Made by a program: the position numbers and the translations under genes
Virus record (IMG/VR): IMGVR_UViG_3300047159_000064
Reading direction: 5' to 3' (one strand)
DNA: 34,050 nucleotides
Source of the DNA: a virus
Taxonomy: Duplodnaviria > Heunggongvirae > Uroviricota > Caudoviricetes
Notes under the pieces: generated by a model
Told to the model about the DNA's origin: nothing
Seen by the model: the letters and a program-made list of their open reading frames with translations, nothing else
The model's database searches: none
Shown here: piece after piece, positions 1-34,050 of the stretch
Position numbering within the stretch: position 1 is the stretch's first letter
How the letters are laid out: every line of letters starts with the position of its first letter

Positions 1-165
1 AAAGCCGACGGCTGAGCCGACGGCCTAGATGGAGCGCCTGATGGATCCCGACACCACACTGTCGCTTTGGAAGAGCGACGTACTTCCTTTATACTACAGA
101 CGCAAACAAAGCCGCGCAGACATCTCTGTCAAGCGCGGCCAAGCTGATGCTGGTTTTAAGCCTTA

Positions 166-645
166 TTAGGCTTTTTTGACAGATTCTTTGTTCGAAAAGT
201 CGGACGCTTCGGCGATATCGGCCTTAATCGTCTCCTTACGAGAATTTAGCGCATCATATTCGCTGTTGAGCAACGCTTTCAAGCGATCGATGGTCGCGAT
301 GGCGGTCTTGATGCCTCCGCGAGCGGCGATATTGCCTGCCAATTCTGCGCGAAGAGAGGCGATCTCGCGACCTGCCTTTTCGTCGTAGACATCAGTCGGC
401 GATACGACGGCGATGCCCTTTGTGCATCCGGTGACGTCATACTCCAAGGCGCTGAGCGCCGAGCTGAGGATGTCGCGATCGTGGTTGAACTCGTCGATGG
501 CATGCCCTTCTAAGGTGTAATTGCCCAAAACAACAGTGGTAACATTATTAGTGAAACCGCTGTCGTCTTTGTAGCGATAAAGCTTCGTGGCGTGCGTGCG
601 CGACGTCTTGATAGCTTTCATAGTAATCTTCTTTTTCTTGCTCAT
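166..645 (-). CDS. Phage hypothetical protein
   Basis: ORF-track frame; likely start ATG 645 after AAAGGA RBS; ends TAA TAA; has a G-x-A-x(4)-D-x-YDEKAGREIA segment common in phage proteins. Confidence 0.8.
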   Translation of the reverse strand: MSKKKKITMKAIKTSRTHATKLYRYKDDSGFTNNVTTVVLGNYTLEGHAIDEFNHDRDILSSALSALEYDVTGCTKGIAVVSPTDVYDEKAGREIASLRAELAGNIAARGGIKTAIATIDRLKALLNSEYDALNSRKETIKADIAEASDFSNKESVKKA

Positions 646-680
646 AATAAGTGTTCCTTTCATGTTATTTTAACAAGATT

Positions 681-756
681 TGGTCGCGGGGGCTGGATTC
701 GAACCAGCGACCTTCTGGGTATGAACCAGGCAAGCTAACCTCTGCTCTACCCCGCA
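681..756 (-). tRNA. tRNA-Met(CAT), initiator-like
   Basis: Cloverleaf, anticodon loop TT-CAT-AC, encoded CCA; GCGGGG/CCCCGC acceptor like fMet, but U1.G72 and only two G-C pairs at the anticodon stem base. Confidence 0.85.
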
Positions 757-811
757 ATATATATTATTATACGCCGTTTCTTTTGAAACAGCCGCATAAT
801 CTCATCTGATA

Positions 812-890
812 TGGTGCCTTTCCTGGGATTCGAACCCTCAACCTAGCGGGTAGAAACCGCTTGCTCTGAATCCAATTGAGCTATGGAGGC
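812..890 (-). tRNA. tRNA-Arg(TCT), probably degenerate
   Basis: D arm and anticodon arm AGCGG-TTTCTAC-CCGCT intact; 3 acceptor and 2 T-stem mismatches caused by one 5-nt block. Confidence 0.65.
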
Positions 891-894
891 AGTT

Positions 895-970
895 TGGACT
901 CCTTGCAGAGATTTAAACTCTGATCACAGACTTAGGAGGTCTATATCTTATTCAGTTAGAAGACAAGGAG
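895..970 (-). tRNA. tRNA-Arg(CCT), AT-rich divergent
   Basis: Perfect CTCCTTG/CAAGGAG acceptor, T-CCA end, loop CT-CCT-AA; non-canonical T loop TTTAAAT and D loop. Confidence 0.7.
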
Positions 971-1081
971 ATTTTTCTAAGAAGGAACTCGCATAGGTAA
1001 TTTTGTCCATCGCACTAATGTAATCTTAGAAAAAATGCTACATGGCTTAACCACATAGCATTTTAATTGCATATTTTTTTA

Positions 1082-1180
1082 AGAAACTGGGCAATTAACT
1101 TTTGTGGAAGCCATGATCAAATGAACCAAATCTCTTTGGTTTTTTCTACTTTTAATGTTTTTTCTGTTCATTTGCATCAT
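1082..1180 (-). CDS. Possible 33-aa small ORF (MMQMNRKNIK...); the TAA stop extends to 1079
   Basis: Strong AAGGAG RBS and TATACT -10 upstream; no recognisable homology. Confidence 0.3.
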
Positions 1181-1233
1181 AGCTTTTTCTCCTTTAGTAT
1201 AACATTTTTGCAAATTTTGCATTTTTGTAACCA

Positions 1234-2067
1234 TTAACTATTTCTTTTAAATACGTGTTTACCTAAACTATCTTTATAATAACTAACTGTATCTTTAATT
1301 TGATGTCTAGTTAAGCCAGTAAATTTCTCTACTTTTGCTTGCCAACCATACTTGGTTAAATCAATTCCAGAATTTATTATTAATTCCTTTCTTCTTTCTA
1401 ATTCTTTAAAGCCAAGCTTAGTAGAAGTTATTTTTCCTTCTTTATCAACTTGCCCATTATTAATTTTTTCAATTAATTCGGCTGGCTGATGCTTATAAAT
1501 TCCTTGGTGCGAGGTAGGAGATTTGAACTCCTGCTCTATTTTAGAAGCAAGGTTTGAGCTTGCCGCGTCTACCAATTCCGCCAACCTCGCTTGTTTTTCA
1601 AGACGTTGTTGATGAGTTTTAACATTTTTGCCACAAAAATTTTCAGTAAATGCATGACAATTTGGGCAGAGAATTTGCAAATTATCTAATTGATTATTTA
1701 ATTTATCTCCATCAATATGATGTAATTCTAATGGAGCTTCTTTATCTAACCAATGTGTAATTCCGCAGCATTCACAACGTTTTTCCTTGTAGCCTTCTTT
1801 AAATAATTTTTCTTTTAAAGTGCCAGATTTAATTTTACTGCCATACTTTAGATAATTTATAGCTGGAATATATTCATGCCCACCCTGTTTCTGTTCTGCT
1901 GTTCTTTTTCCTTGTTGACCTCTGTAATTAATATTTAATTCTTTTAAATACTTAACCAATGTTTCTTGTTTACAATTTAATTGCTTTGCAATATTACAGA
2001 GTGGTTCATTTTTAGCAACTAGCTCTAATATTTTATCTTTTTGGCTTAAAATATCTTTTCTATTCAT
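1234..2067 (-). CDS. HNH homing-type endonuclease
   Basis: CECCG...ELHHIDGDKLNNQLDNLQILCPNCH zinc/HNH motif; HTH-like N-terminus; AT-rich; likely start ATG 2067 after AGGAG. Confidence 0.9.
   Translation of the reverse strand: MNRKDILSQKDKILELVAKNEPLCNIAKQLNCKQETLVKYLKELNINYRGQQGKRTAEQKQGGHEYIPAINYLKYGSKIKSGTLKEKLFKEGYKEKRCECCGITHWLDKEAPLELHHIDGDKLNNQLDNLQILCPNCHAFTENFCGKNVKTHQQRLEKQARLAELVDAASSNLASKIEQEFKSPTSHQGIYKHQPAELIEKINNGQVDKEGKITSTKLGFKELERRKELIINSGIDLTKYGWQAKVEKFTGLTRHQIKDTVSYYKDSLGKHVFKRNS
1505..1590 (-). tRNA. tRNA-Leu(CAA), nested inside the HNH ORF
   Basis: GCGAGGT/ACCTCGC acceptor, A-CCA, Leu-type D loop GGCGGAATTGGTAGACGC, GCAAG-CTCAAAC-CTTGC anticodon arm, long variable arm. 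Confidence 0.9.
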
Positions 2068-2146
2068 AAATACTCCTATTATATTAAAATTTAGCAAATA
2101 TTTGGTAGAAGTATTTACAAATTTTCAATTGCCTCTGCCAGTTGGA

Positions 2147-2443
2147 TTAGAAAGGCAGCTTCATCTCAGGCGTTCCGCCCGATACCGTCTTTATGCCCAA
2201 TCCGCACAACGTTATGCTGCTGATGTTGCTTTCCACGTAAGACGGGATGACATGGCTTTCGTCGCATACCGTTCCGTTGATCGTCATCTTCACAGACGCG
2301 CCGTCTAAGCACAGCCACTTGTTGGCCAGATCCACAGGCGTCATCGCCGAGATGATTATCTCGTAGTCCGAGAAATTTCCAGGCATCGCGTCGCCGTCTT
2401 TCATGAATACCGACGACGTTCCTTTTATGGCTATTCTGTACAT
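2147..2443 (-). CDS. Hypothetical protein
   Basis: 98-aa ORF, AAGGAG RBS, TAA stop. Confidence 0.8.
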   Translation of the reverse strand: MYRIAIKGTSSVFMKDGDAMPGNFSDYEIIISAMTPVDLANKWLCLDGASVKMTINGTVCDESHVIPSYVESNISSITLCGLGIKTVSGGTPEMKLPF

Positions 2444-2463
2444 TAGCTATCTCCTTGCGATTT

Positions 2464-2539
2464 TGGTGGGCTGAGTTAGAATCGAACTAACATGTGCGGT
2501 TTTTCAAACCGCTGCCTTGACCACATCGGCCTCCAGCCC
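2464..2539 (-). tRNA. tRNA-Phe(GAA)
   Basis: Cloverleaf, GCGGT-TTGAAAA-ACCGC, CCA. Confidence 0.85.
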
Positions 2540-2544
2540 AAATT

Positions 2545-2627
2545 TGGTGGGTCGGGAGGGATTTGAACCCTCACCCTTTCGGACACGCTTCTGAGACGTG
2601 CGCGTATACCTGTTCCGCCACCGACCC
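2545..2627 (-). tRNA. tRNA-Leu(CAG)
   Basis: Cloverleaf with long variable arm, CT-CAG-AA, CCA. Confidence 0.93.
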
Positions 2628-2635
2628 AATTTTTG

Positions 2636-2800
2636 TGTGGTTCCCAATGGGGAATCACTGAGGGTGTTCCAGAGCCAGCCTATTCCATAGAGATCGCAAC
2701 TTTTGGAAGCGGCTTATATAAGAACTCTGTAGCCGGTTTCGGATGCAATCCTCCCATGCCGGCATGGTACTCTGAACCTGGTTGCGACCAGGAAACATTC
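2636..2800 (-). ncRNA. Unnamed structured RNA spacer containing pseudoknot motif copy A
   Basis: No credible ORF; multiple hairpins; shares the AGAGTA-pseudoknot motif with three other spacer sites. Confidence 0.5.
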
Positions 2801-2804
2801 GTTT

Positions 2805-2880
2805 TGGTCCCCCGTGACGGGCTTGAACCGTCGACCCCTTGATTAAAAGTCAAGTGCTCTACCACTGAGCTAACGGAGGG
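2805..2880 (-). tRNA. tRNA-Lys(TTT)
   Basis: Canonical cloverleaf, CT-TTT-AA, CCA. Confidence 0.95.
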
Positions 2881-2889
2881 TATCGACGA

Positions 2890-2971
2890 TGGTGCCCGAA
2901 GGGAGACTCGAACTCCCACCCTCGCGGATGCGCACCTCAAGCGCACGCGTATACCATTCCGCCATTCGGGC
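2890..2971 (-). tRNA. tRNA-Leu(GAG)
   Basis: Cloverleaf, TT-GAG-GT, long variable arm, CCA. Confidence 0.93.
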
Positions 2972-2978
2972 AAATTAG

Positions 2979-3090
2979 GCCAAGCTATTAAGGTGCTCTG
3001 CCACTGAGCTACGCCCCCATGCTGTTGGGAGCGGCGAGAATCGAACTCGCGACCACCTGGTTAAAATCCAATGAAATAAGCGTTGGCTCT
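2979..3090 (-). ncRNA. YrlA/Y RNA-like RNA with a circularly permuted tRNA-like domain
   Basis: 5'->3' order: T arm (GCGAG-TTCGATT-CTCGC), loop-closed acceptor-like stem (CGCTCCC/GGGGGCG), D arm (GCTC-AGTGGCA-GAGC); ends close as GCCAA-C-GCT/AGC-TTGGC with a bulged C. Confidence 0.8.
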
Positions 3091-3091
3091 A

Positions 3092-3167
3092 TGGTGGACC
3101 TTAAGGGGCTCGAACCCTTGACCTCCTCCATGCCATGGAGGCGCTCTCCCAACTGAGCTAAAAGCCC
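3092..3167 (-). tRNA. tRNA-Ala(GGC)
   Basis: Cloverleaf, G3.U70, AT-GGC-AT, CCA. Confidence 0.93.
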
Positions 3168-3169
3168 GA

Positions 3170-3922
3170 CTCAAGAGAGCTTGCGTTCGGTCCTTAGGCC
3201 GACAACAATTCTTAGGCTCTCTCTAAACTGCTTTTTGTTCAAGCAGATGAACTCTAGCCAGCGATAGGCCGTTGGCAGACCGCCCTTTGACGTTAGGCGC
3301 TTTGTTCGCGCACGTTCTGCGAATGGGACCCTCGCCGAACGGCCTTATTTCAGGCCGCCGGGTAAACATAGCTTTGTTATCTTGTTTACCGACGCAACGT
3401 TATCCCGTGCGTCATAGGGGGAAGTTTTTACGCGCACTTCCAACGATAGGGCTATAACCATGTTGAACCCCTGATGGATTTTTTAACGACTTATCATGTC
3501 GATATCGCAGACCGGGTAAACCGGTCTTGACGTCATTGTTTTAGAATGAGCGATATTCGGCGTCGCCCATTCCAGCGGCTTAACCCTACCGCGGGACTCA
3601 TTCGCGCGAATCGCTTCGCCGAACGATATGGTTTTTAGCCTTGCGGCAAGAGGTTCAAATACCATTCCTCTGTTTTCTTCGGGTCTCTCCCGCTCCGTTC
3701 GTACGTTAGGAGACGCTGTATTAACCTGCCTTACGACAGGATATAGCCTTAGATTCGGTCTTCAGCGGATATCGCCGCCGCGGACTACCGAAAGCCGTTG
3801 CCTTATCTGCTGGCTTGCGCCTTCGATTAGACACCGCCATTACTTTCCCGCTGGCTGAAGGACGAGGCCCTTCGAACGCGCCGATCGAGCGCTTAGGCAG
3901 GCAATCAGGTTTCCCCGACCGC
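3170..3922 (-). ncRNA. Candidate large ornate ncRNA (GOLLD/ROOL-like)
   Basis: ~750 nt between tRNAs with no credible ORF; dense hairpins with GNRA loops (GGC-GCAA-GCC, GCC-GCAA-GGC, CCTGTC-GTAA-GGCAGG); family assignment from recall only. Confidence 0.5.
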
Positions 3923-3924
3923 CG

Positions 3925-3999
3925 TGGTGGAGCTTATCGGAATCGGACCGATGACCTCTTCCTTGCGAAGGAAGCGTTCTCCCCCTGAACTAAAACCCC
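3925..3999 (-). tRNA. tRNA-Ala(CGC)
   Basis: Cloverleaf, G3.U70, TT-CGC-AA, CCA; T loop variant TCCGATT. Confidence 0.88.
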
Positions 4000-4001
4000 A
4001 T

Positions 4002-4314
4002 TGGTGGAGTGACTTTCGTGAAATCACCCCGTGGAATGACTCGCTGTTTCTGCCAAGGCTACCTTGCGGCCGACTCTTGCACATCGCGACCGTTACCTCG
4101 CCTTTTCGGCTACAGCAGCTCAGCCGTCGCGCCTTTGGAGGCTCCCACAGACGGCGTGGTACTCTAATACCGCCGGTGCAACGGCGGAATTATTCTAAAC
4201 ATAACCGTGTTTCTCTCGACAGGACGATTAATTATTTATCTTTATGCGCACATGGCGTGCGCACTCGGGCTCTCACCGAGATATCCTGCATCCTGAGATA
4301 GTGATCGTAACCCC
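4002..4314 (-). ncRNA. tmRNA-sized RNA with Ala-acceptor-like ends (atypical)
   Basis: Starts GGGG, ends CTCC-A-CCA (G3.U70 possible), 313 nt, contains a pseudoknot; no canonical T arm or recognisable tag peptide. Confidence 0.4.
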
Positions 4315-4327
4315 TAGGCGTTTATGT

Positions 4328-4404
4328 TGGCGGGACCTATGGGACTCGAACCCATGACCTTCGCAGTGACAGTGCGACATTCTAACCAACTGAACTAAAA
4401 TCCC
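4328..4404 (-). tRNA. tRNA-Asp(GTC)
   Basis: Cloverleaf, CT-GTC-AC, G-CCA. Confidence 0.93.
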
Positions 4405-4672
4405 ATTTGGTTTTGAAAGTTTTCCTTCTTTACCGCCAACTCCCGTTATTCGCTGCAAGCGCTCGGCATAAGTTATAGGCGGATTTCGGCTGTTTTAACA
4501 TAAGCGACGCGACTCTGTTTTTGCAGATTATGGCTTCTGACGCATGTGCCAGAAACTCATCGCAGACTCGGCCTTATGACGCAGTTAGCATTTCGACAGC
4601 CGTTGGATCTTCGCTCAGAGCATGCCCGTAAAACGAAGCTCCTTCTCAGGTTTAACCGGTTTTCCTTCCGGA
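4405..4672 (-). ncRNA. Unnamed putative structured RNA spacer
   Basis: 268 nt non-coding; long-range stems CGGCTGT/ACAGCCG, CCGCC..AACT/AGTTGGCGG, CTTCG/CGAAG. Confidence 0.35.
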
Positions 4673-4755
4673 TGGTGTCTGAGGCCGGAATCGAACCGGC
4701 ATGGTTTCCCGTGGCATTTTAAGTGCCATGCGTATACCGGTTTCGCCACTCAGAC
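4673..4755 (-). tRNA. tRNA-Leu(TAA)
   Basis: Cloverleaf, CT-TAA-AA, long variable arm, CCA. Confidence 0.93.
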
Positions 4756-4759
4756 GTTC

Positions 4760-4835
4760 TGGTGCCCACTGACGGGTTCGAACCGCCGACCCACTGATTA
4801 CAAATCAGTAGCTCTTCCAGCTGAGCTAAGAGGGC
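4760..4835 (-). tRNA. tRNA-Thr(TGT)
   Basis: Cloverleaf, TT-TGT-AA, CCA. Confidence 0.94.
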
Positions 4836-5382
4836 AGTATGCCAAGCGCTGTTTCATTGTAGAAAAGACTTGGCCGGAAAACAAATTCAATGCGCCTGAC
4901 TTTTAGCGCTCACCTCTGCAAGGCAAGCTACACAGCGACGCATACTAGTCCGCAACAATTGTCATCTCTCTCCTGCGGACGGAATACTCTATAACCGCGT
5001 TGCAGCGCGGATATATTCTAATGGTGGGCTGCTTCTACGTCGGAGAACCTCCCAAAAGAGTGTTCATTGCCGGTCAGCCGCCATATCCTCTCTCCGCTCT
5101 TGCAAGAGCTTTGATACCTTCTGGCCTTACCGACGGCGTAGCCATCGATGCTCGGTTCGCTCCCCCGACGGCGGGGTACTCTGATAACCTGTTGCAACAA
5201 GATTACATTCGGACTCAAGGGAGGAATTAAGAGCTTGCGCTCTTATCCTCCAGCAGGGTATGGCTTTCCATTTTCGCCCGTTAACGCTCATACGGTATTG
5301 GGCAGCTTCTGCTTCTGTCTTTCGACAAGGTGTGAATGCCGTTATTGTTACCTATCATAACCCTTTCGGGATATAACCTGAC
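4836..5382 (-). ncRNA. Unnamed large structured RNA spacer with pseudoknot motif copies C and D
   Basis: ~545 nt non-coding; GNRA hairpins (CCC-GAAA-GGG, TGTC-GAAA-GACA, AAGAGC-GCAA-GCTCTT). Confidence 0.5.
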
Positions 5383-5459
5383 TGGTCCTTCAGGAGGGAT
5401 TTGAACCCCCGACCCCGGCCTTATAAGGACCATGCTCTAACCAGCTGAGCTACTGAAGG
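5383..5459 (-). tRNA. tRNA-Ile(TAT)
   Basis: CCTTCAG/CTGAAGG acceptor, A-CCA, loop CT-TAT-AA. Confidence 0.85.
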
Positions 5460-5523
5460 ATACTTAATATTATACGTTGACGTTATCAGTATTTTTTAAT
5501 GATTCGACGATATCTTATCATAT

Positions 5524-5551
5524 TGGCTTCCGAGGCTGGATTCGAACCAGC
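5524..5551 (-). pseudogene. 3' fragment (T arm + acceptor strand + CCA) of an interrupted Gln-like tRNA
   Basis: GCTGG-TTCGAAT-CCAGC-CTCGGAA-G-CCA; acceptor strand matches the 5' piece at 6548-6554. Confidence 0.7.
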
Positions 5552-5745
5552 GCTCTTTGTGCTATGAACTAAGATATATATATATATCAAACTGCTCCAC
5601 CCAGCAATATCAATAAAAGTTCCAGCTTGACCTTACCAAGCCCCTCATATTTTTGAGTTTGCAACCTCTAAATATGCATGCCACAGCTTCCAGCACTTTG
5701 GAACTAATACATTATACAATGTATTTTATTAGTTATTAGCAAATT

Positions 5746-6474
5746 TTAATTATAAAGTTCAGTTATTTTAGATACTTTATAATTTTCTAAAACATACCTT
5801 ATACACGGTTTAATATCTGTTCCATATAAAACTTGTATACTTTTTCCAGATTGTCTAACTGCAGCATATTTTAATTGGTCTTTTTCAACTTCTCGGCCCT
5901 TTATTTCAATATACTGCCCGTCAACAATATAATCTGGAGTGTAATAATGAGTTTTACCCTTATACTTGTATTTGAATCTATCAGTACAACGGCTTATTTG
6001 CTTATTATTATCTTTACAATAGATATAATAAGCTAATTCCCAAGTAGACATATGATATATTCCATCATATCAGCCACCCTTACTATGTAAATTTCTAGGA
6101 TTATCAGAATGATTATAATTTAATAGCTTTTCTGAAATAAGAGCTTTCGTTTCTTCTGATAAATGTTTTCCAGTCATTGGTCCAGGATGAGTCTCATAAA
6201 ATTTTTTCTTTCCTTCTGAGATCTTTTTAATTACATCGCTAGTTTCTGCAGTTAGTCCTTTTGCTCAATTTTTGCCCCTGCCTGTATATCTATTGTTATG
6301 ATTATTTGGACCACAATGAGCTAAATGATATTTTAAACGTGTCCAATAAAATAACTTATGACATTTTGGACACTCTACCTTAACATTAGTTGGATTTAAC
6401 TCACACGCTTGAATATGCCTTGCCAATTTCTGCTTTGTTTCAAATTCTTTGCTACAATACTTACACTTATACAT
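5746..6474 (-). CDS. Zinc-finger/NUMOD3-like/PD-(D/E)XK homing-type endonuclease, 242 aa with two in-frame TGA
   Basis: Track ORFs 6265..6474 and 5746..6051 are one frame joined by TGA at 6267-6265 and 6072-6070; CKYC..HIQAC, CPKC..HLAHC, GKHLSEETKALIS, YTPDYIVDGQYIEIKG. Confidence 0.85.
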
Positions 6475-6521
6475 AATTAAATGCTCCTTATATATTATAC
6501 ATTTAATTTAGCATATTTTTT

Positions 6522-6554
6522 AAGTCCCGTGCCTTACCGCTTGGCTACTCGGAA
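6522..6554 (-). pseudogene. 5' half of an interrupted Gln-like tRNA
   Basis: TTCCGAG-TA-GCC-AAGCGGTAA-GGC-A-CGGGA-CTT, then AT-rich sequence. Confidence 0.7.
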
Positions 6555-6567
6555 ATAATTCTATCGG

Positions 6568-6900
6568 CTAGAAGCTCATCTTCCTGAGCTCTTCCGCCAA
6601 ACGATTCTTTCTGGCTTTAAGCGTGTCTATCTCATGGTCTATGCCGCGTATCTTGCTTTTTATCTTATTCATATCTATAATCAGCTTCGCACGCTCCAGA
6701 TCGCCGTCGCTGGATATTCGCTCGAACTCTGGAGCGTCGCTGACGTACAGCCACGGATTGCTGCTGCGGCCGCCCATGTCTATGTAATCGTCGCCGAAGT
6801 AATCTACGCAGCGCTTCGGCTTCTTGAACACTTTGATTATCTCTGAGCCGGAAGCGACCATATCGCCTTTGCTCAGGCTCATAAGCTCTTCTATCGTCAT
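6568..6900 (-). CDS. Hypothetical protein with C-terminal coiled coil
   Basis: 110-aa ORF, AAAGGAG RBS, TAG stop. Confidence 0.8.
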   Translation of the reverse strand: MTIEELMSLSKGDMVASGSEIIKVFKKPKRCVDYFGDDYIDMGGRSSNPWLYVSDAPEFERISSDGDLERAKLIIDMNKIKSKIRGIDHEIDTLKARKNRLAEELRKMSF

Positions 6901-6922
6901 AGGTCGCTCCTTTCTATTGCGC

Positions 6923-6998
6923 TGGTGCCGATTGGTGGATTCGAACCACCGACCTATCGCTTACGAGGCGATTGCACTTCCAGCTGTGCTAAATCGGC
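6923..6998 (-). tRNA. tRNA-Thr(CGT)
   Basis: Cloverleaf, CT-CGT-AA, CCA. Confidence 0.93.
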
Positions 6999-7000
6999 AG

Positions 7001-7075
7001 TGGTGGGCGCTGAGGGGTTCGAACCCACAACCCCCTCGGTGTAAACGAGGTGCTCTCCCGTTGAGCTAAGCGCCC
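7001..7075 (-). tRNA. tRNA-Val(TAC)
   Basis: Cloverleaf, TT-TAC-AC, CCA. Confidence 0.92.
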
Positions 7076-7194
7076 ATGCTTTTTATTATACGCCGCGGAT
7101 CGCGCTATTCCCGATAAAAATAAACGGGCCGCTTTCCAGCAGAGCCCGTTTATCGCGCTTTCGCGCATCGACATGCTTTTATCTTAAGTATGCT

Positions 7195-7326
7195 TTATAG
7201 ATGGGTCTCCGCGCCTTTCGAGCCTAACTCGACGGCGGCTGTTTGCGTACGATCAAATATCGCGGTTTGTCCTACAAATTCGCGGTCTTTAAGATCATAT
7301 ATTCGCAAAGCTTCAGAAATCATCAT
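7195..7326 (-). CDS. Small hypothetical protein (43 aa, MMISEALRIYDLKDREF...)
   Basis: Open frame immediately after a GCTAAATT motif; TAA stop followed by a terminator-like hairpin. Confidence 0.5.
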   Translation of the reverse strand: MMISEALRIYDLKDREFVGQTAIFDRTQTAAVELGSKGAETHL

Positions 7327-7387
7327 ATTTAATTTAGCCTATTTATTTTTATTTTTTAATTATTTCGACATATTTCGTCAAAACGAC

Positions 7388-7485
7388 TGGCAGGAGCGGA
7401 AGGTGTCAAGCCCTCATAACTAAGGATGGACCCCTAGCTCACGATTTTGAAGATCGTTTCCATCGTCGGATGGTAAGACGCTCCT
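7388..7485 (-). tRNA. Opal-reading tRNA(TCA) with Trp-type acceptor and long variable arm
   Basis: AGGAGCG/CGCTCCT, G73-CCA; ACGAT-CTTCAAA-ATCGT; D stem CCATC/GATGG with 4-nt loop; 8-bp variable stem; T arm GAGGG-CTTGACA-CCTTC. Confidence 0.82.
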
Positions 7486-7498
7486 ATTAGGCGAACGA

Positions 7499-7693
7499 TT
7501 ATCTGCCTGATTGCTTTTCAGCTTCGGCGACAGACGCTTCGTATCATCCTATAAGCTCTTCGCAGGATTCGGCTATGAGACGCGCTTCCGTCAATTTGAT
7601 AACGGAAGGCGCGTCTAAGTCATATTCTTCTTTGAGCCTATCAGCGCGTTTTAGCAGAAGCGCGACCGAAGCGGCCTCGCTCTGCTTAGGCAT
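7499..7693 (-). CDS. Small helical protein (64 aa) with in-frame TGA at codon 50
   Basis: ATG overlaps the end of the upstream gene; frame continues ...EELIG[TGA]YEASVAEAEKQSGR-TAA. Confidence 0.5.
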
Positions 7694-9650
7694 TAAGCTT
7701 GCCCCCGTTTACCAAGGCGACAAGCTTCTCGAGCTCCCAGGTTCTCACGACGGTCTGGCCTTCCTTAGGAGTATACGTGTTGCTGAACACGATGGTGGCG
7801 TCTTCCGGCTTGACCACGCTGTATTCGCTGCGCAAATCGGCGACCAAGCCGCAGTTGAACTCGAGCGACGAATCGCTCATGTAGCGCATTACGACTTTGA
7901 GATCCTCAGGGCAGAGCACAAGGTTGTTGGCGTCGCGGATCATGTTGAGCATGACCACTTCGTTCTTCTCCAAGTCGAACGCGAACGCGATGCAGGCACG
8001 AGAATCGCCCTTGACCTGGAACTGGAACTCGATGTTCTTCGGATCCCAGGCTCTCGTCGCCAGGTTCTCTTTGTTCTGATAGCCGCAGAAGATCTCGCCT
8101 TCGTTGAGATTGGAAGCGAAGCCGTTAAAGGCCTGAATGACGTACTTATAGCCCTTGGCCTTGAGCTCAGAGAGCTTGAGATCGTAGTATTCGGATCCTG
8201 CGGCGTCGCGGCAGTCGCCTGAGAACATGATGGATAAGCCAAACGGCTTAGCCGCATAGTTATAGAAGCCGATCGTCGACACGTCGCCGTTGTCCTTGAC
8301 CAAAATCAAGGAAGAGTCGATGTCGAAAGCGTCTTTCCAATAAACGAAAGTGCGGATGTTGTCGTATCGGCACGGCAAGCGCGATCCGGTAGGAACGACG
8401 TCGATTCCTTTGCCGCCGGTCGAGGTGTTAGAAGGAATGCCGATCTTGTAGAATTCGTCAGACACGTAAGATTTGCCGATAGACGGCATAGCCGCGAACG
8501 CGTCCTTGACCTTCTGGCCGACCAAGTCGTGCAAAAGCTTCTTCGTCGAATCGTTGAGCTTGGATTTTCTCCAGGTGCTCTCGTAATCCGTTTCGATGTG
8601 GCGCTTCATGCGGTTGTTCTTAAAGAACGCGAACGTGCGAGGTCCTTCTTTGTCTTCAGACAAAGTAGAGACCATCTGGTAGAGAACGATAGGATTCTTC
8701 GCCGGAATCAAGTCTAAGATCTTGCCCGCTTCGATAGGATTGGCTCTCGAAAGCAAGTATTTGATGTTTCTCTGAAGCAACGAGCCATTGTGCGCGTAAA
8801 CCTGAGCGGCGCCGTAAACGTCTCCAGCGCGCATCTTGGCTTCGGCGAGCTTGTACGGAGAATTCGCGTTCGTCGCGACATTGGCCTTGACGCCGCAAAG
8901 GCTGCCGATCTTATTGTAGTATTTAGCCTGCTTTTTGGTGAGCGGGCAATCGTGGACCAAAGGATAGCATTCCTTGATGAGCTCTAGGTCGGTGCCTGAA
9001 TTCGCTTTCTTGTAATCGAATTTCTTGCAGTCGCCAAACATCGAAACAGAGAGCTTGACTAAGTCTTTCTTATCTAAGAAGCGCGCGAATTTGACGTTCT
9101 TTCTCAAAAGAGCAAAAACGTTTTCGCGGCACTTGATTTCGGTGCCTTTGTAATAGCCGTTTTCGAACAGCCATTCGAATTCGGCCTGCTCCTGGAGCCC
9201 AAACGGACGGGTATAGGCGCAATAAGAATCTGCCACGCCGCAAAGAATCTTCGTGGCTTCGTCCATCGTGACGATCTGGAACTCGCGGAGCTTCAATTCG
9301 TCGCCGACTTTGTATTCCGGCAGATCCTTGGCGTAGAGCTTGATGCGGTCGTAATAGCCGACGGTCTCCACCGCCAAATAAGAGACGAGCTGCTCGACGA
9401 GCAATTCGTGTCTAGTGTAGTATTTGGTGTCCTGCGGATTGGCGTAGAAGCTCGCCGGAACGTTGAGCTTGAACTCTCCGGAGATGATTTTGACCATCCC
9501 TTCGCTCAAAAGCTCAGGATGATTAACGACGACCCCGAAGTTGGCCAAAAGATACGCGTTGTAATAAGCGCTCTTTGCCTTATCGATTTGCGCGCCGTCC
9601 TCCAATAAGTAGTGGCGAGCAAACAGCAACTTGTCCATCGTAGATTCCAT
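7686..9650 (-). CDS. Large alpha-helical + C-terminal TerD-like domain protein (candidate RNA-binding partner of the Y-like RNAs)
   Basis: C-terminal RTFVYW...DIDSSL...FSGD...GSEYYDL...FCGY pattern resembles TerD-like folds; N-terminal ~400 aa look helical; no vWA DxSxS motif. Confidence 0.7.
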   Translation of the reverse strand: MESTMDKLLFARHYLLEDGAQIDKAKSAYYNAYLLANFGVVVNHPELLSEGMVKIISGEFKLNVPASFYANPQDTKYYTRHELLVEQLVSYLAVETVGYYDRIKLYAKDLPEYKVGDELKLREFQIVTMDEATKILCGVADSYCAYTRPFGLQEQAEFEWLFENGYYKGTEIKCRENVFALLRKNVKFARFLDKKDLVKLSVSMFGDCKKFDYKKANSGTDLELIKECYPLVHDCPLTKKQAKYYNKIGSLCGVKANVATNANSPYKLAEAKMRAGDVYGAAQVYAHNGSLLQRNIKYLLSRANPIEAGKILDLIPAKNPIVLYQMVSTLSEDKEGPRTFAFFKNNRMKRHIETDYESTWRKSKLNDSTKKLLHDLVGQKVKDAFAAMPSIGKSYVSDEFYKIGIPSNTSTGGKGIDVVPTGSRLPCRYDNIRTFVYWKDAFDIDSSLILVKDNGDVSTIGFYNYAAKPFGLSIMFSGDCRDAAGSEYYDLKLSELKAKGYKYVIQAFNGFASNLNEGEIFCGYQNKENLATRAWDPKNIEFQFQVKGDSRACIAFAFDLEKNEVVMLNMIRDANNLVLCPEDLKVVMRYMSDSSLEFNCGLVADLRSEYSVVKPEDATIVFSNTYTPKEGQTVVRTWELEKLVALVNGGKLNA

Positions 9651-9702
9651 AATCGGTTTTTCCTTCCGCAGTTATCCTGCTTTATCTTTTTATTTATATA
9701 AA

Positions 9703-10110
9703 GGGCGTCTCAGGATTCTTGAACCAGCTAAATTAATTCCAATTTTTTGAAATAAGCATGGTTTCGACCCGAGACGCCCAATACATAATTATATTGGCCT
9801 GGCTATTGATTTTTGGGAAAAAAATTATTTGAAATAAGCCCAGGCTCTCGGGAATTTATTTAACGTGCTTTTCCTTGGCACGTTATATTATACGCCGATA
9901 TCTTAAATTTTTAGCGACAAAAAAATCCTCGGCTTTTCGTCGAGGACTATTTTCATAATAGGCTTGGCTATTGTAGCCAGCCGTTTTACGGGTTGGCTAT
10001 TTCATTTTCCATATGAATTTTTGAAATAAGCACAAGCTCTAAATCTTACAGAATAATGGCCTAACTAATTGGTATTGCATTCAATGTGTAATGAAATAAG
10101 TATAGGCTCT
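9703..10110 (-). repeat. Four tandem bulged-stem RNA motifs (GCTTATTTCA...TAGC)
   Basis: Copies at 10059-10110, 9961-10040, 9797-9848 and 9703-9779 with covarying outer stems; same motif at 2979-3090. Confidence 0.85.
9919..9946 (-). terminator. Rho-independent terminator after motif copies 1-2
   Basis: TCCTCG-ACGAAAAGC-CGAGGA followed by a T7 tract. Confidence 0.75.
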
Positions 10111-10115
10111 AAATT

Positions 10116-10123
10116 ATTATACG
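10116..10123 (-). promoter_or_regulatory. CGTATAAT -10 element (representative of 10 copies)
   Basis: Also at 766, 5469, 7085, 9887, 10718, 13372, 14315, 16563 and 23658, each upstream of a gene or RNA. Confidence 0.8.
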
Positions 10124-10143
10124 ACAAACTTAAGGATTTTAAT

Positions 10144-10458
10144 TTACTCGACGCAGGCTACGTCTCCATGCGCAGGACGCGATTCCCCATAGGCTGCCTC
10201 GACTGCCGCCGCCATGCAAGAAGCCTCTTCTATCATGCAGCTGTATACGCGGCTGTATTTTTCGCTCAGCTTCGCTCTTGTGGCAGAAAGCTTGCTTATC
10301 ATGTCGTCTATCGATCCGTCTTTGCACGGATTGAAGCTGGATTCCTTCAATTTGGACAGCGTTTTTATGTACTTGTCTACTTCGCTCTCCTCTGTTTGGA
10401 TGTCTTCTACCTCTCTGCACAGCGAATCATAGCTATAATCAGCCATAAAATAAAACAA
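10144..10458 (-). CDS. Hypothetical coiled-coil protein
   Basis: ORF track; start may be ATG 10446; TAA stop. Confidence 0.7.
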   Translation of the reverse strand: MFYFMADYSYDSLCREVEDIQTEESEVDKYIKTLSKLKESSFNPCKDGSIDDMISKLSATRAKLSEKYSRVYSCMIEEASCMAAAVEAAYGESRPAHGDVACVE

Positions 10459-10504
10459 GCTCCTTTGCTCTAATCTGTTCGTCCGACCTACAAATTTAGC
10501 GAAT

Positions 10505-10702
10505 CTACATCGGCTTTTGGCCGTCGTTTTCCATCTCGACGGACAAATCCACGTCCGCGCAGGCAGACACGAGGCTGACGTCTATCTTCATCCTGCATTT
10601 AGATAGGCATAGGCTGCAGTTTGACACTATATAGGGCATTCCGCCCAAACTAATCGTTCTGCTGCCTTTAAGGGCGTCCATTACGGCTTCCGTTCCAAAC
10701 AT
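10505..10702 (-). CDS. Small hypothetical protein
   Basis: 65 aa, AAAGGA RBS, CGTATAAT promoter upstream. Confidence 0.65.
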   Translation of the reverse strand: MFGTEAVMDALKGSRTISLGGMPYIVSNCSLCLSKCRMKIDVSLVSACADVDLSVEMENDGQKPM

Positions 10703-10791
10703 ACCATATTCCTTTTTATTATACGATAGGGCAATAAATAAGGCGCGACGCCTAAACGCCGTGCCTAATAGCCTGCGCTTTTTAGCCGGCT

Positions 10792-11136
10792 CTATGCGCT
10801 ATGGGCGCCAGAATCGGCTTTCCTGTCTTCATCGTCGTCGTCTTCGACGTCGACTGAGTCTTTGGCCAAGGTGACGCACATTCTACCGTCGTCTACGCAG
10901 AACCCGCTTATCTTGCGGCTTAGAAGCTCCGGGCTAAGCACCGTGTCCAGCGGATCCAAGTCATCGGCGAAATCGGAAATGCCGAAATCGAACCAGTGAT
11001 TGAGATCGTCGGCGTTATAGTAGATTCTCACGATAGAAGAGCTTTGCTTGACGGTGCCGTTCTTGTCAAGCTGAACCTCTTTGAACATGAAATACGACAG
11101 AAATACGTCTAAGCTAACAGTCGCTGTCTTATCCAT
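10792..11136 (-). CDS. Hypothetical protein, acidic tail
   Basis: 114 aa; TAATG overlap with the upstream gene. Confidence 0.8.
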   Translation of the reverse strand: MDKTATVSLDVFLSYFMFKEVQLDKNGTVKQSSSIVRIYYNADDLNHWFDFGISDFADDLDPLDTVLSPELLSRKISGFCVDDGRMCVTLAKDSVDVEDDDDEDRKADSGAHSA

Positions 11137-13349
11137 TATCGTTCGCCTCCCAGGAACCGGTCTCTCAGACTGATGATATCAGTCTTATAAGGATATTCCT
11201 TGGTCTCCTTGTTTCTGTCTTTATCATACAGCTTTCTGCAGAATCCGTAAAACGCGTTCTCCAATGAGTTCTGCAATGCGCCAGTTTTGGCGTAATAGCC
11301 GCAGCGAAGCGTCTGGTCGGCGACGCTGCGAAGTTTCTTCCATTGGTTGTAATAGCCTGTTTTGCACTTGGTCATGAAGCCATCGGAATCGACGAAAACG
11401 AAGCCTTCGATGTATCTGCCTTCGTATTTGTAGTCTTCGCTCTGCATGCCGGAGTAGACGCTCAAGAACTGATCCCAGTCCTTTAGTTCGAACGCTTTCT
11501 CTTTGACGCTGCAGCCGATCTTGTTATCGGCGAAATCCTTAAGATCGCTGTACGGAACTGTGCCGTATTCAAGCTTGTTGTAGATGCCGTCAAGCAATAC
11601 GATGTTGTTTTTGGCGTACTTGATGATATGAGGGTCATGCTCGACGTCCTCGCACTCGAACACCAGCGAGAGATCTGAGCCGCTTTCGTGATAATAGCGA
11701 AGGTACTTAAGCAAATTAGCATAATAAGGCTCAAGCTGCGCTCTGATGTATCCGGCGAAATCTCCGCCCGTCGTCGACTTAGACGCGATAAACAGGCTGT
11801 CGTTTCTGTAATCATAGGACACGATGGCCAAGAATCCGTTCTCCTTGACGTACGCGGTCACCGGGAATTTAAGCTTCGTGCGCAAAGCGCAGAGCTTAGT
11901 CTCAGCTGTTTCGTCGATGCGGAAAAACTTCTCGTAAGAGCGCGCCATGATTTTCTTATTCGTGACATCGATGAACAAGCCTCTGGCGAGAATGGTCTGC
12001 TTGTTCCAATTGCCCTGCCAGAAAGCGTCGCGGGTGAAATTGAAAGACGAAACGTCGGCGTCGAGGTGCTTTTCCTGGACGCAGTCGTTGTTGCGCAAAT
12101 ACGCGATGGCGTCTTCAACCGTGTCGACCTTGCGCTGCGTCGTGTCTTCGCTCTCTGTCACCGGCTGGCAGTCGTCAAGCTCGACGACGGTCCATTTCAG
12201 GTCCGCGGTCAATTCTACCAAACGGAGCTTGCCGCCGAATTCGACGCCGCCTTCGAGATTGAACACCCTGTCGGCGATCTGCGTCGGATCGTCGAAAACG
12301 TTGCGATGCGCATGAACCTGGAACTGATTGTCTTTGGAATCGCGCATCCAGACTTCGGCGATGGTCTGGCTGTCTTTGACGTCTCCGACGCCGTTGATGA
12401 AATCTTTCGTAGGAAGATACACCAAATTGTCTTTCATCGACGGAATGCCGCCGTGGCAAGCCAAAATCTCCAACCCGTTGTAAGTGAAATGCGACATCTG
12501 GCGGCATTTGCGATAGAGCATTCTCGCGTCTTTCTCGCTGATCCCGCCGGCGACGAGCTGCGGCTTCGTCTTCTGCTCGAATTCCAAAGAGGCGGCTTTC
12601 GCCGAATTGCCGAAGTCGCGGATGCTGACGTCGTGATTGCCTTCGAGCAGGCAGACGTTAGGCTTATTCATGATAGAAATGAGCCAGCGAACGACCTCGG
12701 CGTTCTGGTTGCCGCGATCAACGTAATCGCCTAAAAAGATATACTCGGTGTCGTCGGCCAAGCCGTTTTTGAAATACTGCATGGCTGTGTCGTAGCAGCC
12801 GCGGAGGCTTCCGACGAAAACGATTTTCTTGTACTGCGACAGATCGAAGCTTTTCTCAAGAACGGCGTCAAGCTCGTCAGGCTTAATAACCTTGATGCTG
12901 CCTGGTACCTTCTGAGTGGCGAATCTAGCGTAGATGTTCTCGATGCTGTCATCTGGCACCCATTTGTATTCCGGGCGCATTTTGTTGCGCTTAAGGCATT
13001 CGTCGAGCGGCACGCCGGTGAAATCTACGCAGAAAACATTGTACCGATACTGTTCGGCCAAATCTTTGTATTGCTGGATGTCTTTGGTCTTAGACGCGGT
13101 GGCGTCGATGACCGTGAACTCGCCTTTGCTCATGCGGTAATCGAGCATCTCGAAGAGAAGCTTCCATACCTCTGTCTCAACCTCGCGGTTGCGGCCGATC
13201 GAAAACGTGCCGTCGGCTTTCATGTCGATGGAGCTGCAAAGCACGCGAAGATCGTCTGGGCACAGCGTGTACTGCTCGAGATGATGCTCTTTGACCCAGG
13301 TCGATTTTCCTGCGCCAGGCGCCCCGCGAAGAATAAGCAATGTTCTCAT
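11136..13349 (-). CDS. Pnkp-like polynucleotide kinase / metallophosphoesterase / Rnl1-type RNA ligase fusion
   Basis: N-terminal GAPGAGKST P-loop and DAT motif; GDYVDRG and GNHD calcineurin-like motifs; C-terminal KENGF (KxxG) and EGFV..KCK ligase motifs. Confidence 0.92.
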   Translation of the reverse strand: MRTLLILRGAPGAGKSTWVKEHHLEQYTLCPDDLRVLCSSIDMKADGTFSIGRNREVETEVWKLLFEMLDYRMSKGEFTVIDATASKTKDIQQYKDLAEQYRYNVFCVDFTGVPLDECLKRNKMRPEYKWVPDDSIENIYARFATQKVPGSIKVIKPDELDAVLEKSFDLSQYKKIVFVGSLRGCYDTAMQYFKNGLADDTEYIFLGDYVDRGNQNAEVVRWLISIMNKPNVCLLEGNHDVSIRDFGNSAKAASLEFEQKTKPQLVAGGISEKDARMLYRKCRQMSHFTYNGLEILACHGGIPSMKDNLVYLPTKDFINGVGDVKDSQTIAEVWMRDSKDNQFQVHAHRNVFDDPTQIADRVFNLEGGVEFGGKLRLVELTADLKWTVVELDDCQPVTESEDTTQRKVDTVEDAIAYLRNNDCVQEKHLDADVSSFNFTRDAFWQGNWNKQTILARGLFIDVTNKKIMARSYEKFFRIDETAETKLCALRTKLKFPVTAYVKENGFLAIVSYDYRNDSLFIASKSTTGGDFAGYIRAQLEPYYANLLKYLRYYHESGSDLSLVFECEDVEHDPHIIKYAKNNIVLLDGIYNKLEYGTVPYSDLKDFADNKIGCSVKEKAFELKDWDQFLSVYSGMQSEDYKYEGRYIEGFVFVDSDGFMTKCKTGYYNQWKKLRSVADQTLRCGYYAKTGALQNSLENAFYGFCRKLYDKDRNKETKEYPYKTDIISLRDRFLGGER

Positions 13350-13463
13350 TTTAAAGATCTCCCAATAGCTTATTATACGGCTAACCGCGCTGGCGATTGA
13401 CGATTTTAAGCAAAATAAAAGCCGCGAAACGATATCGCGGCCTTCGTCGTACTACGGCTTCGC

Positions 13464-14288
13464 CTATTTGGCTTTGGCGTCTTTGGCGAGCTGCGCCTCA
13501 AGATACGGCATCAGCTTGTCCCAGTCTCCGGTCTTCTCTATGACGGTCTTGTCTTCGCCCAGCTTGCGATCGAACATCTCATGATAGTATTTCGACGCAA
13601 TGACGGCGTTGGTCTTAGGATCCAAAAGCATGTATTTCATGCCGTCTTCGCATCTCGCCGCGAATCTGTATTTGTAATCCCAATCGTCGGTCCATTCCAA
13701 ATACCCGTCTGTGACGTCGACCCCGTTGTCTTTCATGAACTGCAGCGCCTTGATCAAAGCCAGCATGAATTCTTCTCCGCCGACGTATCTGACGTCGTCG
13801 CTGATCGACAGGGTCATGTCGGTCGCGAACTCGAACCAGCTGAATCTGAAATGCCAATACTTCTTCATCTCGTCGTACGTCATTCCTTTAAACGGAATGC
13901 CCGAATACATCTTCTCAAGCTTCTTGGCGGCCTGCTTCACGACGTACGGGCGCTCTGACGAAGAGCTGCTGCGGAACCGGCCGACAGGCTGGTATTCGTA
14001 GTGCTGGATCATGTCATATTCTCCGCTCGGGAGCATGCTCATGGCCTTCTCGATGATCGGCTTGCAGCGCGGCAGAGAATAGAGATCGACGTCCGCCTGA
14101 AGGGCAGCCGTGCTCTTTTTCTTAGAGCTGAAGCAATCCATGAACGGCTCCGGCATCTCGATGACGATCTGCTCGTCAGGATACGGGACAGACACGTTCG
14201 TGTATCTGCCTGTCTTAGGATCTGTCTTAGAATTAAACACGCTGCCCGACAGCTCGAAGCCGCCTCTAACATGCACCCAGTCGCTCAT
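13464..14288 (-). CDS. Hypothetical protein
   Basis: 274 aa, AAGGAG RBS, own CGTATAAT promoter. Confidence 0.85.
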   Translation of the reverse strand: MSDWVHVRGGFELSGSVFNSKTDPKTGRYTNVSVPYPDEQIVIEMPEPFMDCFSSKKKSTAALQADVDLYSLPRCKPIIEKAMSMLPSGEYDMIQHYEYQPVGRFRSSSSSERPYVVKQAAKKLEKMYSGIPFKGMTYDEMKKYWHFRFSWFEFATDMTLSISDDVRYVGGEEFMLALIKALQFMKDNGVDVTDGYLEWTDDWDYKYRFAARCEDGMKYMLLDPKTNAVIASKYYHEMFDRKLGEDKTVIEKTGDWDKLMPYLEAQLAKDAKAK

Positions 14289-14471
14289 GGCTACAATTCT
14301 CCTTTAAACGAGCTATTATACGACAAAAAACAAAAGCGCCGTGAATAAATCGCAGCGCTTAGCATTTTTATGTGATATATTATGATACTATTATGTATTA
14401 TTATAATAATATATTTAGTATTATTTAAGTATTATTAAAGAAGTATAATACTGATATTAATCAGCGCCAGA

Positions 14472-15701
14472 CTACTCTGTTCCGTAGTATTCGCTATAGA
14501 TCTCTTCCCAGTGATCCATGCCGTCTATGTAGTAAAGGCCTCCAGCTGCCGCCGCTTCAGCTTTCGTCAGCTTAGTGTATCGTATCTCGTGCATGACCTC
14601 TGAGTAATCGCCAGTCGGCTTATCCGCTCCGCCGAAATTATCCTGCGTCAGAAGATTCGGATTGGCTGAAGACGACCAGCTTAAGTGCGTCGTTGTGTAA
14701 GACGAATCTCTCGCATCTATGCCTTCATGGCTTCTGCCCATTACTGAAACAGCTACGACCGACAGCTTAGAAAAATCAGGCAGCTGATCTTCAGACAGCG
14801 GCTTCGGCCATTTGTAGCCGTTCATCAAATCTGCCGTATTCACGTTCGTCAAATCGAAGAACCCTCTTGGCTCATACGCCGATTCGGCATATATATTGCC
14901 GTCGTCGTCATCTAAGAACACTGTCGCTCCGCCTATGCGCTTCCAAAAATCATTGTACGGTCTCTCTGCGTCCTTATCGTCTTGCTTCTTCATCTTAAGC
15001 GCGATGTTAAGCAGATTATTGAATGCCTTAATAAGCAGTGCGTCATCCATAAAAGTTTGGCCAGTTATCTGCGCACGTTGGCTGTACTGGCTGCAAGCCG
15101 CATCTGCGTCGAAAGAGGCATGAATGGTTACATACACATCTTTAAGCTCATCTCTTCAGTCTCATGACATAACGTTATCGAGCGTTAGCTCCGGCTCTAA
15201 TCCTATTAACTTTTTGCACTCATCCAACAGCTTTTGATCGACCATTGACTTCAGCTGCGGGGCAATCTTTGCCACTCTTTCGTTCACCGCAGCCAGCGTC
15301 GTCTGAAGCTTAGCTGCGAAATCAATTCTGCTCTTAGCTTTTTCTTTTTCGCTAAAAGCATAGATATAATCATAATTATCCTTGAAAACGTGAACCCACA
15401 AAGCTATCGCAGCCTTGACTGCTGGAATATTTTTATCCTGCTTTATTATGTCGCCGTATACGCCGCGGCGCATAAGAGCGCCGCTATCATTGAAAATAGA
15501 CAAAAGCCCTAGACCTGACAACGCAGAATCATAAGCCATATGAAAAGCGTCTAAGTCTATTTTTTTTCTGTCCTTCAGCGTATCCGTATATAGCTTCAAA
15601 GCGGCGGCTGTGTCTGCAGCTGAAATGTTTATGTAGTCAGATTTATAGCTCTCGTCTAAGCGATTGAGCTCATCGAAAGCCTCCAATATATGTCTAGCCA
15701 T
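14472..15701 (-). CDS. Hypothetical 409-aa protein with two in-frame TGA (joins track ORFs 15162..15701 and 14472..15137)
   Basis: Same frame: ...VMS[TGA]D[TGA]RDELKDVYV...; AAGGAG RBS at the 15701 start. Confidence 0.75.
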
Positions 15702-15832
15702 TTTTATCTCCTTGCGCTTTAAATCAATATACGAGCATAAATTATGCTCTTGCTCATATAATTTAGCTCATTTTTAAGCCAAATAAAAAGCACCGGCAGA
15801 ATGAAGCCGATGCCCTACGGTCATAAATACAG

Positions 15833-16084
15833 CTACTGCGGCTTGACCGCTGAAACCCCCGAGGCGGACATTTTCTTGAAAAACGAGAAATAAATGCCTA
15901 TGCCGTCTACGTATATGAAGTATTTTTCAGCGTTGTTTGTTTCGCTGACGACCAGTTTTTTGTAGCGCATCTGGCTCAAATAAAGGGCTCCGACGGGTTT
16001 ATGATCGATGTTCTGCAACTCTATGATAGGCGGCGTCTGTTCTTCGGCGTAAACCTTGAAAAGAGTGGTTAAGCTTGATTCCAT
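15833..16084 (-). CDS. Hypothetical protein
   Basis: 83 aa ORF, TAG stop. Confidence 0.7.
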   Translation of the reverse strand: MESSLTTLFKVYAEEQTPPIIELQNIDHKPVGALYLSQMRYKKLVVSETNNAEKYFIYVDGIGIYFSFFKKMSASGVSAVKPQ

Positions 16085-16085
16085 T

Positions 16086-16574
16086 TTAAAAAAGGCTCCA
16101 TGGCAGTTTTCTATAGTCTACCATATCTGAATCTGGCCTGTATACGCCGGCTAATACGTCAAGCCGATGCCCGCATCTTACATAAGTCCTGTATTCAGCC
16201 TGGCAATCTTTGACAATCCGGCATTCTTCGCCATAAAAATCTACGACATTCTCGAGATTCTTTATAGTCAGTATCAATTCTAAATCGTCTACGCAAGCTA
16301 GCGTCTTTTTGCAGTATTTGTCGTACATTTTGCTCTTAAGGTCTTTGAATTTTTTGTATACGTGACGCGTCGATCTCAGATATGACATCGACGTTGCGTA
16401 TTCTTTTGGCGAGCGAATGAGCATGAATTCGCTGTGCTTGCCGTTTTTGGCCCTATTGAGCAGCGCTTGCGTCAGCTGCGTCGAATCGTCTTTTGCTTCG
16501 CCTTTTTCCGCGCTTTGCTTTTCTTCGTTGTTTTCAGCCATTGATGTGGTATTCCTTTTGATATTATACGGCAT
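16086..16574 (-). CDS. Hypothetical protein
   Basis: ORF track; likely start at MAENNEE after AAGGA RBS. Confidence 0.8.
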   Translation of the reverse strand: MPYNIKRNTTSMAENNEEKQSAEKGEAKDDSTQLTQALLNRAKNGKHSEFMLIRSPKEYATSMSYLRSTRHVYKKFKDLKSKMYDKYCKKTLACVDDLELILTIKNLENVVDFYGEECRIVKDCQAEYRTYVRCGHRLDVLAGVYRPDSDMVDYRKLPWSLF

Positions 16575-16632
16575 AATGTCAGCATAAAAAAAGGGGAAGG
16601 CCTCAGCGATTCCCCTAGCGTTGTTTTAGAGT

Positions 16633-17112
16633 CTATAGAACGAATTCAGAGAAGAACTCGTCGATCATGTTGTTGAATTTGACGAATGGATCTTTGCTGT
16701 CGCCTTTGCCCCAGCGCGTGATAGTCGTCACATTATCGCCGTCATGCAAGGTCATGTGATAGCCTTCTGGGTGCTTTGCCGTGAATTCGTCTAGCGCTTT
16801 CGCGTAAGCGTCTTCAGTCTCTGTCAATTTGGCGCTTGCAGCTTTCGTTGCATCGGCATAGGCGTCTCTTGCGGCCAGCATGGCTTTATTGTATGCTTTG
16901 CCAGCTTCTAGCACGCTGGCGTTGTATTCTGCGCGAGCCGCATTGCGCGAAGCGAAGGCAGCTTCTACTTTAGAGGCGTCTTCTTTGCGCTCCACCTGTT
17001 TGTTTTGTTCCGCCTTGTGTTTGCTAAGCACTGCCTCTTCGGCTGCCTTAAGCTCTTCCGGCGTGGCGAATTTCTTCGCCTCAAGCTCTTTCATGTCTGA
17101 TACGTACTTCAT
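16633..17112 (-). CDS. Hypothetical Ala/Glu-rich helical protein
   Basis: 159 aa, AGGAGG RBS. Confidence 0.85.
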   Translation of the reverse strand: MKYVSDMKELEAKKFATPEELKAAEEAVLSKHKAEQNKQVERKEDASKVEAAFASRNAARAEYNASVLEAGKAYNKAMLAARDAYADATKAASAKLTETEDAYAKALDEFTAKHPEGYHMTLHDGDNVTTITRWGKGDSKDPFVKFNNMIDEFFSEFVL

Positions 17113-17241
17113 CTTAAAAACCTCCTATGGTTTTATATGCGGCCATCTCCGCAATCCTATTTGCTCTTGATGGCTCTATTAACGGAAAACGCCCTGAGGC
17201 TTACGCATTGCGCCTTCCGATAATATATACGTTAAAATTTT

Positions 17242-18312
17242 TTAAAACGACAGATTGAACGCCTCGTCTACGGCGTCGTCTTTATCGTCGCCGTTTTCGG
17301 CGTCGTTATTGTCTTCTTTGCCATCGGCGTCATCATCATCGTCGTTCTGCGGTTCGTCGTCGGCCTTTGACTTATCATCGTCGTCGTCGCCGAATTCAGC
17401 TTTCATCGCGTCGTAATCCTTCGCAGGAAGCGGAGCGGTTACCGCACTCTTGTCTTCGTCTTCGCCGGCTACCGATATCGATACGCTGCCGTCATCGTCA
17501 TTAAAGTCGATGTCGAACGTCTTTTTGAGTATCTCTAGCGCGGCGTCAGCCGTCTTTTTCTCTTCTTCGTCTTCATCTTCGTCGGCGTCGTCTTTGGCTT
17601 CGTTAAGCTTGCTTTCGCAGTCCTTGCAGACGTAGCCATGCTTGTCTTTGTGATAGACGCATTCGTTCTTCGGGAACGTGCCGAAGCACTCTTGGCATTC
17701 TACTTCGTCTTCGTTGGCTTCCAGCTTTTCGCGAAGCTCGTCGTAATTGATGCCCTCAGTCACGTCTTTGTGCTCAGCCGACGGATCTTCAAGCTTGTCT
17801 TTTATGCCGTCAGGCTGAAGGTTAGACATCTTTGGATCGCATACGTCATGCAGCTCTTTGCTGGCGTCGGCGACCGGCTTCGTGGTATCTATGATATGCT
17901 GCTCGTTCTTTACCGGATCTGAGTCTTCTGTTAGCGGTTTGTCCGTGACTACCTTGACTTTTGATCCTTCCGGAACGTGCACTTCGAATTCGTCGGCCTC
18001 ATAAGGATCGACCGTTTTGTCATCTTCGTCGGCTTTTGCCAAAGCGGCGTCGAGCTCTGCGTCGTCGGCTGCCTTGGCCTCCGGCGATTGCTCTTGCGGC
18101 TGATCCAGATCGTAGCTCCAGATCACCTCGTGCTTGCCTTCTTCTATGACTTCGCCGAAATCGTTCTTGACGACCTCGACGGCTTCTACGCTGGTTTGGT
18201 AGTCTTTCTTTTCTTTGGCGTAGGCTATGGCTTCGGCGGCGATGTCGAATTGCGCGCCTACCAACGCCTCGTCTACCTTAGAATGTACCAAATAAATGCA
18301 GTCTTCTAGCAT
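17242..18312 (-). CDS. Highly acidic protein with CxxC..CxxC zinc ribbon (possible head-internal protein)
   Basis: CQEC...CKDC; D/E-rich; LTED and LNEA sites; GCTAAATT upstream. Confidence 0.8.
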   Translation of the reverse strand: MLEDCIYLVHSKVDEALVGAQFDIAAEAIAYAKEKKDYQTSVEAVEVVKNDFGEVIEEGKHEVIWSYDLDQPQEQSPEAKAADDAELDAALAKADEDDKTVDPYEADEFEVHVPEGSKVKVVTDKPLTEDSDPVKNEQHIIDTTKPVADASKELHDVCDPKMSNLQPDGIKDKLEDPSAEHKDVTEGINYDELREKLEANEDEVECQECFGTFPKNECVYHKDKHGYVCKDCESKLNEAKDDADEDEDEEEKKTADAALEILKKTFDIDFNDDDGSVSISVAGEDEDKSAVTAPLPAKDYDAMKAEFGDDDDDKSKADDEPQNDDDDDADGKEDNNDAENGDDKDDAVDEAFNLSF

Positions 18313-18376
18313 GTTTTTTCTCCTTATAGAGGATTTCTCATCAATATAATTTAGCGCTTATTGATGAGATGAAAAG

Positions 18377-19672
18377 CTAAAAGTCAGCCGTTTCTTTGTC
18401 AGGCCTGAAATCCCTGAACACCGGGAACCTCAGGCTGCTGCCGCCGTCGGCGTTAGTCGTCTCCTCGAAATACTGCACCTCTATTATCGTGCCTAGGTAT
18501 CTGCCTTTGTTGGCCCAGATATCGGATCTCTGCTCGTCAGAGAACCCTGATCCGACCTTCACGGTCTGCCCGTCTTTGTATCTGACCAAAGCCGCGCCAA
18601 GCGTCCCAGCCAGCCTTCCTGAGCCTTCTTCGAATCCGGTCAGCTCCATGTCGTACGATTTCATCAGCTTCACCTTAAGCAGATCCGACGTGCGCTTGAA
18701 TCTGTACGGCGCCGAGCATACGTTTATCATGACGCCTTCTTCGCCGTGCGCCACGTTGTAGTTAAGCCATTTGATTATCTGAGCCGCGTCGTCGCCTCTG
18801 TAAAGCACGGGAAGCAGATCGAAGAACACGTGCTTCGACGAGCCGAAGAACGAATCAAGGCTCTTTCTGCGATCGTCGTACGGCGTGTCGCAGCTCTGAG
18901 ACACGAACTCGTCGGCAGTCAGCATGTCGAACACGAGCATCTTGACGCCGTGCTTGACGCCGTCTTTGCGCGTTATCATCATCGTCCGCTTGTACTGATC
19001 CTTGCTAGTCAGCGCGCCTTTGTCCAGCAGCGTTATCTCGCCGTCTAGGCAGATGTCGTCTTCAGGCGACGCCTTAAGCTCTTCTTCCAGATCGACGAGC
19101 CCTTCGTAGCTTTGGCCTGCCCTTGTGTAGAAGCTGACTTCGCCTTTGCGCTTGAGCGCTATGATTCGCCCGCCGTCTATCTTCGTAGTAAGCGCGAACG
19201 TCTTGCCTTCGACGCTCTCAGGCCGCTCGAAGTATTTGTTCGCCAGCTGGACCGAGAACGTAGGCACCAATCCCGGCAGCGCCTTGTTTATGCCGTCTGC
19301 GCCTATGCCGAGCGGAAGGTTCTTCGATATAAGCTTCCTGAAGAAGCATACCAACTCTTGATCTCCGCCCAGGACGGAGGACTCGAATTCGCGCAGCGAC
19401 GCCACGATGGCGTCAGATCCGCCGTTGTTGGCTTTGAGGAAGTCCAGCGCATCGAGCGTCGACTTCAGATGCGCAGCCGGTACAGCCGCGGTATCCTTCG
19501 CGGCTTTCTTGTCCGATATGCCCGTTACGACGTAAGGGTTAAAAAGAAAAGACAGGCATCTCACGACGTCGCTGTCATTCTTGTATTTCGCCAAAACGGC
19601 CTGTTTGCTGATCTGCGAATTGCTCGCCGTCATCTCGTCTGCGAACGCCTTGAATCTCTTGAGTGTTTCCAT
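18377..19672 (-). CDS. ATP-dependent DNA ligase
   Basis: KIDGGR (motif I), LDGEI, VFDML, EGVMI, LLKVK, C-terminal OB fold ending SLRFPVF. Confidence 0.95.
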   Translation of the reverse strand: METLKRFKAFADEMTASNSQISKQAVLAKYKNDSDVVRCLSFLFNPYVVTGISDKKAAKDTAAVPAAHLKSTLDALDFLKANNGGSDAIVASLREFESSVLGGDQELVCFFRKLISKNLPLGIGADGINKALPGLVPTFSVQLANKYFERPESVEGKTFALTTKIDGGRIIALKRKGEVSFYTRAGQSYEGLVDLEEELKASPEDDICLDGEITLLDKGALTSKDQYKRTMMITRKDGVKHGVKMLVFDMLTADEFVSQSCDTPYDDRRKSLDSFFGSSKHVFFDLLPVLYRGDDAAQIIKWLNYNVAHGEEGVMINVCSAPYRFKRTSDLLKVKLMKSYDMELTGFEEGSGRLAGTLGAALVRYKDGQTVKVGSGFSDEQRSDIWANKGRYLGTIIEVQYFEETTNADGGSSLRFPVFRDFRPDKETADF

Positions 19673-19715
19673 GATAATACCTTCGTATTATCATACGACT
19701 TAAGGCAGAGGCGGG

Positions 19716-20432
19716 CTAGTCTTTCTCGGCGAGCGTTTTCTCGAGGCCTTTGACGTTCTTTATGTTGCGGACGGCTTGCTTGCGCATGTCGGCCTTAGAG
19801 CGCTCAGGCTCGCCCCATTCGGCGTCGCGCTCAGACATGTTGTCAACTATGCCTTTTATGGGCGTGGTCATGAATATCACGGACGGCTTGTCGCCCATCT
19901 CTTCGGCGCAGTAATAGCCTTTTTCTTTGTCTTTGTCGGCAAGCTGTATGCCTTCAAGTATGAACCGCTCACCTTTGTGCTCTTTCGCGTACTCGAACGC
20001 GTAGGATATGAAGTCGTCGTAATACGAGCCTTTGCCCTCTGCCTGTCCTGGCTCGAAGCCTTCAGCTGCGTAAGGATCGTCCTTATGCGCCTCTATGTAG
20101 GACATGCAGTCGTCGAATTCCTTCTTGTGCTTGGGATACGCCTTCCAGAATTCGTTCTCGAACCAATCGCCGCCTCTGTCCATGTCGTCGCCTGGTACTA
20201 TGCCGCCGAGCCACGAGTTGTCAAGCGCGATTATCTTGGCGCCGTACTTAACGGACAGCTCTTTCGCCAAAGTCGATTTGCCGCTTCCGGGCGCGCCTGT
20301 TATGTACAGCGCGTTGTTTTCTCCGGATTCGAAAAGATCGAGGTTGATGGACTTCCACTTAGAAGTCCCCTCAGTCAGCTCGGCAGATTCCGCTATGACG
20401 TCCAGCGCGTCGAAAGCCTCAAGCAAATCCAT
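19716..20432 (-). CDS. P-loop NTPase / nucleotide-kinase-like protein
   Basis: ITGAPGSGKST Walker A, FILEG Walker-B-like. Confidence 0.75.
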   Translation of the reverse strand: MDLLEAFDALDVIAESAELTEGTSKWKSINLDLFESGENNALYITGAPGSGKSTLAKELSVKYGAKIIALDNSWLGGIVPGDDMDRGGDWFENEFWKAYPKHKKEFDDCMSYIEAHKDDPYAAEGFEPGQAEGKGSYYDDFISYAFEYAKEHKGERFILEGIQLADKDKEKGYYCAEEMGDKPSVIFMTTPIKGIVDNMSERDAEWGEPERSKADMRKQAVRNIKNVKGLEKTLAEKD

Positions 20433-20447
20433 GGCCTGCCCGCTCTC

Positions 20448-21299
20448 CTAATCCAGCGAATCCCAGTTGATGTCGTCTTCGTCTATGTCAGGCTCGATGT
20501 CGCTTGGCAGCGATTCTTCGAGCTCTTCTATTATCTTGTTGTCTAGCTCTTCCGTCTCGACGCCTTCAGGCAGCTTGGTGCCGTCCGCGTAGACGCAGTC
20601 GTCTATCTCGACGTCCTCGACGGATACGTCATCGATATCTGACGCGTCGAACTCCCGCTCTGAGCCGTCGTCGTACAGGACGCTGCCTTCTCCGTAAGGA
20701 ACGTACGTTTTTTCGCCGTGCGAAATCCAGGCGCTGACGTCGCCTGTTACCGTGTAGGTTCCTGACACCATGTATTTCACGCCGTCTACTTCCACCTCTT
20801 CGTCTTTGAAGCTGCCTGGGCAGCTGAATGAAGCGTAGTCTTCTTTTAGCTGCTTCTTTCCTTTTGCGCCAGGCTTAGCCGATTCGTCTTTCTGCTCGTC
20901 TTTGTCTGCTTCTTTGTCGCCGGCTATCTGGTCTGCGCCTTCGCGCTCGCCTTTCTCTACGGCGGCCTTCTGCGCAGCGTCGAGCTTGTCCAGCACCGCG
21001 GTCAGCTGGCCGATGTGCTTGTTCTCTTCCTTGATAATATCGGAATAGACGCCTTTGACCGCGTCGACGAGATCCTTGAGATCCGCCGAGCCGAACGCGT
21101 CGAGGCCTTTGACGATCCTGTTGTAGTCGTTTATCGTGTTATGCTCGCCTACGATGGATTCGCGCAGCTCCTTCTCAAGGTAGTCGCGCAGCCTTCCGAG
21201 ATTGCTGTCGTCGACAGGCTTCTCGTCATTGCCGTTTATCTTGTCCAACTCGTCGAACGCGCCCAATACCGTGCGGACGTCTTTGTCATCAAATTCCAT
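20448..21299 (-). CDS. Protein with N-terminal ferritin-like ExxH region and acidic C-terminus
   Basis: ESIVGEHNTINDY...DIIKEENKHIGQL. Confidence 0.6.
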   Translation of the reverse strand: MEFDDKDVRTVLGAFDELDKINGNDEKPVDDSNLGRLRDYLEKELRESIVGEHNTINDYNRIVKGLDAFGSADLKDLVDAVKGVYSDIIKEENKHIGQLTAVLDKLDAAQKAAVEKGEREGADQIAGDKEADKDEQKDESAKPGAKGKKQLKEDYASFSCPGSFKDEEVEVDGVKYMVSGTYTVTGDVSAWISHGEKTYVPYGEGSVLYDDGSEREFDASDIDDVSVEDVEIDDCVYADGTKLPEGVETEELDNKIIEELEESLPSDIEPDIDEDDINWDSLD

Positions 21300-21320
21300 T
21301 TCAGCTTACCTCCAGCTTCC

Positions 21321-22052
21321 TTATTTACCCCAGCCTGACGCGTATATGGCTTTGCGCTGCGCGTCTGCCTTTCGTTTAGTGACGAACTCGCCGTGCTCTC
21401 CCGCTTTTCCGCGGTTGACCCACTTGCCGTCTTTCGCCTTGACCGTGCTCTCCAGCAGGCCTTCATTCGTCTGAGCCGGAGCCTCTTTCAGCCTGAGCTC
21501 GTTGTTCTTGGCCTCGAGATCCAGCAGCTTCTTCTTGACGTCAGGCAGCCTCTTGTCCATGTCGGCGGATATGTCGTCCGCGTGGAAGTCGAAGAAGAAC
21601 CCCCAGAACAGGTCGGTCGCTGTGTTGCACAGCGCTATGTTGTCTTTCTCTGTCTGCTTGCTCGCGTCGTCGAAAGGCATGTCGTCTACCAGCTTAGAGC
21701 ACTCTTCCTTTATCGACTTCAGCTCGGCTTTGTCGGCCTCAGGCAGCTCCTGCCCTACTGCTTCGTCCAGCGGATACGACCCGTCTGACGCCTGGGCTTC
21801 GCGCTCTATCTCCGCCTTGCGGCTGTCTTTCCAGCCCTGGCTTACGCCTTCGTCGAAAGAAAGCTGATACAGGCATACGCCGAGCAGCTGCTTCAGATAG
21901 GCGCGCTTGGTATCGTCTCTCTCCGTTTTCACGCAGTCTAATATCTTCTCGGCGTCGTCCGTCGTATAGCCGAGCAGCAGGTCTTCGTTCAGCTTAGACC
22001 CGCCTTCTTGCAGACCGGACAGCGCGTCTCAGACGCTGAAGAAATCATCCAT
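21321..22052 (-). CDS. Hypothetical 243-aa protein with in-frame TGA at codon 8
   Basis: GGAG RBS then ATG 22052: MDDFFSV[TGA]DALSGLQE... continuous into track ORF 21321..21932. Confidence 0.7.
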
Positions 22053-22172
22053 GGTTAGAAGCTCCAAATCCGCGGCGCCATAATCGCGTCGCTCAATCAA
22101 ATAATTTAGCAAAATAAACCTGCGAAGGCAAAACAAAAAGCCGGCCTTTCGACCGGCTAACATCAACGATAG

Positions 22173-22682
22173 TTATACTCTTAGTACGTCGAGCGCCTTC
22201 TGGATGTCCCTTTCCTGGAAGCCGCCAGGCCTGACGTAATAATAGAACGTCTTGACGAGGCGCTTAATGAGATCCTCTTTGGCGTAGTCGAATTCCTCGT
22301 CGTCCAATATGACGAAGGAATCCTTGCTCTCGTCGTACTTATGCTCCGACAGCCAGAGCTTGATAGCGGCGCCTCTGCGGTTAGGCCCGCCTAGCTTGTC
22401 TTCCTCTGCCAGCGTGTTGCCGGAGATGACTACGCCGTACCGCCTGAACTTCGAAAGCATGTACTTCCTGAGCGGAGAGCCCGAAGGCAGCTCTTTCCAC
22501 GAGGACACCAAAACGACTTCGGCGCCGGAAAGATCTATCAGCTCGGCCAAAGCCTTCATGTGCGACGATCCGATCCCGATGTACCCGGAGCAGCGAGGGC
22601 CGTTCAGCCGCTTGCCCGTCTCTGAGTAGGAATCGCTCTCGGCGTTGAGCACCCCGTCTATGTCCAAGAACACGTATCGCAC
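22173..22682 (-). CDS. HAD-superfamily phosphatase (HAD_SAK-like)
   Basis: FLDIDGVLN motif I, VVLVSSW motif II, FVILDDE motif IV; GTG start 22682. Confidence 0.85.
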   Translation of the reverse strand: MRYVFLDIDGVLNAESDSYSETGKRLNGPRCSGYIGIGSSHMKALAELIDLSGAEVVLVSSWKELPSGSPLRKYMLSKFRRYGVVISGNTLAEEDKLGGPNRRGAAIKLWLSEHKYDESKDSFVILDDEEFDYAKEDLIKRLVKTFYYYVRPGGFQERDIQKALDVLRV

Positions 22683-22684
22683 GG

Positions 22685-23614
22685 TTAGACTCCGAGGACT
22701 TCGCGGACCTTGGCGGCGCAGAGCTGCTTGAGCACCTTGAAGTCGATCTTCGGGCTGTGGAATTTCTTGAGGATGATCTCCCAGTTGTCTCTGAAGAACT
22801 CGTCGAAGGCGCGGCCGATGAGCTCTGAGGTCATCTTCATGTCCCAGCCGTCCGCAGAATGGAGCTCGATGACCTTGGCCTTCTCTTTGGCGATGTGCTC
22901 GACGGTCATGAGCTTGACGATCTCGTATTCCACAGACTGGCCCGCCTGATCGGCCAAAGCCTTCTCGTGGCGCGATTCGTGCTTGTGGGCGAGATAGTCT
23001 TCGGTCAGCATCTTGGCCCAGGTGCGGCGGCCGTACTGGTTCTTGTATTCGTAGTTCTTGAGGACGATGCCTTCGCCGTAGTCGCCGGAGCCGATGAGGA
23101 ATTCCTTGGTGCGCGGAAGCAAGGCCTTGATGTCCTCTTCCGTCGGATCGCGCAGCTTGGCGAGAAGCGGGATGTAAAAGACGTGCGGGCATTCCGACTT
23201 GAGGATCTCGCTGTACTCGTCGTAAGACAGATATCGGCCGGTCTCGTCGTCGAGCACGTCGAACACGTAGAGGTGGCGCCAGGCGTCGTCTCTGTATGTC
23301 TTGAGGTTGGTAGGCACGAGCCATTCGCCGTAGACCGTCCACGAAGGATGCTTGGTGAGCAAGGCCAGGAGCTCCGCTCGGACGTCGGCGTTCTCAGGCG
23401 AGTTCATCGCCTTCACGAGGCCTTGGTTGTCTCCGAGCTTAGAATCGTCCAGAACGCGCTTTCTGGACCCGTAGGCGAGCTTTCCGCCTTGGTCGAGCCA
23501 AACGCACGTGTTGGTCCCGTCTATCTTGTAGAACGCGTATACGTCGCCTTTGAGGATGCCTTCTACTTCGGCGGTCCCCAGCTTCTCGACGTGTTGGTAC
23601 GGTTTGTATTCCAT
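22685..23614 (-). CDS. RNA ligase (Rnl2-like nucleotidyltransferase)
   Basis: KIDGTN motif I, VYGEW, YVFDV, GEGIVLKN, WAKM; start ATG 23614 after AGGAGG. Confidence 0.8.
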   Translation of the reverse strand: MEYKPYQHVEKLGTAEVEGILKGDVYAFYKIDGTNTCVWLDQGGKLAYGSRKRVLDDSKLGDNQGLVKAMNSPENADVRAELLALLTKHPSWTVYGEWLVPTNLKTYRDDAWRHLYVFDVLDDETGRYLSYDEYSEILKSECPHVFYIPLLAKLRDPTEEDIKALLPRTKEFLIGSGDYGEGIVLKNYEYKNQYGRRTWAKMLTEDYLAHKHESRHEKALADQAGQSVEYEIVKLMTVEHIAKEKAKVIELHSADGWDMKMTSELIGRAFDEFFRDNWEIILKKFHSPKIDFKVLKQLCAAKVREVLGV

Positions 23615-23727
23615 GGCTATCAGCCCTCCTGGCGGCTTGCGGCCGCTCAATCGTCTTATTATACGATGAGAAAAGGCCGGAAGGGCGGTTTTTTATTCCG
23701 CTCTCCGGCCCAGCTTTCCGGCTAAGG

Positions 23728-24024
23728 CTACCCTCGCTTCGCCTTAGGCTGCAAAGCCTGACGCTCCATCTGAGCCTCGGCCTTCGCGGCGAACTGCGCC
23801 GCCTTCTGAACGGACGTCCAAGGATCCTCGTAGTCTATGGTCACGTCGTCTCCCGACCATTTGCGCTCCAGCTTCTCGACCGGCATGCCCAGCAAGCCCG
23901 CCTTCTCGGCCTCGGAGTAGGCGTACTCCGCCGGCCCGTACACCACGGCTATCCCGGTCTTCGCCCTGACGAGGACGTAGTCGCCTTCCCCCTCGCCCAT
24001 GAGCAGCTTTCCCAAAGTTACCAT
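23728..24024 (-). CDS. Hypothetical protein (98 aa, MVTLGKLL...)
   Basis: C-terminal part of track ORF 23728..24990; start overlaps the upstream stop. Confidence 0.7.
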   Translation of the reverse strand: MVTLGKLLMGEGEGDYVLVRAKTGIAVVYGPAEYAYSEAEKAGLLGMPVEKLERKWSGDDVTIDYEDPWTSVQKAAQFAAKAEAQMERQALQPKAKRG

Positions 24025-25130
24025 CCCTGATTCTCCTTCACCGCGTAATCTGCGTAGGACAGATAGACTTTGATAGGCTGCCTGACGCATCCTTCTAGGC
24101 TGTCCTTCTGAGCCTCCGTCAGCTCGCTTTCCATCAGCGCTCCTCTGTCCATGCAGCCGCCGGTCTTCTTCTTGGTGTTGCGGACGCATTCGTCGTAGGC
24201 CTCTTTGGCCTCTTTCGCGGTCATCGAATCGTCCAGCCTGACGAACGACGCGAGCTCGTAGTCCCAGCGCGTCAGCCAGTTGGCCTCGTCGGATTTCAGA
24301 TCGATGCTCTTGTACTCGCTCGGGAATTCCTTTACCCTGCGCCTGGCCTTCTCGGCCGCGGCGAGATCGCGCCCGCCTGATGCGACCCTGGCAGGCTTTG
24401 TCTCCTTGAGCTCGAGGCAGTAGCTGTATTTGTTCTCGCCGCTCAATTCCGCGGCATCGACGAAGCCGTGCATCCTGCGTGGCTCGCAGGCCACCACCGT
24501 GTCGCCGCTCCACTGCCTTTCGTACAGCTTGCAGTAGACCCAGAACTCCCCGACGTAAAGCTCTTTCGAGGTCAGCGTCTCGACGATGTCGCCCTCTTGG
24601 TAGTCTACGGTCTTCTTCCTCGTCCTGGATTCCTCGTCCTTCTTGGCCTGGGCGAACTCCGGCATGCTCTCGCAGAACGCGCCGACCTGATTGCCCCTGA
24701 CCCTGCCGAGCCAGAGCTCTTCGGCGCACTTGCCCTCGTCGAACCTGCACGCCTTGAGCAGATGGAGCAGGAGCTCCGAGTTGATGCCGACGACGAACTT
24801 CGCCCCGTCCGGCGCCGTGAGCAGGCAGTCCCAGAAAGACAGCTTGCCGCCTTGGGTAGACCATGAGGCGGACTCGAGCAGCTCGAGCCTGAAATGGCCG
24901 TTGTCGTATTCGTGATCGATCGCCTGGACCTTGACCGACTTGGCCTCCCGCTCCTTCCAGTCGTCGATTGAGTTGTCGTAGCGCGTCCACGATCCCCAGG
25001 AATGGGCGGACTCCAGCATCTTCTTGTTGCCGAGATCGACAACGTATCCCTGGTTAGGCTCGCCTCCGTCGTTCACCGGCCTTTCGACGACGATGACCCT
25101 GTCCGCGATCTTTATGCCCTGATAGCCCAT
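24018..25130 (-). CDS. Hypothetical protein
   Basis: 370 aa, translationally coupled. Confidence 0.85.
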   Translation of the reverse strand: MGYQGIKIADRVIVVERPVNDGGEPNQGYVVDLGNKKMLESAHSWGSWTRYDNSIDDWKEREAKSVKVQAIDHEYDNGHFRLELLESASWSTQGGKLSFWDCLLTAPDGAKFVVGINSELLLHLLKACRFDEGKCAEELWLGRVRGNQVGAFCESMPEFAQAKKDEESRTRKKTVDYQEGDIVETLTSKELYVGEFWVYCKLYERQWSGDTVVACEPRRMHGFVDAAELSGENKYSYCLELKETKPARVASGGRDLAAAEKARRRVKEFPSEYKSIDLKSDEANWLTRWDYELASFVRLDDSMTAKEAKEAYDECVRNTKKKTGGCMDRGALMESELTEAQKDSLEGCVRQPIKVYLSYADYAVKENQGW

Positions 25131-25535
25131 TTACTCGTCCCTCCCGCCTTTGCCTTCGAATCTGTACACCTGATAGTCCTCGGACGATGAGATCTTCCAG
25201 CCTCCGTCGGTCTTGGAGCACCAGTACATCGCGTTGTATCTGTCCGTCGGCCAGGCCTTGCTTTTGCCTTTGCCCCAAGTCGGCGCGTAGGAATCGGTCT
25301 TGTCGACGGCGAATCTGGCCAGGAACGGATCGTCTTTGAACGGCCCATCCTCCCACTTCAGCGTCGGATACCACTTCTTGTAGAGCTTGGCGATCATCGC
25401 GTGATGCGCCTTGATCACCATTTCGACGTCTTCGTACTCGTCGACCGTCATGATGACTTCGTGGCTTCTGCCGACGAAGCTGCGGTACTCGATGACGTAG
25501 GCGTCTTTCTTCTCTTTCGCGATCCCTGCTTCCAT
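25131..25535 (-). CDS. Hypothetical protein
   Basis: 134 aa, AAGGAGG RBS. Confidence 0.85.
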   Translation of the reverse strand: MEAGIAKEKKDAYVIEYRSFVGRSHEVIMTVDEYEDVEMVIKAHHAMIAKLYKKWYPTLKWEDGPFKDDPFLARFAVDKTDSYAPTWGKGKSKAWPTDRYNAMYWCSKTDGGWKISSSEDYQVYRFEGKGGRDE

Positions 25536-25667
25536 GGCTCAATCCTCCTTGTCAGACTACTATATAATACGGCCGGGATCCGCGAAGAATCGCCGAAACG
25601 TTAAAAGCGGCAAGCCAGAGCCTGCCGCCAAATAAGCTTCGATCAGCGAAGGAACCAGCGAAGTCTT

Positions 25668-26438
25668 TTAGTCCTCCGGCTGGGCGATCAGCCTCTCGAT
25701 GTAATCCCTGCCTTCTTCGACGAACCGAGGGATCTCGAGGTCGATGACCCACTTGCCAGACGCGTCTCTTACGGCGCAGCATCCGCGCTTCTCGCACGTC
25801 GGCAGCTCGCCCCAGACGACGCCTTTGGATTCCAGCATCGACTTCTGCTCTCTGACGCTCTTGCCTTCAAGCTGCTTCTGGGAGAACAGCGCCTGGGCGT
25901 TTGACGAGACCGAGTTGCGCTCGGCGTCGATCTGCCGCCAAAGCACGCAGTTCGTGACTTCTTCCTTGGGGACGTTGAACGCCCTGGAATCGAAGTAAGC
26001 CCCTGAGGCCAGAGCCTTCTGATACGCCGGCTCGCACTCGAGATCGCCTTTGGCCATAGCCGCGGCGTGGAGCTCGGCGAAGACCCGGTTGAATTCCATC
26101 GCCGCCAGAGAGGCGGACACCGAGACGACCTTCTGGACGTCGTATCCGAACCAGGCCTCCGTGGTCAGCGTCGCGTAGTCCGTCAGCACGAGCGTGATCT
26201 CGTCCGACTGCGTGTATCCGAGCACGCACCCCTGGACGCTCTCGCAGAGGAAAAGCATCGTCTGCCGCATGGCTTCCGCCAGAAGCGGATCGCACGGCTT
26301 CTTGAACCCCCTCGCGTAAGTGTGGAAGTGGCAGCCGTCAAGCCTGATTATCACAGGCGTCCGCCTCGTCAGCTTCGGCTTGTTGGCCCCTTCGTAGCAC
26401 TCCTTCATCCTGTCGCCCAATTGATCCAGCATCGGCAT
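25668..26438 (-). CDS. thg1: tRNA(His) guanylyltransferase Thg1-like protein
   Basis: RMKECYE, IIRLDGCHFH, GYTQSDEITLV, FDSRAF, WRQIDAERNS hallmark motifs. Confidence 0.93.
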   Translation of the reverse strand: MPMLDQLGDRMKECYEGANKPKLTRRTPVIIRLDGCHFHTYARGFKKPCDPLLAEAMRQTMLFLCESVQGCVLGYTQSDEITLVLTDYATLTTEAWFGYDVQKVVSVSASLAAMEFNRVFAELHAAAMAKGDLECEPAYQKALASGAYFDSRAFNVPKEEVTNCVLWRQIDAERNSVSSNAQALFSQKQLEGKSVREQKSMLESKGVVWGELPTCEKRGCCAVRDASGKWVIDLEIPRFVEEGRDYIERLIAQPED

Positions 26439-26459
26439 AAGCCAACCCTCCTGTATTCC

Positions 26460-26780
26460 TTATTGCGCCTTCCAGACGTCGACCCCTGCGGGCCCGTCTT
26501 CGTAGTAGCCTATCACCGACGCTATGGTGTGATGGCCGTCGACGACTTGAATGGACACGTCGGTGACCCTGAAGGGATAATCCTTCCACTGCTCGATCTC
26601 CTTGTCTTCCATGGCCAGAAGCTTGGAGCACATCGAGTCGTATTCAGGCTGGCCGAAATAGATGTCGAGAGCCGCTTCCGAGATCAGCGTCTTGCCGTTG
26701 ACCCTCAGCTCGACGCAGTTCATCGCCTTCAGCCCTTCCCACAAGTCGAACAGCGTCATGTCAGACGTTCCTTTTTCCAT
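26460..26780 (-). CDS. Hypothetical protein
   Basis: 106 aa, TAA stop. Confidence 0.75.
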   Translation of the reverse strand: MEKGTSDMTLFDLWEGLKAMNCVELRVNGKTLISEAALDIYFGQPEYDSMCSKLLAMEDKEIEQWKDYPFRVTDVSIQVVDGHHTIASVIGYYEDGPAGVDVWKAQ

Positions 26781-26787
26781 AAGCCTA

Positions 26788-27114
26788 TCAGCCTTTCCGG
26801 CCGCTCTTCATCTCGGCCTCTTTGCGGATGAGGATAGAGGCGCTTCTGAGCCAAGGCTGATTCGATCTGATCATGGCCGAAACCATGTAGTCGAATTCGT
26901 CGTCCCCTCCCTTTATCCCCGATTGCAGCGCGGCGTCGACGAACCAGATCGCCTCTTCGGGCTTGCGCTCCGCTATGATCCTGTCGAAGAACGATCCGAA
27001 CCCGCCGCTCGACTTGAGCCTGCCTATCTCCGATCGGAACGCCTGGGCGTTTTTGAGCCTCCCCGCTTCGTCGAAGCAGGAGAACACCCTCGTCATCTCG
27101 CTGTCTTTTTTCAT
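26788..27114 (-). CDS. Hypothetical protein (ends TGA-TAG)
   Basis: 108 aa, AAGGAG RBS; TGA immediately followed by TAG at 26785-26787. Confidence 0.8.
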   Translation of the reverse strand: MKKDSEMTRVFSCFDEAGRLKNAQAFRSEIGRLKSSGGFGSFFDRIIAERKPEEAIWFVDAALQSGIKGGDDEFDYMVSAMIRSNQPWLRSASILIRKEAEMKSGRKG

Positions 27115-27223
27115 GGCGCAATCTCCTTTGCCTAGTCTATAATACGACCAAGTCGGCCGCGGAAGAAGAAAAAAGATCCGACCTTCGCCGAATCCAGATT
27201 CGCCGGATAGCGGAAGCCGGCCT

Positions 27224-27469
27224 TTACTGAATCCAGTTTCCCGATTCCTCTTCCCTGTCGGCCTTCGAGCACGCGGCCAAAGCGGCGAATATGCACGCCA
27301 TGAAAAGCAGCAGGATCGAGCACGCCAGCGCTATGGTCGGCAGGAACGCCTCGGCTCAAGTCATGTCTGACCCGAGGCATTTGGCGATCAGAAGGGAAGC
27401 CTGCGATCCGGCCCACAGGATCAGCAGGGCGATCGACGACGCGACAAGAGCCTTGCCTTTCTTAGTCAT
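27224..27469 (-). CDS. 81-aa two-helix membrane protein with in-frame TGA at codon 38 (missed by the ORF track)
   Basis: AAGGAG RBS; MTKKGKALVASSIALLILWAGSQASLLIAKCLGSDMT[TGA]AEAFLPTIALACSILLLFMACIFAALAACSKADREEESGNWIQ-TAA. Confidence 0.8.
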
Positions 27470-27554
27470 TCGCGATCTCCTTGGCCGCTATCGCGATTTC
27501 GATCAGAGCGGCTGTCGACAGCGATACGGCGATCCAGCACAGAACGATGATCAT
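27462..27554 (-). CDS. 30-aa hydrophobic peptide
   Basis: AAGGAG RBS; coupled to both neighbours. Confidence 0.55.
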   Translation of the reverse strand: MIIVLCWIAVSLSTAALIEIAIAAKEIAND

Positions 27555-27556
27555 GA

Positions 27557-27874
27557 TTAAAGCTCCTTCACCCCTTTGACAGGCTTGCGCAGCTTGGCCG
27601 CCTCGAAGTCGGAGAAGTAGCCTCCGAGCATCGACATCAGCCTGGCTCCGAAAGGCCTGCTCGGATCCCCTCGGTCCATCGTCTCGTCGTCGACCTCGAT
27701 CTCCCCGTCCTTGTTCCTAGACACCGCGTACTCGCCGTATCCTGCCGAAGAGGACCAGCCTATAACCAGATAGTCCTGGAACACCTCGTACGCCTCTCCG
27801 TCTTCGTACACCTGGGTCTTGGTCCCCGATCTGACGTAATCGACCCTAAGCCCGTCTTTAGTCTTTTCGCTCAT
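27557..27874 (-). CDS. Hypothetical protein
   Basis: 105 aa, TAA stop. Confidence 0.8.
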   Translation of the reverse strand: MSEKTKDGLRVDYVRSGTKTQVYEDGEAYEVFQDYLVIGWSSSAGYGEYAVSRNKDGEIEVDDETMDRGDPSRPFGARLMSMLGGYFSDFEAAKLRKPVKGVKEL

Positions 27875-28058
27875 TGGATTCCTTTATCCTTTCGATGACG
27901 TATCTCTCGAACTCTTCCTGATCTTCGTCTTCCAGCCTTCTCGCCTTCCTGGTCTTGAGGCGATCGCTCAGCCTCCCGAACGCCGGCAGCCAGGCCAGAG
28001 CCAAAGTCGTCCCTGCGAAGAAAGCCGCCGCGAATCCGAGCCACAGCTCCAGCTCCAT
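27858..28058 (-). CDS. Small protein with N-terminal membrane helix
   Basis: MELELWLGFAAAFFAGTTLALAWL...; GGAGG RBS. Confidence 0.7.
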   Translation of the reverse strand: MELELWLGFAAAFFAGTTLALAWLPAFGRLSDRLKTRKARRLEDEDQEEFERYVIERIKESNERKD

Positions 28059-28240
28059 AGCCTTCCCCTCCATACGAGATATCATACGATGTTCCAGATT
28101 CCGATGTCTGGGCTGAGCTTCGACTAGCGACTAATTGCATCGGTAGATCCGAAATCCGAATTCAGGATTCTGCGATCCGGTTTCGCCAGACGAAAAAAGA
28201 GCGGGCCTCCCCGCTCTCGCTTTCGGATCCTCGCTTCGGC

Positions 28241-28567
28241 CTAACCTATCTTCATGCGGCTCTTCATGACCTCGGCCTCGGAAGGGCATTCCTTCCAGAC
28301 CTCACCGTAGTTGTCTTTCGTCAGCTCGTAGACATAGGCCGCCTCGTGGTAGGTCGGGACCGTCTCGTTCTGCTCCGTCCCGTAAGAGCCTTCGTCAGTG
28401 GACCACGGAGATCCCCTGACCTCCATCCAGTCGTCCCCGCCTCCGAGGTGCTGGCATCTTACGCCGGCGAACGTCAGGAACCATTTCCCTCTCTCGCCTT
28501 TGGCCATGACGAACATGGGATTGCCGCCCTGCTTAAGCTTCTCGACGACCCAATCGTAGTTTCCCAT
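28241..28567 (-). CDS. Hypothetical protein
   Basis: Start MGNYDW after AAGGAG; early-type promoter upstream. Confidence 0.8.
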   Translation of the reverse strand: MGNYDWVVEKLKQGGNPMFVMAKGERGKWFLTFAGVRCQHLGGGDDWMEVRGSPWSTDEGSYGTEQNETVPTYHEAAYVYELTKDNYGEVWKECPSEAEVMKSRMKIG

Positions 28568-28631
28568 GTCTTTTCTCCTTGCGAATATATCATATCGCAT
28601 CTAAGGCCGGAAGTAAACGGCCGGCCGAAGA

Positions 28632-29135
28632 TTATTTCTGCCCGTCCTTCGAGGATTCCTCTTTGTCGATTGCCTGCCTGATCAGCTCCTTCGTCTTGGA
28701 GTCGTACTTGGCCATGTCCTCCGCCAGATCCACCAGCATGTAGTTCTCGGGCAGATCGGTCTTTATCGCGCAGTTGTACCAGCAGAGCAGGGCGTCTATC
28801 AGAGCAGAGACCCTGTCCCTTCTCTCTACTGCCTGCGACTTCTGCCCGTCAGACGGCTGCGAATCCTTGCCGGACAGCTCCTTGACGACCGAATCTAGGC
28901 GCGCAGCGTAGGTCTCCAGCGCCGCTAGGACGAGCTCGAAATCCTGAGAGGCCATGACAGGCGTCTCTTTGCGCTCGACTAAAAGGCGGCCTTCTATGGC
29001 CTTGACGTCGTCTTTCATTTTCTGGAGCCTCGGATCGGCGTCCGCCCTGGCGCCCATCGTGTATCTGATGATCTCGCCGGCGTGGTACAGCAGCTCTTCG
29101 GCCAGCTCGTTCTGGCCATCAGTCAGTTTGTTCAT
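28632..29135 (-). CDS. Hypothetical helical protein
   Basis: 167 aa; GCTAAATT upstream. Confidence 0.8.
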   Translation of the reverse strand: MNKLTDGQNELAEELLYHAGEIIRYTMGARADADPRLQKMKDDVKAIEGRLLVERKETPVMASQDFELVLAALETYAARLDSVVKELSGKDSQPSDGQKSQAVERRDRVSALIDALLCWYNCAIKTDLPENYMLVDLAEDMAKYDSKTKELIRQAIDKEESSKDGQK

Positions 29136-29231
29136 TGTCCCGTCTTTCCCCGCATCTCATAATTTAGCGCAAGTTAGGCGCAGAAAAAAAACGCCGATCG
29201 CGCAGCGTCCTTCTGGTTTATCTGATATCTT

Positions 29232-29369
29232 TTAGGCTCCTAGCAGAGAGGCGATCGTGACCAATCCGGCTATGAACCCCGCGGTCGCAAGGCAGGCTAT
29301 CACCATGACGGCGAGGATCTTCTTCCACTCGTCGTCGGCTCTCTGGCCGATCCTTTCGGGCCGCCTCAT
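29232..29369 (-). CDS. 45-aa membrane peptide
   Basis: MRRPERIGQ...ILAVMVIACLATAGFIAGLVTIASLLGA. Confidence 0.6.
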   Translation of the reverse strand: MRRPERIGQRADDEWKKILAVMVIACLATAGFIAGLVTIASLLGA

Positions 29370-29370
29370 A

Positions 29371-29559
29371 TTAGTGCCTTCCCTCGAGGATGTCGGCGAG
29401 CCGGCCTGGGATGACCTCTTTCGCATTGCACTCGTCGCAGCAGACCTGGTTCTTCTTCCACTTGACGGTGGAGCCGTCGGCCCCTCTCGCCCCGTGAGGG
29501 CTGTTCCCGAAGCCGACGATCTTCTTGCCGCAGATGCAGCATCTCTTGGAATCAGCCAT
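29371..29559 (-). CDS. Small Cys-rich (CCIC..CCDEC) zinc-binding phage protein
   Basis: CCICGKKIVGFGNSP...CCDECN. Confidence 0.75.
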   Translation of the reverse strand: MADSKRCCICGKKIVGFGNSPHGARGADGSTVKWKKNQVCCDECNAKEVIPGRLADILEGRH

Positions 29560-29594
29560 GTCTTTTTTCCTTCTTTCTCTCATTGCCTATATTA

Positions 29595-29638
29595 TATGCC
29601 TGATAGGCCGGGAAGTAAACGGTTTTCCGAAAGAAACT
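29595..29638 (-). promoter_or_regulatory. Early-type sigma70-like promoter with conserved upstream palindrome
   Basis: TTTCGGAAAACCG-TTTACT-N17-TATAAT; similar at ~32190-32240 and ~33190-33238; the -35/-10 part also at ~28590-28620. Confidence 0.75.
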
Positions 29639-29897
29639 AATCTCGATCGTACGCCTTCTTCCGCTTGTACTCGCTCTCGATCTCGATCAGAGCCACGTGA
29701 TTGACCTGAGGGCCAGACAGCGGATCTGTCACGTACCAGCCAGAGCCTAAGAAGTACCTGATGATCTCGCTGACGAAAGCACGGTCGCTGACGGGAGACG
29801 GGTAGATCCCGCAGTCCTCGCCGGACGACAGGGCCTGAATCCGATCGAGGATTTCCTTCTGGCCGATTAACGATGTTTCTCCGTTAATCATAAGCAT
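29637..29897 (-). CDS. Hypothetical protein
   Basis: ORF track; start uncertain (29897 or 29891). Confidence 0.7.
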   Translation of the reverse strand: MLMINGETSLIGQKEILDRIQALSSGEDCGIYPSPVSDRAFVSEIIRYFLGSGWYVTDPLSGPQVNHVALIEIESEYKRKKAYDRD

Positions 29898-29937
29898 AAA
29901 AAAATCCCTCGGCAAGCGAGGGATGGTTTGGTTGGTT

Positions 29938-30291
29938 TCAGTTTTGTCTCGGAAGTTCCCCTTTCTGGTAGGTGATTTCGGTCAGCACGAACCATTGGTT
30001 TTTGACGAGGTACTTTCGGATGGTGATCGCGCCTTTCCGACTGAGGAGTTCGGCGGCACCGTCATCCGCGTACACGCTCTCTCCCTCGCATCCTCCTACA
30101 AACGCTTTCGGGTCAAGGATGGTCTCTTCCCGGATTAGTTGGAGTTGGGAGTTGGCGCGGATTGGCGAGTCCTCGATGTCGAACGAGAACATACCGTCCG
30201 AACCGACATCGACCTTGTGGAGTTTGTTGTCCCCACCGAGGATGTAGAAGCAACCTACATCGGTGCTTCCGCTGATGAACCCGATTCTCAT
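29938..30291 (-). CDS. Hypothetical protein (apparent TGA stop)
   Basis: 117 aa; followed by terminator-like ATCCCTCG/CGAGGGAT-T tract. Confidence 0.75.
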   Translation of the reverse strand: MRIGFISGSTDVGCFYILGGDNKLHKVDVGSDGMFSFDIEDSPIRANSQLQLIREETILDPKAFVGGCEGESVYADDGAAELLSRKGAITIRKYLVKNQWFVLTEITYQKGELPRQN

Positions 30292-31229
30292 TTTTTGTCT
30301 CCTTTCCCGAAGATCAGCTCGTTCATGACCTTCTCGTCGAAGTTCGGCAGTTTCCTAATCTCCGCCAATTCGTCTTCGGTCGGTTCGCGGCGCATCGCGA
30401 CGCACGATGCCAAATATCGGTATCCGTCCGTCTTCTCGATTTCGATGTGCTTCATCGGCGTGTATCTGTTGAAGATTACGCAACCGCCGCCCGTGTTGAA
30501 GATGCCGCACGCTCCATCGGCGCGATTGTATGAACCAATGTTGCGATCGCCTTTGTTCGAGTTGCCCACGTTCCAGTTGCCCTTGTTGCGGTTGCCCACG
30601 TTGCCGTTGCCCTCGTTCGAGTCGCCCTCGTTCGAGTTGCCCTCGTTGCAGTCGCCCTTGTTCCAGTCGCCCTTGTTGCAGTCGCCCTTGTTGCAGTCGC
30701 CCTCGTTGCCGTCGCCCTTGTTGCAGTCGCCCACGTTCGAGTTGCCTTTGTTCGAGTCGCCCTTGTTGCCGTTGCCCTCGTTCGAGTCGCCCTTGTTGCC
30801 GTTGCCCTCGTTGCAGTCGCCCTCGTTCGAGTCGCCCTTGTTGCCGTTGCCCTCGTTCGAGTCGCCCTTGTTGCCGTCGCCCTCGTTCGAGTCGCCCTTG
30901 TTGCAGTCGCCCTTGTTCGACCACCCGGAATTTCTTGATCCTTCGTTCACAAGGGATAAGAACTCCTGCAAGGGGATCTCGCGGACGATTTTGATTTCGG
31001 AGCAAACGCATTTGCCGTCGCCTTCGATGATCTCCCCGGATGCCTCGATCTCGCAGTAGCGGCAAGCGGGCAAGTCGGCGTAGTAACCATAAATCTGCTT
31101 CGGTTCTTTGCAAAAATGGAATCCGTTCACGCAGAGTTTGATCTTTCCTTTGCATTCATAGGTCTTGCCCACTTCGTATTGGAACCCCCTGCATTTCAAA
31201 TCCTTATCGAATCCTTTGTAGCCTTTCAT
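30288..31229 (-). CDS. Phage protein with KGYKG-type N-terminal domain and G(D/N)xN(K/E) pentapeptide tandem repeats
   Basis: MKGYKGFDKDLKCRGFQYEVGKTY...GFHFC; 15-nt tandem repeats ~30530-30930. Confidence 0.85.
   Translation of the reverse strand: MKGYKGFDKDLKCRGFQYEVGKTYECKGKIKLCVNGFHFCKEPKQIYGYYADLPACRYCEIEASGEIIEGDGKCVCSEIKIVREIPLQEFLSLVNEGSRNSGWSNKGDCNKGDSNEGDGNKGDSNEGNGNKGDSNEGDCNEGNGNKGDSNEGNGNKGDSNKGNSNVGDCNKGDGNEGDCNKGDCNKGDWNKGDCNEGNSNEGDSNEGNGNVGNRNKGNWNVGNSNKGDRNIGSYNRADGACGIFNTGGGCVIFNRYTPMKHIEIEKTDGYRYLASCVAMRREPTEDELAEIRKLPNFDEKVMNELIFGKGDKK
30530..30930. repeat. Coding 15-bp tandem repeat
   Basis: Units such as gtcgcccttgttgca / gtcgccctcgttcga / gttgccctcgttcga. Confidence 0.9.
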
Positions 31230-31531
31230 TTGTTTTCTCCTTGACCATAGTCTAAAAGTTGACCGCAATATGGGCAATGCGGATATGTGCTTGCGAGATA
31301 TTCATGGCATTTAGGACACTCGAAGAAGAATCTATTTGGGATTGCTTTCATCGGCTTCTCGGATTGCTCGATTAAGTTAGCGCAATCGGTATAGGCTTGG
31401 ATTTCCCCGTTAAGTCTCGTGATATCGGGATATTTGACGTAGGTGTGGTATTGCTCAAACTCTTCGACAAGCGGTTTTCGCTCGTCAAACAAGGCGTTGA
31501 TTTTGTCTTTCAGGATTTGCTTAATGTCCAT
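31226..31531 (-). CDS. Hypothetical protein with C-terminal double zinc ribbon
   Basis: CPKCHEYL...HCPYCGQLLDY; ATGA overlap with the next gene. Confidence 0.8.
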   Translation of the reverse strand: MDIKQILKDKINALFDERKPLVEEFEQYHTYVKYPDITRLNGEIQAYTDCANLIEQSEKPMKAIPNRFFFECPKCHEYLASTYPHCPYCGQLLDYGQGENK

Positions 31532-31865
31532 TCACTTATCCTCCAGTCCAAGGTCAGAAGGGGCGTATCTCTTAGTTTCTTCAATTCCTTTGAACATTCC
31601 TTTTTTGAAATGGAAGAAATCGTTTTGCTCACACGGATTGGCGGTGATCAACTCAACAAGAACATACCCGTCGCAAATTATGAAATTGATTCCATGTATC
31701 TTAAAAGCCGATAAGCCGATAAGTTTGTTGAGCAATGCTTTTTCTTCTTCCGTCAGCAAATCGGGAACCTCGATTTCGATTGTTTGGTCGAGGAACTTGT
31801 CGGAAAAATCCTCTTTGTTGTAAAGCCAGCAATTCTCATCACGCTCATTGCATAGTACGTGTATT
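31532..31865 (-). pseudogene. 5'-truncated gene (..VLCNERDENCWLYNKEDFSDKFLDQTIEIEV..)
   Basis: Protein-like frame with no start or RBS; begins inside the upstream ORF. Confidence 0.5.
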
Positions 31866-32172
31866 CTCCGAAATGAGCGATTTCCGGATAGCCGGTCTTG
31901 TACTTGTCGTACTGCCATCTCTTCTTCTTGGGAGCCCAATGGAGCTCGACGATCTCGCCGGACTCGTCTTTGAGCATCTTCGTCGGCAGAGAATCGTAAT
32001 ACTGCGGCCCGTCGAACACGCACTTCGCGGCTTGGATGAGGACCGAATTCTGATTGACCTGGATGACGTCGTACGGCCGCTTGACCATGTCCACCCAGCT
32101 GTCTCCTGTCTCTTGGCTGAGATACAGCTTGTCTCCGACCTTAGGGAATTCTTTCTCGTTTTCCATGCTCAT
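31753..32172 (-). CDS. Hypothetical protein, C-terminus apparently replaced by out-of-frame sequence
   Basis: AAGGAG RBS; protein-like to ~YPEIAHFGEY, then non-protein-like. Confidence 0.6.
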   Translation of the reverse strand: MSMENEKEFPKVGDKLYLSQETGDSWVDMVKRPYDVIQVNQNSVLIQAAKCVFDGPQYYDSLPTKMLKDESGEIVELHWAPKKKRWQYDKYKTGYPEIAHFGEYTYYAMSVMRIAGFTTKRIFPTSSSTKQSKSRFPIC

Positions 32173-32237
32173 TGCTCTCCTTGCGATATTATAATACCGC
32201 ATCGCCCGTCGTTTGTAAACGATTTTCCGAAGAAAAT

Positions 32238-32828
32238 CTAATCGGCCTTGGCGAGGTCCTCAGGCTTCGTCGGCTCGTCGGCCAGCACGGACTTGCCGAA
32301 CTTGCTTCCGTTGACCCAGCCGTCAGGCGTAGAGAGGAGGTATTTGCCCCGCTCTTTGTCGAACTTGAACTCAGGCTTGTCCCGCTTGATCCAGGCATGG
32401 TCGCCTTTCTGATTGAGGCTGAGCTGCCAGTAGAATCCCTGCTCCATGACCTTGCCGACGAACGGCCGCTCAGCGGCCACCCTGGCCTCTTTGGCTCTGG
32501 CGTTGTTGCCGTGGTCGAGCTTTGCGTACTTCGGATCCGGCTCCCGCTTGACCGGCTTCTTCGGAGCCCATCCGTCGACGATGTGCCGCTTGAACCTGAC
32601 GTTGTCCGAGAAGCACCAAGACAGATAATACGAAGGCCAGACCTTCTTGTAGTCGTATAAGGCGAGAGTCCGCTCTTGGCCTGAGCCTAAGGGCTTTACG
32701 TAAATCGTCTCAGAATACCGGTTAGGCCCTAAGTCGAGCACCCCCGTCACCACTGCGTCGATCGCCTGCCGGATCCCCTTGTCGAAATAAGTCACCTTAG
32801 CCCCGATCTGGATGTCGCTGATCTTCAT
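32238..32828 (-). CDS. Hypothetical protein
   Basis: 196 aa, AGGAGG RBS. Confidence 0.85.
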   Translation of the reverse strand: MKISDIQIGAKVTYFDKGIRQAIDAVVTGVLDLGPNRYSETIYVKPLGSGQERTLALYDYKKVWPSYYLSWCFSDNVRFKRHIVDGWAPKKPVKREPDPKYAKLDHGNNARAKEARVAAERPFVGKVMEQGFYWQLSLNQKGDHAWIKRDKPEFKFDKERGKYLLSTPDGWVNGSKFGKSVLADEPTKPEDLAKAD

Positions 32829-32856
32829 TTTGTTTTCCTCCTTCGGCCGAGCTAGC

Positions 32857-33165
32857 TCAGTCGTCTAACCGCCAATCGCCTTTCTTAGCTATTGAATCTA
32901 TCAGAGAGCACACCGTCTCGTCTTTCTCGAATTCGCTTTCGTCCCCGAGGAAATCCTCGCAGGAGTCCAAGAACGAATACGGGCTCATGGCCGAGCGGCG
33001 GCTCCGCCATTCGTCGAACAGCTCGCTCGTCGCTTTCTTCAGCCCCAGCCTGTGCCTCTTGATCCAGGCTCTGAGCTTGCCGTAATACTCGTTGTACTTG
33101 ACGATGTGGTAGAAGAAGCCGACGATGTCGTTGACCTCCATCATATGCTTGTCGCTGAGTTCCAT
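32857..33165 (-). CDS. Hypothetical protein (apparent TGA stop)
   Basis: 102 aa, GAGG RBS. Confidence 0.75.
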   Translation of the reverse strand: MELSDKHMMEVNDIVGFFYHIVKYNEYYGKLRAWIKRHRLGLKKATSELFDEWRSRRSAMSPYSFLDSCEDFLGDESEFEKDETVCSLIDSIAKKGDWRLDD

Positions 33166-33236
33166 GTTCCGTTCCTCGCTTACGACAATATTATGCCGCT
33201 TATCATATGAGATGTAAACGGTTTTCCTAAGAAAAT

Positions 33237-33395
33237 TTACTTGCCTTGCCTATGGGGCCTGACGGAGAACGACATCGCCTTGAACCTGAGCCTGAGCCTT
33301 TCAGCTTCCGACGATGCTTCGGACTTAGTCAGACCACCTCGGACGATCTGAGCGATGCCTTCTTTCTCGGCGACGACATCGTAGAGCCTACTCAT
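33237..33395 (-). CDS. Small hypothetical protein (MSRLYDVVAEK...)
   Basis: Start overlaps the stop of the upstream gene. Confidence 0.6.
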   Translation of the reverse strand: MSRLYDVVAEKEGIAQIVRGGLTKSEASSEAERLRLRFKAMSFSVRPHRQGK

Positions 33396-33789
33396 ACCTG
33401 ATGTACACCTTCTCGACCGAGTCCGCCGCTTCAGAATCATAGACTTCGCAGACCAGCCACTCGTAATACCTGCCGTCTGGCCAGACGAATGCGGAATCGT
33501 CTGAGTAGGGCTTCGTCTGATCGACATGGCCGAACAAGCCGAGCGACTTGTCTCCCCTCGTCGGATCGCGAAGCACCAGCTCGTAGCGATCCAGCCGGTC
33601 GTTGTCGTCGAGGAATTCTCTCAGCGATCTGAGGTTCTGCCGAGCCCTTCGCACTTTAGTCATCACGGTCTCCGCCAGATCGTGGCATCTGGCATCGGCC
33701 AAACCTGCCTCTTCTAAGCGGACTGCTTTATTGAAGCATCTGTCGTAGACGAATCCTGCTTCCTCTTCTGTCAGCTCGAGCTTCACCAT
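33388..33789 (-). CDS. Hypothetical protein
   Basis: 133 aa, AGGAGG RBS. Confidence 0.8.
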   Translation of the reverse strand: MVKLELTEEEAGFVYDRCFNKAVRLEEAGLADARCHDLAETVMTKVRRARQNLRSLREFLDDNDRLDRYELVLRDPTRGDKSLGLFGHVDQTKPYSDDSAFVWPDGRYYEWLVCEVYDSEAADSVEKVYIRYE

Positions 33790-34050
33790 GGGCGGAATCC
33801 TCCTGATTAGATCTGTCTTTTAGTATATGCACCTTATATATTATATGATAAATATCCCGGCCGAATCGCGATCGCTTCGGCGAAATAGCCTGACGAAAAG
33901 CTGGCTTGTGCATGGGCACAGGCCAGCTTTCGTTCATGGGTTCGTCTTGCAAAAAAGCCGACCTGTGCATGGGCACAAGCCGGCTTCGTCTGTCTCCGCA
34001 AACCCGTCGTCAGAGACTGTCGTATCCCTGAACTGTCTCGCCTTGGTTGT

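Follow-up and report, generated by a model that had tools for sequence, protein, structure and literature searches.

The window, i.e., the whole analyzed stretch of 34,050 nucleotides from a virus of the Caudoviricetes (IMG/VR record IMGVR_UViG_3300047159_000064), is tRNA-rich: ARAGORN identified 16 tRNA genes, all on the minus strand. It probably belongs to a large phage. DNA nearly identical to the window was present in wastewater and bioreactor-sludge metagenomes. Near the tRNA array, the minus strand also carried an RNA-repair and tRNA-maturation kit, consisting of a Pnkp-like RNA ligase (11136–13349), an ATP-dependent DNA ligase (18377–19672), and a tRNA-His guanylyltransferase (25668–26438). 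In addition, two tRNA-like sequences on the minus strand were not called by ARAGORN: an element at 33–103, which scored 42 bits with Rfam, and a degenerate sequence with a T-loop motif at 2975–3065, which was spotted by eye between tRNA-Leu(GAG) and tRNA-Ala(GGC). Moreover, the array contained a split nuclease gene at 5746–6474 (minus strand), whose Zn-finger and PD-(D/E)XK-like parts were found in two separate ORFs. Both parts matched PHROG 15137, and the gene is probably a decayed homing endonuclease gene.

The HNH endonuclease gene of this study is located at 1234–2067 on the minus strand. Its AT-rich ORF ran from 2067 to 1234 over 277 codons without a stop. The ATG at 2067 was taken as the start codon, because it has a Shine-Dalgarno sequence and agrees with the N-termini of the homologs; the alternative was a TTG at 2097. 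The predicted polypeptide of 277 amino acid residues comprises an HTH-like N-terminal domain, a Zn-binding HNH domain, a linker encoded by a tRNA gene and a C-terminal helical domain. PF01844 (HNH) scored above its cut-off, and the match to an HNH PHROG spanned residues 69–273. In the HNH core (residues 98–138; 1654–1776, minus strand), C98, C101, H116, H117, N125, N129, C134, C137, and H138 were invariant in the alignment. The C-terminal domain (residues 215–277, 63 amino acid residues; 1237–1425, minus strand) was also found in homologs without the tRNA segment. When modeled alone, it folded into four helices and was HTH-like by weak fold matches only: the best VIA structure comparison for this domain had a Z of 5.7, and the HTH clusters of the ESM Atlas at 0.85 are a lead only. 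With Foldseek, neither model had a match at E<=0.001.

The AT-rich leader of the gene (2068–2124, minus strand) contained a conserved TTTGCTAAAT-type motif, an inverted repeat, and the Shine-Dalgarno sequence within a predicted hairpin, which may act as a translational brake. The TTTGCTAAAT-like motif and the inverted repeat were conserved upstream of the start codon in the window (2068–2145) and in L001, L004, L007, L009, L114, and L198. One arm of the inverted repeat resembled a tRNA D-loop, and the leader is a candidate operator or promoter. A sigma-70 promoter scan upstream of the nuclease gene found nothing above chance.

Inside the nuclease gene, ARAGORN identified a long-arm tRNA-Leu(CAA) gene of 86 nt with an encoded CCA (1505–1590, minus strand). 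It occupied codons 160–188 in phase 0, with its first base at codon position 1, and possessed an intact anticodon loop, A73, and a long variable arm. Rfam RF00005 scored it at 54.1 bits (gathering score 29; E 1.3e-10), although a fast gathering-threshold Rfam scan of 1–8000 missed it. The preliminary description, which had placed a complete tRNA-Leu(CAA) on the same strand and in frame inside an HNH gene, was thus confirmed by the open ORF, ARAGORN, and Rfam. Its residue numbers (170–198), however, were counted from the TTG at 2097 and were replaced by those counted from the ATG at 2067. The nested gene formed a 51% GC island in a surrounding gene of 26–30% GC. It was the sole tRNA-Leu(CAA) gene of the window, in which TTG codons were common (95 of the 572 leucine codons in long ORFs). 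A single predicted transcript therefore encodes both the 277-residue HNH protein with two HTH domains and the tRNA. AlphaFold pLDDT was 80–90 for the domains and 42–49 for the tRNA-derived peptide, as expected for a linker, and in the model the tRNA bases appear to be read as a low-confidence linker that joins the nuclease to the tail domain. Regarding RNA, the raw reads of run X21 gave one read, which lay off the nuclease gene, and the record from run X15 is a contig that may be DNA.

An allele without the nuclease gene was found in that X15 contig (record 15), which matched the window at 99+% on both sides and joined position 837 to 2133; this empty allele is one contig with a depth of 6.7 from one run. 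The joint held 27 other bases, and the rebuilt sequence was a perfect 77-nt short-arm tRNA-Leu(CAA). By comparison with the empty allele, nt 1–24 of this resident tRNA remain in the window as a 5′ remnant just upstream of the nuclease gene (2133–2156, minus strand), and nt 52–77, from the T arm to the CCA, remain as a 3′ remnant (812–837, minus strand). In the window sequence itself, which is independent of the reads, the two remnants paired at 7/7 acceptor positions, compared to 4/7 for the tRNA-Arg chimera described below. Thus, a cassette of 1,295 nt (838–2132, minus strand; joint 837>2133 in X15) replaced the 27-nt anticodon arm of the resident tRNA-Leu(CAA), and the nested tRNA replaces the gene of the same anticodon that was destroyed. 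The earlier expectation that the element spreads together with a tRNA was borne out; that the tRNA is mere useful cargo was not, given that it substitutes for the resident tRNA-Leu(CAA) lost to the insertion.

The cassette contained the nuclease gene with its nested tRNA-Leu(CAA), a small ORF, tRNA-Arg(CCT) (895–970, minus strand; seen with ARAGORN and by comparison with the empty allele) as co-converted cargo, and part of tRNA-Arg(TCT). Because the cassette also holds these two, its right end is regarded as a co-conversion boundary. The so-called tRNA-Arg(TCT) (812–890, minus strand; Rfam 35 bits) is a chimera, in which a donor Arg 5′ part (838–890) is fused to the Leu 3′ remnant within the T arm. 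It had three acceptor and two T-stem mismatches, as its 3′ end belongs to the Leu remnant, and is probably non-functional. The left crossover was in the shared D-loop and the right one in the T arm, with short stretches identical between donor and recipient at both. At the left end, bases 2125–2132 (minus strand) came from the donor and form the tail of an older, broken 5′ half of a tRNA-Leu: L200 and L203 have identical bases behind other 5′ halves, and L201 has a variant of them.

Further observations concern the same region. In run X13, two deletion alleles, each on one contig, were found: one lacked 795–1053, by which both Arg genes and the 3′ remnant were gone, and the other lacked 1861–2127, by which the leader and the first 69 codons of the nuclease gene were gone. 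Bacterial tRNA-Leu is typically not short-armed. Short-arm (77 nt) phage tRNA-Leu genes were found in L196 (4578–4654 and 5698–5852), L213 (683–759), and the empty allele, and in the window a long-arm tRNA-Leu replaced a short-arm one.

That the empty allele is a spliced RNA was ruled out, because the window lacks the 27 extra bases; their nearest match there was the anticodon arm of the nested tRNA itself (2 mismatches in 17). For the same reason a group I intron could not restore the tRNA by splicing, as the missing 27 nt include the anticodon. Rfam identified tRNAs only, with no self-splicing intron, and the protein family scan found no intein family. Furthermore, the cassette contained no integrase-sized ORF beyond the HNH gene and no att duplication, and its target was destroyed instead of rebuilt.

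The broken tRNA genes around related loci also varied. L205 had the same chimeric 3′ end as the window and L206 the same 5′ remnant. At the same spot, L200/L203 and L201 had other tRNA-Leu-like 5′ halves that ended at the anticodon loop, and L004 had an orphan fragment from T arm to CCA just downstream. Three different 5′ halves hence preceded the gene, those of the window, of L200/L203, and of L201, suggesting different recipients and repeated entry into different resident genes.

The full-length homologs identified by protein search were 96, 63, 64, 60, and 47% identical to the protein of the window, and all possessed the tRNA-derived peptide. Other homologs (P0007, P0008, P0009, and P0011) had the same two flanking domains without this peptide. 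The alignment of homologs hence contained forms both with and without the tRNA segment, and supported the earlier claim of a real tRNA within a real, conserved nuclease ORF. In the linker of the tRNA-less P0007, no trace of a decayed tRNA was found, as 725 of 1000 shuffles scored as well. At the same place as in the window, ARAGORN identified nested tRNA-Leu with the anticodon CAA in L001, L004, L007, L200, L201, and L203, with TAG in L009 and L114, and with TAA in L198. The reading frames of L009, L114, and L198 require that TGA is read as Trp. In every locus seen, the nested gene was the sole copy of its anticodon. Two further loci had a nested tRNA-Leu between an HNH core and a Zn-ribbon/HTH tail: L064 (3001–3813), from a phage in which TAG is recoded to Gln, with a tRNA-Leu(TAG), and L213 (230–988) with a short-arm tRNA-Leu(CAA). 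No close relatives of the nuclease locus were found in IMG/VR when searched by protein and DNA pattern. In GTDB, two matches to the tail domain were found, neither with nesting, and in cultured phages the core alone was matched, with no record covering 80% of the query.

Comparisons among the nested loci suggested that the tRNA segment and its flanking protein domains evolve under different constraints. In nine nested tRNAs, 97.2% of the cells paired and 15 of the 24 pairs had double-sided changes, while slid controls paired at 36–52%; none of 500 shuffles reached this pairing, although part of the covariation signal is that of three clades, and, as sequence pairs and loci are not independent, significance is lower than the shuffle and binomial values indicate. 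When five non-independent pairs were pooled, pS was 0.05 for the tRNA and 0.53, 0.54, and 0.42 for the three domains, i.e., about tenfold lower in the tRNA. The pN/pS values were 0.30 for the N-terminal domain, 0.11 for the HNH domain, 0.34 for the tail, and 1.15 for the tRNA. Given a pS of 0.05 together with a pN/pS of 1.15, the tRNA segment is constrained as RNA and not as codons. It is very unlikely, in our view, that the cloverleaf persists because of a role at the level of DNA or structure instead of decoding, such as a homology arm, a self-binding site, an RNA decay signal, or a decoy for anticodon nucleases. Crossovers do fall in conserved tRNA motifs, and peptide-level changes in P0259, P0260, and P0264 may damage the tRNA, as read from the proteins. 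However, compensatory pairs were present in all five helices, the anticodon loop, A73 and CCA were intact, the nested gene was the only copy of its isoacceptor in the loci seen, and TTG codons were common in the long ORFs of the window.

Conservation of the frame downstream of the tRNA, the lack of which would have spoken against the preliminary description, was also found. Despite indels, which were triplet-only, the nuclease and the tail were in one stop-free frame in every nested locus, including L004, which kept the frame through a 28-codon deletion, and the tail was under purifying selection. These results bear on the possibility that the tRNA is real and the fused protein is not made, whether because expression is limited to the HTH-HNH part or absent altogether, or because the tail is translated on its own once processing has occurred. 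The processing of a tRNA necessarily cuts an mRNA that contains it, and many relatives were only about 150 amino acid residues long and ended before the tRNA, both of which favor this possibility. Nevertheless, we consider it highly improbable in view of the conserved frame and the constraint on the tail. Moreover, no start codon after the CCA was conserved among the nested loci, L004 has few codons there, and the tRNA-less homologs fuse the same two domains. Overall, both layers, RNA and protein, look selected.

The HTH-HNH core was 42% identical to HegA/F-TflIV of phage T5 over residues 3–155. In the 124 non-redundant loci of this family, 90 had a flanking tRNA gene, which was tRNA-Leu in 72 of the 90. 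Leucine accounted for 63% of the flanking tRNAs, compared to a background of 19% in the same loci. Many members ended at or inside a downstream tRNA-Leu, which was abutted in all three phases. In the T5-like phages S124 and Slocum (L209:1201–1730 and L211:1201–1736, respectively), the stop codon of the HNH gene fell within the initial 9 nt of a tRNA-Leu(TAG) in the same phase, an arrangement that resembles a precursor state in cultured phages, and L177 read through the tRNA and stopped three codons later. Given that members stop at or inside tRNA-Leu and that L177 reads through, a common state of the family would need only one stop loss and one junction to become nested. The term "engulfed" used in the preliminary description is therefore better replaced: the tRNA does lie inside the gene, most likely because a stop codon disappeared from a gene of a family that normally ends at or just inside tRNA-Leu, and a tail domain was joined.

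The same findings favor a reading in which the dual coding is real and incidental: a stop codon was lost beside a tRNA-Leu, the linker was tolerated, entry occurred by ordinary recombination between tRNA genes or at the cut of another nuclease, and nesting brought no advantage. The abutment in all three phases, the stops in S124, Slocum, and L177, the tRNA peptide without constraint at the protein level (the pN/pS and pLDDT given above), and the presence of the second, split nuclease gene in the window are all consistent with it. However, the repeated insertion into the Leu genes of various recipients, the strong Leu bias, the intact and conserved active site, and the long persistence and several origins of nesting argue against it, and we regard this reading as rather unlikely. 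As to phase, the fetched loci contained 200 distinct tRNA-Leu genes, of which only 69 were free of stop codons in the nested phase, and phase 0 was found in 9/9 nested copies checked and in two further ones. With roughly one tRNA-Leu gene in three open in that phase and all copies in phase 0, in-phase nesting exceeds chance.

In a quick tree of the nuclease core, a single clade uniting every read-through form was rejected (AU p 0.025). This result and the differing tails and tRNA classes suggest that nesting probably arose more than once, with at least two or three origins. For the main nested group, support values of 61/33 neither established nor rejected monophyly. Decay alleles were also found. 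In P0248, P0253, and P0255, the protein breaks off within the HNH region, and some proteins terminate at residue 105 or 126, with the tRNA part kept. L201 and L202 have a TGA at codon 106, which is either a stop or Trp, and L201 keeps the tRNA. These alleles, together with the X13 contig that lacks 1861–2127, fit a selection for the tRNA that outlasts selection for the nuclease.

The best reading of these results, which we consider probable, is a free-standing homing endonuclease of the HNH family, of the same type as T5 HegA/F-TflIV, that targets tRNA-Leu genes and carries an inseparable replacement tRNA in frame. It is supported by the empty allele, the 7/7 pairing of the remnants, the differing recipients, the covariation, the pS and pN/pS values, the kept frame, the Leu bias, and the decay alleles that keep the tRNA. 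Counted against it is that hegA of T5 itself does not adjoin tRNA-Leu. Moreover, nesting is not required, because the tRNA-less full-length homologs persist. Homing endonucleases normally survive in important genes by riding introns or inteins. According to the proposed mechanism, the protein would have cut the tRNA-Leu gene resident in a related or co-infecting genome, and the cassette would have been copied during repair. The nested, diverged long-arm tRNA would restore the lost anticodon and would itself be a poor substrate. With the replacement tRNA inside the ORF, recombination could not part it from the nuclease, and a clean deletion of the element would cost the phage its tRNA-Leu(CAA). 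This would be a non-splicing way to render the insertion harmless, doing the job of an intron or intein. RNase P and 3′ processing would cut the mRNA at codons 159/160 and 188; each transcript would yield either tRNA or protein, and the nuclease would be kept scarce. Such down-regulation, which had also been proposed in the preliminary description, is expected from tRNA biology.

A broader proposal, to which we give an even chance, is that of a recurrent, splicing-free selfish class, in which a homing endonuclease neutralizes its insertion into a tRNA gene via an in-frame replacement tRNA, the nuclease is locked to a needed RNA, and tRNA maturation sets its dose; this class would have evolved several times, in phages with three genetic codes. 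The locus would represent a third survival route, with alleles from before and after: to destroy the target tRNA and carry a spare inside the ORF. It would also help to explain the reshuffling of phage tRNA arrays and their broken and chimeric tRNAs, and offers a clear example from nature of selection acting on an RNA structure and on a protein in the same bases of one strand. Furthermore, annotation pipelines that drop overlaps between CDS and tRNA will miss one of the two genes.

HegA is the H-N-H endonuclease F-TflIV of T5 and BF23 (GenBank AJ604530 and AY734508; PMC5714182). Similar to the nuclease of the window, it possesses an HTH and an HNH core and is encoded by a free-standing gene in a phage tRNA cluster. 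Different from it, however, HegA has another C-terminal domain and no nested tRNA, follows tRNA-Ile/Met, and breaks no tRNA gene. SegB of T4 is also free-standing, cuts tRNA genes, and spreads with the flanking tRNAs (PMC2330249; PMC13096335). It is a GIY-YIG enzyme with an intergenic gene, recognizes a universal T-arm motif, and shows no isotype preference among neighboring tRNAs, whereas the nuclease of the window is of the HNH type, Leu-biased, inserted inside a tRNA gene, and contains a replacement tRNA. Similar to the Seg, Mob, and F-Tfl nucleases, it has an intact nuclease domain under purifying selection, no intron or intein, and a cognate allele without the gene (one contig). Their usual intergenic position, which spares host genes, is not shared by the window element, which splits a tRNA gene and nests the replacement. 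The processing of tRNA precursors as a brake was already proposed for segB and the F-Tfl nucleases of T5 (PMC2330249), and this old proposal of tRNA processing throttling tRNA-cluster nucleases becomes directly testable with the nested gene.

In the literature, where subscription papers were thinly covered, no nested or replacement tRNA in a phage endonuclease was found. The one published bacterial precedent found for a nested tRNA is purely terminal: selC (tRNA-Sec) is nested in the selB ORF of Alphaproteobacteria, which was described as the first case of a tRNA nested within an ORF of bacteria, and tRNA processing was proposed to repress the protein (Mukai, 2021; PMC8124441). Similar to the nested tRNA-Leu(CAA), selC is a whole tRNA in an ORF of the same strand, in frame from base 1. 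Different from it, selC forms the C-terminal extension of a housekeeping factor, its cognate translation factor, whereas the tRNA of the window is an internal linker before a conserved 63-residue domain, in a nuclease of a mobile element, and compensates for a destroyed gene. Finally, group I introns occupy the anticodon loops of tRNA-Leu genes. Integrative elements rebuild tRNA 3′ ends, e.g., at attB of Cluster J phages (PMC3706429). Similar to both, the window element is mobile DNA whose presence in a tRNA-Leu gene costs the host genome nothing. Different from both, however, it has no ribozyme, integrase, or att duplication; it removes 27 nt of its target and brings in a complete new tRNA.

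Follow-up and report, generated by a model that had tools for sequence, protein, structure and literature searches.

The tRNA array of a wastewater phage contains four diverged copies of a folded RNA module of ~70 bases, which lie between the tRNA genes and have a real fold. This fold, which consists of a helix named P0, hairpin A, stem B, and a pseudoknot, is established by covariation among the four copies. The copies (c1 to c4) were identified in a window of 34,050 nucleotides, i.e. the whole stretch of DNA that was analysed.

Architecture of the module

All four copies are on the minus strand, which is the sense strand of the tRNAs, and display the architecture described in a first-pass annotation made from the sequence. 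The elements follow each other in the order hairpin with a YYGCAM hexaloop, A/U linker, AGAGUA, stem B, GAG, small variable hairpin, 3′ strand of the pseudoknot, and U (Table 1). The copies are where that annotation had placed them (2731-2792, 4122-4187, 4947-5010, and 5140-5201), but these extents are too short, since the conserved unit begins 8-9 nt further 5′ with a GAAU that is invariant in all four copies. The covariance model R1 scores the copies at 76.6-83.4 bits, compared with 12.7 bits for the next match in 34 kb, and four of the six occurrences of AGAGUA in the window belong to the module.

Mean column identity of the four copies is 73%. There are ~25 invariant positions, which cluster in the unpaired junctions (GAA, AGAGUA, GAG, and U) and keep their place closely, the GAG 3′ of stem B having a register that is constant to within 1 nt. 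The GCA bases in the hexaloop of hairpin A are invariant as well. In contrast to these unpaired bases, 12 of the 20 pairs vary among the copies.

Hairpin A and P0 together form a long 5′ hairpin. Stem B is 4 bp long, and its entire loop of 6-7 nt pairs with a strand located 13-20 nt downstream, which makes the structure an H-type pseudoknot whose connecting loop contains a small hairpin. Computed energies across the four copies are -10.6 to -12.6 kcal/mol for the pseudoknot duplex and -2.9 to -8.5 kcal/mol for the stem B hairpin.

Table 1. Coordinates of the four copies, their elements, and the tails that follow them (positions in the window)
Feature	Position	Strand	Description
Module copy c1	2731..2800	-	70 nt; R1 76.6 bits
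c1 5′ domain	2773..2800	-	GAA, P0 (U-A, G-C), internal loop, hairpin A CCUGG/CCAGG, loop UCGCAA
c1 core	2751..2773	-	AGAGUA, stem B CCAU/AUGG around pseudoknot 5′ strand GCCGGC, then GAG
c1 pseudoknot 3′ strand	2731..2736	-	CCGGC + invariant U; pairs GCCGG/CCGGC; duplex -10.6 kcal/mol
Tail after c1	2628..2730	-	103 nt, structured, up to tRNA-Leu(CAG); putative link to module
Module copy c2	4122..4195	-	74 nt; 6-bp hairpin A, 7-nt stem B loop; R1 77.8 bits
c2 5′ domain	4165..4195	-	GAA, P0 (U-A, A-U, A-U, U-A), hairpin A CCGCCG/CGGCGG, loop UUGCAC
c2 core	4142..4165	-	AGAGUA, stem B CCAC/GUGG around GCCGUC(U), then GAG
c2 pseudoknot 3′ strand	4122..4128	-	GACGGC + U; pairs GCCGUC/GACGGC; duplex -12.2 kcal/mol
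Tail after c2	4000..4121	-	122 nt, structured
Module copy c3	4947..5018	-	72 nt; R1 83.4 bits
c3 5′ domain	4990..5018	-	GAA, P0 (4 bp), hairpin A CCGCG/CGCGG, loop CUGCAA
c3 core	4967..4990	-	AGAGUA, stem B UUCC/GGAG around GUCCGC(A), then (A)GAG-rich linker
c3 pseudoknot 3′ strand	4947..4953	-	GCGGAC + U; pairs GUCCGC/GCGGAC; 2 further pairs possible; duplex -12.6 kcal/mol
Tail after c3	4836..4946	-	111 nt, structured, up to tRNA-Thr(UGU)
Module copy c4	5140..5210	-	71 nt; R1 83.0 bits
c4 5′ domain	5182..5210	-	GAA, P0 (U-A, G-C), hairpin A CUUG/CAGG, loop UUGCAA
c4 core	5160..5182	-	AGAGUA, stem B CCCC/GGGG around GCCGUC, then GAG
c4 pseudoknot 3′ strand	5140..5146	-	GAUGGC + U; pairs GCCGUC/GAUGGC, one G.U pair; duplex -11.5 kcal/mol
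Tail after c4	5019..5139	-	121 nt, structured; end ...GCAGCCCACCA, 3 nt before c3

Covariation among the four copies

In a four-row alignment, the rows of which are the four paralogues and share ancestry, 93% of the cells are paired and 7 pairs are changed on both sides. The corresponding covariation score was reached by none of 500 shuffles, and sliding the partner strand by 1-3 columns decreased pairing to 28-53%. Pairing in hairpin A, stem B, and the pseudoknot is preserved via compensatory changes. Stem B and the pseudoknot behave as the first-pass annotation had proposed, i.e. as two helices that change in sequence while keeping their pairing and that form a pseudoknot, and its description as a reusable RNA module is supported. 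A fourth covarying helix, P0, closes the 5′ hairpin and goes beyond that description. All this covariation is drawn from four paralogues and a few polymorphisms of a variant strain. Three G.U pairs are possible in the minus-strand RNA only, which argues for a structure at the RNA level, in the sense of the tRNAs.

Searches against known RNA families

At gathering score, Rfam 15 found nothing but tRNAs in the window. With permissive filters (E<=10, positions 2400-5600), no family was found on the copies beyond a chance-level match to the snoRNA TB9Cs4H1 (E=9, 5151-5192). The families covered include hammerhead, twister, twister-sister, pistol, hatchet, and hairpin, as well as glmS, HDV, tmRNA, preQ1-I/II/III, and T-box. 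This agrees with the initial failure to assign the module to a known riboswitch or ribozyme. On the other hand, the loose resemblance to tmRNA pseudoknots noted at that stage was not supported, as neither RF00023 nor the tmRNA search of ARAGORN matches any copy. The single weak match to RF00023 is at 3033-3072, outside the copies, and ARAGORN found no tmRNA. Inspection by eye of the frames that follow the pseudoknot showed short ORFs with no similarity to each other, unlike a tmRNA tag.

Other readings were rejected upon inspection of the four copies. An HDV-like/theta fold with the pseudoknot as P1 could not be assigned consistently by eye. What precedes the 3′ strand of the pseudoknot is only a 2-4-bp hairpin with a non-conserved loop of 3-4 nt and a linker of 0-6 nt, and no conserved C-led strand, as expected for the HDV-like catalytic C at J4/2, lies ahead of a P2 3′ strand. 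The GGGAG strand has candidate second partners ~65-90 nt downstream (CCCAU, UUCCAC, UUUUCC, and CUCUUUU), which are suggestive, but G.U-rich and weak, and lack a shared preceding C. A coremin-like reading fails as well, the hairpin with a YGAD loop, the conserved spacer of ~10 nt, and the second hairpin being absent from all four copies. The pattern AGAC-N3-AAAC has no exact match in the window, where its one-mismatch matches are at chance level. Circularly permuted HDV-like, pistol-like, hatchet, twister, and T-box readings each fail in some copies by eye, and a mini-ORF with a Shine-Dalgarno sequence (GGAG), also judged by eye, does not hold in all four. A -10 promoter reading is limited to c2 and c3, which are the only copies with TAGAAT.

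Genomic setting of the four copies

Promoter-like TATAAT boxes are found directly 5′ of tRNA-Ile (5459), tRNA-Val (7075), and tRNA-Met (756), so that the copies, all of which are on the tRNA-sense strand, lie within tRNA transcription units. Copy c1 starts 4 nt past the CCA of tRNA-Lys(UUU) and c3 starts 3 nt past the ...CCCACCA end of the preceding unit. The starts of c2 and c4 are 132 and 172 nt after a tRNA, respectively.

Each copy is followed by a structured tail, which halts 1-9 nt short of the next tRNA or copy. Two of the four tails (c2 and c4) end with an acceptor-like helix and ACCA. In c2, this 3′ end is a 10-bp minihelix with a G3.U70 pair and ACCA, 2 nt before tRNA-Ala(CGC). The tails align poorly with each other, and the conserved CANYGA that emerged from their alignment is probably a MAFFT artefact, since the helix in which it lies differs from unit to unit. 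Judging from their spacing, module and tail would belong together.

An HNH endonuclease gene lies within the array, and several proteins of no assigned function are encoded beside it. The gene for a Pnkp-RNA ligase fusion, a kinase-phosphatase-ligase, is at 11136-13349, 6 kb away from the module. Hairpin A and the A/U tract were also considered as a terminator for the opposite strand, which was rejected because the T tracts are weak, the arrangement is seen in two of the four copies only, and there are no plus-strand genes nearby.

Distribution and natural variation

The first-pass annotation had pointed to gut phage genomes as a place to search. The runs that contain DNA of this phage are metagenomes of sludge and wastewater, obtained in 14 studies. 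A search of IMG/VR with the exact-core pattern gave no match. Descriptor scans of IMG/VR (four scans), JGI metagenome contigs, and GTDB genome contigs gave ~125 distinct sequence matches, none of which has the fold, defined here as hairpin A with 4 bp or more, all four stem B pairs, and a pseudoknot with 5 bp or more. The module is therefore an orphan of one phage lineage within the IMG/VR, JGI, and GTDB collections searched. Distant blastn searches of INPHARED phages detected tRNA similarity only. A relative with an RNA ligase of 63% identity has a compact tRNA array without an R1 match, and the same is true of contigs encoding proteins 94 and 59% identical to a 101-aa protein, which have other compact arrays. 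No relatives were found for a neighbouring protein of 98 aa. A strain ~94% identical in DNA up to position 5522 has a different compact array beyond, and the whole tRNA array is a swappable cassette.

Three contigs that are 99.9-100% identical added no variation. A variant strain, represented by contigs from RNA libraries, has five substitutions in c4, none of which affects an invariant base or a pseudoknot pair. One of these (5200 A>G) turns a U.G pair of hairpin A into C-G, two are in the loop of the small hairpin, and another (5164 C>A) disrupts one pair of stem B. The 121-nt tail of c4 has 17 substitutions in that strain. Contigs from the RNA libraries span every copy and its 5′ edge, several of them bridging module boundaries, which is no evidence either for or against processing; these libraries may contain DNA, and RNA ends, strand, and level are not readable from contigs. 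In one study, an RNA-library contig terminates exactly at G5210, the first base of c4, to which we give no weight.

Possible roles of the module

We tentatively favor the possibility that each copy is the folded 5′ domain of a stable RNA, the four RNAs being paralogous, in which it would mark a processing boundary and shield the 5′ end. Each unit would be a non-tRNA RNA of ~175-195 nt embedded in the polycistronic tRNA transcript, and the compact knot at its extreme 5′ end would mark the cleavage position of the precursor, immediately beyond the 3′ end of the preceding RNA (in c1 and c3, 3-4 nt after a CCA). The 5′ end created in this way on the downstream RNA would then be protected by the knot from 5′-end-dependent decay, much as 5′ stem-loops and viral exonuclease-resistant pseudoknots protect RNAs. 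Helix sequences driven apart while the junctions stay fixed would be expected if repeats within 2.5 kb must fold yet avoid recombination. Strict invariance of the junction bases, however, is no less compatible with an active site or a ligand pocket than with a passive cap. There is a modest chance that the module is a catalytic or mechanically active RNA that arose in a single lineage, either a new class of small self-cleaving ribozyme punctuating the tRNA precursor or a phage counterpart of exonuclease-resistant RNAs, i.e. a knot that halts 5′-to-3′ or 5′-end-dependent RNases.

The first-pass annotation had offered two roles, a processing ribozyme for the tRNA transcript or a protein-binding site. 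A possibility of limited weight is that the module is a protein-binding site present four times on the tRNA precursor, the GCA of the hexaloop and a putative sarcin-ricin-like junction being recognised by a phage or host protein, e.g. a nuclease involved in processing, a chaperone, or a partner in an RNP, that would then act on the neighbouring RNAs. The consensus of the sarcin-ricin/loop E (bulged-G) motif, a frequent protein-recognition module, is AGUA/GAA (PMC1865062). In all copies there is an invariant AGUA directly 5′ of stem B, an invariant GAG directly 3′ of it, and an invariant GAA at the 5′ end, a match that holds at the sequence level. The invariant GCA in the loop, the presence of four sites on a single transcript, and the Pnkp-RNA ligase fusion and uncharacterised proteins encoded in the window are compatible with this view. 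Nevertheless, position 3 of the 3′ strand is occupied by G rather than A, and the 5′ GAA is an alternative partner, which leaves the putative S-turn with two alternative partner strands. Moreover, no candidate protein co-occurs with the module, because the module is absent from every other genome searched.

It is unlikely that the module is a small self-cleaving ribozyme of a new class, which would cut the polycistronic transcript close to or at the 5′ edge of the module (around GAAU) and leave the upstream RNA with a cyclic phosphate that the phage Pnkp could heal. Its size, pseudoknot, conserved junctions, covarying helices, and several copies are characteristic of small ribozymes, and the gene for a kinase-phosphatase-ligase is 6 kb away. 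In addition, c1 and c3 start 3-4 nt after a CCA, and theta (minimal HDV-like) ribozymes, proposed to process tRNA 3′ ends, occur at distances of no more than 5 nt from phage tRNAs (Kienbeck et al. 2024, PMC10879173). Yet no Rfam ribozyme family matches at E<=10, no consistent HDV-like fold can be drawn for the four copies, and c2 and c4 do not adjoin a tRNA 3′ end. Known ribozyme classes are widespread, whereas the module has no relative in the IMG/VR, JGI, and GTDB scans. Furthermore, contigs from RNA libraries, which may contain DNA, cross every copy and its 5′ edge.

Quite unlikely is that the copies are selfish or relic DNA, i.e. a non-autonomous element in a recombination-prone tRNA cassette, with a fold that serves propagation or nothing. 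The array is swappable, as illustrated by the ~94% identical strain, a more distant relative with a 63% identical RNA ligase has a compact array without the module, and there is an HNH endonuclease gene in the array. However, copies diverged to 73% identity retain 25 invariant bases and four covarying helices, which indicates purifying selection on the fold rather than decay. No terminal repeats or target duplications were found, and the element is not in any other genome searched.

Finally, a ligand-sensing or conformational switch, with stem B and an extended pseudoknot hairpin as alternative states, is highly improbable. The helix order is that of the preQ1-II pseudoknot class, the pseudoknot of c3 and c4 could gain 2-3 pairs at a cost to stem B, and the paired variants G47>U and A62>G of c4 (5164, 5149) would give an extra U.G in this extension, but the extension is missing in c1 and c2, no Rfam riboswitch matches, no terminator or ribosome-binding site is governed by the 3′ strand, and a tRNA operon is an unusual location for a riboswitch.

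Significance

Phage tRNA operons carry non-tRNA RNAs the roles of which are still open. Theta ribozymes were recognised only in 2024. The module, with four covarying helices and ~25 fixed junction bases in one genome as an unusually clear signature, is a well-defined fold that was not catalogued, and at ~70 nt it is small enough for direct tests of self-cleavage, nuclease resistance, and protein binding. Should it prove catalytic or nuclease-blocking, it would define a new class of RNA, and synthetic polycistronic RNAs could be punctuated with it as a compact tool. As a structural cap only, it would still illustrate how phages process long tRNA precursors with cargo RNAs. The module is confined to one lineage, which makes it less important in general.

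Comparison with known systems

In the order of its elements (an upstream hairpin, a stem, a pseudoknot between loop and 3′ tail, and a small hairpin within the connecting loop), the module agrees with H-type pseudoknot aptamers that have an embedded hairpin, the preQ1-II class. The module differs from this class in that it has no sequence or covariance-model match, no expression platform, and another genomic context. Theta ribozymes, too, are small pseudoknotted RNAs, and in phage genomes they lie within a few nt of tRNA ends, a placement that c1 and c3 may share. Unlike these ribozymes, the module has no consistent P3/L3/P1.1 core or catalytic C heading J4/2, and the strand after the pseudoknot 5′ strand pairs upstream, in stem B, instead of at the 3′ end.

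In the coremin motif, which spans ~26-43 nt, a hairpin of 3-4 bp with the loop YGAD is separated from another hairpin by a conserved spacer of 10 nt (Dilweg et al. 2019, PMC6546385). Coremin/xrRNA-C are likewise small pseudoknots located between RNAs of one viral precursor, proposed to shield from 5′-to-3′ decay, which is also the idea behind the role favored above. The module, at ~70 nt, is larger and has different invariant bases.

A precedent for stable non-tRNA RNAs in a tRNA cluster is provided by rnaC/rnaD of T4 (species 1 and 2 RNAs), which are structured, 119-139 nt long, and part of a phage tRNA operon. As far as we know, they have had no functional explanation in the decades since they were discovered. 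The units described here are longer and present in four copies, and no AGAGUA/pseudoknot core is seen in the T4 RNAs. R1 does not match rnaC/rnaD (L117, 1409-1672), the best score at the locus being 12.7 bits, in segB. The T4 RNAs start immediately past the CCA of the preceding gene with AAU..., followed by a short hairpin, and their 3′ end is tRNA-like (...GCGCACCA), with a T arm and UACA. They are paralogous neighbours and adjoin a homing endonuclease gene. The units of the phage may share this layout, which fits on the 5′ side for c1 and c3 and, through the ACCA 3′ ends, for the tails of c2 and c4.

Results

Alignment of the four stretches, read on the minus strand, recovered every element of the pseudoknot motif listed in the first-pass annotation. 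All four copies (c1-c4) stand as placed, except at their 5' boundary: the conserved unit begins further 5', at an invariant GAAU that lies 8-9 nt before the 5' hairpin (hairpin A) and marks its true 5' start. A covariance model built from the copies, a check suggested earlier, scored them at 76.6-83.4 bits, with the next match in the whole window, both strands included, at 12.7 bits. The 34 kb contain six AGAGTA hexamers, four of which belong to module copies.

Module copies (corrected extents), promoter-like boxes and protein-coding genes in the window
Feature	Position	Strand	Remarks
c1	2731-2800	-	
c2	4122-4195	-	
c3	4947-5018	-	
c4	5140-5210	-	
Repeated CGTATAAT-containing promoter-like box	757-773		directly 5' of tRNA-Met (756)
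Repeated CGTATAAT-containing promoter-like box	5460-5476		directly 5' of tRNA-Ile (5459)
Repeated CGTATAAT-containing promoter-like box	7076-7092		directly 5' of tRNA-Val (7075)
HNH endonuclease	1234-2097	-	PHROG match
Polynucleotide kinase-phosphatase-RNA ligase fusion (737 aa, T4-type RNA ligase)	11136-13349	-	PHROG match phrog_8238, E=2.6e-194
ATP-dependent DNA ligase	18377-19672		PHROG match

From its 5' end, the module consists of GAA, a helix (P0) closing an internal loop and hairpin A, whose hexaloop is YYGCAM, then GAGUA and the 4-bp stem B. Its 3' half continues with GAG, a small hairpin that varies between copies and has 2-4 bp, a linker of 0-6 nt, the pseudoknot 3' strand and U. The 5' strand of the pseudoknot is the 6-7-nt loop of stem B, and its 3' strand is 5-6 nt long, extendable to 8 in c3. 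The earlier claim that the helices change sequence while keeping pairing was borne out in the four-row alignment: across three helices 93% of cells are paired and seven pairs have changed on both sides. Sliding the partners by 1-3 columns left only 28-53% pairing, and none of 500 shuffles reached the observed covariation score. P0 is a newly found fourth helix. In every copy it opens with a pair between the U of GAAU and the first A of AGAGUA; a G-C pair follows in c1 and c4, and c2 and c3 have A-U at that position and extend P0 by two further pairs. Duplex energies of the pseudoknot range from -10.6 to -12.6 kcal/mol and hairpin energies of stem B from -2.9 to -8.5 kcal/mol. Nested folding yields either helix and never both, as expected of a pseudoknot, and three G.U pairs are possible in minus-strand RNA only.

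Approximately 25 positions are invariant, nearly all of them unpaired junction or loop bases, and 12 of the 20 pairs vary. Conservation this uneven favors selection on the fold over recent duplication. Diverged helices with fixed junction bases are also what is expected of functional repeats that must escape recombination inside a 2.5-kb stretch of phage DNA. The invariant AGUA abuts the 5' side of stem B and GAG its 3' side, with the 5' GAA as an alternative partner. At the sequence level, the module's AGUA, with GAG or the 5' GAA, matches the AGUA/GAA consensus of the sarcin-ricin/loop-E motif (PMC1865062).

RNA-library contigs from one study, which possibly contain DNA and from which RNA ends cannot be read, carry a variant strain across 4847-5371. 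Its c4 differs at five sites, which spare all invariant bases and all pseudoknot pairs: 5200 A>G converts a U.G pair of hairpin A to C-G, 5155 and 5156 are loop positions of the small hairpin, 5164 C>A disrupts one pair of stem B, and 5149 T>C is a linker position. Combined, the changes at 5149 and 5164 could give an extended pseudoknot helix one more pair, U.G. The 121-nt tail following c4 has 17 changes, and c3 has at most two substitutions and a 1-nt deletion (GA-rich linker).

Rfam 15 at gathering score returned tRNAs and no other family, and the search proposed in the first-pass annotation, run with permissive filters (E<=10), gave nothing credible on any copy. The loose resemblance to tmRNA noted there was not upheld, ARAGORN detecting no tmRNA. 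An HDV-like/theta ribozyme (as defined in PMC10879173) was rejected on reading the copy sequences: if the pseudoknot is taken as P1, the copies lack both a consistent P3/L3/P1.1 core and a C-led J4/2 strand, and the would-be P2 strand pairs upstream instead. A coremin-like pseudoknot was likewise rejected, the module departing from its definition (PMC6546385) and the loop/spacer pattern occurring at chance level in the window.

The window comes from a large phage; 16 tRNA genes lie in it (681-7075), all on the minus strand and with an encoded CCA. The CGTATAAT boxes are probably promoters, with transcription starting at or just before the tRNA; given their positions upstream of tRNA-Ile, tRNA-Val and tRNA-Met, 2400-5460 reads as a single tRNA-sense transcription unit, within which spacers are unusually long. 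The kinase-phosphatase-ligase fusion, 6 kb from the array, is tRNA-repair equipment. ARAGORN also places a complete tRNA-Leu(CAA) at 1505-1590, in the same orientation as the HNH endonuclease ORF and within its coordinates.

c1 starts 4 nt past the CCA of tRNA-Lys, and c3 starts 3 nt past ...GCAGCCCACCA, the end of the stretch after c4; c2 and c4 are preceded by other structured, GNRA-rich spacers. On the 3' side of c1, c2, c3 and c4 lie structured tails of 103, 122, 111 and 121 nt, respectively, which stop 1-9 nt short of the next tRNA or 3 nt short of the next copy. Thus, the array reads as head-to-tail RNA genes, with the module heading four non-tRNA units of ~175-195 nt each; the module-tail link rests on spacing because the tails align poorly. 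The c2 tail ends, 2 nt before tRNA-Ala(CGC), in GGGGUGAUUU-CACGA-AAGUCACUCC-ACCA (4000-4032, minus strand), a 10-bp minihelix whose G3.U70, A73 and CCA are alanine identity elements; this minihelix may be chargeable, or it may be what is left of a tRNA-Ala. The c4 tail has a tRNA-Phe-like ending.

Three further minus-strand elements were observed. A circularly permuted tRNA-like element (2989-3058, within 2972-3091) runs variable loop, T arm, acceptor 3' strand, then acceptor 5' strand GGGGGCG and D arm, and gives a sub-threshold match to YrlA (Y RNA-like; 39.5 bits, E=1.7e-6). Between two tRNA-Ala genes, a 757-nt spacer (3168-3924) is ORF-free and hairpin-dense, with many GNRA loops and no Rfam match at E<=10, and is covered nearly in full by one RNA-library contig of 776 nt (3121-3894). 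The spacer terminates in ...GCUCUCUUGAGUC just ahead of tRNA-Ala; a similar ...CUUGAGUCC precedes c4. The 268-nt structured spacer from tRNA-Leu(UAA) to tRNA-Asp (4405-4672), which has the region's highest RNA-library contig depths in two runs, is possibly a further stable RNA.

IMG/VR contains no instance of the exact core pattern. Descriptor scans of IMG/VR, JGI metagenome contigs and GTDB genomes, using invariant bases and spacings only, gave ~125 distinct matches, none combining a hairpin A with 4 or more bp, a fully paired stem B (4/4) and a pseudoknot with 5 or more bp; a 5'-domain-only descriptor gave two matches, both chance. Distant relatives that differ in their junction bases would escape descriptors this strict. 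Metagenome runs on sludge and wastewater, drawn from 14 studies, contain the stretch (14 runs with at least half of the sampled words), and other samples yielded contigs of this phage with 99.9-100% identity. A close strain shows ~94% DNA identity as far as 5522, inside a tRNA-like T-arm fragment (5523-5569), where similarity is abruptly lost; beyond it are nine different, tightly packed tRNAs, and the module was not found in this compact array. Nor was it found in a more distant relative, complete at 180.8 kb, whose RNA ligase is 63% identical and whose tRNAs are also tightly packed. The scans and these relatives therefore make the module an orphan of one lineage. The tRNA array behaves as an exchangeable cassette, and such arrays appear to be swapped as cassettes.

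Discussion

These findings show four occurrences of a strand-specific, selected RNA fold within a tRNA transcription unit. The module is real, uncatalogued and lineage-restricted. Its function, unlike its fold, we infer. Our leading but tentative reading is that the module acts structurally at the 5' end of paralogous stable RNAs, where it would set a cut site just 3' of the preceding RNA and would then shield the new 5' end.

Ranked second, and rather unlikely, is that the module is a repeated protein-binding site. Third, and somewhat less probable still, comes a new self-cleaving ribozyme; the kinase-phosphatase-ligase fusion could also manage ribozyme-type ends. That the copies are selfish relic DNA is improbable, and a conformational or ligand switch is very improbable.

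The module is a good candidate for bench tests, of moderate interest at present and of high interest if it is catalytic or nuclease-blocking. For the favored 5'-end role, known systems offer two analogies. The proposed phage units would be analogous in layout, but not in fold, to T4 rnaC and rnaD, and the logic of the proposed 5' shield is analogous to that of 5' stabilizers and viral exonuclease-resistant knots.

What the first reader, a model, noticed from the sequence alone, without database searches (positions are those of the whole stretch)
2979..3090. Circularly permuted tRNA-like RNA (YrlA topology) retaining a Lys(UUU) anticodon-loop remnant
Seen: the 3' half of a tRNA (GG-AUUUUAA-CCAGG, variable loop, T arm, CGCUCCC) precedes the 5' half (GGGGGCG, D arm, ACCU). 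The acceptor stem is closed by an 8-nt loop and the ends form a bulged helix. Established: YrlA Y RNAs have this T-arm/closed-acceptor/D-arm order attached to a Ro60-binding stem. Inference: the single-stranded AUUUUAA remnant could decoy tRNA-Lys anticodon nucleases such as PrrC.
Basis: partly seen in the sequence, partly recalled or inferred. Interest (0 to 1): 0.8.

Follow-up and report, generated by a model that had tools for sequence, protein, structure and literature searches.

The report
Capped, back-to-front lysine-tRNA mimic RNA
A probable large phage encodes a ~120-nt RNA that is a complete lysine-tRNA look-alike written back to front, with its amino-acid end capped, mounted on a conserved stem that always travels with one uncharacterised protein gene, which resembles the Ro60/Y-RNA particle but uses different parts.

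Summary
On the minus strand, 3091-2972, between tRNA-Ala and tRNA-Leu, lies a circularly permuted tRNA body. Its order is anticodon hairpin, T arm, a 7-bp acceptor stem capped by 8 nt, then D arm. The two RNA ends pair into a bulged helix.

Rfam YrlA matches only the tRNA-like core (39.5 bits, gathering score 69). It is not a YrlA member:
- The end helix lacks the Ro60 motif.
- No TROVE gene was found in the ORFs scanned here or in five related phage records, two of them complete.

The end helix is a conserved "handle" (AGAGCC-N2-y-GCUUAUUUC / AGC-N5). Four short RNAs upstream of a 654-aa gene (7686-9650) share it. That protein has a helical region plus a TerD-fold domain.

I collected 60 distinct homologues:
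- All six helices covary (96.7% paired against 73% when shuffled).
- 43 keep a canonical anticodon loop, with U33 and R37 invariant and 16 different anticodons.
- The acceptor is closed by a 1-5-nt loop in 18, and 19 keep an N73-CCA relic.

The handle RNA and the protein gene are adjacent in phages and in 17 of 19 bacterial loci.

Best reading: a Y-RNA-like tRNA mimic of an undescribed RNA-protein particle. The decoy idea is untested and, across the family, not specific to lysine.

The scan has already noted this family in at least 30 other genomes.

The parts
2972..3091 (-). Whole RNA unit (~120 nt): handle plus circularly permuted, acceptor-capped tRNA-Lys(UUU) mimic. It fills the spacer between tRNA-Ala(GGC) and tRNA-Leu(GAG).
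   Evidence: Sequence. Flanking tRNAs. Own covariance model R1 scores 113 bits, E~1e-22. The re-linearised form is called tRNA-Lys(ttt) by ARAGORN.
3079..3087 (-). Handle 5' strand: GCCAA (helix 1), bulged C at 3082, GCU (helix 2).
   Evidence: It pairs with 2979-2986. The helix is 100% paired in 60 distinct homologues, and 6 of 8 pairs show double changes.
3073..3078 (-). Near-invariant single-stranded UAUUUC (part of CUUAUUUC) just inside the handle. Likely the protein-recognition element (inferred).
   Evidence: CTTATTTC is kept in all 60 class-T RNAs, though the search pattern required it. It is also kept in the short handle RNAs of phages and bacteria that were found through the protein gene.
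2979..2986 (-). Handle 3' strand: AGC-UUGGC.
   Evidence: It is complementary to 3079-3087 with the C3082 bulge, and it covaries.
3056..3069 (-). Anticodon hairpin GG-AUUUUAA-CC (loop 3067-3061, anticodon UUU at 3065-3063) followed by AGG, the 3' strand of the anticodon stem (nt 41-43).
   Evidence: The composite 5-bp stem is completed by CCU at 2991-2993. In the family, the hairpin pairs are 85% paired and the stem pairs 94% paired, both with compensatory changes. U33 and R37 are invariant in the 43 of 60 that have this hairpin.
3034..3050 (-). T arm: GCGAG-UUCGAUU-CUCGC.
   Evidence: Aligned to the YrlA and tRNA models. The helix is 99% paired in the family and 4 of 5 pairs covary.
3012..3033 (-). 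Closed acceptor stem: CGCUCCC (3' strand), 8-nt cap AACAGCAU, GGGGGCG (5' strand). There is no free CCA end.
   Evidence: 7/7 pairs in the window. In the family the helix is 95% paired and all 6 modelled pairs covary. Caps elsewhere include UUCG, GCGA, GUAA and 1-3-nt loops, or an N73-CCA-UUAU relic.
2991..3011 (-). U8-A9, D arm GCUC-AGUGGCA-GAGC, A26, and CCU, the 5' strand of the anticodon stem (nt 27-29).
   Evidence: YrlA model alignment. The D helix is 98% paired in the family.
7686..9650 (-). 654-aa gene, the proposed protein partner of the handle. Helical N-terminal part (about 1-390) plus a TerD-fold beta sandwich (about 428-587).
   Evidence: No Pfam or PDB sequence hit. AF2 model pLDDT 81.6. 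TerD match: Foldseek prob 1.0 and VIA Z 11.9. Homologue present in 4 of 4 contigs fished by RNA pattern alone. Class-T RNA lies 26-260 nt from the gene in 13 of 21 loci that hold both. A handle RNA lies within ~150 nt of the gene in 17 of 19 bacterial-genome loci.
9718..10111 (-). Four short RNAs with the same handle but no tRNA body (10055-10111, 9958-10041, 9793-9849, 9718-9767), directly upstream of the 654-aa gene.
   Evidence: Sequence. Handle-pair script. R1 hits at 28-34 bits.
11136..13349 (-). Context: 737-aa fusion of polynucleotide kinase, phosphoesterase and Rnl1-type RNA ligase (tRNA heal-and-seal enzyme), 1.5 kb upstream of the handle-RNA block on the same strand.
   Evidence: Pfam AAA_33, Metallophos and RNA_lig_T4_1. 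A 61%-identical homologue sits about 1.4 kb upstream of the partner gene in a related phage (L002).

Best explanation
The element is a small non-coding RNA built on the plan of a bacterial Y RNA, but it belongs to a different, undescribed family.

Processing (inferred). It is probably released from the polycistronic tRNA-array transcript by the enzymes that mature its neighbours. Processing of the 3' end of tRNA-Ala would set its 5' end. RNase P cleavage at tRNA-Leu would set its 3' end.

Fold. It forms a complete L-shaped tRNA look-alike:
- a canonical D/T elbow
- a 7-bp acceptor helix sealed by an 8-nt loop, so it cannot be aminoacylated as made
- an intact anticodon arm showing a Lys(UUU) loop

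The two RNA ends leave the body between nucleotides 29 and 30 of the anticodon stem. They pair into a conserved handle: 5 bp, a 1-nt bulge, 3 bp, then the invariant single-stranded UUAUUUC.

Proposed role (inferred). The handle is the docking site for the 654-aa helical+TerD protein encoded nearby. The tRNA-shaped cargo lets the resulting particle engage proteins that recognise tRNA. That could mean acting as bait or decoy for tRNA-directed nucleases or modifiers. It could also mean tethering tRNA-handling enzymes, in concert with the neighbouring tRNA repair enzyme.

Shown here: the fold's conservation and covariation, the shared handle, and the RNA-gene linkage.
Inferred: transcription and processing, protein binding, and the biological role.
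For: Anatomy in the window.

Family evidence:
- A pattern scan plus my own covariance model found 60 distinct homologues in IMG/VR and metagenomes.
- 96.7% of pair cells are paired, against 73.4% for shuffles and 28-47% for slid controls. 23 of 28 pairs show double compensatory changes.
- RNAalifold on the same CM-derived alignment, without being given the model's structure, predicts the handle, T, acceptor and D helices, with 19 of 22 pairs compensatory.
- 58 of 60 re-linearised bodies are called tRNAs by ARAGORN.

The handle is a separate module. It also carries anticodon hairpins alone, T-arm minihelices alone, non-permuted tRNA-like bodies, or just a short loop.

Linkage to the protein:
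- 4 of 4 contigs found by RNA pattern alone encode the protein.
- The RNA lies 26-260 nt from the gene in 13 of 21 loci holding both.
- 17 of 19 bacterial-genome loci found through the protein carry a handle RNA within ~150 nt, with compensatory handle changes.

The closed acceptor looks selected. UUCG, GCGA and GUAA tetraloops or 1-5-nt caps occur in 18 of 60.

The RNAs are redundant for decoding. A canonical tRNA with the same anticodon lies in the same array in the window (tRNA-Lys UUU, 2805-2879) and in most checked relatives.

Repair context: a Pnkp-Rnl1 fusion and a HAD_SAK_2 protein lie in the same gene block, and the fusion is also next to the gene in a relative.

Precedent: Ro60/YrlA is likewise a tRNA mimic plus a protein-binding stem beside its protein gene (PMC4201824), and phage Ro60-Yrl RNPs are known (PMC12135203).
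Against: - No expression, end-mapping or binding data exist. Everything is comparative.
- The partner protein has no recognised RNA-binding domain.
- Its likeness to Ro60 is inconclusive. The whole model aligns to three Ro60 structures over 274-298 residues, but only at Z 6.1-7.1. The N-terminal part folded alone gives no Ro60 match.
- In this window the RNA lies 4.6 kb from the gene, not beside it.
- The short handle hairpins just upstream of the gene could be a cis-acting leader (autoregulation) rather than free RNAs.
- The covariation counts were made on a model-fitted alignment, and the homologues were ascertained with a pattern that required the T-loop and D-arm motifs.
- The actual function (decoy, tether or sensor) is not discriminated by any result here.
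Confidence: 0.6

Rival explanations
1. It is a functional circularly permuted tRNA-Lys gene. The handle would act like a splice signal. The RNA would be cut at the handle, the ends joined by the phage Pnkp-Rnl1 ligase, and the acceptor cap opened by RNase P and 3' trimming, giving a working tRNA or a two-piece chargeable tRNA.
For: - 58 of 60 family members re-linearise into ARAGORN-valid tRNAs with canonical anticodon loops.
- 19 of 60 keep N73-CCA right after the acceptor 3' strand, where about 1 would be expected by chance.
- A heal-and-seal RNA ligase is encoded 8 kb away.
- RNase P is reported to cleave one bacterial YrlA at the analogous site (PMC4201824).
Against: - The window copy has ACA, not CCA, after the discriminator.
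- 18 of 60 relatives cap the acceptor with 1-5-nt loops, including UUCG and GNRA tetraloops.
- The same handle carries cargos that can never make a tRNA, and in bacteria it is a bare hairpin next to the protein gene.
- There is no bulge-helix-bulge motif.
- A canonical tRNA with the same anticodon is present in the same array in the window and in most relatives checked.
- A helix inserted between nt 29 and 30 would be expected to clash with ribosomal contacts to the anticodon stem (established structural knowledge, not tested).
Confidence: 0.1
2. It is a true YrlA Y RNA that is bound by a Ro60 (TROVE) protein encoded outside this 34-kb window.
For: - The YrlA covariance model hits the core at E=1.4e-7.
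- Some large phages do encode Ro60 with Y RNAs (PMC4201824, PMC7824862, PMC12135203).
- VIA alignment gives weak whole-chain similarity of the 654-aa protein to three Ro60 structures.
Against: - The score of 39.5 is below the gathering score of 69, and only model positions 23-87 match. The Ro60-binding stem of the model is not matched.
- The RNA has no GNCGAA motif.
- TROVE is absent from five related phage records, two of them 100% complete, while the control genomes did ring.
- The handle is consistently coupled to a different protein.
- Similarity of the cores may simply reflect that both derive from tRNA.
Confidence: 0.05
3. The handle is mainly a cis-acting or processing element, for example an autoregulatory operator of the 654-aa gene or a nuclease recognition site within tRNA arrays. 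The permuted tRNA would be a by-product of recombination between tandem tRNA genes, with no role as a tRNA mimic.
For: - In bacteria there is usually a single minimal handle hairpin 40-150 nt upstream of the gene on the same strand.
- CCA-UUAU relics show an origin at tandem tRNA junctions.
Against: - All tRNA-body helices covary, and the U33/R37/A38 loop frame is invariant across 43 members with different stems. This indicates selection on the tRNA shape itself.
- The window body is only 68% identical to the phage's own tRNA-Lys, so it is not a recent accident.
Confidence: 0.15
4. It is a decayed tRNA pseudogene or a chance juxtaposition in a tRNA array.
For: It lies inside a dense array of 16 tRNA genes. 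Tandem tRNAs are a known source of false YrlA hits (PMC4201824; one such false hit was seen in L007).
Against: - The whole unit sits in one spacer with no overlapping tRNA.
- The acceptor strands are 7/7 complementary.
- 60 distinct homologues carry compensatory changes.
Confidence: 0.02

Closest known systems
YrlA-type Y RNAs with Ro60/Rsr (Rfam RF02553; Chen et al. 2014, PMC4201824; phage phiLo Ro60-Yrl, PMC12135203)
   Same: - A small RNA whose 5' and 3' ends form a bulged protein-binding helix.
- A middle part that is a tRNA mimic in the order T arm, closed acceptor-like stem, D arm.
- Encoded next to its protein gene.
- Found in a minority of bacteria and in large phages.
- Often found near RNA-repair ligase genes.
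   Different: - The handle sequence is unrelated (AGAGCC..GCUUAUUUC instead of GNCGAA(N)G).
- The linked protein has no TROVE or vWA domain by Pfam and ends in a TerD fold.
- The RNA keeps a complete anticodon arm, with U33 and R37 and a variable anticodon.
- The same handle carries many alternative cargos.
- The Rfam score is below threshold.
Circularly permuted tRNA genes of Cyanidioschyzon merolae and other algae (known from the literature; reviewed in PMC4238349, PMC3400036)
   Same: The 3' half of the tRNA is encoded upstream of the 5' half, with a short linker joining the acceptor strands. The termini pair near the anticodon region.
   Different: - The algal genes mature through a bulge-helix-bulge cut, a circular intermediate and RNase P/Z into ordinary tRNAs.
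- Here there is no BHB motif, bacteria and phages lack that endonuclease, and many relatives seal the acceptor with tetraloops.
- The RNAs here duplicate anticodons already supplied by normal tRNA genes.
Two-piece (permuted) tmRNA (Rfam RF04321)
   Same: A T arm and acceptor 3' strand, sometimes with CCA, precede the acceptor 5' strand. Weak model hit at 21 bits, E 0.014.
   Different: - No tag reading frame and no pseudoknots.
- No G3:U70 alanine identity in the window copy (G3-C70, G4-U69).
- ARAGORN calls no tmRNA.
Phage tRNA variants that neutralise tRNA-cleaving defences (T5 tRNAs against PARIS AriB; PMC11464382, PMC12409363)
   Same: These are phage-encoded tRNA-shaped RNAs in tRNA arrays that matter in conflicts over Lys(UUU), Thr(UGU) and Asn(GUU) anticodon arms. 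Those three loops also occur among the family's cargos.
   Different: The T5 RNAs are ordinary, chargeable tRNAs that replace cleaved host tRNAs. This RNA is capped, permuted and handle-borne. Any decoy action is hypothetical.

Membership tests
YrlA (Rfam RF02553) | Score at or above the family's gathering threshold (69 bits) over the full model | tested here: not met
   39.5 bits, and only model positions 23-87 of 114 match. Nothing at the gathering threshold.
YrlA (Rfam RF02553) | tRNA-like module in the order T arm, closed acceptor-like stem, D arm | tested here: met
   cmscan alignment. The helices covary in 60 homologues.
YrlA (Rfam RF02553) | Ro60-binding module with the conserved GNCGAA(N0-1)G motif on the 5' strand (PMC4201824) | tested here: not met
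   The 5' strand reads UAGAGCCAACGCUUAUUUCA, and 3091-2972 contains no GNCGAA. Across the family the 5' strand is AGAGCC-N2-y-GCUUAUUUC.
YrlA (Rfam RF02553) | Encoded beside, and bound by, a Ro60/TROVE protein | tested here: not met
   The window ORFs scanned against Pfam, including all four over 400 aa, give no TROVE hit. PF05731 is absent from 5 related phage records, 2 of them complete, with positive controls ringing. Binding itself cannot be tested with these tools.
Ro60 fold for the linked 654-aa protein | HEAT-repeat ring closed by a C-terminal domain, superposable on solved Ro60 structures | tested here: inconclusive
   With the whole model, VIA-wide gives 1yvp_A Z 7.1 / 298 aligned / rmsd 5.6, 2nvo_A Z 6.5 / 280, and 9l5y_B Z 6.1 / 274. 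Foldseek's top 50 contains no Ro60. The N-terminal part folded alone gives only generic helical repeats at Z<=6.2. The C-terminal domain has a TerD fold, not vWA.
Circularly permuted tRNA gene (algal type) | 3' half encoded upstream of the 5' half of one tRNA | tested here: met
   The re-joined halves are called tRNA-Lys(ttt) by ARAGORN.
Circularly permuted tRNA gene (algal type) | Bulge-helix-bulge motif at the paired termini, and maturation to a linear tRNA with a free CCA end | tested here: not met
   The termini form 5 bp, a 1-nt bulge and 3 bp, with no 3-nt bulges flanking a 4-bp helix. The window copy lacks CCA. 18 of 60 relatives have 1-5-nt or tetraloop caps. Maturation itself cannot be tested with these tools.
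Two-piece tmRNA | Alanine identity (G3:U70), a tag-encoding reading frame and pseudoknots | tested here: not met
   The acceptor has G3-C70 and G4-U69. ARAGORN reports no tmRNA. The Rfam permuted-tmRNA model hits only the T arm and acceptor at 21 bits.
Handle-RNA / TerD-protein family (undescribed; defined in this scan) | Handle of 5 bp, a 1-nt bulge and 3 bp, followed by CUUAUUUC, formed by the RNA's two ends | tested here: met
   Pairs 3087-3079 with 2986-2979. R1 scores 113 bits. The helix is 100% paired with covariation.
Handle-RNA / TerD-protein family (undescribed; defined in this scan) | Co-occurrence with the ~650-aa helical+TerD protein gene | tested here: met
   The gene is at 7686-9650 in the window. 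Co-occurrence holds in 4 of 4 RNA-fished contigs, 21 of 44 mostly short loci and 17 of 19 protein-fished bacterial loci.

The most novel reading that the evidence does not exclude
Large phages and some gut Bacillota make a previously undescribed RNA-protein particle. In it, one conserved handle, bound by a helical+TerD protein, displays exchangeable tRNA parts, including whole capped tRNAs with intact anticodon loops whose anticodon changes between relatives. These displayed anticodon arms would serve as baits, decoys or sentinels for tRNA-directed immune nucleases such as PrrC- or AriB-like enzymes, coupled to the phage's own tRNA repair enzymes.
Probability: 0.25. Interest if true: 0.85.

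Novelty: new variant of a known kind. Interest (0 to 1): 0.72.

Why it matters
Y RNAs that mimic tRNA are known only as partners of Ro60, and what their tRNA-like part does is still open. Here the same design recurs with a different handle and a different, unannotated protein family. That protein family has at least 521 members in public data.

Unlike YrlA, these RNAs also keep a true anticodon arm whose anticodon varies between close relatives. This gives a second, independent system in which to ask why cells and phages mount tRNA look-alikes on protein-binding stems. It also points to a possible link with the conflict over tRNA cleavage and repair.

The work supplies a ready covariance model and 60 sequences for annotation. 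At present these RNAs are missed, or are miscalled as odd tRNAs.

Tried and rejected
- **Close phage relatives by DNA.** A blastn search of the tRNA-array segment 2400-7200 against INPHARED gave only tRNA-sized matches and no relative.
- **Own genome.** None is held for this window.
- **Rfam on the handle-RNA block 7000-11200.** Nothing apart from a tRNA, so the handle is not a curated family.
- **YrlA search of related phage records.** This gave two true homologues. It also gave a false positive made of tandem tRNA-Lys genes (L007), and low-score hits that also ring in 13 of 14 control genomes. I ignored those.
- **Lys-specific decoy for PrrC or AriB.** My first small sample suggested it, with loops UUU, UGU and GUU matching the three AriB targets (PMC12409363). 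The larger sample shows 16 anticodons, including Pro, Phe, Cys and Ser. The exact match was therefore a sampling effect. What remains is an excess of NNU anticodons (27 of 43), and related sequences are not independent.
- **Recent duplication of the phage's own tRNA-Lys.** Rejected: identity is 68%, no higher than to other tRNAs.
- **Ro60 homology of the partner.** Pfam, a PDB sequence search and PHROGs give nothing useful. The fold evidence is inconclusive.
- **MAFFT alignment of three sequences.** It misaligned the 3' handle, so I replaced it with model-based alignments.
Full report
**1. What is in the sequence**

The window carries a dense array of at least 16 tRNA genes, all on the minus strand. 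The finding lies in the 120-nt spacer between tRNA-Ala(GGC), which ends at 3092, and tRNA-Leu(GAG), which starts at 2971.

An anticodon-type hairpin comes first, then a variable loop and a T arm. The acceptor 3' strand CGCUCCC follows, then 8 nt (AACAGCAU), then the acceptor 5' strand GGGGGCG. After that come U8-A9, a D arm, and CCU. The two ends of the RNA pair as GCCAA-c-GCU with AGC-UUGGC.

- ARAGORN sees no tRNA here.
- Rfam's YrlA model matches the core (2989-3058) at 39.5 bits, E=1.4e-7. Only model positions 23-87 of 114 match, and the score is below the gathering score of 69.
- The MFE fold recovers the handle, T arm, acceptor and D arm (z=-2.4).
- When I re-joined the two halves in a script, ARAGORN called the product tRNA-Lys(UUU).

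**2. A refinement of the anatomy**

AUUUUAA is not a loose remnant. CCU (2993-2991) pairs with AGG (3058-3056), giving tRNA pairs 27-29:41-43. GG (3069-3068) pairs with CC (3060-3059), giving pairs 30-31:39-40. Stacked together they form a normal 5-bp anticodon stem with a 7-nt loop: A32 U33 U34 U35 U36 A37 A38.

The RNA is therefore a whole tRNA shape. Its chain is opened between nt 29 and 30 and closed at the acceptor end. YrlA, by contrast, has no anticodon loop (PMC4201824).

**3. The terminal helix is a shared handle**

Upstream of a 654-aa ORF (7686-9650, minus strand) lie four short RNAs with the same ends: AGAGC-N4-y-GCUUAUUUCA ... AAUAGC-N5-CC. A script that demands the 8 handle pairs finds exactly five such units within a handle-RNA-sized span in the window. 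Its five other hits span 110-995 nt, lack the AGAG..CUUAUUUC handle, and I take them as chance. Rfam has no family for them.

**4. Relatives**

The 654-aa protein found five IMG/VR contigs at 50-54% identity. A YrlA search of those whole records found two true homologues of my element in one phage (L006, L010). Both sit in tRNA arrays, have the same handle, and have different, compensating acceptor stems.

A DNA pattern (handle motif plus T loop) scanned over IMG/VR gave more. A stricter pattern over metagenomes gave many more. A covariance model built from nine sequences then collected 64 matches, 60 of them distinct, at E<1e-9.

On that alignment:
- 96.7% of pair cells are standard pairs, against 73.4% in shuffles and 28-47% when partners are slid.
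- 23 of 28 pairs show changes on both sides, and every helix covaries.
- RNAalifold, run on the same CM-derived alignment without being given the model's structure, predicts the handle, T, acceptor and D helices, with 19 of 22 pairs compensatory.

Two caveats apply. The alignment is fitted to the model. The search patterns also required the CTTATTTC, GTTCGA and TAGCTCA motifs.

**5. What the family shows about the tRNA body**

- 58 of 60 re-linearised bodies are called tRNAs by ARAGORN.
- 43 of 60 have the 2-bp hairpin with a 7-nt loop. In these, U33 is 43/43, R37 is 43/43 and A38 is 41/43. Positions 34-36 are the most variable, and 16 anticodons occur.
- Lys UUU is only 5 of 43. Bodies with the same T arm carry different anticodons.
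- NNU anticodons are over-represented (27 of 43), but the sequences are related, so I treat this only as a lead.

The acceptor end varies:
- 19 of 60 keep N73-CCA, often as ACCA-UUAU. This looks like the junction of two tandem tRNA genes and suggests how these RNAs arose.
- 18 of 60 are closed by 1-5-nt loops, including UUCG, GCGA and GUAA.
- The window's AACAGCAU looks like a decayed ACCA-UUAU.

The window body is only 68% identical to the phage's own tRNA-Lys, no closer than to other tRNAs. It is therefore not a recent copy.

A normal tRNA with the same anticodon is present in the same array in the window (2805-2879) and in most relatives I checked.

**6. The handle is modular**

The same handle carries several kinds of cargo:
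- anticodon hairpins alone, several with CUUUUAA loops
- a T arm plus acceptor minihelix alone
- non-permuted tRNA-like bodies (for example L001:18331-18440)
- nothing but a short loop

**7. Link to the protein**

- Four of four contigs that I had fished by RNA pattern alone encode a homologue of the 654-aa protein.
- Among 44 loci with class-T RNAs, many of them short fragments, 21 hold the gene. In 13 of those the RNA lies 26-260 nt from the gene on the same strand.
- A scan of one genome per prokaryotic species found 19 loci at 38-52% identity. They are in Clostridia, Christensenellaceae, Lachnospiraceae, Erysipelotrichaceae, Mollicutes and Bacteroidales bins.
- 17 of those 19 carry a handle RNA within about 150 nt of the gene, with compensatory handle changes.
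- Some are plainly chromosomal. In L197 the gene lies directly upstream of dnaG-rpoD.
- One bacterial locus (L202) has a full class-T RNA with a Phe GAA loop and a UUCG-capped acceptor.

**8. What the protein is**

- It has no Pfam family even at E<=10, no PDB sequence match, and only an unannotated PHROG.
- At least 521 relatives exist in public data, none of them named.
- AlphaFold2 with a 27-sequence alignment gives pLDDT 81.6 and pTM 0.79. The model is helical to about residue 390, followed by a beta sandwich.
- The sandwich has a TerD fold (Foldseek prob 1.0; VIA Z 11.9, rmsd 2.3, 145 aligned).
- VIA-align against 48,161 chains also lists three Ro60 structures with unusually long alignments: 1yvp_A Z 7.1 / 298, 2nvo_A Z 6.5 / 280, and 9l5y_B Z 6.1 / 274. 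These Z values are in the range the tool warns about.
- The N-terminal 420 residues folded alone (pLDDT 72.5) give only generic helical repeats.

I call Ro60 likeness inconclusive. TROVE (PF05731) is absent from five related phage records, two of them 100% complete, while the control genomes rang.

**9. Context**

On the same strand, 1.5 kb upstream of the handle-RNA block, lies a 737-aa fusion of kinase, phosphoesterase and Rnl1-type RNA ligase. Further on is a HAD_SAK_2 protein. A 61%-identical fusion sits next to the partner gene in a related phage.

This echoes the rsr-yrlBA-rtcBA arrangement of Salmonella (PMC7790460) and the proposed Ro/tRNA-like repair platform of jumbo phages (PMC7824862).

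**10. Interpretation**

The best-supported reading is a Y-RNA-like tRNA mimic: a conserved handle that docks the neighbouring protein, carrying a capped, complete tRNA shape.

- Shown: the fold, its conservation, the modular handle, and the gene linkage.
- Inferred: release from the array by RNase P and tRNA 3' processing, protein binding, and the role.

AriB of PARIS cleaves Lys(UUU), Thr(UGU) and Asn(GUU) (PMC12409363), and all three loops occur in the family. But the family is not lysine-specific, and the system also exists in bacterial chromosomes. A general tRNA-handling or quality-control role is therefore at least as likely.

A working permuted tRNA gene is unlikely, given the tetraloop caps, the non-tRNA cargos, the redundancy with normal tRNAs and the lack of CCA in this copy.

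**11. Novelty**

The RNA is not in Rfam 15. Full-text searches for YrlA in phages, for permuted tRNAs in phages, and for tRNA-like decoys found no description of it.

Other sessions of this scan have already met the same handle-and-cargo family in at least 30 genomes and reached a similar reading. My analysis is independent and agrees with them.

It also adds:
- the composite anticodon-arm geometry
- the loop-frame statistics
- the CCA-relic origin
- the redundancy test
- a negative domain-only test of Ro60 likeness

Noticed in passing
L001:18331-18440 (+) (same sequence in L002): The same handle wraps a NON-permuted tRNA-like body with a 6-nt anticodon loop. ARAGORN calls it 'tRNA-??? (tt)'. 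Here the handle attaches at the acceptor end instead of the anticodon stem.
   Followed up: partly
L017:1808-1895 (-), L001:17084-17168 (+), L001:18522-18599 (+): Handle RNAs whose cargo is only a T arm plus an acceptor-like hairpin, that is, a tRNA 'top half' minihelix.
   Followed up: partly
L007:2188-2252, L015:2803-2865, L017:8986-9057 (-), L187:8682-8747: Short handle RNAs whose only cargo is a 4-5-bp hairpin with a CUUUUAA (Lys UUU) anticodon loop. L006:2161-2230 has CAUUUAA.
   Followed up: partly
L197:5956-10935: In a 666-kb Christensenellaceae MAG contig, the homologue of the 654-aa gene, with its upstream handle hairpin, sits directly in front of dnaG, rpoD and a NIF3 gene. This is a chromosomal housekeeping setting, not a prophage.
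   Followed up: partly
window 11136-13349 (-): A single 737-aa polypeptide fuses a P-loop kinase, a calcineurin-like phosphoesterase and an Rnl1-type RNA ligase. That is a complete tRNA heal-and-seal pathway in one protein. It is 61% identical to a homologue in a related phage (L002:6379-8631).
   Followed up: partly
A5 alignment (60 class-T RNAs): 27 of the 43 canonical loops have NNU anticodons followed by A37-A38, the loop type of ANN-decoding, t6A-carrying tRNAs. This is far above the roughly one quarter expected, but the sequences are related and the excess is untested phylogenetically.
   Followed up: partly
L017:4037-4162 (-) versus L072:7595-7718 (+): Two evidently orthologous RNAs share the same handle and an identical 9-bp GCGA-capped acceptor hairpin. 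Their anticodons differ: CUUCUAA (UCU) versus CUGUUAA (GUU). The anticodon turns over within one lineage.
   Followed up: no
window 9718-9780 (-): The fourth short handle RNA is preceded by GGGUCGAAAC. This contains the CGAA / GNCGAA-like core of Ro60-binding Y RNA stems, and it is enclosed by an outer helix GGGCGUCUC...GAGACGCCC. It could be coincidence.
   Followed up: no
window 22173-23342 (-): A 389-aa protein with a C-terminal HAD domain of the 'Swiss Army Knife' RNA-repair type (PF18143). It is a further RNA-repair component in the same block.
   Followed up: no

Follow-up and report, generated by a model that had tools for sequence, protein, structure and literature searches.

We analyzed a 34,050-nucleotide stretch of DNA (hereafter, the window) from a virus of the Caudoviricetes (IMG/VR record IMGVR_UViG_3300047159_000064), which is part of a phage of roughly 200 kb with a G+C content of 51%. 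The window carries part of a tRNA array, a gene for a homing endonuclease, several genes of unknown function and a module that varies between strains (Table 1); no structural genes were recognized in it. A first-pass annotation had proposed that TGA is used here as a sense codon, probably for Trp, while also appearing as a stop.

Table 1. Features of the window that bear on the use of TGA (coordinates are window positions)
Feature	Coordinates	Strand	Remarks
tRNA array	681..7075	-	16 ARAGORN tRNAs in window; runs on leftward
P0001, Zn-finger/NUMOD3 endonuclease gene, 242 aa	5746..6474	-	TGA at 6265-6267 (codon 70) and 6070-6072 (codon 135)
Candidate non-canonical opal suppressor tRNA	7388..7485	-	Anticodon UCA; minimum-energy cloverleaf
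Small gene, 49 aa	7499..7693	-	64 aa if TGA at 7544-7546 is read
P0002, 409 aa	14472..15701	-	TGA at 15162-15164 and 15156-15158 (codons 180 and 182)
P0003, 243 aa	21321..22052	-	ATG at 22052 behind GGAG; TGA at 22029-22031 (codon 8)
TGA-TAG tandem, end of gene 26788-27114	26785..26790	-	Zero-codon extension
P0004, probable 81-aa two-helix membrane protein	27224..27469	-	TGA at 27356-27358 (codon 38)
Strain-variable module	29861..31861	-	Different genes in other strains, all ending in TAA/TAG
Genes ending in TGA (6 of 7 genes)	29938..33165	-	Ends at 29938, 30288, 31226, 31532, 31753, 32857

The seven in-frame TGA codons on which that proposal was based are real. When the letters were read on the minus strand, TGA was found at all seven coordinates (6265, 6070, 7544, 15162, 15156, 22029 and 27356). 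Over these sites, identity with assemblies from other samples is 99.5-100%, and no TGA is altered in any of them. Sequencing errors can be dismissed, since more than 10 independent assemblies carry all seven codons without change. DNA contigs from an independent run also cover positions 5746-6615 and 14912-15701 with zero differing letters.

The TGAs were originally noticed because they join protein-like frames. These joins exist, but joining as such does not exceed chance: in a control, reading through TAA or TAG stops also merged a gene with the next one in frame in 3 of 35 cases. In-frame joining alone is therefore no proof, and we discarded in-frame adjacency as evidence. The proposed comparison of coding density under codes 4 and 11 was likewise uninformative (0.716 vs 0.719), and code 4 brought no improvement in the summed coding score. 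No gain in density is seen because recoding is too sparse in the window to produce one, with about 7 sense TGA and 119 TGG codons (TGA constitutes approximately 6% of Trp codons). Several long genes contain no in-frame TGA at all (for example, genes of 737, 654 and 431 aa in the window and one of 2318 aa in the flank), which counts against recoding.

What places five of the sites above chance is comparative evidence. For P0001, the match to phrog_15137 extends over residues 1-206, across both TGAs. Among 23 homologues, W70 is invariant and position 135 is mostly W, and a 72% homologue has TGG at both codons. Both TGAs are retained in a 96%-identical variant found in five samples, which differs from P0001 by 27 bases, distributed 7/2/18 over the three codon positions. 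The resulting pN/pS ratio is 0.12 overall, with values of 0.05 and 0.16 after the respective TGAs; for the segments past each TGA, the test for selection gave p = 5e-4. These observations bear on the idea that the affected genes are pseudogenes or split genes in which ordinary nonsense mutations have turned TGG into TGA. One transition is enough for this change, nonsense codons commonly arise in this way, and homing endonuclease genes such as P0001 often decay. However, purifying selection persists past each TGA, variants diverged by up to 17% have acquired no further stop or frameshift, and a rough composition estimate made by hand gives about 0.003 for two of two nonsense mutations in P0001 falling on Trp codons. 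We therefore regard decay of these genes as highly improbable.

With phmmer, P0002 matched distant homologues that exist as single proteins of 370-430 aa, and several of the alignments run across the pair of TGAs (for example, at query positions 26-355 and 29-276). The sequence TGA-GAC-TGA is retained in strains L049 and L050; in L049, the N-terminal half of P0002 is 83% identical. A further site, codon 342 (14676-14678), is TGG in the window and TGA in strain L049, where all three changes past this codon are synonymous. No relatives of P0002 of similar length were found in viral contigs, JGI metagenomes or a set of 5.8 billion proteins. The IMG/VR relative G001 lacks both P0002 and a suppressor tRNA; it was set aside as too distant for comparison (Pnkp 63% identical, 29% G+C).

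In P0003, the TGA lies close to the start codon. A 245-aa homologue that is 88% identical begins MDDFFSAWDAL and, in this protein-level comparison, has W at the TGA column, where its own codon may be TGG or TGA; its N-terminus is conserved upstream of any start available under code 11. The TGA is separated from the first such start by 32 codons, which score +0.59 in frame. A terminator-like hairpin is located upstream of P0003.

Thus, for 6265, 6070 and 22029, the alignment of TGA columns that the annotation had suggested as a check finds Trp, and it is joined by the signals of selection, by the TGG/TGA polymorphism between strains and by single-protein homologues that span 15162 and 15156. 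On these comparative grounds, we show that five TGAs (6265, 6070, 15162, 15156 and 22029) are evidently translated. The other two sites are weaker. The TGA at 27356 is probably translated: the two halves of P0004 both score positively in one frame (+0.27 and +0.34, vs -0.10 for a competing 63-aa ORF), and its hydropathy profile has two hydrophobic segments. Searches for homologues and strain variation of P0004 yielded none. The TGA at 7544 may be read. The 14-codon extension past it has a coding score of +0.24, strain variants within the extension fall twice at third and twice at second codon positions, and homologue searches with the small gene gave no match. This is also the only site with the layout of a single leaky stop followed by an extended isoform. 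Programmed C-terminal read-through was rejected as a general account, as the TGAs are inside conserved domains, with two each in P0001 and P0002. Selenocysteine insertion was similarly not supported: the TGA columns contain Trp, and the Rfam tRNA-Sec model has no match.

TGA also functions as a stop, as the annotation had recognized. Its TGA stops at 31226, 30288, 29938, 31532 and 32857 hold, and we add 31753. The TGA at 31226 could be read directly as an ATGA overlap with the start of the next gene, and that at 26788 is followed immediately by TAG. Extensions obtained by reading through the TGA stops have coding scores of -0.18 to -0.49, except at 31532, which adjoins an in-frame ATG. Because several of these stops have no backup stop nearby, UGA cannot be fully reassigned. 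Most other genes do avoid TGA as a terminator: outside 29938-33165, only 1 of 34 genes in the window ends in TGA (Fisher test against the 6 of 7 inside it, p = 1e-5), and across approximately 75 kb, TGA makes up about 12 of 98 gene ends, vs 38% of the stop triplets on the coding strand (p = 1e-8).

Most of the TGA stops fall within 29861-31861, a module that other strains lack. Alignments of L012 and L013 to the window break off at 29861 and resume at 31861, and our gene calls for the replacement module in L012 include no TGA stops. A 313-aa pentapeptide-repeat protein encoded by the module resembles proteins of Proteobacteria phages. The module was apparently imported, and the earlier suggestion that recently acquired modules are still in code 11 agrees with this strain comparison.

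The annotation had also recommended looking for a phage-encoded release factor 1 (RF1). One is present approximately 10 kb to the left, in L042, a sequence 100% identical to window positions 2133-9020. The gene (L042:17408-18484) scores 436 bits with NF001859, for which the RF1 cut-off is 400 bits, and encodes PAT and GGQ motifs. Its best matches, in a search limited to a few peptide patterns, are in Bacillota and include a metagenome-assembled genome labelled Tenericutes. These matches might suggest a host without RF2 whose own genes are in code 4, with the phage simply following its host. Against this, the G+C content of the phage is 51%, TGA stops are clearly in use, including ATGA overlaps, such a host would make a phage RF1 superfluous, and TGA accounts for a small fraction of Trp codons. 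A code-4 host is accordingly scarcely credible.

A candidate decoder of UGA lies between P0001 and the small gene. Its anticodon loop is CUUCAAA, and it has a 7-bp acceptor stem (AGGAGCG/CGCUCCU), G73, an encoded CCA, an 8-bp variable arm, a 4-nt D loop and the T loop CUUGACA. At minimum energy, it folds into a clean cloverleaf (z = -2.76), and a custom scan for this architecture gave one match in the window and none in 300 shuffled sequences. An RNA contig spanning 7378-8417 covers the candidate. ARAGORN and the Rfam tRNA models both missed it, and exact and gapped pattern scans for homologues returned only chance matches; with no homologue found, the structure has no covariation support. Two other tRNA-like sequences were rejected as decoders. 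A "tRNA-SeC(tca)" at 9702-9779, reported by ARAGORN at a relaxed threshold, is spurious, with a poor stem and no Rfam match. In other strains, loop deletions of 4 nt and 2 nt affect a tRNA with the 6-nt loop CUCAAC (L042:6865-6940), and its counterpart in the window is disrupted.

The A1-U72 and G5-C68 pairs, G73 and the CUUCAAA loop of the candidate conform to what we take to be the tRNA-Trp pattern, as in E. coli tRNA-Trp. A long variable arm is a main recognition feature for bacterial SerRS, and the candidate could be a SerRS substrate. UGA might then specify an amino acid other than Trp, such as Ser, as the class-II-like 8-bp variable arm and the 4-nt D loop would allow. However, Trp is aligned at every site that has homologues, in one case invariantly, one codon alternates between TGG and TGA, and the acceptor stem and anticodon loop presumably are of the Trp type. 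Decoding as another amino acid is decidedly unlikely.

If UGA were read inefficiently by a near-cognate tRNA-Trp(CCA) of host or phage origin, no dedicated suppressor would be needed. The TGAs inside genes would then attenuate expression, an arrangement well suited to a homing endonuclease, and partial efficiency is consistent with both the sparse use of TGA and the surviving TGA stops. The phage tRNA-Trp(CCA) (L042:10859-10932) does carry C9 and a U11-A24 pair, and the changes A9C and G24A are reported to promote UGA reading by tRNA-Trp(CCA) (PMC13092985). However, C9 and A24 are common in bacterial tRNA-Trp genes (PMC13092985), very low yields would be expected for genes with two TGAs, and the window itself holds a specific cloverleaf with a UCA anticodon. 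Moreover, the depletion of TGA stops together with the phage RF1 points to a deliberate change in termination. We consider leaky read-through unlikely, if less so than the other alternatives.

The homologue columns, the selection data and the RF1 gene thus support the annotation's overall reading of TGA as Trp and as a stop. We consider it likely that a few UGA codons are read as an amino acid, in all probability Trp, by the candidate UCA tRNA, and that UGA still terminates other genes. The putative decoder, with its UCA anticodon and Trp-type acceptor features, would be charged with Trp. RF1 would keep termination at UAA and UAG independent of RF2, host RF2 would be outcompeted or inhibited, and the stop and sense uses may be separated by time or by efficiency. 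More tentatively, UGA might be truly ambiguous within one phage, the candidate might represent a structurally new class of opal suppressor, and imported modules might keep their TGA stops, a combination that is possible but doubtful. Such a suppressor would place a Trp-type acceptor and anticodon loop on a body with a long variable arm, unseen by standard tRNA finders, and would let TGG drift to TGA codon by codon. The polymorphism between strains appears to show this drift in progress.

At least four genes in the window come out of standard gene callers split or truncated (public calls of 179+221, 69+101, 203 and 37 aa). Our data add a wastewater phage that recurs in many studies to those with TGA-to-Trp recoding and suggest that its recoding is at an early or sparse stage and polymorphic between strains. 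If the candidate tRNA is a suppressor, many recoded phages reported without one may carry hidden suppressors that routine tools do not see.

This phage is a member of the already described TGA-to-Trp recoded phages, with sparse use of the codon. TGA-recoded Jade phages have a module of RF1, suppressor tRNA and TrpRS (Borges et al., bioRxiv 10.1101/2021.08.26.457843). Like that clade, the phage has in-frame TGAs at Trp positions, encodes RF1 and a candidate tRNA(UCA), and retains genes compatible with the standard code. The recoded gut phages that the annotation cited share the type of recoding, but not the habitat, which here is wastewater or sludge. Also unlike the Jade clade, the phage uses TGA sparsely, has no TrpRS in the approximately 75 kb examined and has a non-canonical tRNA missed by standard detectors, and the TGAs in the window are in an endonuclease and genes of unknown function rather than in structural genes. 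As in the Mgcod phages with code blocks (bioRxiv 10.1101/2022.06.29.495998), TGA serves as stop and sense in different stretches, although in this phage the stretch where TGA stops are concentrated contains a strain-variable, apparently imported module. The C9 and A24 of the phage tRNA-Trp(CCA) recall Hirsh-type UGA reading (G24A or A9C; PMC13092985); these nucleotides, however, are widespread among bacteria, and the phage has a separate tRNA candidate with a UCA anticodon.

In a minority of genes of this phage, UGA is decoded as an amino acid, most likely Trp. The first-pass annotation listed seven in-frame TGA codons (6265, 6070, 7544, 15162, 15156, 22029 and 27356). All seven were confirmed, and no assembly differs at any site; in addition, two of the TGA-bearing genes are covered by DNA contigs of an independent run, with zero differing letters. 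The reason originally offered for sense reading, namely that TGA joins protein-like frames, was weakened. Readthrough of TAA or TAG also joins 3 of 35 genes in frame, and frame joining by itself is therefore not evidence. Decoding as Trp was nevertheless sustained at 6265, 6070 and 22029, where homologues have Trp; the other four sites are described below.

Features discussed in the text
Feature	Position	Strand	Remark
P0001	5746-6474	minus	TGAs 6265 and 6070
Candidate opal tRNA	7388-7485	minus	minimum-energy fold is a clean cloverleaf
Pnkp-RNA ligase fusion	11136-13349	minus
P0002	14472-15701	minus	TGAs 15162 and 15156
ATP-dependent DNA ligase	18377-19672	minus
P0003	21321-22052	minus	TGA 22029
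RNA ligase (second in window)	22685-23650	minus
Thg1-like enzyme (tRNA-His guanylyltransferase)	25668-26438	minus
P0004	27224-27469	minus	TGA 27356

When TGA is translated as Trp, residues 1-206 of the P0001 product match an endonuclease PHROG, with both TGAs inside the match. In an alignment of 23 homologues, TGA 6265 (codon 70) occupies an invariant Trp column and TGA 6070 (codon 135) a column that is mostly Trp; a 72% homologue from another phage has TGG at both codons. A 96% variant found in five samples keeps both TGAs, and its 27 base differences are distributed 7/2/18 over the codon positions. Across the gene as a whole, pN/pS is 0.12; the stretch between the TGAs gives 0.05 and the part beyond the second gives 0.16 (p = 5e-4 each). 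Translation of P0001 therefore runs through both TGAs.

P0003 has an ATG with an upstream GGAG, seven codons ahead of TGA 22029, and a terminator-like hairpin lies just ahead of this ATG. The 32 codons from the TGA to the first possible code-11 start have a coding score of +0.59 in frame, versus -0.59 and -0.93 in the other two frames. An 88%-identical homologue (245 aa) has the same ATG start and Trp at codon 8, which corresponds to the TGA.

Public gene calls divide P0002 into two pieces (179 and 221 aa), and a full HMMER search shows its distant homologues as undivided proteins of 370-430 aa. The TGA junction is spanned by several of the alignments (such as query 26-355, 29-276 and 21-235), and the columns around the TGA pair are too variable to give residue identity. 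TGA-GAC-TGA is retained in two other strains, in which the N-terminal half is 83% identical. Codon 342 is TGG in the window and TGA in one of these two strains (L049), past which all three further changes are synonymous.

For P0004, coding scores in a single frame are positive on both sides of TGA 27356, and the competing 63-aa ORF chosen by public callers scores negatively. The fused product is small; two of its segments are hydrophobic and its tail is charged. Neither homologues nor strain variation were found. TGA 27356 is probably read as a sense codon. TGA 7544 (gene 7499-7693) may be either sense or stop: readthrough would gain only a 14-residue tail, in which strain variants are equally split between second and third codon positions.

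The window uses 7 TGA versus 119 TGG codons. Some long genes contain no in-frame TGA, and coding density, which had been proposed as a check, is equal under codes 4 and 11; recoding is therefore sparse here.

UGA remains a stop in other genes, notably in an apparently imported module. TGA ends 6 of 7 genes at 29938-33165 versus 1 of 34 in the rest of the window (Fisher p = 1e-5), where the sole case is TGA-TAG. Readthrough extensions of the TGA-ending genes in this stretch have negative coding scores, 31532 excepted. The earlier assignment of TGA 31226 as a stop was borne out, as it forms an ATGA overlap with the next start, and readthrough would pass out of frame across a pentapeptide-repeat gene. 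Two other strains (L012 and L013) lack 29861-31861 and carry in its place other genes, none ending in TGA; the pentapeptide protein of this variable module is similar to proteins of Proteobacteria phages. Over ~75 kb of the phage, TGA closes about 12 of 98 genes, versus a 38% TGA share of coding-strand stop triplets (p = 1e-8). Some TGA stops have no backup stop nearby, so UGA still terminates. Sense and stop use could be kept apart by timing, as in the model of Borges et al., or by partial decoding efficiency.

Within the variable module, the TGA at 31532-31534 directly abuts the in-frame start ATG of the gene that follows (75 aa + 101 aa), which could represent one more readthrough gene or two genes. 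Possible further in-frame TGAs occur close to gene starts in the flanks (L042:15258, L051:11770 and L081:438-868); in L081, calls of 35 and 98 aa share one frame.

A search for a phage RF1, suggested previously, was positive: a 358-aa RF1 is encoded ~10 kb left of the window in the same phage (JGI contig L042:17408-18484), beyond the tRNA array. Its scores exceed both curated NCBIfam cut-offs, and the PAT and GGQ motifs are present. The array, with 16 ARAGORN tRNAs at 681-7075 of the window, continues in the left flank (L042:7755-20612), which holds 34 tRNAs together with a predicted tmRNA whose tag ends in ...SFARA; ARAGORN assigned anticodon UCA to none of the 34. The candidate opal tRNA has a 7-bp acceptor (AGGAGCG/CGCUCCU), G73 and an encoded CCA. 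Its anticodon stem is 5 bp long and closes the loop CUUCAAA; the variable arm has 8 bp, the D loop has 4 nt and the T loop reads CUUGACA. When the same architecture was searched for, it turned up once in the window and in none of 300 shuffles. ARAGORN and Rfam missed the candidate, and no homologue was found with which to test covariation. As a secondary possibility, the phage tRNA-Trp(CCA) (L042:10859-10932) may, by analogy, read UGA: it has C9 and a U11-A24 pair, and changes at both positions make E. coli tRNA-Trp read UGA (PMC13092985).

Beside tRNA-Met lies a class-I tRNA (L042:6865-6940) whose anticodon loop is only 6 nt long (CUCAAC) in most strains; L018 keeps 4 nt of loop, and L043 and L045 keep 2 nt. 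The remaining body of this tRNA is near-identical across strains, with two single-base differences. At the same spot (812-2156), the window instead has 1295 bp of inserted DNA (838-2132) that encode an HNH endonuclease, tRNA-Arg(CCU) and a chimeric tRNA-Arg(UCU). The spot resembles the target of a homing endonuclease, with deletions that would confer resistance.

All credible genes of the window lie on the minus strand. The RNA-repair set (Pnkp-Rnl fusion, DNA ligase, second RNA ligase and Thg1-like enzyme) adjoins the tRNA array, which suggests defence against host anticodon nucleases. Near 24375, the window and L012 have two calls (370 aa, 24018-25130; 98 aa, 23728-24024), and one extra G in L013 gives a single 467-aa gene; this difference in a G run reflects either frameshift polymorphism or misassembly. 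Position 28543 is GAG in the window versus TAG in L012 and L013, close to the start of gene 28241-28567, which is probably shifted in those strains. More than 10 independent assemblies contain the window sequence at 99.5-100% identity, and by run label it occurs in wastewater or bioreactor sludge runs from 14 studies. L042 (199,817 bp) matches window 2133-9020 at 100% identity and extends leftward. GenBank phages have no DNA-level similarity to the window.

The unusual candidate tRNA and the TGG/TGA polymorphism most deserve further work. TGA-to-Trp recoding in phages is already known, and this phage is a further case. TGA-recoded Jade phages carry RF1 along with a suppressor tRNA and TrpRS, and the same study expects non-canonical suppressors that escape detection and proposes a model in which sense and stop use of UGA are separated in time (Borges et al., bioRxiv 10.1101/2021.08.26.457843).

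Follow-up and report, generated by a model that had tools for sequence, protein, structure and literature searches.

Genomic setting of the tRNA(UCA) locus

The window, by which we mean the whole analysed stretch of 34,050 nt from a phage of the class Caudoviricetes (IMG/VR record IMGVR_UViG_3300047159_000064), is part of a large phage, one of its proteins being found in identical form on a 212-kb contig, and the sequence examined covered about 45 kb of this roughly 212-kb genome. Assemblies of the phage come from bioreactor sludge and wastewater. On the minus strand, a 98-nt gene, encoded CCA included, runs from 7485 to 7388 and specifies a tRNA with the anticodon UCA, hereafter tRNA(UCA), which stands first in a tRNA array with at least 16 genes (Table 1). 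A small ORF with a TGA in frame lies just upstream, as an earlier sequence-only reading of the locus had pointed out, although the gap measures 13 nt rather than the 14 it gave, and only if the TGA is read through. This ORF is a real gene, in which all four strain changes fall in third codon positions, and it is likely co-transcribed with tRNA(UCA); its TGA may simply be a stop. In the syntenic phage L138, no such tRNA is present behind the 64-aa ORF. A sigma-70 scan remained at chance level (14 vs. 9.2 +/- 3.6), and it provided no promoter or terminator for the tRNA.

Table 1. Coordinates of the tRNA(UCA) gene, its structural elements and other features of the window
Feature	Position	Strand	Remarks
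tRNA(UCA) gene, 7/5 acceptor branch	7388..7485	-	Cloverleaf fold; ranked first (61.1 bits) by the held-out family model R1
Acceptor stem, 5′ strand	7479..7485	-	7 bp, pairs with 7392-7398; G73 at 7391
D arm	7460..7473	-	5-bp stem, tetraloop CGAC without GG
Decoding anticodon arm	7441..7457	-	5-bp stem, loop CUUCAAA; anticodon UCA at 7450-7448
Second (extra) arm	7418..7439	-	8-bp stem, loop GUCCAU; CCA at 7429-7427, U-CCA at 7430-7427
T arm	7399..7415	-	5 bp (G49-C65, A50-U64, G51-U63), non-canonical loop CUUGACA (C54, U56)
ORF, 64 codons	7499..7693	-	TGA at 7546-7544, which as a stop would leave 49 codons; lies 13 nt upstream of tRNA
Zinc-finger/NUMOD3 endonuclease gene, 242 codons	5746..6474	-	In-frame TGA at codons 70, 135; candidate client
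409-codon gene	14472..15701	-	In-frame TGA at codons 180, 182; candidate client
Core gene, 243 codons	21321..22052	-	In-frame TGA at codon 8; candidate client
Motif GCTAAATT	22103-22110, 15760-15767, 6505-6512		Seven more in window
RNA-repair set	11136-13349, 22173-23614, 25668-26438		

The window also harbors an RNA-repair set composed of Pnkp-Rnl (a kinase-phosphatase-Rnl1 fusion, 11136-13349), a second RNA ligase (22685-23614), HAD_SAK_2 and Thg1. None of the 20 window proteins scanned matched a synthetase, and Terminase_6N and RF-1 had no match in the related genomes. The region 7686-9650 encodes a 654-aa protein with more than 500 homologues, no Pfam match and a weak match to NCBIfam RING_SCO0854.

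Several parts of the array and its surroundings vary between strains. A 1.3-kb AT-rich segment at about 840-2130, containing an HNH gene, tRNA-Leu(CAA) and tRNA-Arg(CCU), is missing in other strains (L144, 2198-2271; L145, 88-163); it splits a tRNA-like gene, and the tRNA-Arg(UCU) left at 812-890 is a chimera whose acceptor is mispaired. Within this segment, the complete tRNA-Leu(CAA) gene (1505-1590) is located inside the frame of the HNH endonuclease (1234-2067), both on the minus strand, and the tRNA at 895-970 (minus strand, anticodon CCU) has C1-G72 and U73, scores under the Rfam threshold and is of uncertain amino acid. A tRNA-Gly(UCC)-like gene at 30-103 (minus strand) has an odd T loop and was found by Rfam at 42 bits but missed by ARAGORN. 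Two phage tRNA-Ser genes with A1-U72 and G73 were found at L144 5488-5575 and L120 16303-16391. At the other end of the window, 29938-32200 (compared with L561, 8635-12089) constitutes a strain-variable cassette in which one TGA-terminated gene carries DUF7666 and pentapeptide repeats, while other strains carry different genes there (HNH, HD_4), stopped by TAA or TAG.

Predicted fold and acceptor identity

All structural elements listed by the sequence-only reading (the acceptor pairs, G73, the CUUCAAA loop, the D stem with a 4-nt loop, the 8-bp arm and the CUUGACA loop) are present in the predicted fold; that reading gave no strand, and it missed the U-CCA in the loop of the extra arm. The minimum free energy fold coincides with the centroid (-34 kcal/mol, z -2.35, with 4 of 200 shuffles folding equally well), its pair probabilities range from 0.66 to 1.0, and a UCA cloverleaf of such kind was obtained in none of 200 shuffled windows. 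The gene is a real tRNA, and its fold is not due to chance. The plus-strand reading was discarded, as its fold is not better than those of shuffles (z -1.09). The tRNA sequence is identical in three other assemblies; moreover, a strain contig from an RNA library, which attests presence of the tRNA in the library and says nothing on transcription, strand or processing, has 37 differences in 7580-8417 and none in 7378-7579, the tRNA region.

Standard tools pass over this gene. ARAGORN did not call it, and Rfam gave no match at gathering thresholds or in a 5.6-kb E-value scan; on a 131-nt stretch, the best match was tRNA-Sec (RF01852), with 32.6 bits (E 2.9e-5) against a gathering score of 47. 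The D arm is the origin of this likeness to tRNA-Sec.

The first five acceptor pairs, A1-U72, G2-C71, G3-C70, A4-U69 and G5-C68, are those of the phage tRNA-Trp(CCA) in L120 and L130, including A-U at 4-69. Bacterial Trp acceptor identity consists of G73, A1-U72, G2-C71, G3-C70 and G5-C68, with G4-C69 in B. subtilis (PMC9976931, PMC2965240), and the window tRNA has this set, with A-U at 4-69. The acceptor had thus been rightly described as Trp-type as far as its features are concerned, but these do not by themselves prove Trp, since CUUCAAA and G73 also occur in tRNA-Sec (PMC5330540) and the phage's own tRNA-Ser(CGA) has A1-U72 and G73.

Bacterial tRNA-Sec, including 7/5 forms (RF01852; PMC5330540), shares with the window tRNA the UCA anticodon, G73, a long D stem with a tetraloop and a long extra arm, and ARAGORN labels relatives of the window tRNA SeC. 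The 7/5 fold, in place of the 13-bp (8/5) branch of bacterial tRNA-Sec, had been taken to speak against tRNA-Sec; the fold stands, but the argument does not, as 47 such 7/5 cases are known (PMC5330540). An ordinary selC gene, requiring SelA, SelB and SECIS, is nonetheless extremely improbable, in agreement with the sequence-only reading. The SelB determinants are C7-G66, G49-U65 and C50-G64 (PMC9976931), whereas the window tRNA has G7-C66, G49-C65 and A50-U64 and scores well below the Rfam gathering threshold. The gene sits within a phage tRNA array, no Sel family was recognized among the 20 window proteins and no SelA in five phage genomes, a look-up that had been suggested earlier. No TGA of this phage is found opposite Cys, TGA facing Trp instead, and a true tRNA-Sec (L223) lacks the CCA loop that the window tRNA carries on its extra arm.

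A second anticodon arm and the two-arm family

In the second arm of the window tRNA, U-CCA is found 38 nt before G73 and 21 nt after UCA; in the ordinary tRNA-Trp(CCA) of L120 and L130, the distance from the anticodon to G73 is also 38 nt. We sought relatives with a pattern specifying the acceptor ends and the UCA loop only, which yielded five 7/5 tRNAs from phage-like tRNA loci. All five carry the CCA motif, as does L164, and in four of the five a second complete Trp anticodon arm with the loop CUCCAAA is inserted between the UCA arm and the T arm. A widened search, in which the motif was selected for, brought the family to 32 distinct two-arm sequences, thereby answering the proposal that phage genomes be searched for the same fold. 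In all 32, U-CCA is located 37-39 nt before G73 and 20-23 nt after UCA, and G2-C71 and G3-C70 are invariant, although these are partly fixed by the search pattern. When the motif was left out of the pattern, U-CCA was still found in 26 of 27 distinct long-armed phage UCA tRNAs, and in none of 68 other long-armed tRNAs of Ser, Leu or Tyr type. The long-armed UCA tRNA at L527 2905-3002 has no CCA loop, while those at L200 276-374 and L423 413-512 have a Ser-type D arm and an irregular second arm, with UCCAA still present.

All five helices covary across the family, the decoding anticodon stem at all five pairs; the second arm shows double changes at four of its five modelled pairs, its loop being kept while the stem covaries, and compensatory changes in this arm also separate the window copy from L548. 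Kinship inflates such counts, but slid controls drop to 35-47% paired, vs. 93% for the true alignment. With the held-out model, the window copy ranked first of 103 matches, but an ordinary tRNA-Ser reached 59.5 bits, and we therefore take the register, rather than the model score, as evidence. The family model aligns the arm of ordinary tRNA-Trp onto the second arm and deletes the first.

The family forms a gradient. At one end (L278, L222, L446), a canonical Trp body bears an exactly duplicated Trp anticodon arm; at the other (L548, L421, L164), the D stem is long. The D arm changes from that of canonical tRNA-Trp to the tetraloop form, accompanied by altered T loops, that is common to L164, L498, L431 and the window copy. 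The gradient indicates that the Sec likeness is a secondary, derived state of a Trp-derived molecule, and the description of the body as Sec/Ser-like has to be given up insofar as it implied such descent. Judging from the aligned relatives, the window tRNA is not a Trp/Sec chimera, and its long arm is a worn second hairpin with the normal Trp anticodon. It is very divergent, with a preferred 6-nt loop in the second arm, the tetraloop D arm and the altered T loop; its nearest forms are L548 and L421, the latter at 73% identity. U37, the U after CCA, occurs in the window copy alone of the 32, the family otherwise having A37 and a 7-nt second loop. The size of this loop varies among other members too, so that the 6-nt loop marks the window copy as a variant.

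In IMG/VR, matched patterns recovered 27 distinct long-armed UCA forms and three single-arm ones, and the two-arm form may thus be the common design. Short exact patterns gave chance matches only, except for one pattern with one true relative (L164) among 28, and no relative came up among 50,697 phage records searched with blastn. Matches in GTDB sit in bins of unrelated phyla and are probably mis-binned phage contigs, and thus name no host. The L164 locus also contains a ROOL RNA (6177-6764, 327 bits), 2.2 kb from the family tRNA.

In-frame TGA codons and a mixed code

Six in-frame TGA codons are present in four window genes, and the same 27-gene block, which contains 81 TGG codons, otherwise terminates in TAA or TAG. 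In the endonuclease gene, codon 70 is opposite Trp in all 23 homologues and codon 135 opposite Trp in 13, Tyr in nine and Lys in one, with a 72%-identical homologue having TGG at both positions. Codon 8 of the core gene is TGG in an 89%-identical strain (L185). In the strain contig L144, a second endonuclease has TGA within its WNKGLT motif. The 409-codon gene reaches the length of its family (370-445 aa in most homologues, with alignment to either side of the break) only if both TGAs are read through; its junction aligns too poorly for naming the residue at the TGAs. Read-through-requiring genes are retained there in all ten other assemblies checked. The 5553-6522 region with the endonuclease gene is missing from some strains, and another phage (L130) has in its tRNA array a copy of this gene that is 96% identical and carries these TGAs too.

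Across the family loci, 95 alignable TGA sites face Trp in 52 cases, Phe or Tyr in 18, Ser in six and Cys in two, some loci being duplicates and plus-strand sites (antisense frames) having been left out. TGA as a genuine terminator was found elsewhere in the phage: among the 15 genes at 26.5-33.8 kb it ends five, where ATGA overlaps occur and the read-through sequence is non-coding, and it ends six of the 40 genes in the strain contig L561. With TGA a stop in some genes and facing Trp in others, the code is mixed; a wholly code-4 host is ruled out by these true stops. The motif GCTAAATT occurs ten times in the window (1.7 expected, 0 of 100 shuffles), nine of these copies being on the coding strand and most of them immediately preceding a gene. 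Of the four TGA-containing genes, three have their own copy 38-66 nt upstream, as does the L144 endonuclease, and the motif is a candidate late promoter, by which suppression would be timed late.

Very probably, tRNA(UCA) is an opal suppressor that inserts Trp. A UGA decoder of undescribed architecture had been proposed for the locus, and both the family and the TGA sites facing Trp lend it support at the level of sequence comparison. The TGA of the adjacent ORF, offered as additional support, is present but contributes little, as it faces Ser in the only homologue (64 aa, 41% identity).

That Ser opposite TGA could also be accommodated by an opal suppressor charged by SerRS, delivered by EF-Tu and inserting Ser, or a mixture of Ser and Trp, as do allo-tRNAs inserting Ser (Mukai et al., PMC5389517). 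The 8-bp long arm, G73 and the tetraloop D arm fit such a tRNA, as do the top Rfam match to tRNA-Sec and A1-U72 in the phage's own tRNA-Ser(CGA). Allo-tRNAs and selC* tRNA-Cys share the Sec-like D arm and the long arm, and some selC* tRNAs also combine A1-U72 with UCA; however, their branches are 8/4 or 9/3, and they carry Ser or Ala, or Cys via U73 and a dedicated CysRS* (PMC5389517). In the window tRNA, U8 cannot pair with C65, leaving the branch at 7/5 in place of 8/4 or 9/3, and neither the U73 nor the bulged 8/4 branch of selC* tRNAs is present, position 73 being G. TGA stands in place of an invariant Trp and alternates with TGG, whereas five of the six Ser-facing family sites are one and the same site in copies of one phage. 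We consider insertion of Ser improbable. A SerRS-charged tRNA of Sec-derived origin was dropped because of the TGG strain polymorphism and the duplicated Trp arms of relatives.

Proposed charging of the probable suppressor

G73, the anticodon and the first acceptor pairs are the elements by which bacterial TrpRS recognizes its tRNA (PMC9976931, PMC2965240). A suppressor with UCA loses C34, and the second arm would supply the missing CCA again, as far from the acceptor end as in ordinary tRNA-Trp. We propose that tRNA(UCA) arose from tRNA-Trp when its anticodon arm was duplicated, that its first arm would read UGA on the ribosome, and that host TrpRS would charge it through the second arm, making a phage synthetase unneeded. 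Because the SelB box is absent, the charged tRNA would be delivered by EF-Tu. Genes with an in-frame TGA could then be made full length in a standard-code host, with TGA still ending other genes. This entire scheme, in which the second arm of an opal suppressor tRNA-Trp serves as a handle for host TrpRS, is in our judgement somewhat probable.

Class Ic synthetases are absent from 25 phage records with long-armed UCA tRNAs, ten of which are at least 90% complete. A related 237-kb phage (L558, G005) has a single-arm tRNA-Trp(UCA) at 229814-229888 and its own trpS 2.6 kb downstream, at 232444-233241, a contrast that concerns one single-arm lineage, the other two single-arm tRNAs being on incomplete contigs. 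Against the handle, single-arm UCA tRNAs are functional both in code-4 bacteria and when engineered as suppressors (PMC13462651, PMC2965240), and hence it is not strictly needed; G73 together with an 8-bp arm acts as a determinant for serine (PMC9976931); the loop of the window copy is the most worn of the 32; and a phage trpS or another UCA tRNA may lie outside the roughly 45 kb examined.

All the evidence for Trp fits equally well a Trp opal suppressor whose UCA arm is read directly by TrpRS, the second arm serving as a decoy that draws off nucleases of the Trp anticodon, keeping SerRS away, stabilising the molecule or being a relic of the duplication. The RNA-repair enzymes of the window point to nuclease pressure, as a decoy would suppose, and the long-armed UCA tRNA of L527 without CCA and the degenerate loop of the window copy are compatible with decoy or relic. 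However, a relic is not expected to keep U-CCA in the 37-39 nt register during stem turnover, and a decoy requires no fixed distance from the acceptor end. Taken together, these possibilities appear to us unlikely.

Many relatives possess two perfect 5-bp/7-nt anticodon arms, which raises the prospect of a two-way decoder that refolds to place either arm in the decoding center and read UGA or UGG; in addition, tRNA-Trp(CCA) was not seen in the window or the strain contigs L144-L146, within the incompletely covered array. A second arm is unnecessary for reading UGG, however, since U34 already wobble-pairs with G, and several family loci retain a separate tRNA-Trp(CCA). The second arm of the window copy has a 6-nt loop, G32 and U37, and second loops elsewhere in the family often depart from decoding geometry (G32 in 11 of 32), and this is more in line with a binding handle than with a decoder. 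Such dual decoding is very improbable.

The window copy may be decaying, having lost the D-loop GG, U54, C56 and A37 of the second arm. That it is already inactive is highly improbable, as every stem is intact and the CCA end retained, the tRNA is unchanged in a strain that is about 4% divergent next door, and genes requiring read-through persist.

Returning to the handle, we tentatively suggest, at a level of confidence short of even, a tRNA class that separates identity, with the CCA hairpin presented to the synthetase, from decoding, with the UCA hairpin presented to the ribosome. A five-way junction that can stack in two alternative ways would probably make this possible. The handle would work with four bases in a 6-nt loop and with the canonical D/T elbow lost.

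Comparison with known systems and implications

TGA suppression itself is like that of known code-4 phage suppressors, and the new element is the two-arm structure. Code-4 phages of the Jade and Agate clades likewise use UCA, with partial TGA=Trp and standard-code genes alongside, and Jade phages, like G005, pair their suppressor tRNA with their own TrpRS; a second arm, as in the window tRNA, is not described in the accessible part of that preprint (Borges et al., bioRxiv 10.1101/2021.08.26.457843). Bacterial tRNA-Trp(CCA) and code-4 tRNA-Trp(UCA) have the same acceptor identity, G73, CUUCAAA or CUCCAAA loops and the 38-nt register, but, unlike the window tRNA, are type I molecules of about 75 nt with one anticodon arm and canonical D and T loops (PMC13462651). 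The E. coli thrS operator is also a natural RNA with two anticodon-like hairpins binding a synthetase; it differs in being the leader of an mRNA, where it serves feedback control, and has neither an acceptor end nor a decoding role (PMC9976931). In a literature search mostly outside subscription journals, we found no paper on a second or duplicated anticodon arm in phage tRNAs, the one match for duplicated anticodon arms being a speculative refolding of chloroplast tRNA-Ser.

The two-arm family offers an answer to two open questions. Borges et al. (bioRxiv 10.1101/2021.08.26.457843) report a suppressor in only 35% of TGA-recoded genomes, suspect non-canonical structures and leave charging open. 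One question is how suppressor tRNAs of recoding phages are charged without a phage synthetase; the other is why most phage suppressors go undetected, ARAGORN and Rfam missing the window tRNA and relatives being labelled SeC. The locus described here adds a very divergent family member, a core gene in which strains differ between TGA and TGG, and the contrast in the presence of trpS. If the handle model is true, a synthetase that depends on the anticodon is able to charge a tRNA decoding another codon, which would amount to a new rule of tRNA identity and a design principle for suppressor tRNAs.

What the first reader, a model, noticed from the sequence alone, without database searches (positions are those of the whole stretch)
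7686..10123. Candidate new RNP system: Y RNA-like repeats plus a helical/TerD protein in place of Ro60
Seen: four copies of (AGA)G-N4-5-[bulged nt]-(G/A)CUUAUUUCA...UAG(C/U)-N4-5 lie immediately upstream of the 654-aa gene, with covarying stems GCCUA/UAGGC, GCUUG/CAAGC, GCCUG/CAGGC and AACCA/UGGUU. A fifth copy (GCCAA/UUGGC) at 2979-3090 carries a YrlA-like permuted tRNA domain. Copies 1-2 have their own CGTATAAT promoter and terminator. Copies 3-4 follow a second promoter in the gene's 5' leader. Established: bacterial Y RNA genes lie next to Ro60 (TROVE-vWA) genes, Ro60 binds a bulged terminal helix, and both associate with RNA repair. This protein has no vWA MIDAS motif, and the RNA consensus differs from the GNCGAA-type Y RNA motif as I recall it. 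Inference: a Ro60-analogous ring protein with its own Y-like RNA family, autoregulated through leader copies and acting with the phage RNA ligases.
Basis: partly seen in the sequence, partly recalled or inferred. Interest (0 to 1): 0.92.

Follow-up and report, generated by a model that had tools for sequence, protein, structure and literature searches.

The report
Y-RNA-like handle RNAs with TerD protein
A large phage carries five small structured RNAs with one conserved bulged "handle" stem, four upstream of an uncharacterised 654-aa gene, and this RNA-gene pairing recurs in every phage relative and most gut and rumen bacterial relatives checked, pointing to an undescribed counterpart of the Ro60/Y-RNA particle.

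Summary
All five copies exist as described, and all fold into the same helix: 5 bp, a one-base bulge, then 3 bp, followed by CUUAUUUC. Copy 5 (2977-3090) carries a YrlA-type tRNA-like module (Rfam RF02553, 39.5 bits, below its cut-off of 69).

The motif is not chance. In 26 phage loci, 89 of 90 5' motifs on the gene strand have the matching 3' strand, against 2 of 90 in a control. The stems covary. A longer version lies upstream of 25-28%-identical bacterial homologues (65 of 83 loci). There, G.U pairs outnumber A.C 90 to 4, so selection acts on RNA of the gene's strand.

My best reading (0.65) is a Ro60-analogous particle in which the handle binds this protein and the variable inserts display tRNA parts. 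Binding is untested. The proposed link to the RNA ligase is not conserved. This scan has noted the same system on other DNA at least 22 times. I found no paper describing it.

The parts
7686..9650 (-). Gene for the 654-aa protein (P0001). It has a helical N-domain, a TerD-fold domain and a small C-terminal domain.
   Evidence: The frame is intact. There is no Pfam or PDB sequence match. More than 900 cluster representatives are related. The AlphaFold model has a mean pLDDT of 85.
8391..9650 (-). N-terminal helical domain (about residues 1-420).
7890..8369 (-). TerD-fold beta-sandwich domain (residues 428-587).
10116..10123 (-). Promoter-like CGTATAAT 5 nt upstream of copy 1.
   Evidence: Read from the sequence. 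The same CGTATAAT precedes handle RNAs in L001. A consensus scan lists overlapping sites.
10057..10110 (-). Handle RNA copy 1 (short form, stem GCCUA/UAGGC).
   Evidence: R1 scores it 57.4 bits, but it was a training sequence.
9960..10040 (-). Handle RNA copy 2 (stem GCUUG/CAAGC), with two internal hairpins.
   Evidence: The fold has a z-score of -3.5.
9919..9946 (-). Intrinsic-terminator-like hairpin followed by seven U, after copy 2.
   Evidence: Read from the sequence. The scan lists the hairpin on the other strand.
9887..9894 (-). Second CGTATAAT promoter-like site, at the start of the gene's leader.
   Evidence: Read from the sequence. Contigs from RNA libraries that cover the gene end at 9867 and 9826.
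9795..9848 (-). Handle RNA copy 3 (stem GCCUG/CAGGC, bulge G), in the leader.
9703..9779 (-). Handle RNA copy 4. The inner handle (AACCA/UGGUU, 9722-9765) sits inside a 12-bp outer helix, and the element ends 53 nt before the ATG.
   Evidence: An outer helix is also the rule in the bacterial version.
2977..3090 (-). Handle RNA copy 5 (long form, stem GCCAA/UUGGC). It carries a YrlA-type tRNA-like module and lies between tRNA-Ala and tRNA-Leu.
   Evidence: Rfam YrlA positions 23-87 match at 39.5 bits. The consensus fold of 18 long forms shows covariation. tRNA positions are.

Best explanation
The five elements are genes for small non-coding RNAs of one family. Each closes with a conserved handle: a 5-bp helix, a one-base bulge (usually U), three more pairs (R:Y, C:G, U:A), then the invariant strand UAUUUC. 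The handle is the docking site for the 654-aa protein encoded next to them. That protein is a helical nucleic-acid-binding domain fused to a TerD-fold domain. Together they would form a ribonucleoprotein built on the plan of Ro60-Y RNA.

The variable inserts are the working ends. Long forms display a tRNA body without an anticodon arm, as in YrlA. Many short forms display an anticodon-loop-like hairpin. This would let the particle recruit or decoy enzymes that recognise tRNA.

Copies 1-2 are made from their own promoter and terminator. Copies 3-4 are part of the gene's 5' leader, where binding by the protein could also feed back on its own synthesis.

Shown here: the RNA structure, selection at the RNA level, the RNA-gene linkage, and the absence of Ro60. 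Inferred: the binding itself, the function of the inserts, and autoregulation.
For: 1. Linkage in phages. All 25 phage loci that encode a homologue carry the motif on the gene's strand, with one copy directly upstream.
2. Closure. 89 of 90 5' motifs have the matching 3' strand within 200 nt, against 2 of 90 when the same stems are tested at random places. The opposite strand has 2 motifs and 0 closures.
3. Covariation. There are 22 stem types among 58 distinct units. On alignment A5, 99.6% of cells are paired, with 43 double-change cells against 9.0 in shuffles and a collapse when the partner is slid. The bulge-adjacent R:Y pair is A:U in 23 and G:C in 12 sequences.
4. Deep conservation. Bacterial homologues at 25-28% identity occur in 286 species genomes. 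Upstream they carry the same inner helix plus UAYUUC inside a conserved internal loop (AGCUAR / YRAUAUC) and an outer helix. 119 of 136 are closed on the gene strand against 0 of 29 on the other, in 65 of 83 loci, with 58 helix types and 47 units carrying a T-loop.
5. RNA-level selection. Non-Watson-Crick pairs are G.U or U.G 90 times and A.C or C.A 4 times.
6. YrlA-type module. It is present in copy 5 and in 18 aligned long forms, with covarying T, acceptor and D stems.
7. No canonical partner. TROVE is absent from five phage genomes that are 95-100% complete and from five bacterial isolate genomes, while the controls were positive.
8. Protein. The N-domain resembles predicted models named as ZorC EH-domain proteins, and ZorC binds nucleic acid through that domain (PMC11946911). 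Several arginines are invariant across the family (R148, R294, R338, R433).
9. Expression. Contigs from RNA libraries cover the gene and the leader copies.
Against: - No experiment or computation here shows that the protein binds the RNA. Adjacency and co-conservation are indirect evidence.
- Handle RNAs also lie tens of kilobases from the gene in complete relatives, and here in the tRNA array, so their partner need not be encoded next door.
- 18 of 83 bacterial loci showed no closed unit under my criteria.
- TerD domains are not known RNA binders.
- The RNA-library contigs cannot prove transcription or show RNA ends, and none covers copies 1-2.
Confidence: 0.65

Rival explanations
1. The elements are purely cis-acting leader structures that control expression of the downstream gene (attenuation, processing or translation control), not free small RNAs of a particle.
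For: In nearly every locus at least one copy lies directly upstream on the same strand. In bacteria the last copy ends 10-60 nt before the ribosome-binding site, with no terminator between. Here copies 3-4 lie between promoter 2 and the ATG, and RNA-library contigs join them to the gene.
Against: Copies 1-2 have their own promoter-like site and terminator. Copy 5 lies 4.6 kb downstream of the gene's end, inside a tRNA array. Relatives carry copies downstream of the gene and tens of kilobases away. A leader does not need interchangeable tRNA-like inserts. Canonical Y RNAs are likewise co-transcribed with rsr (my own knowledge of the Salmonella rsr-yrlBA-rtcBA operon).
Confidence: 0.12
2. The RNAs are real trans-acting tRNA mimics but work with another partner, such as a host tRNA enzyme, a nuclease or a ribosome-associated factor. 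The neighbouring protein would have a different role.
For: Handles occur far from the gene. The tRNA-like and anticodon-loop-like inserts suggest tRNA-binding enzymes as clients. TerD domains have no known RNA-binding role.
Against: The conserved part of the RNA is the handle, not the insert. The handle tracks this one gene from jumbo phages to Clostridia and Coriobacteriia at 25% protein identity, while other neighbours are not conserved.
Confidence: 0.12
3. The repeats are a selfish or processing-related repeat family, for example miniature mobile elements or RNase recognition sites in tRNA-array transcripts, that merely accumulates in intergenic DNA.
For: The elements are multi-copy, intergenic and often near tRNA genes.
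Against: The stems change by compensatory substitutions while the loop strand stays invariant. Only one strand is used. G.U pairs greatly outnumber A.C. The position upstream of one gene family is kept across phyla. Copies within a genome differ in insert and stem, so they are not recent transposition products.
Confidence: 0.05
4. The repeats act as double-stranded DNA operators (inverted repeats) for a transcription factor.
Against: The arms are separated by 20-130 variable bases, including a tRNA-like fold. Pairing tolerates G.U 90 times against A.C 4 times, which only makes sense for RNA of the gene's strand. The motif is almost absent from the other strand.
Confidence: 0.02

Closest known systems
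Bacterial and phage Ro60 (Rsr) with the Y RNAs YrlA/YrlB (Rfam RF02553; Chen et al. 2014, PMC4201824)
   Same: Small RNAs are encoded next to their presumed protein partner. The 5' and 3' ends pair in a conserved helix with a bulge. The inner module mimics a tRNA, with a T arm, a closed acceptor stem and a D arm in the same permuted order. There are several RNAs per locus, and the system occurs in bacteria and large phages.
   Different: The conserved strand is CUUAUUUC, not GNCGAA(N)G. The full Rfam model scores below its cut-off. The protein has no TROVE or vWA match and carries a TerD-fold domain. The genomes checked lack Ro60 altogether. Many members carry short, non-tRNA-body inserts.
phiRo60 with Yrl1/Yrl2 of Thermus phage phiLo (PDB 9L5Y; PMC12135203)
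   Different: phiRo60 is a canonical HEAT-ring plus vWA protein, and its RNAs carry the CGAA motif. The structural match here is within the noise for helical repeats.
TerD family (tellurite-resistance proteins; PDB 2KXT, 2QZ7, 3IBZ)
   Different: Classical TerD proteins are about 190-aa single-domain proteins of Ter operons with no RNA link. Here the domain is fused to a 420-aa helical domain and does not reach Pfam's TerD model.
ZorC (EH-signature protein of type I Zorya; PMC11946911)
   Same: The whole N-domain aligns to a predicted model named as a ZorC EH-domain protein (E 7.7e-10). ZorC binds nucleic acid through that domain.
   Different: ZorC binds double-stranded DNA without sequence preference and works with ZorAB/ZorD in defence. 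No Zorya genes are nearby, no Pfam EH_Signature match was found, and the comparison is between two predictions.

Membership tests
YrlA Y RNA (Rfam RF02553) | tRNA-like module: T arm, acceptor stem closed by a loop, and D arm, in permuted order. | tested here: met
   Copy 5 aligns to model positions 23-87. 18 long forms share covarying T, acceptor and D stems.
YrlA Y RNA (Rfam RF02553) | The whole-model score reaches Rfam's gathering cut-off (69 bits). | tested here: not met
   Copy 5 scores 39.5 bits, and the terminal-stem parts of the model (positions 1-22 and 88-114) are not matched. There is no hit at gathering level in the window or in 12 bacterial loci.
YrlA Y RNA (Rfam RF02553) | Ro60-binding motif GNCGAA(N0-1)G in the stem (PMC4201824). 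| tested here: not met
   The conserved strand is (R)CUUAUUUC in all five copies and in 58 units from relatives.
YrlA Y RNA (Rfam RF02553) | Encoded beside a TROVE-domain (Ro60) gene. | tested here: not met
   The neighbouring gene has no TROVE match. No TROVE is found in five complete related phage genomes or five bacterial carrier genomes. The window's own full genome is not held.
Ro60 / TROVE proteins | Sequence match to the TROVE domain (PF05731). | tested here: not met
   No Pfam family matches P0001 at E up to 1 or any of 44 diverse members at E up to 0.01. Profiles of the family find no Ro60 chain in the PDB.
Ro60 / TROVE proteins | C-terminal vWA domain with a MIDAS site. | tested here: not met
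Ro60 / TROVE proteins | HEAT-repeat ring fold. | tested here: inconclusive
Ro60 / TROVE proteins | Binds the conserved Y RNA stem. | not testable with these tools
   This needs pull-down or gel-shift experiments.
TerD family | TerD beta-sandwich fold. | tested here: met
TerD family | Match to Pfam TerD (PF02342). | tested here: not met
   There is no Pfam hit at E up to 1. Atlas neighbours carry PF02342 in only 22% of the members of one cluster.
ZorC-like EH-signature domain | Fold of the ZorC core domain, with the conserved Glu/His motif. | tested here: inconclusive
   The comparison of two predicted models gives E 7.7e-10 and TM 0.55/0.49 over the whole N-domain. The solved ZorC is not among the PDB rows. 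Nearly invariant H351, E353 and E357 exist, but they were not mapped onto the motif.

The most novel reading that the evidence does not exclude
A second, Ro60-independent lineage of Y-RNA-type particles exists in hundreds of gut and rumen Firmicutes and Actinobacteria and in jumbo phages. One protein (a ZorC-like or Ro-like helical domain plus TerD) grips a universal RNA handle. The inserts are swappable tRNA parts: elbow and acceptor bodies, and anticodon loops such as CUUUUAA (Lys-UUU), CUGCAAA and UUUGGGA. These would serve as baits or decoys for tRNA-targeting enzymes such as anticodon nucleases, modification enzymes or repair enzymes in phage-host conflict.
Probability: 0.35. Interest if true: 0.9.

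Novelty: new variant of a known kind. Interest (0 to 1): 0.8.

Why it matters
Ro60 and Y RNAs are so far the only known particle of this kind. Why Y RNAs mimic tRNA is still an open question.

A parallel system has a different protein, a different handle and a whole set of displayed tRNA parts. It is present in cultivable rumen and gut bacteria and in phages, which makes the question testable in new hosts. It would show whether "a handle plus a tRNA-like bait" is a general design in RNA quality control or in phage-host conflict. It would also give the TerD fold its first link to RNA biology.

If confirmed, it would also assign a function to a large protein family that has no annotation: more than 900 clusters at 50% identity, found in 286 bacterial species genomes.

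Tried and rejected
- **Rfam.** A scan of the four-copy region at E up to 10 gave only chance hits (MIR7504, sau-41). The MIR7504 hit merely reflects the long outer hairpin of copy 4.
- **Sequence searches of the protein.** Pfam, PHROGs and PDB-sequence searches gave nothing useful. phrog_33734 is of unknown function.
- **Family profiles against PDB sequences.** These gave only spurious short hits (Protein A three-helix bundle, UvrD), with no Ro60 and no TerD.
- **Foldseek with the N-domain.** Searches of the PDB, Swiss-Prot models and the ESM Atlas showed no Ro60. This is not evidence that the folds differ.
- **Model R1 on distant loci.** R1, built from short phage units, found nothing in the three distant bacterial loci L026-L028. 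Their motif had to be found by reading the sequence and by pattern search.
- **Wide alignment A2.** It was too diverse for the genome scan, so the bacterial sub-alignment A6 was used instead.
- **Reverse search.** A search of viral contigs with a handle pattern returned only two short contigs without the gene. This is too little to test whether the RNA ever occurs without the protein.
- **Raw-read run X21.** No read could be laid on the stretch, so RNA ends and strand could not be seen.
- **The window's own genome.** It is not held.
- **RNA repair as a conserved partner.** The idea was tested and dropped.
- **ARAGORN's tRNA-Leu(caa) at 1505-1590.** It lies inside the HNH-endonuclease frame and has no Rfam support, so I treat it as doubtful.
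Full report
**What is in the window**

The gene at 7686-9650 on the minus strand is an intact 654-codon frame. Upstream on the same strand, the sequence reads in this order:
- a CGTATAAT box (10116-10123);
- copy 1 (10057-10110);
- copy 2 (9960-10040);
- a hairpin followed by seven U (9919-9946);
- a second CGTATAAT (9887-9894);
- a small hairpin (9862-9884);
- copy 3 (9795-9848);
- copy 4 (inner part 9722-9765, enclosed by a 12-bp outer helix 9768-9779/9703-9714);
- the ATG at 9650.

A fifth copy lies at 2977-3090, between tRNA-Ala and tRNA-Leu of a 16-gene tRNA array.

All copies share this layout: AGA, a 5-bp stem, one bulged base, R, then CUUAUUUC(A). On the 3' side: UAG, Y, the complementary 5 bases, then C. 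The minimum-free-energy fold of every copy contains this helix. The pattern AGAG-N6-CTTATTTC occurs exactly four times, all on this strand.

**Is it more than chance, and is it RNA?**

I fetched 25 phage loci that encode homologues of the protein (46-60% identity). Every one carries the same motif on the gene's strand, with one copy directly upstream and usually more upstream or downstream.
- Of 90 5' motifs, 89 have the matching 3' strand within 200 nt. When the same stems are tested at random places, 2 of 90 do. The opposite strand has 2 motifs, neither closed.
- The 58 distinct units use 22 different stem sequences.
- On a MAFFT alignment of 35 short units, 99.6% of cells in the 8-pair helix are standard pairs. 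There are 43 double changes against 9.0 in shuffles, and pairing collapses when the partner strand is slid by one to three columns.
- The purine after the bulge covaries with the pyrimidine after UAG (A:U 23, G:C 12, never mismatched). The helix is therefore 5 bp, a bulge, then 3 bp, a bulged terminal helix of the kind Ro60 recognises in Y RNAs.

**Two size classes**

Short units (50-90 nt) carry unrelated inserts. Long units (about 112-145 nt) carry a T arm with GGUUCGA, an acceptor stem closed by a loop, and a D arm with AGCUCAGUGG. All of these stems covary.

Copy 5 of the window is a long unit. It matches Rfam YrlA over the tRNA-like core only: positions 23-87, 39.5 bits, against a cut-off of 69. 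The terminal-stem parts of YrlA, which hold the Ro60-binding GNCGAA motif (PMC4201824), are not matched. CUUAUUUC stands there instead.

Among the short units, 14 of 39 contain a hairpin with a 7-nt loop of anticodon-loop form (Y-U-NNN-R-A), against 1.7 expected. CUUUUAA occurs five times, and CUGCAAA and UUUGGGA three times each. In the window, only copy 3 met that test, and weakly (UUCCCAA on a 3-bp stem). Copy 2 has AUGGAAA on a 5-bp stem and copy 5 has a small AUUUUAA hairpin, but both begin with A and fall outside the tested pattern.

**Deep conservation**

An exhaustive search found 939 cluster representatives related to the protein, down to about 25% identity. A scan of species genomes found relatives in 286 species. 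They are mostly Lachnospiraceae, Eubacterium, Oscillospiraceae, Christensenellaceae and Coriobacteriia, and they include cultured isolates.

Upstream of these chromosomal genes lie one to four RNAs with this architecture: an outer helix, AGCUAR, a 7-bp inner helix ending in R-C-U, then UAYUUC, the insert, the inner strand, YRAUAUC, and the outer strand.
- 119 of 136 5' motifs are closed on the gene strand, against 0 of 29 on the other strand.
- 65 of 83 loci have at least one closed unit.
- There are 58 inner-helix types.
- The outer helix is fully paired in 75 of 119 units, against 4 of 119 in a control.
- 47 units carry a T-loop.

When units are located by their loop motifs rather than by pairing, the non-Watson-Crick pairs are G.U or U.G 90 times and A.C or C.A 4 times. 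This asymmetry shows that selection acts on an RNA of the gene's strand. Copy 4 of the window, with its outer helix, links the phage and bacterial forms. Rfam 15 has no family for these RNAs at gathering level.

**The protein**

There is no Pfam match for P0001 or for any of 44 diverse members, and no PDB sequence match.

The AlphaFold model is confident (pLDDT 85).
- The helical N-domain was folded alone (pLDDT 86.5). Its best match is a predicted-structure cluster named as a ZorC EH-domain protein (E 7.7e-10, TM 0.55/0.49 over the whole domain). ZorC binds nucleic acid through that domain (PMC11946911).

So the protein is not a demonstrable TROVE protein, and it has no vWA domain. Whether its N-domain is a remote Ro60 relative or a ring remains open.

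**No canonical partner**

Five related phage genomes of 220-237 kb, 95-100% complete, each have one copy of this gene and several handle RNAs but no TROVE match. The control genomes were positive. Five bacterial isolate genomes that carry the gene also lack TROVE. The tRNA-mimic RNAs therefore cannot be working with Ro60 in these organisms.

**Expression**

The window's DNA occurs in wastewater and bioreactor-sludge runs. In three metatranscriptome runs, contigs of a 95-99% identical relative cover the gene and run upstream through copy 4. One of them also runs through copy 3. They end at 9826 and 9867, just downstream of the second CGTATAAT. None covers copies 1-2.

This fits a leader that starts at promoter 2. 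However, contigs cannot prove transcription or show ends, and small RNAs would not be captured in such libraries.

**RNA repair link**

The window has a 737-aa kinase-phosphatase-RNA ligase (AAA_33, Metallophos, RNA_lig_T4_1) at 11136-13349. One close relative's contig has the same. The enzyme is absent from 22 of 25 phage loci, from four of five complete relatives and from all 83 bacterial loci. It is a lineage-specific neighbour, not part of the system.

**Reading**

The most economical explanation is a ribonucleoprotein on the Ro60-Y RNA plan. The invariant handle is the protein's binding site, and the variable inserts are displayed tRNA parts. Leader copies give the protein a way to sense its own level. 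I put this at 0.65.

The main rivals are a purely cis-regulatory leader (0.12) and RNAs that work with another partner (0.12). A selfish repeat (0.05) and a DNA operator (0.02) are unlikely.

**Relation to earlier work**

I found no paper that links TerD-domain proteins to Y-like or tRNA-like RNAs. The jumbo-phage survey PMC7824862 mentions TROVE with tRNA-like partners and TerD only separately.

This scan has reported the same system on other DNA at least 22 times. My tests were run independently and agree with those reports.

Noticed in passing
window 1-7100 (-): A dense array of about 16 tRNA genes lies on the minus strand. ARAGORN and Rfam disagree at the margins. Rfam alone. ARAGORN alone calls tRNA-Arg(cct) at 895-970 and tRNA-Leu(caa) at 1505-1590. 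The latter lies inside the HNH frame and is doubtful.
   Followed up: partly
window 1234-2097 (-): A 287-aa frame with weak HNH endonuclease matches, below Pfam's cut-off for HNH_3 and at it for HNH, sits inside the tRNA array. It may be a homing-type endonuclease.
   Followed up: no
window 11136-13349 (-): A 737-aa fusion of a P-loop kinase, a metallophosphatase and a T4 Rnl1-type RNA ligase (bacterial Pnkp-like RNA repair enzyme). It is present in only a minority of related phages.
   Followed up: yes
window 18377-19672 (-): An ATP-dependent DNA ligase (DNA_ligase_A_M plus an OB domain). A homologue is seen in 3 of the 25 related phage loci.
   Followed up: partly
window 9703-9779 (-): Copy 4 sits inside a 12-bp outer helix (GGGCGUCUCGGG / CCUGAGACGCCC). 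An outer helix is also the rule upstream of the bacterial homologues. The element ends 53 nt before the start codon, so it could affect translation or processing of the mRNA.
   Followed up: partly
short handle units in L003, L005, L007, L008, L012, L013, L018, L020, L023, L025; window copy 3 only weakly: Many short inserts are hairpins with 7-nt loops of anticodon-loop form (CUUUUAA, CUGCAAA, UUUGGGA, CUGGAAA): 14 of 39 units against 1.7 expected. They look like displayed anticodon arms.
   Followed up: partly
window 10116-10123 and 9887-9894 (-); L001 2566-2573 and 2714-2721: The octamer CGTATAAT recurs just upstream of handle RNAs in this phage and in a 52%-identical relative. It may be a phage-specific extended -10 promoter.
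   Followed up: no
window 7577-7616: A 14-bp GC-rich hairpin lies about 70 nt downstream of the gene's stop codon, without a U tract. It may be a processing or termination structure.
   Followed up: no
G002:C1:202999-204972: The homologue in one 95%-complete relative is read through one in-frame TAA.
   Followed up: no
L030 6904-6998: A c-di-GMP-I riboswitch lies about 1.9 kb downstream of the bacterial homologue in a Eubacterium MAG. GGDEF genes flank the homologue in L026. There may be a loose link to c-di-GMP signalling, or this may be coincidence.
   Followed up: no
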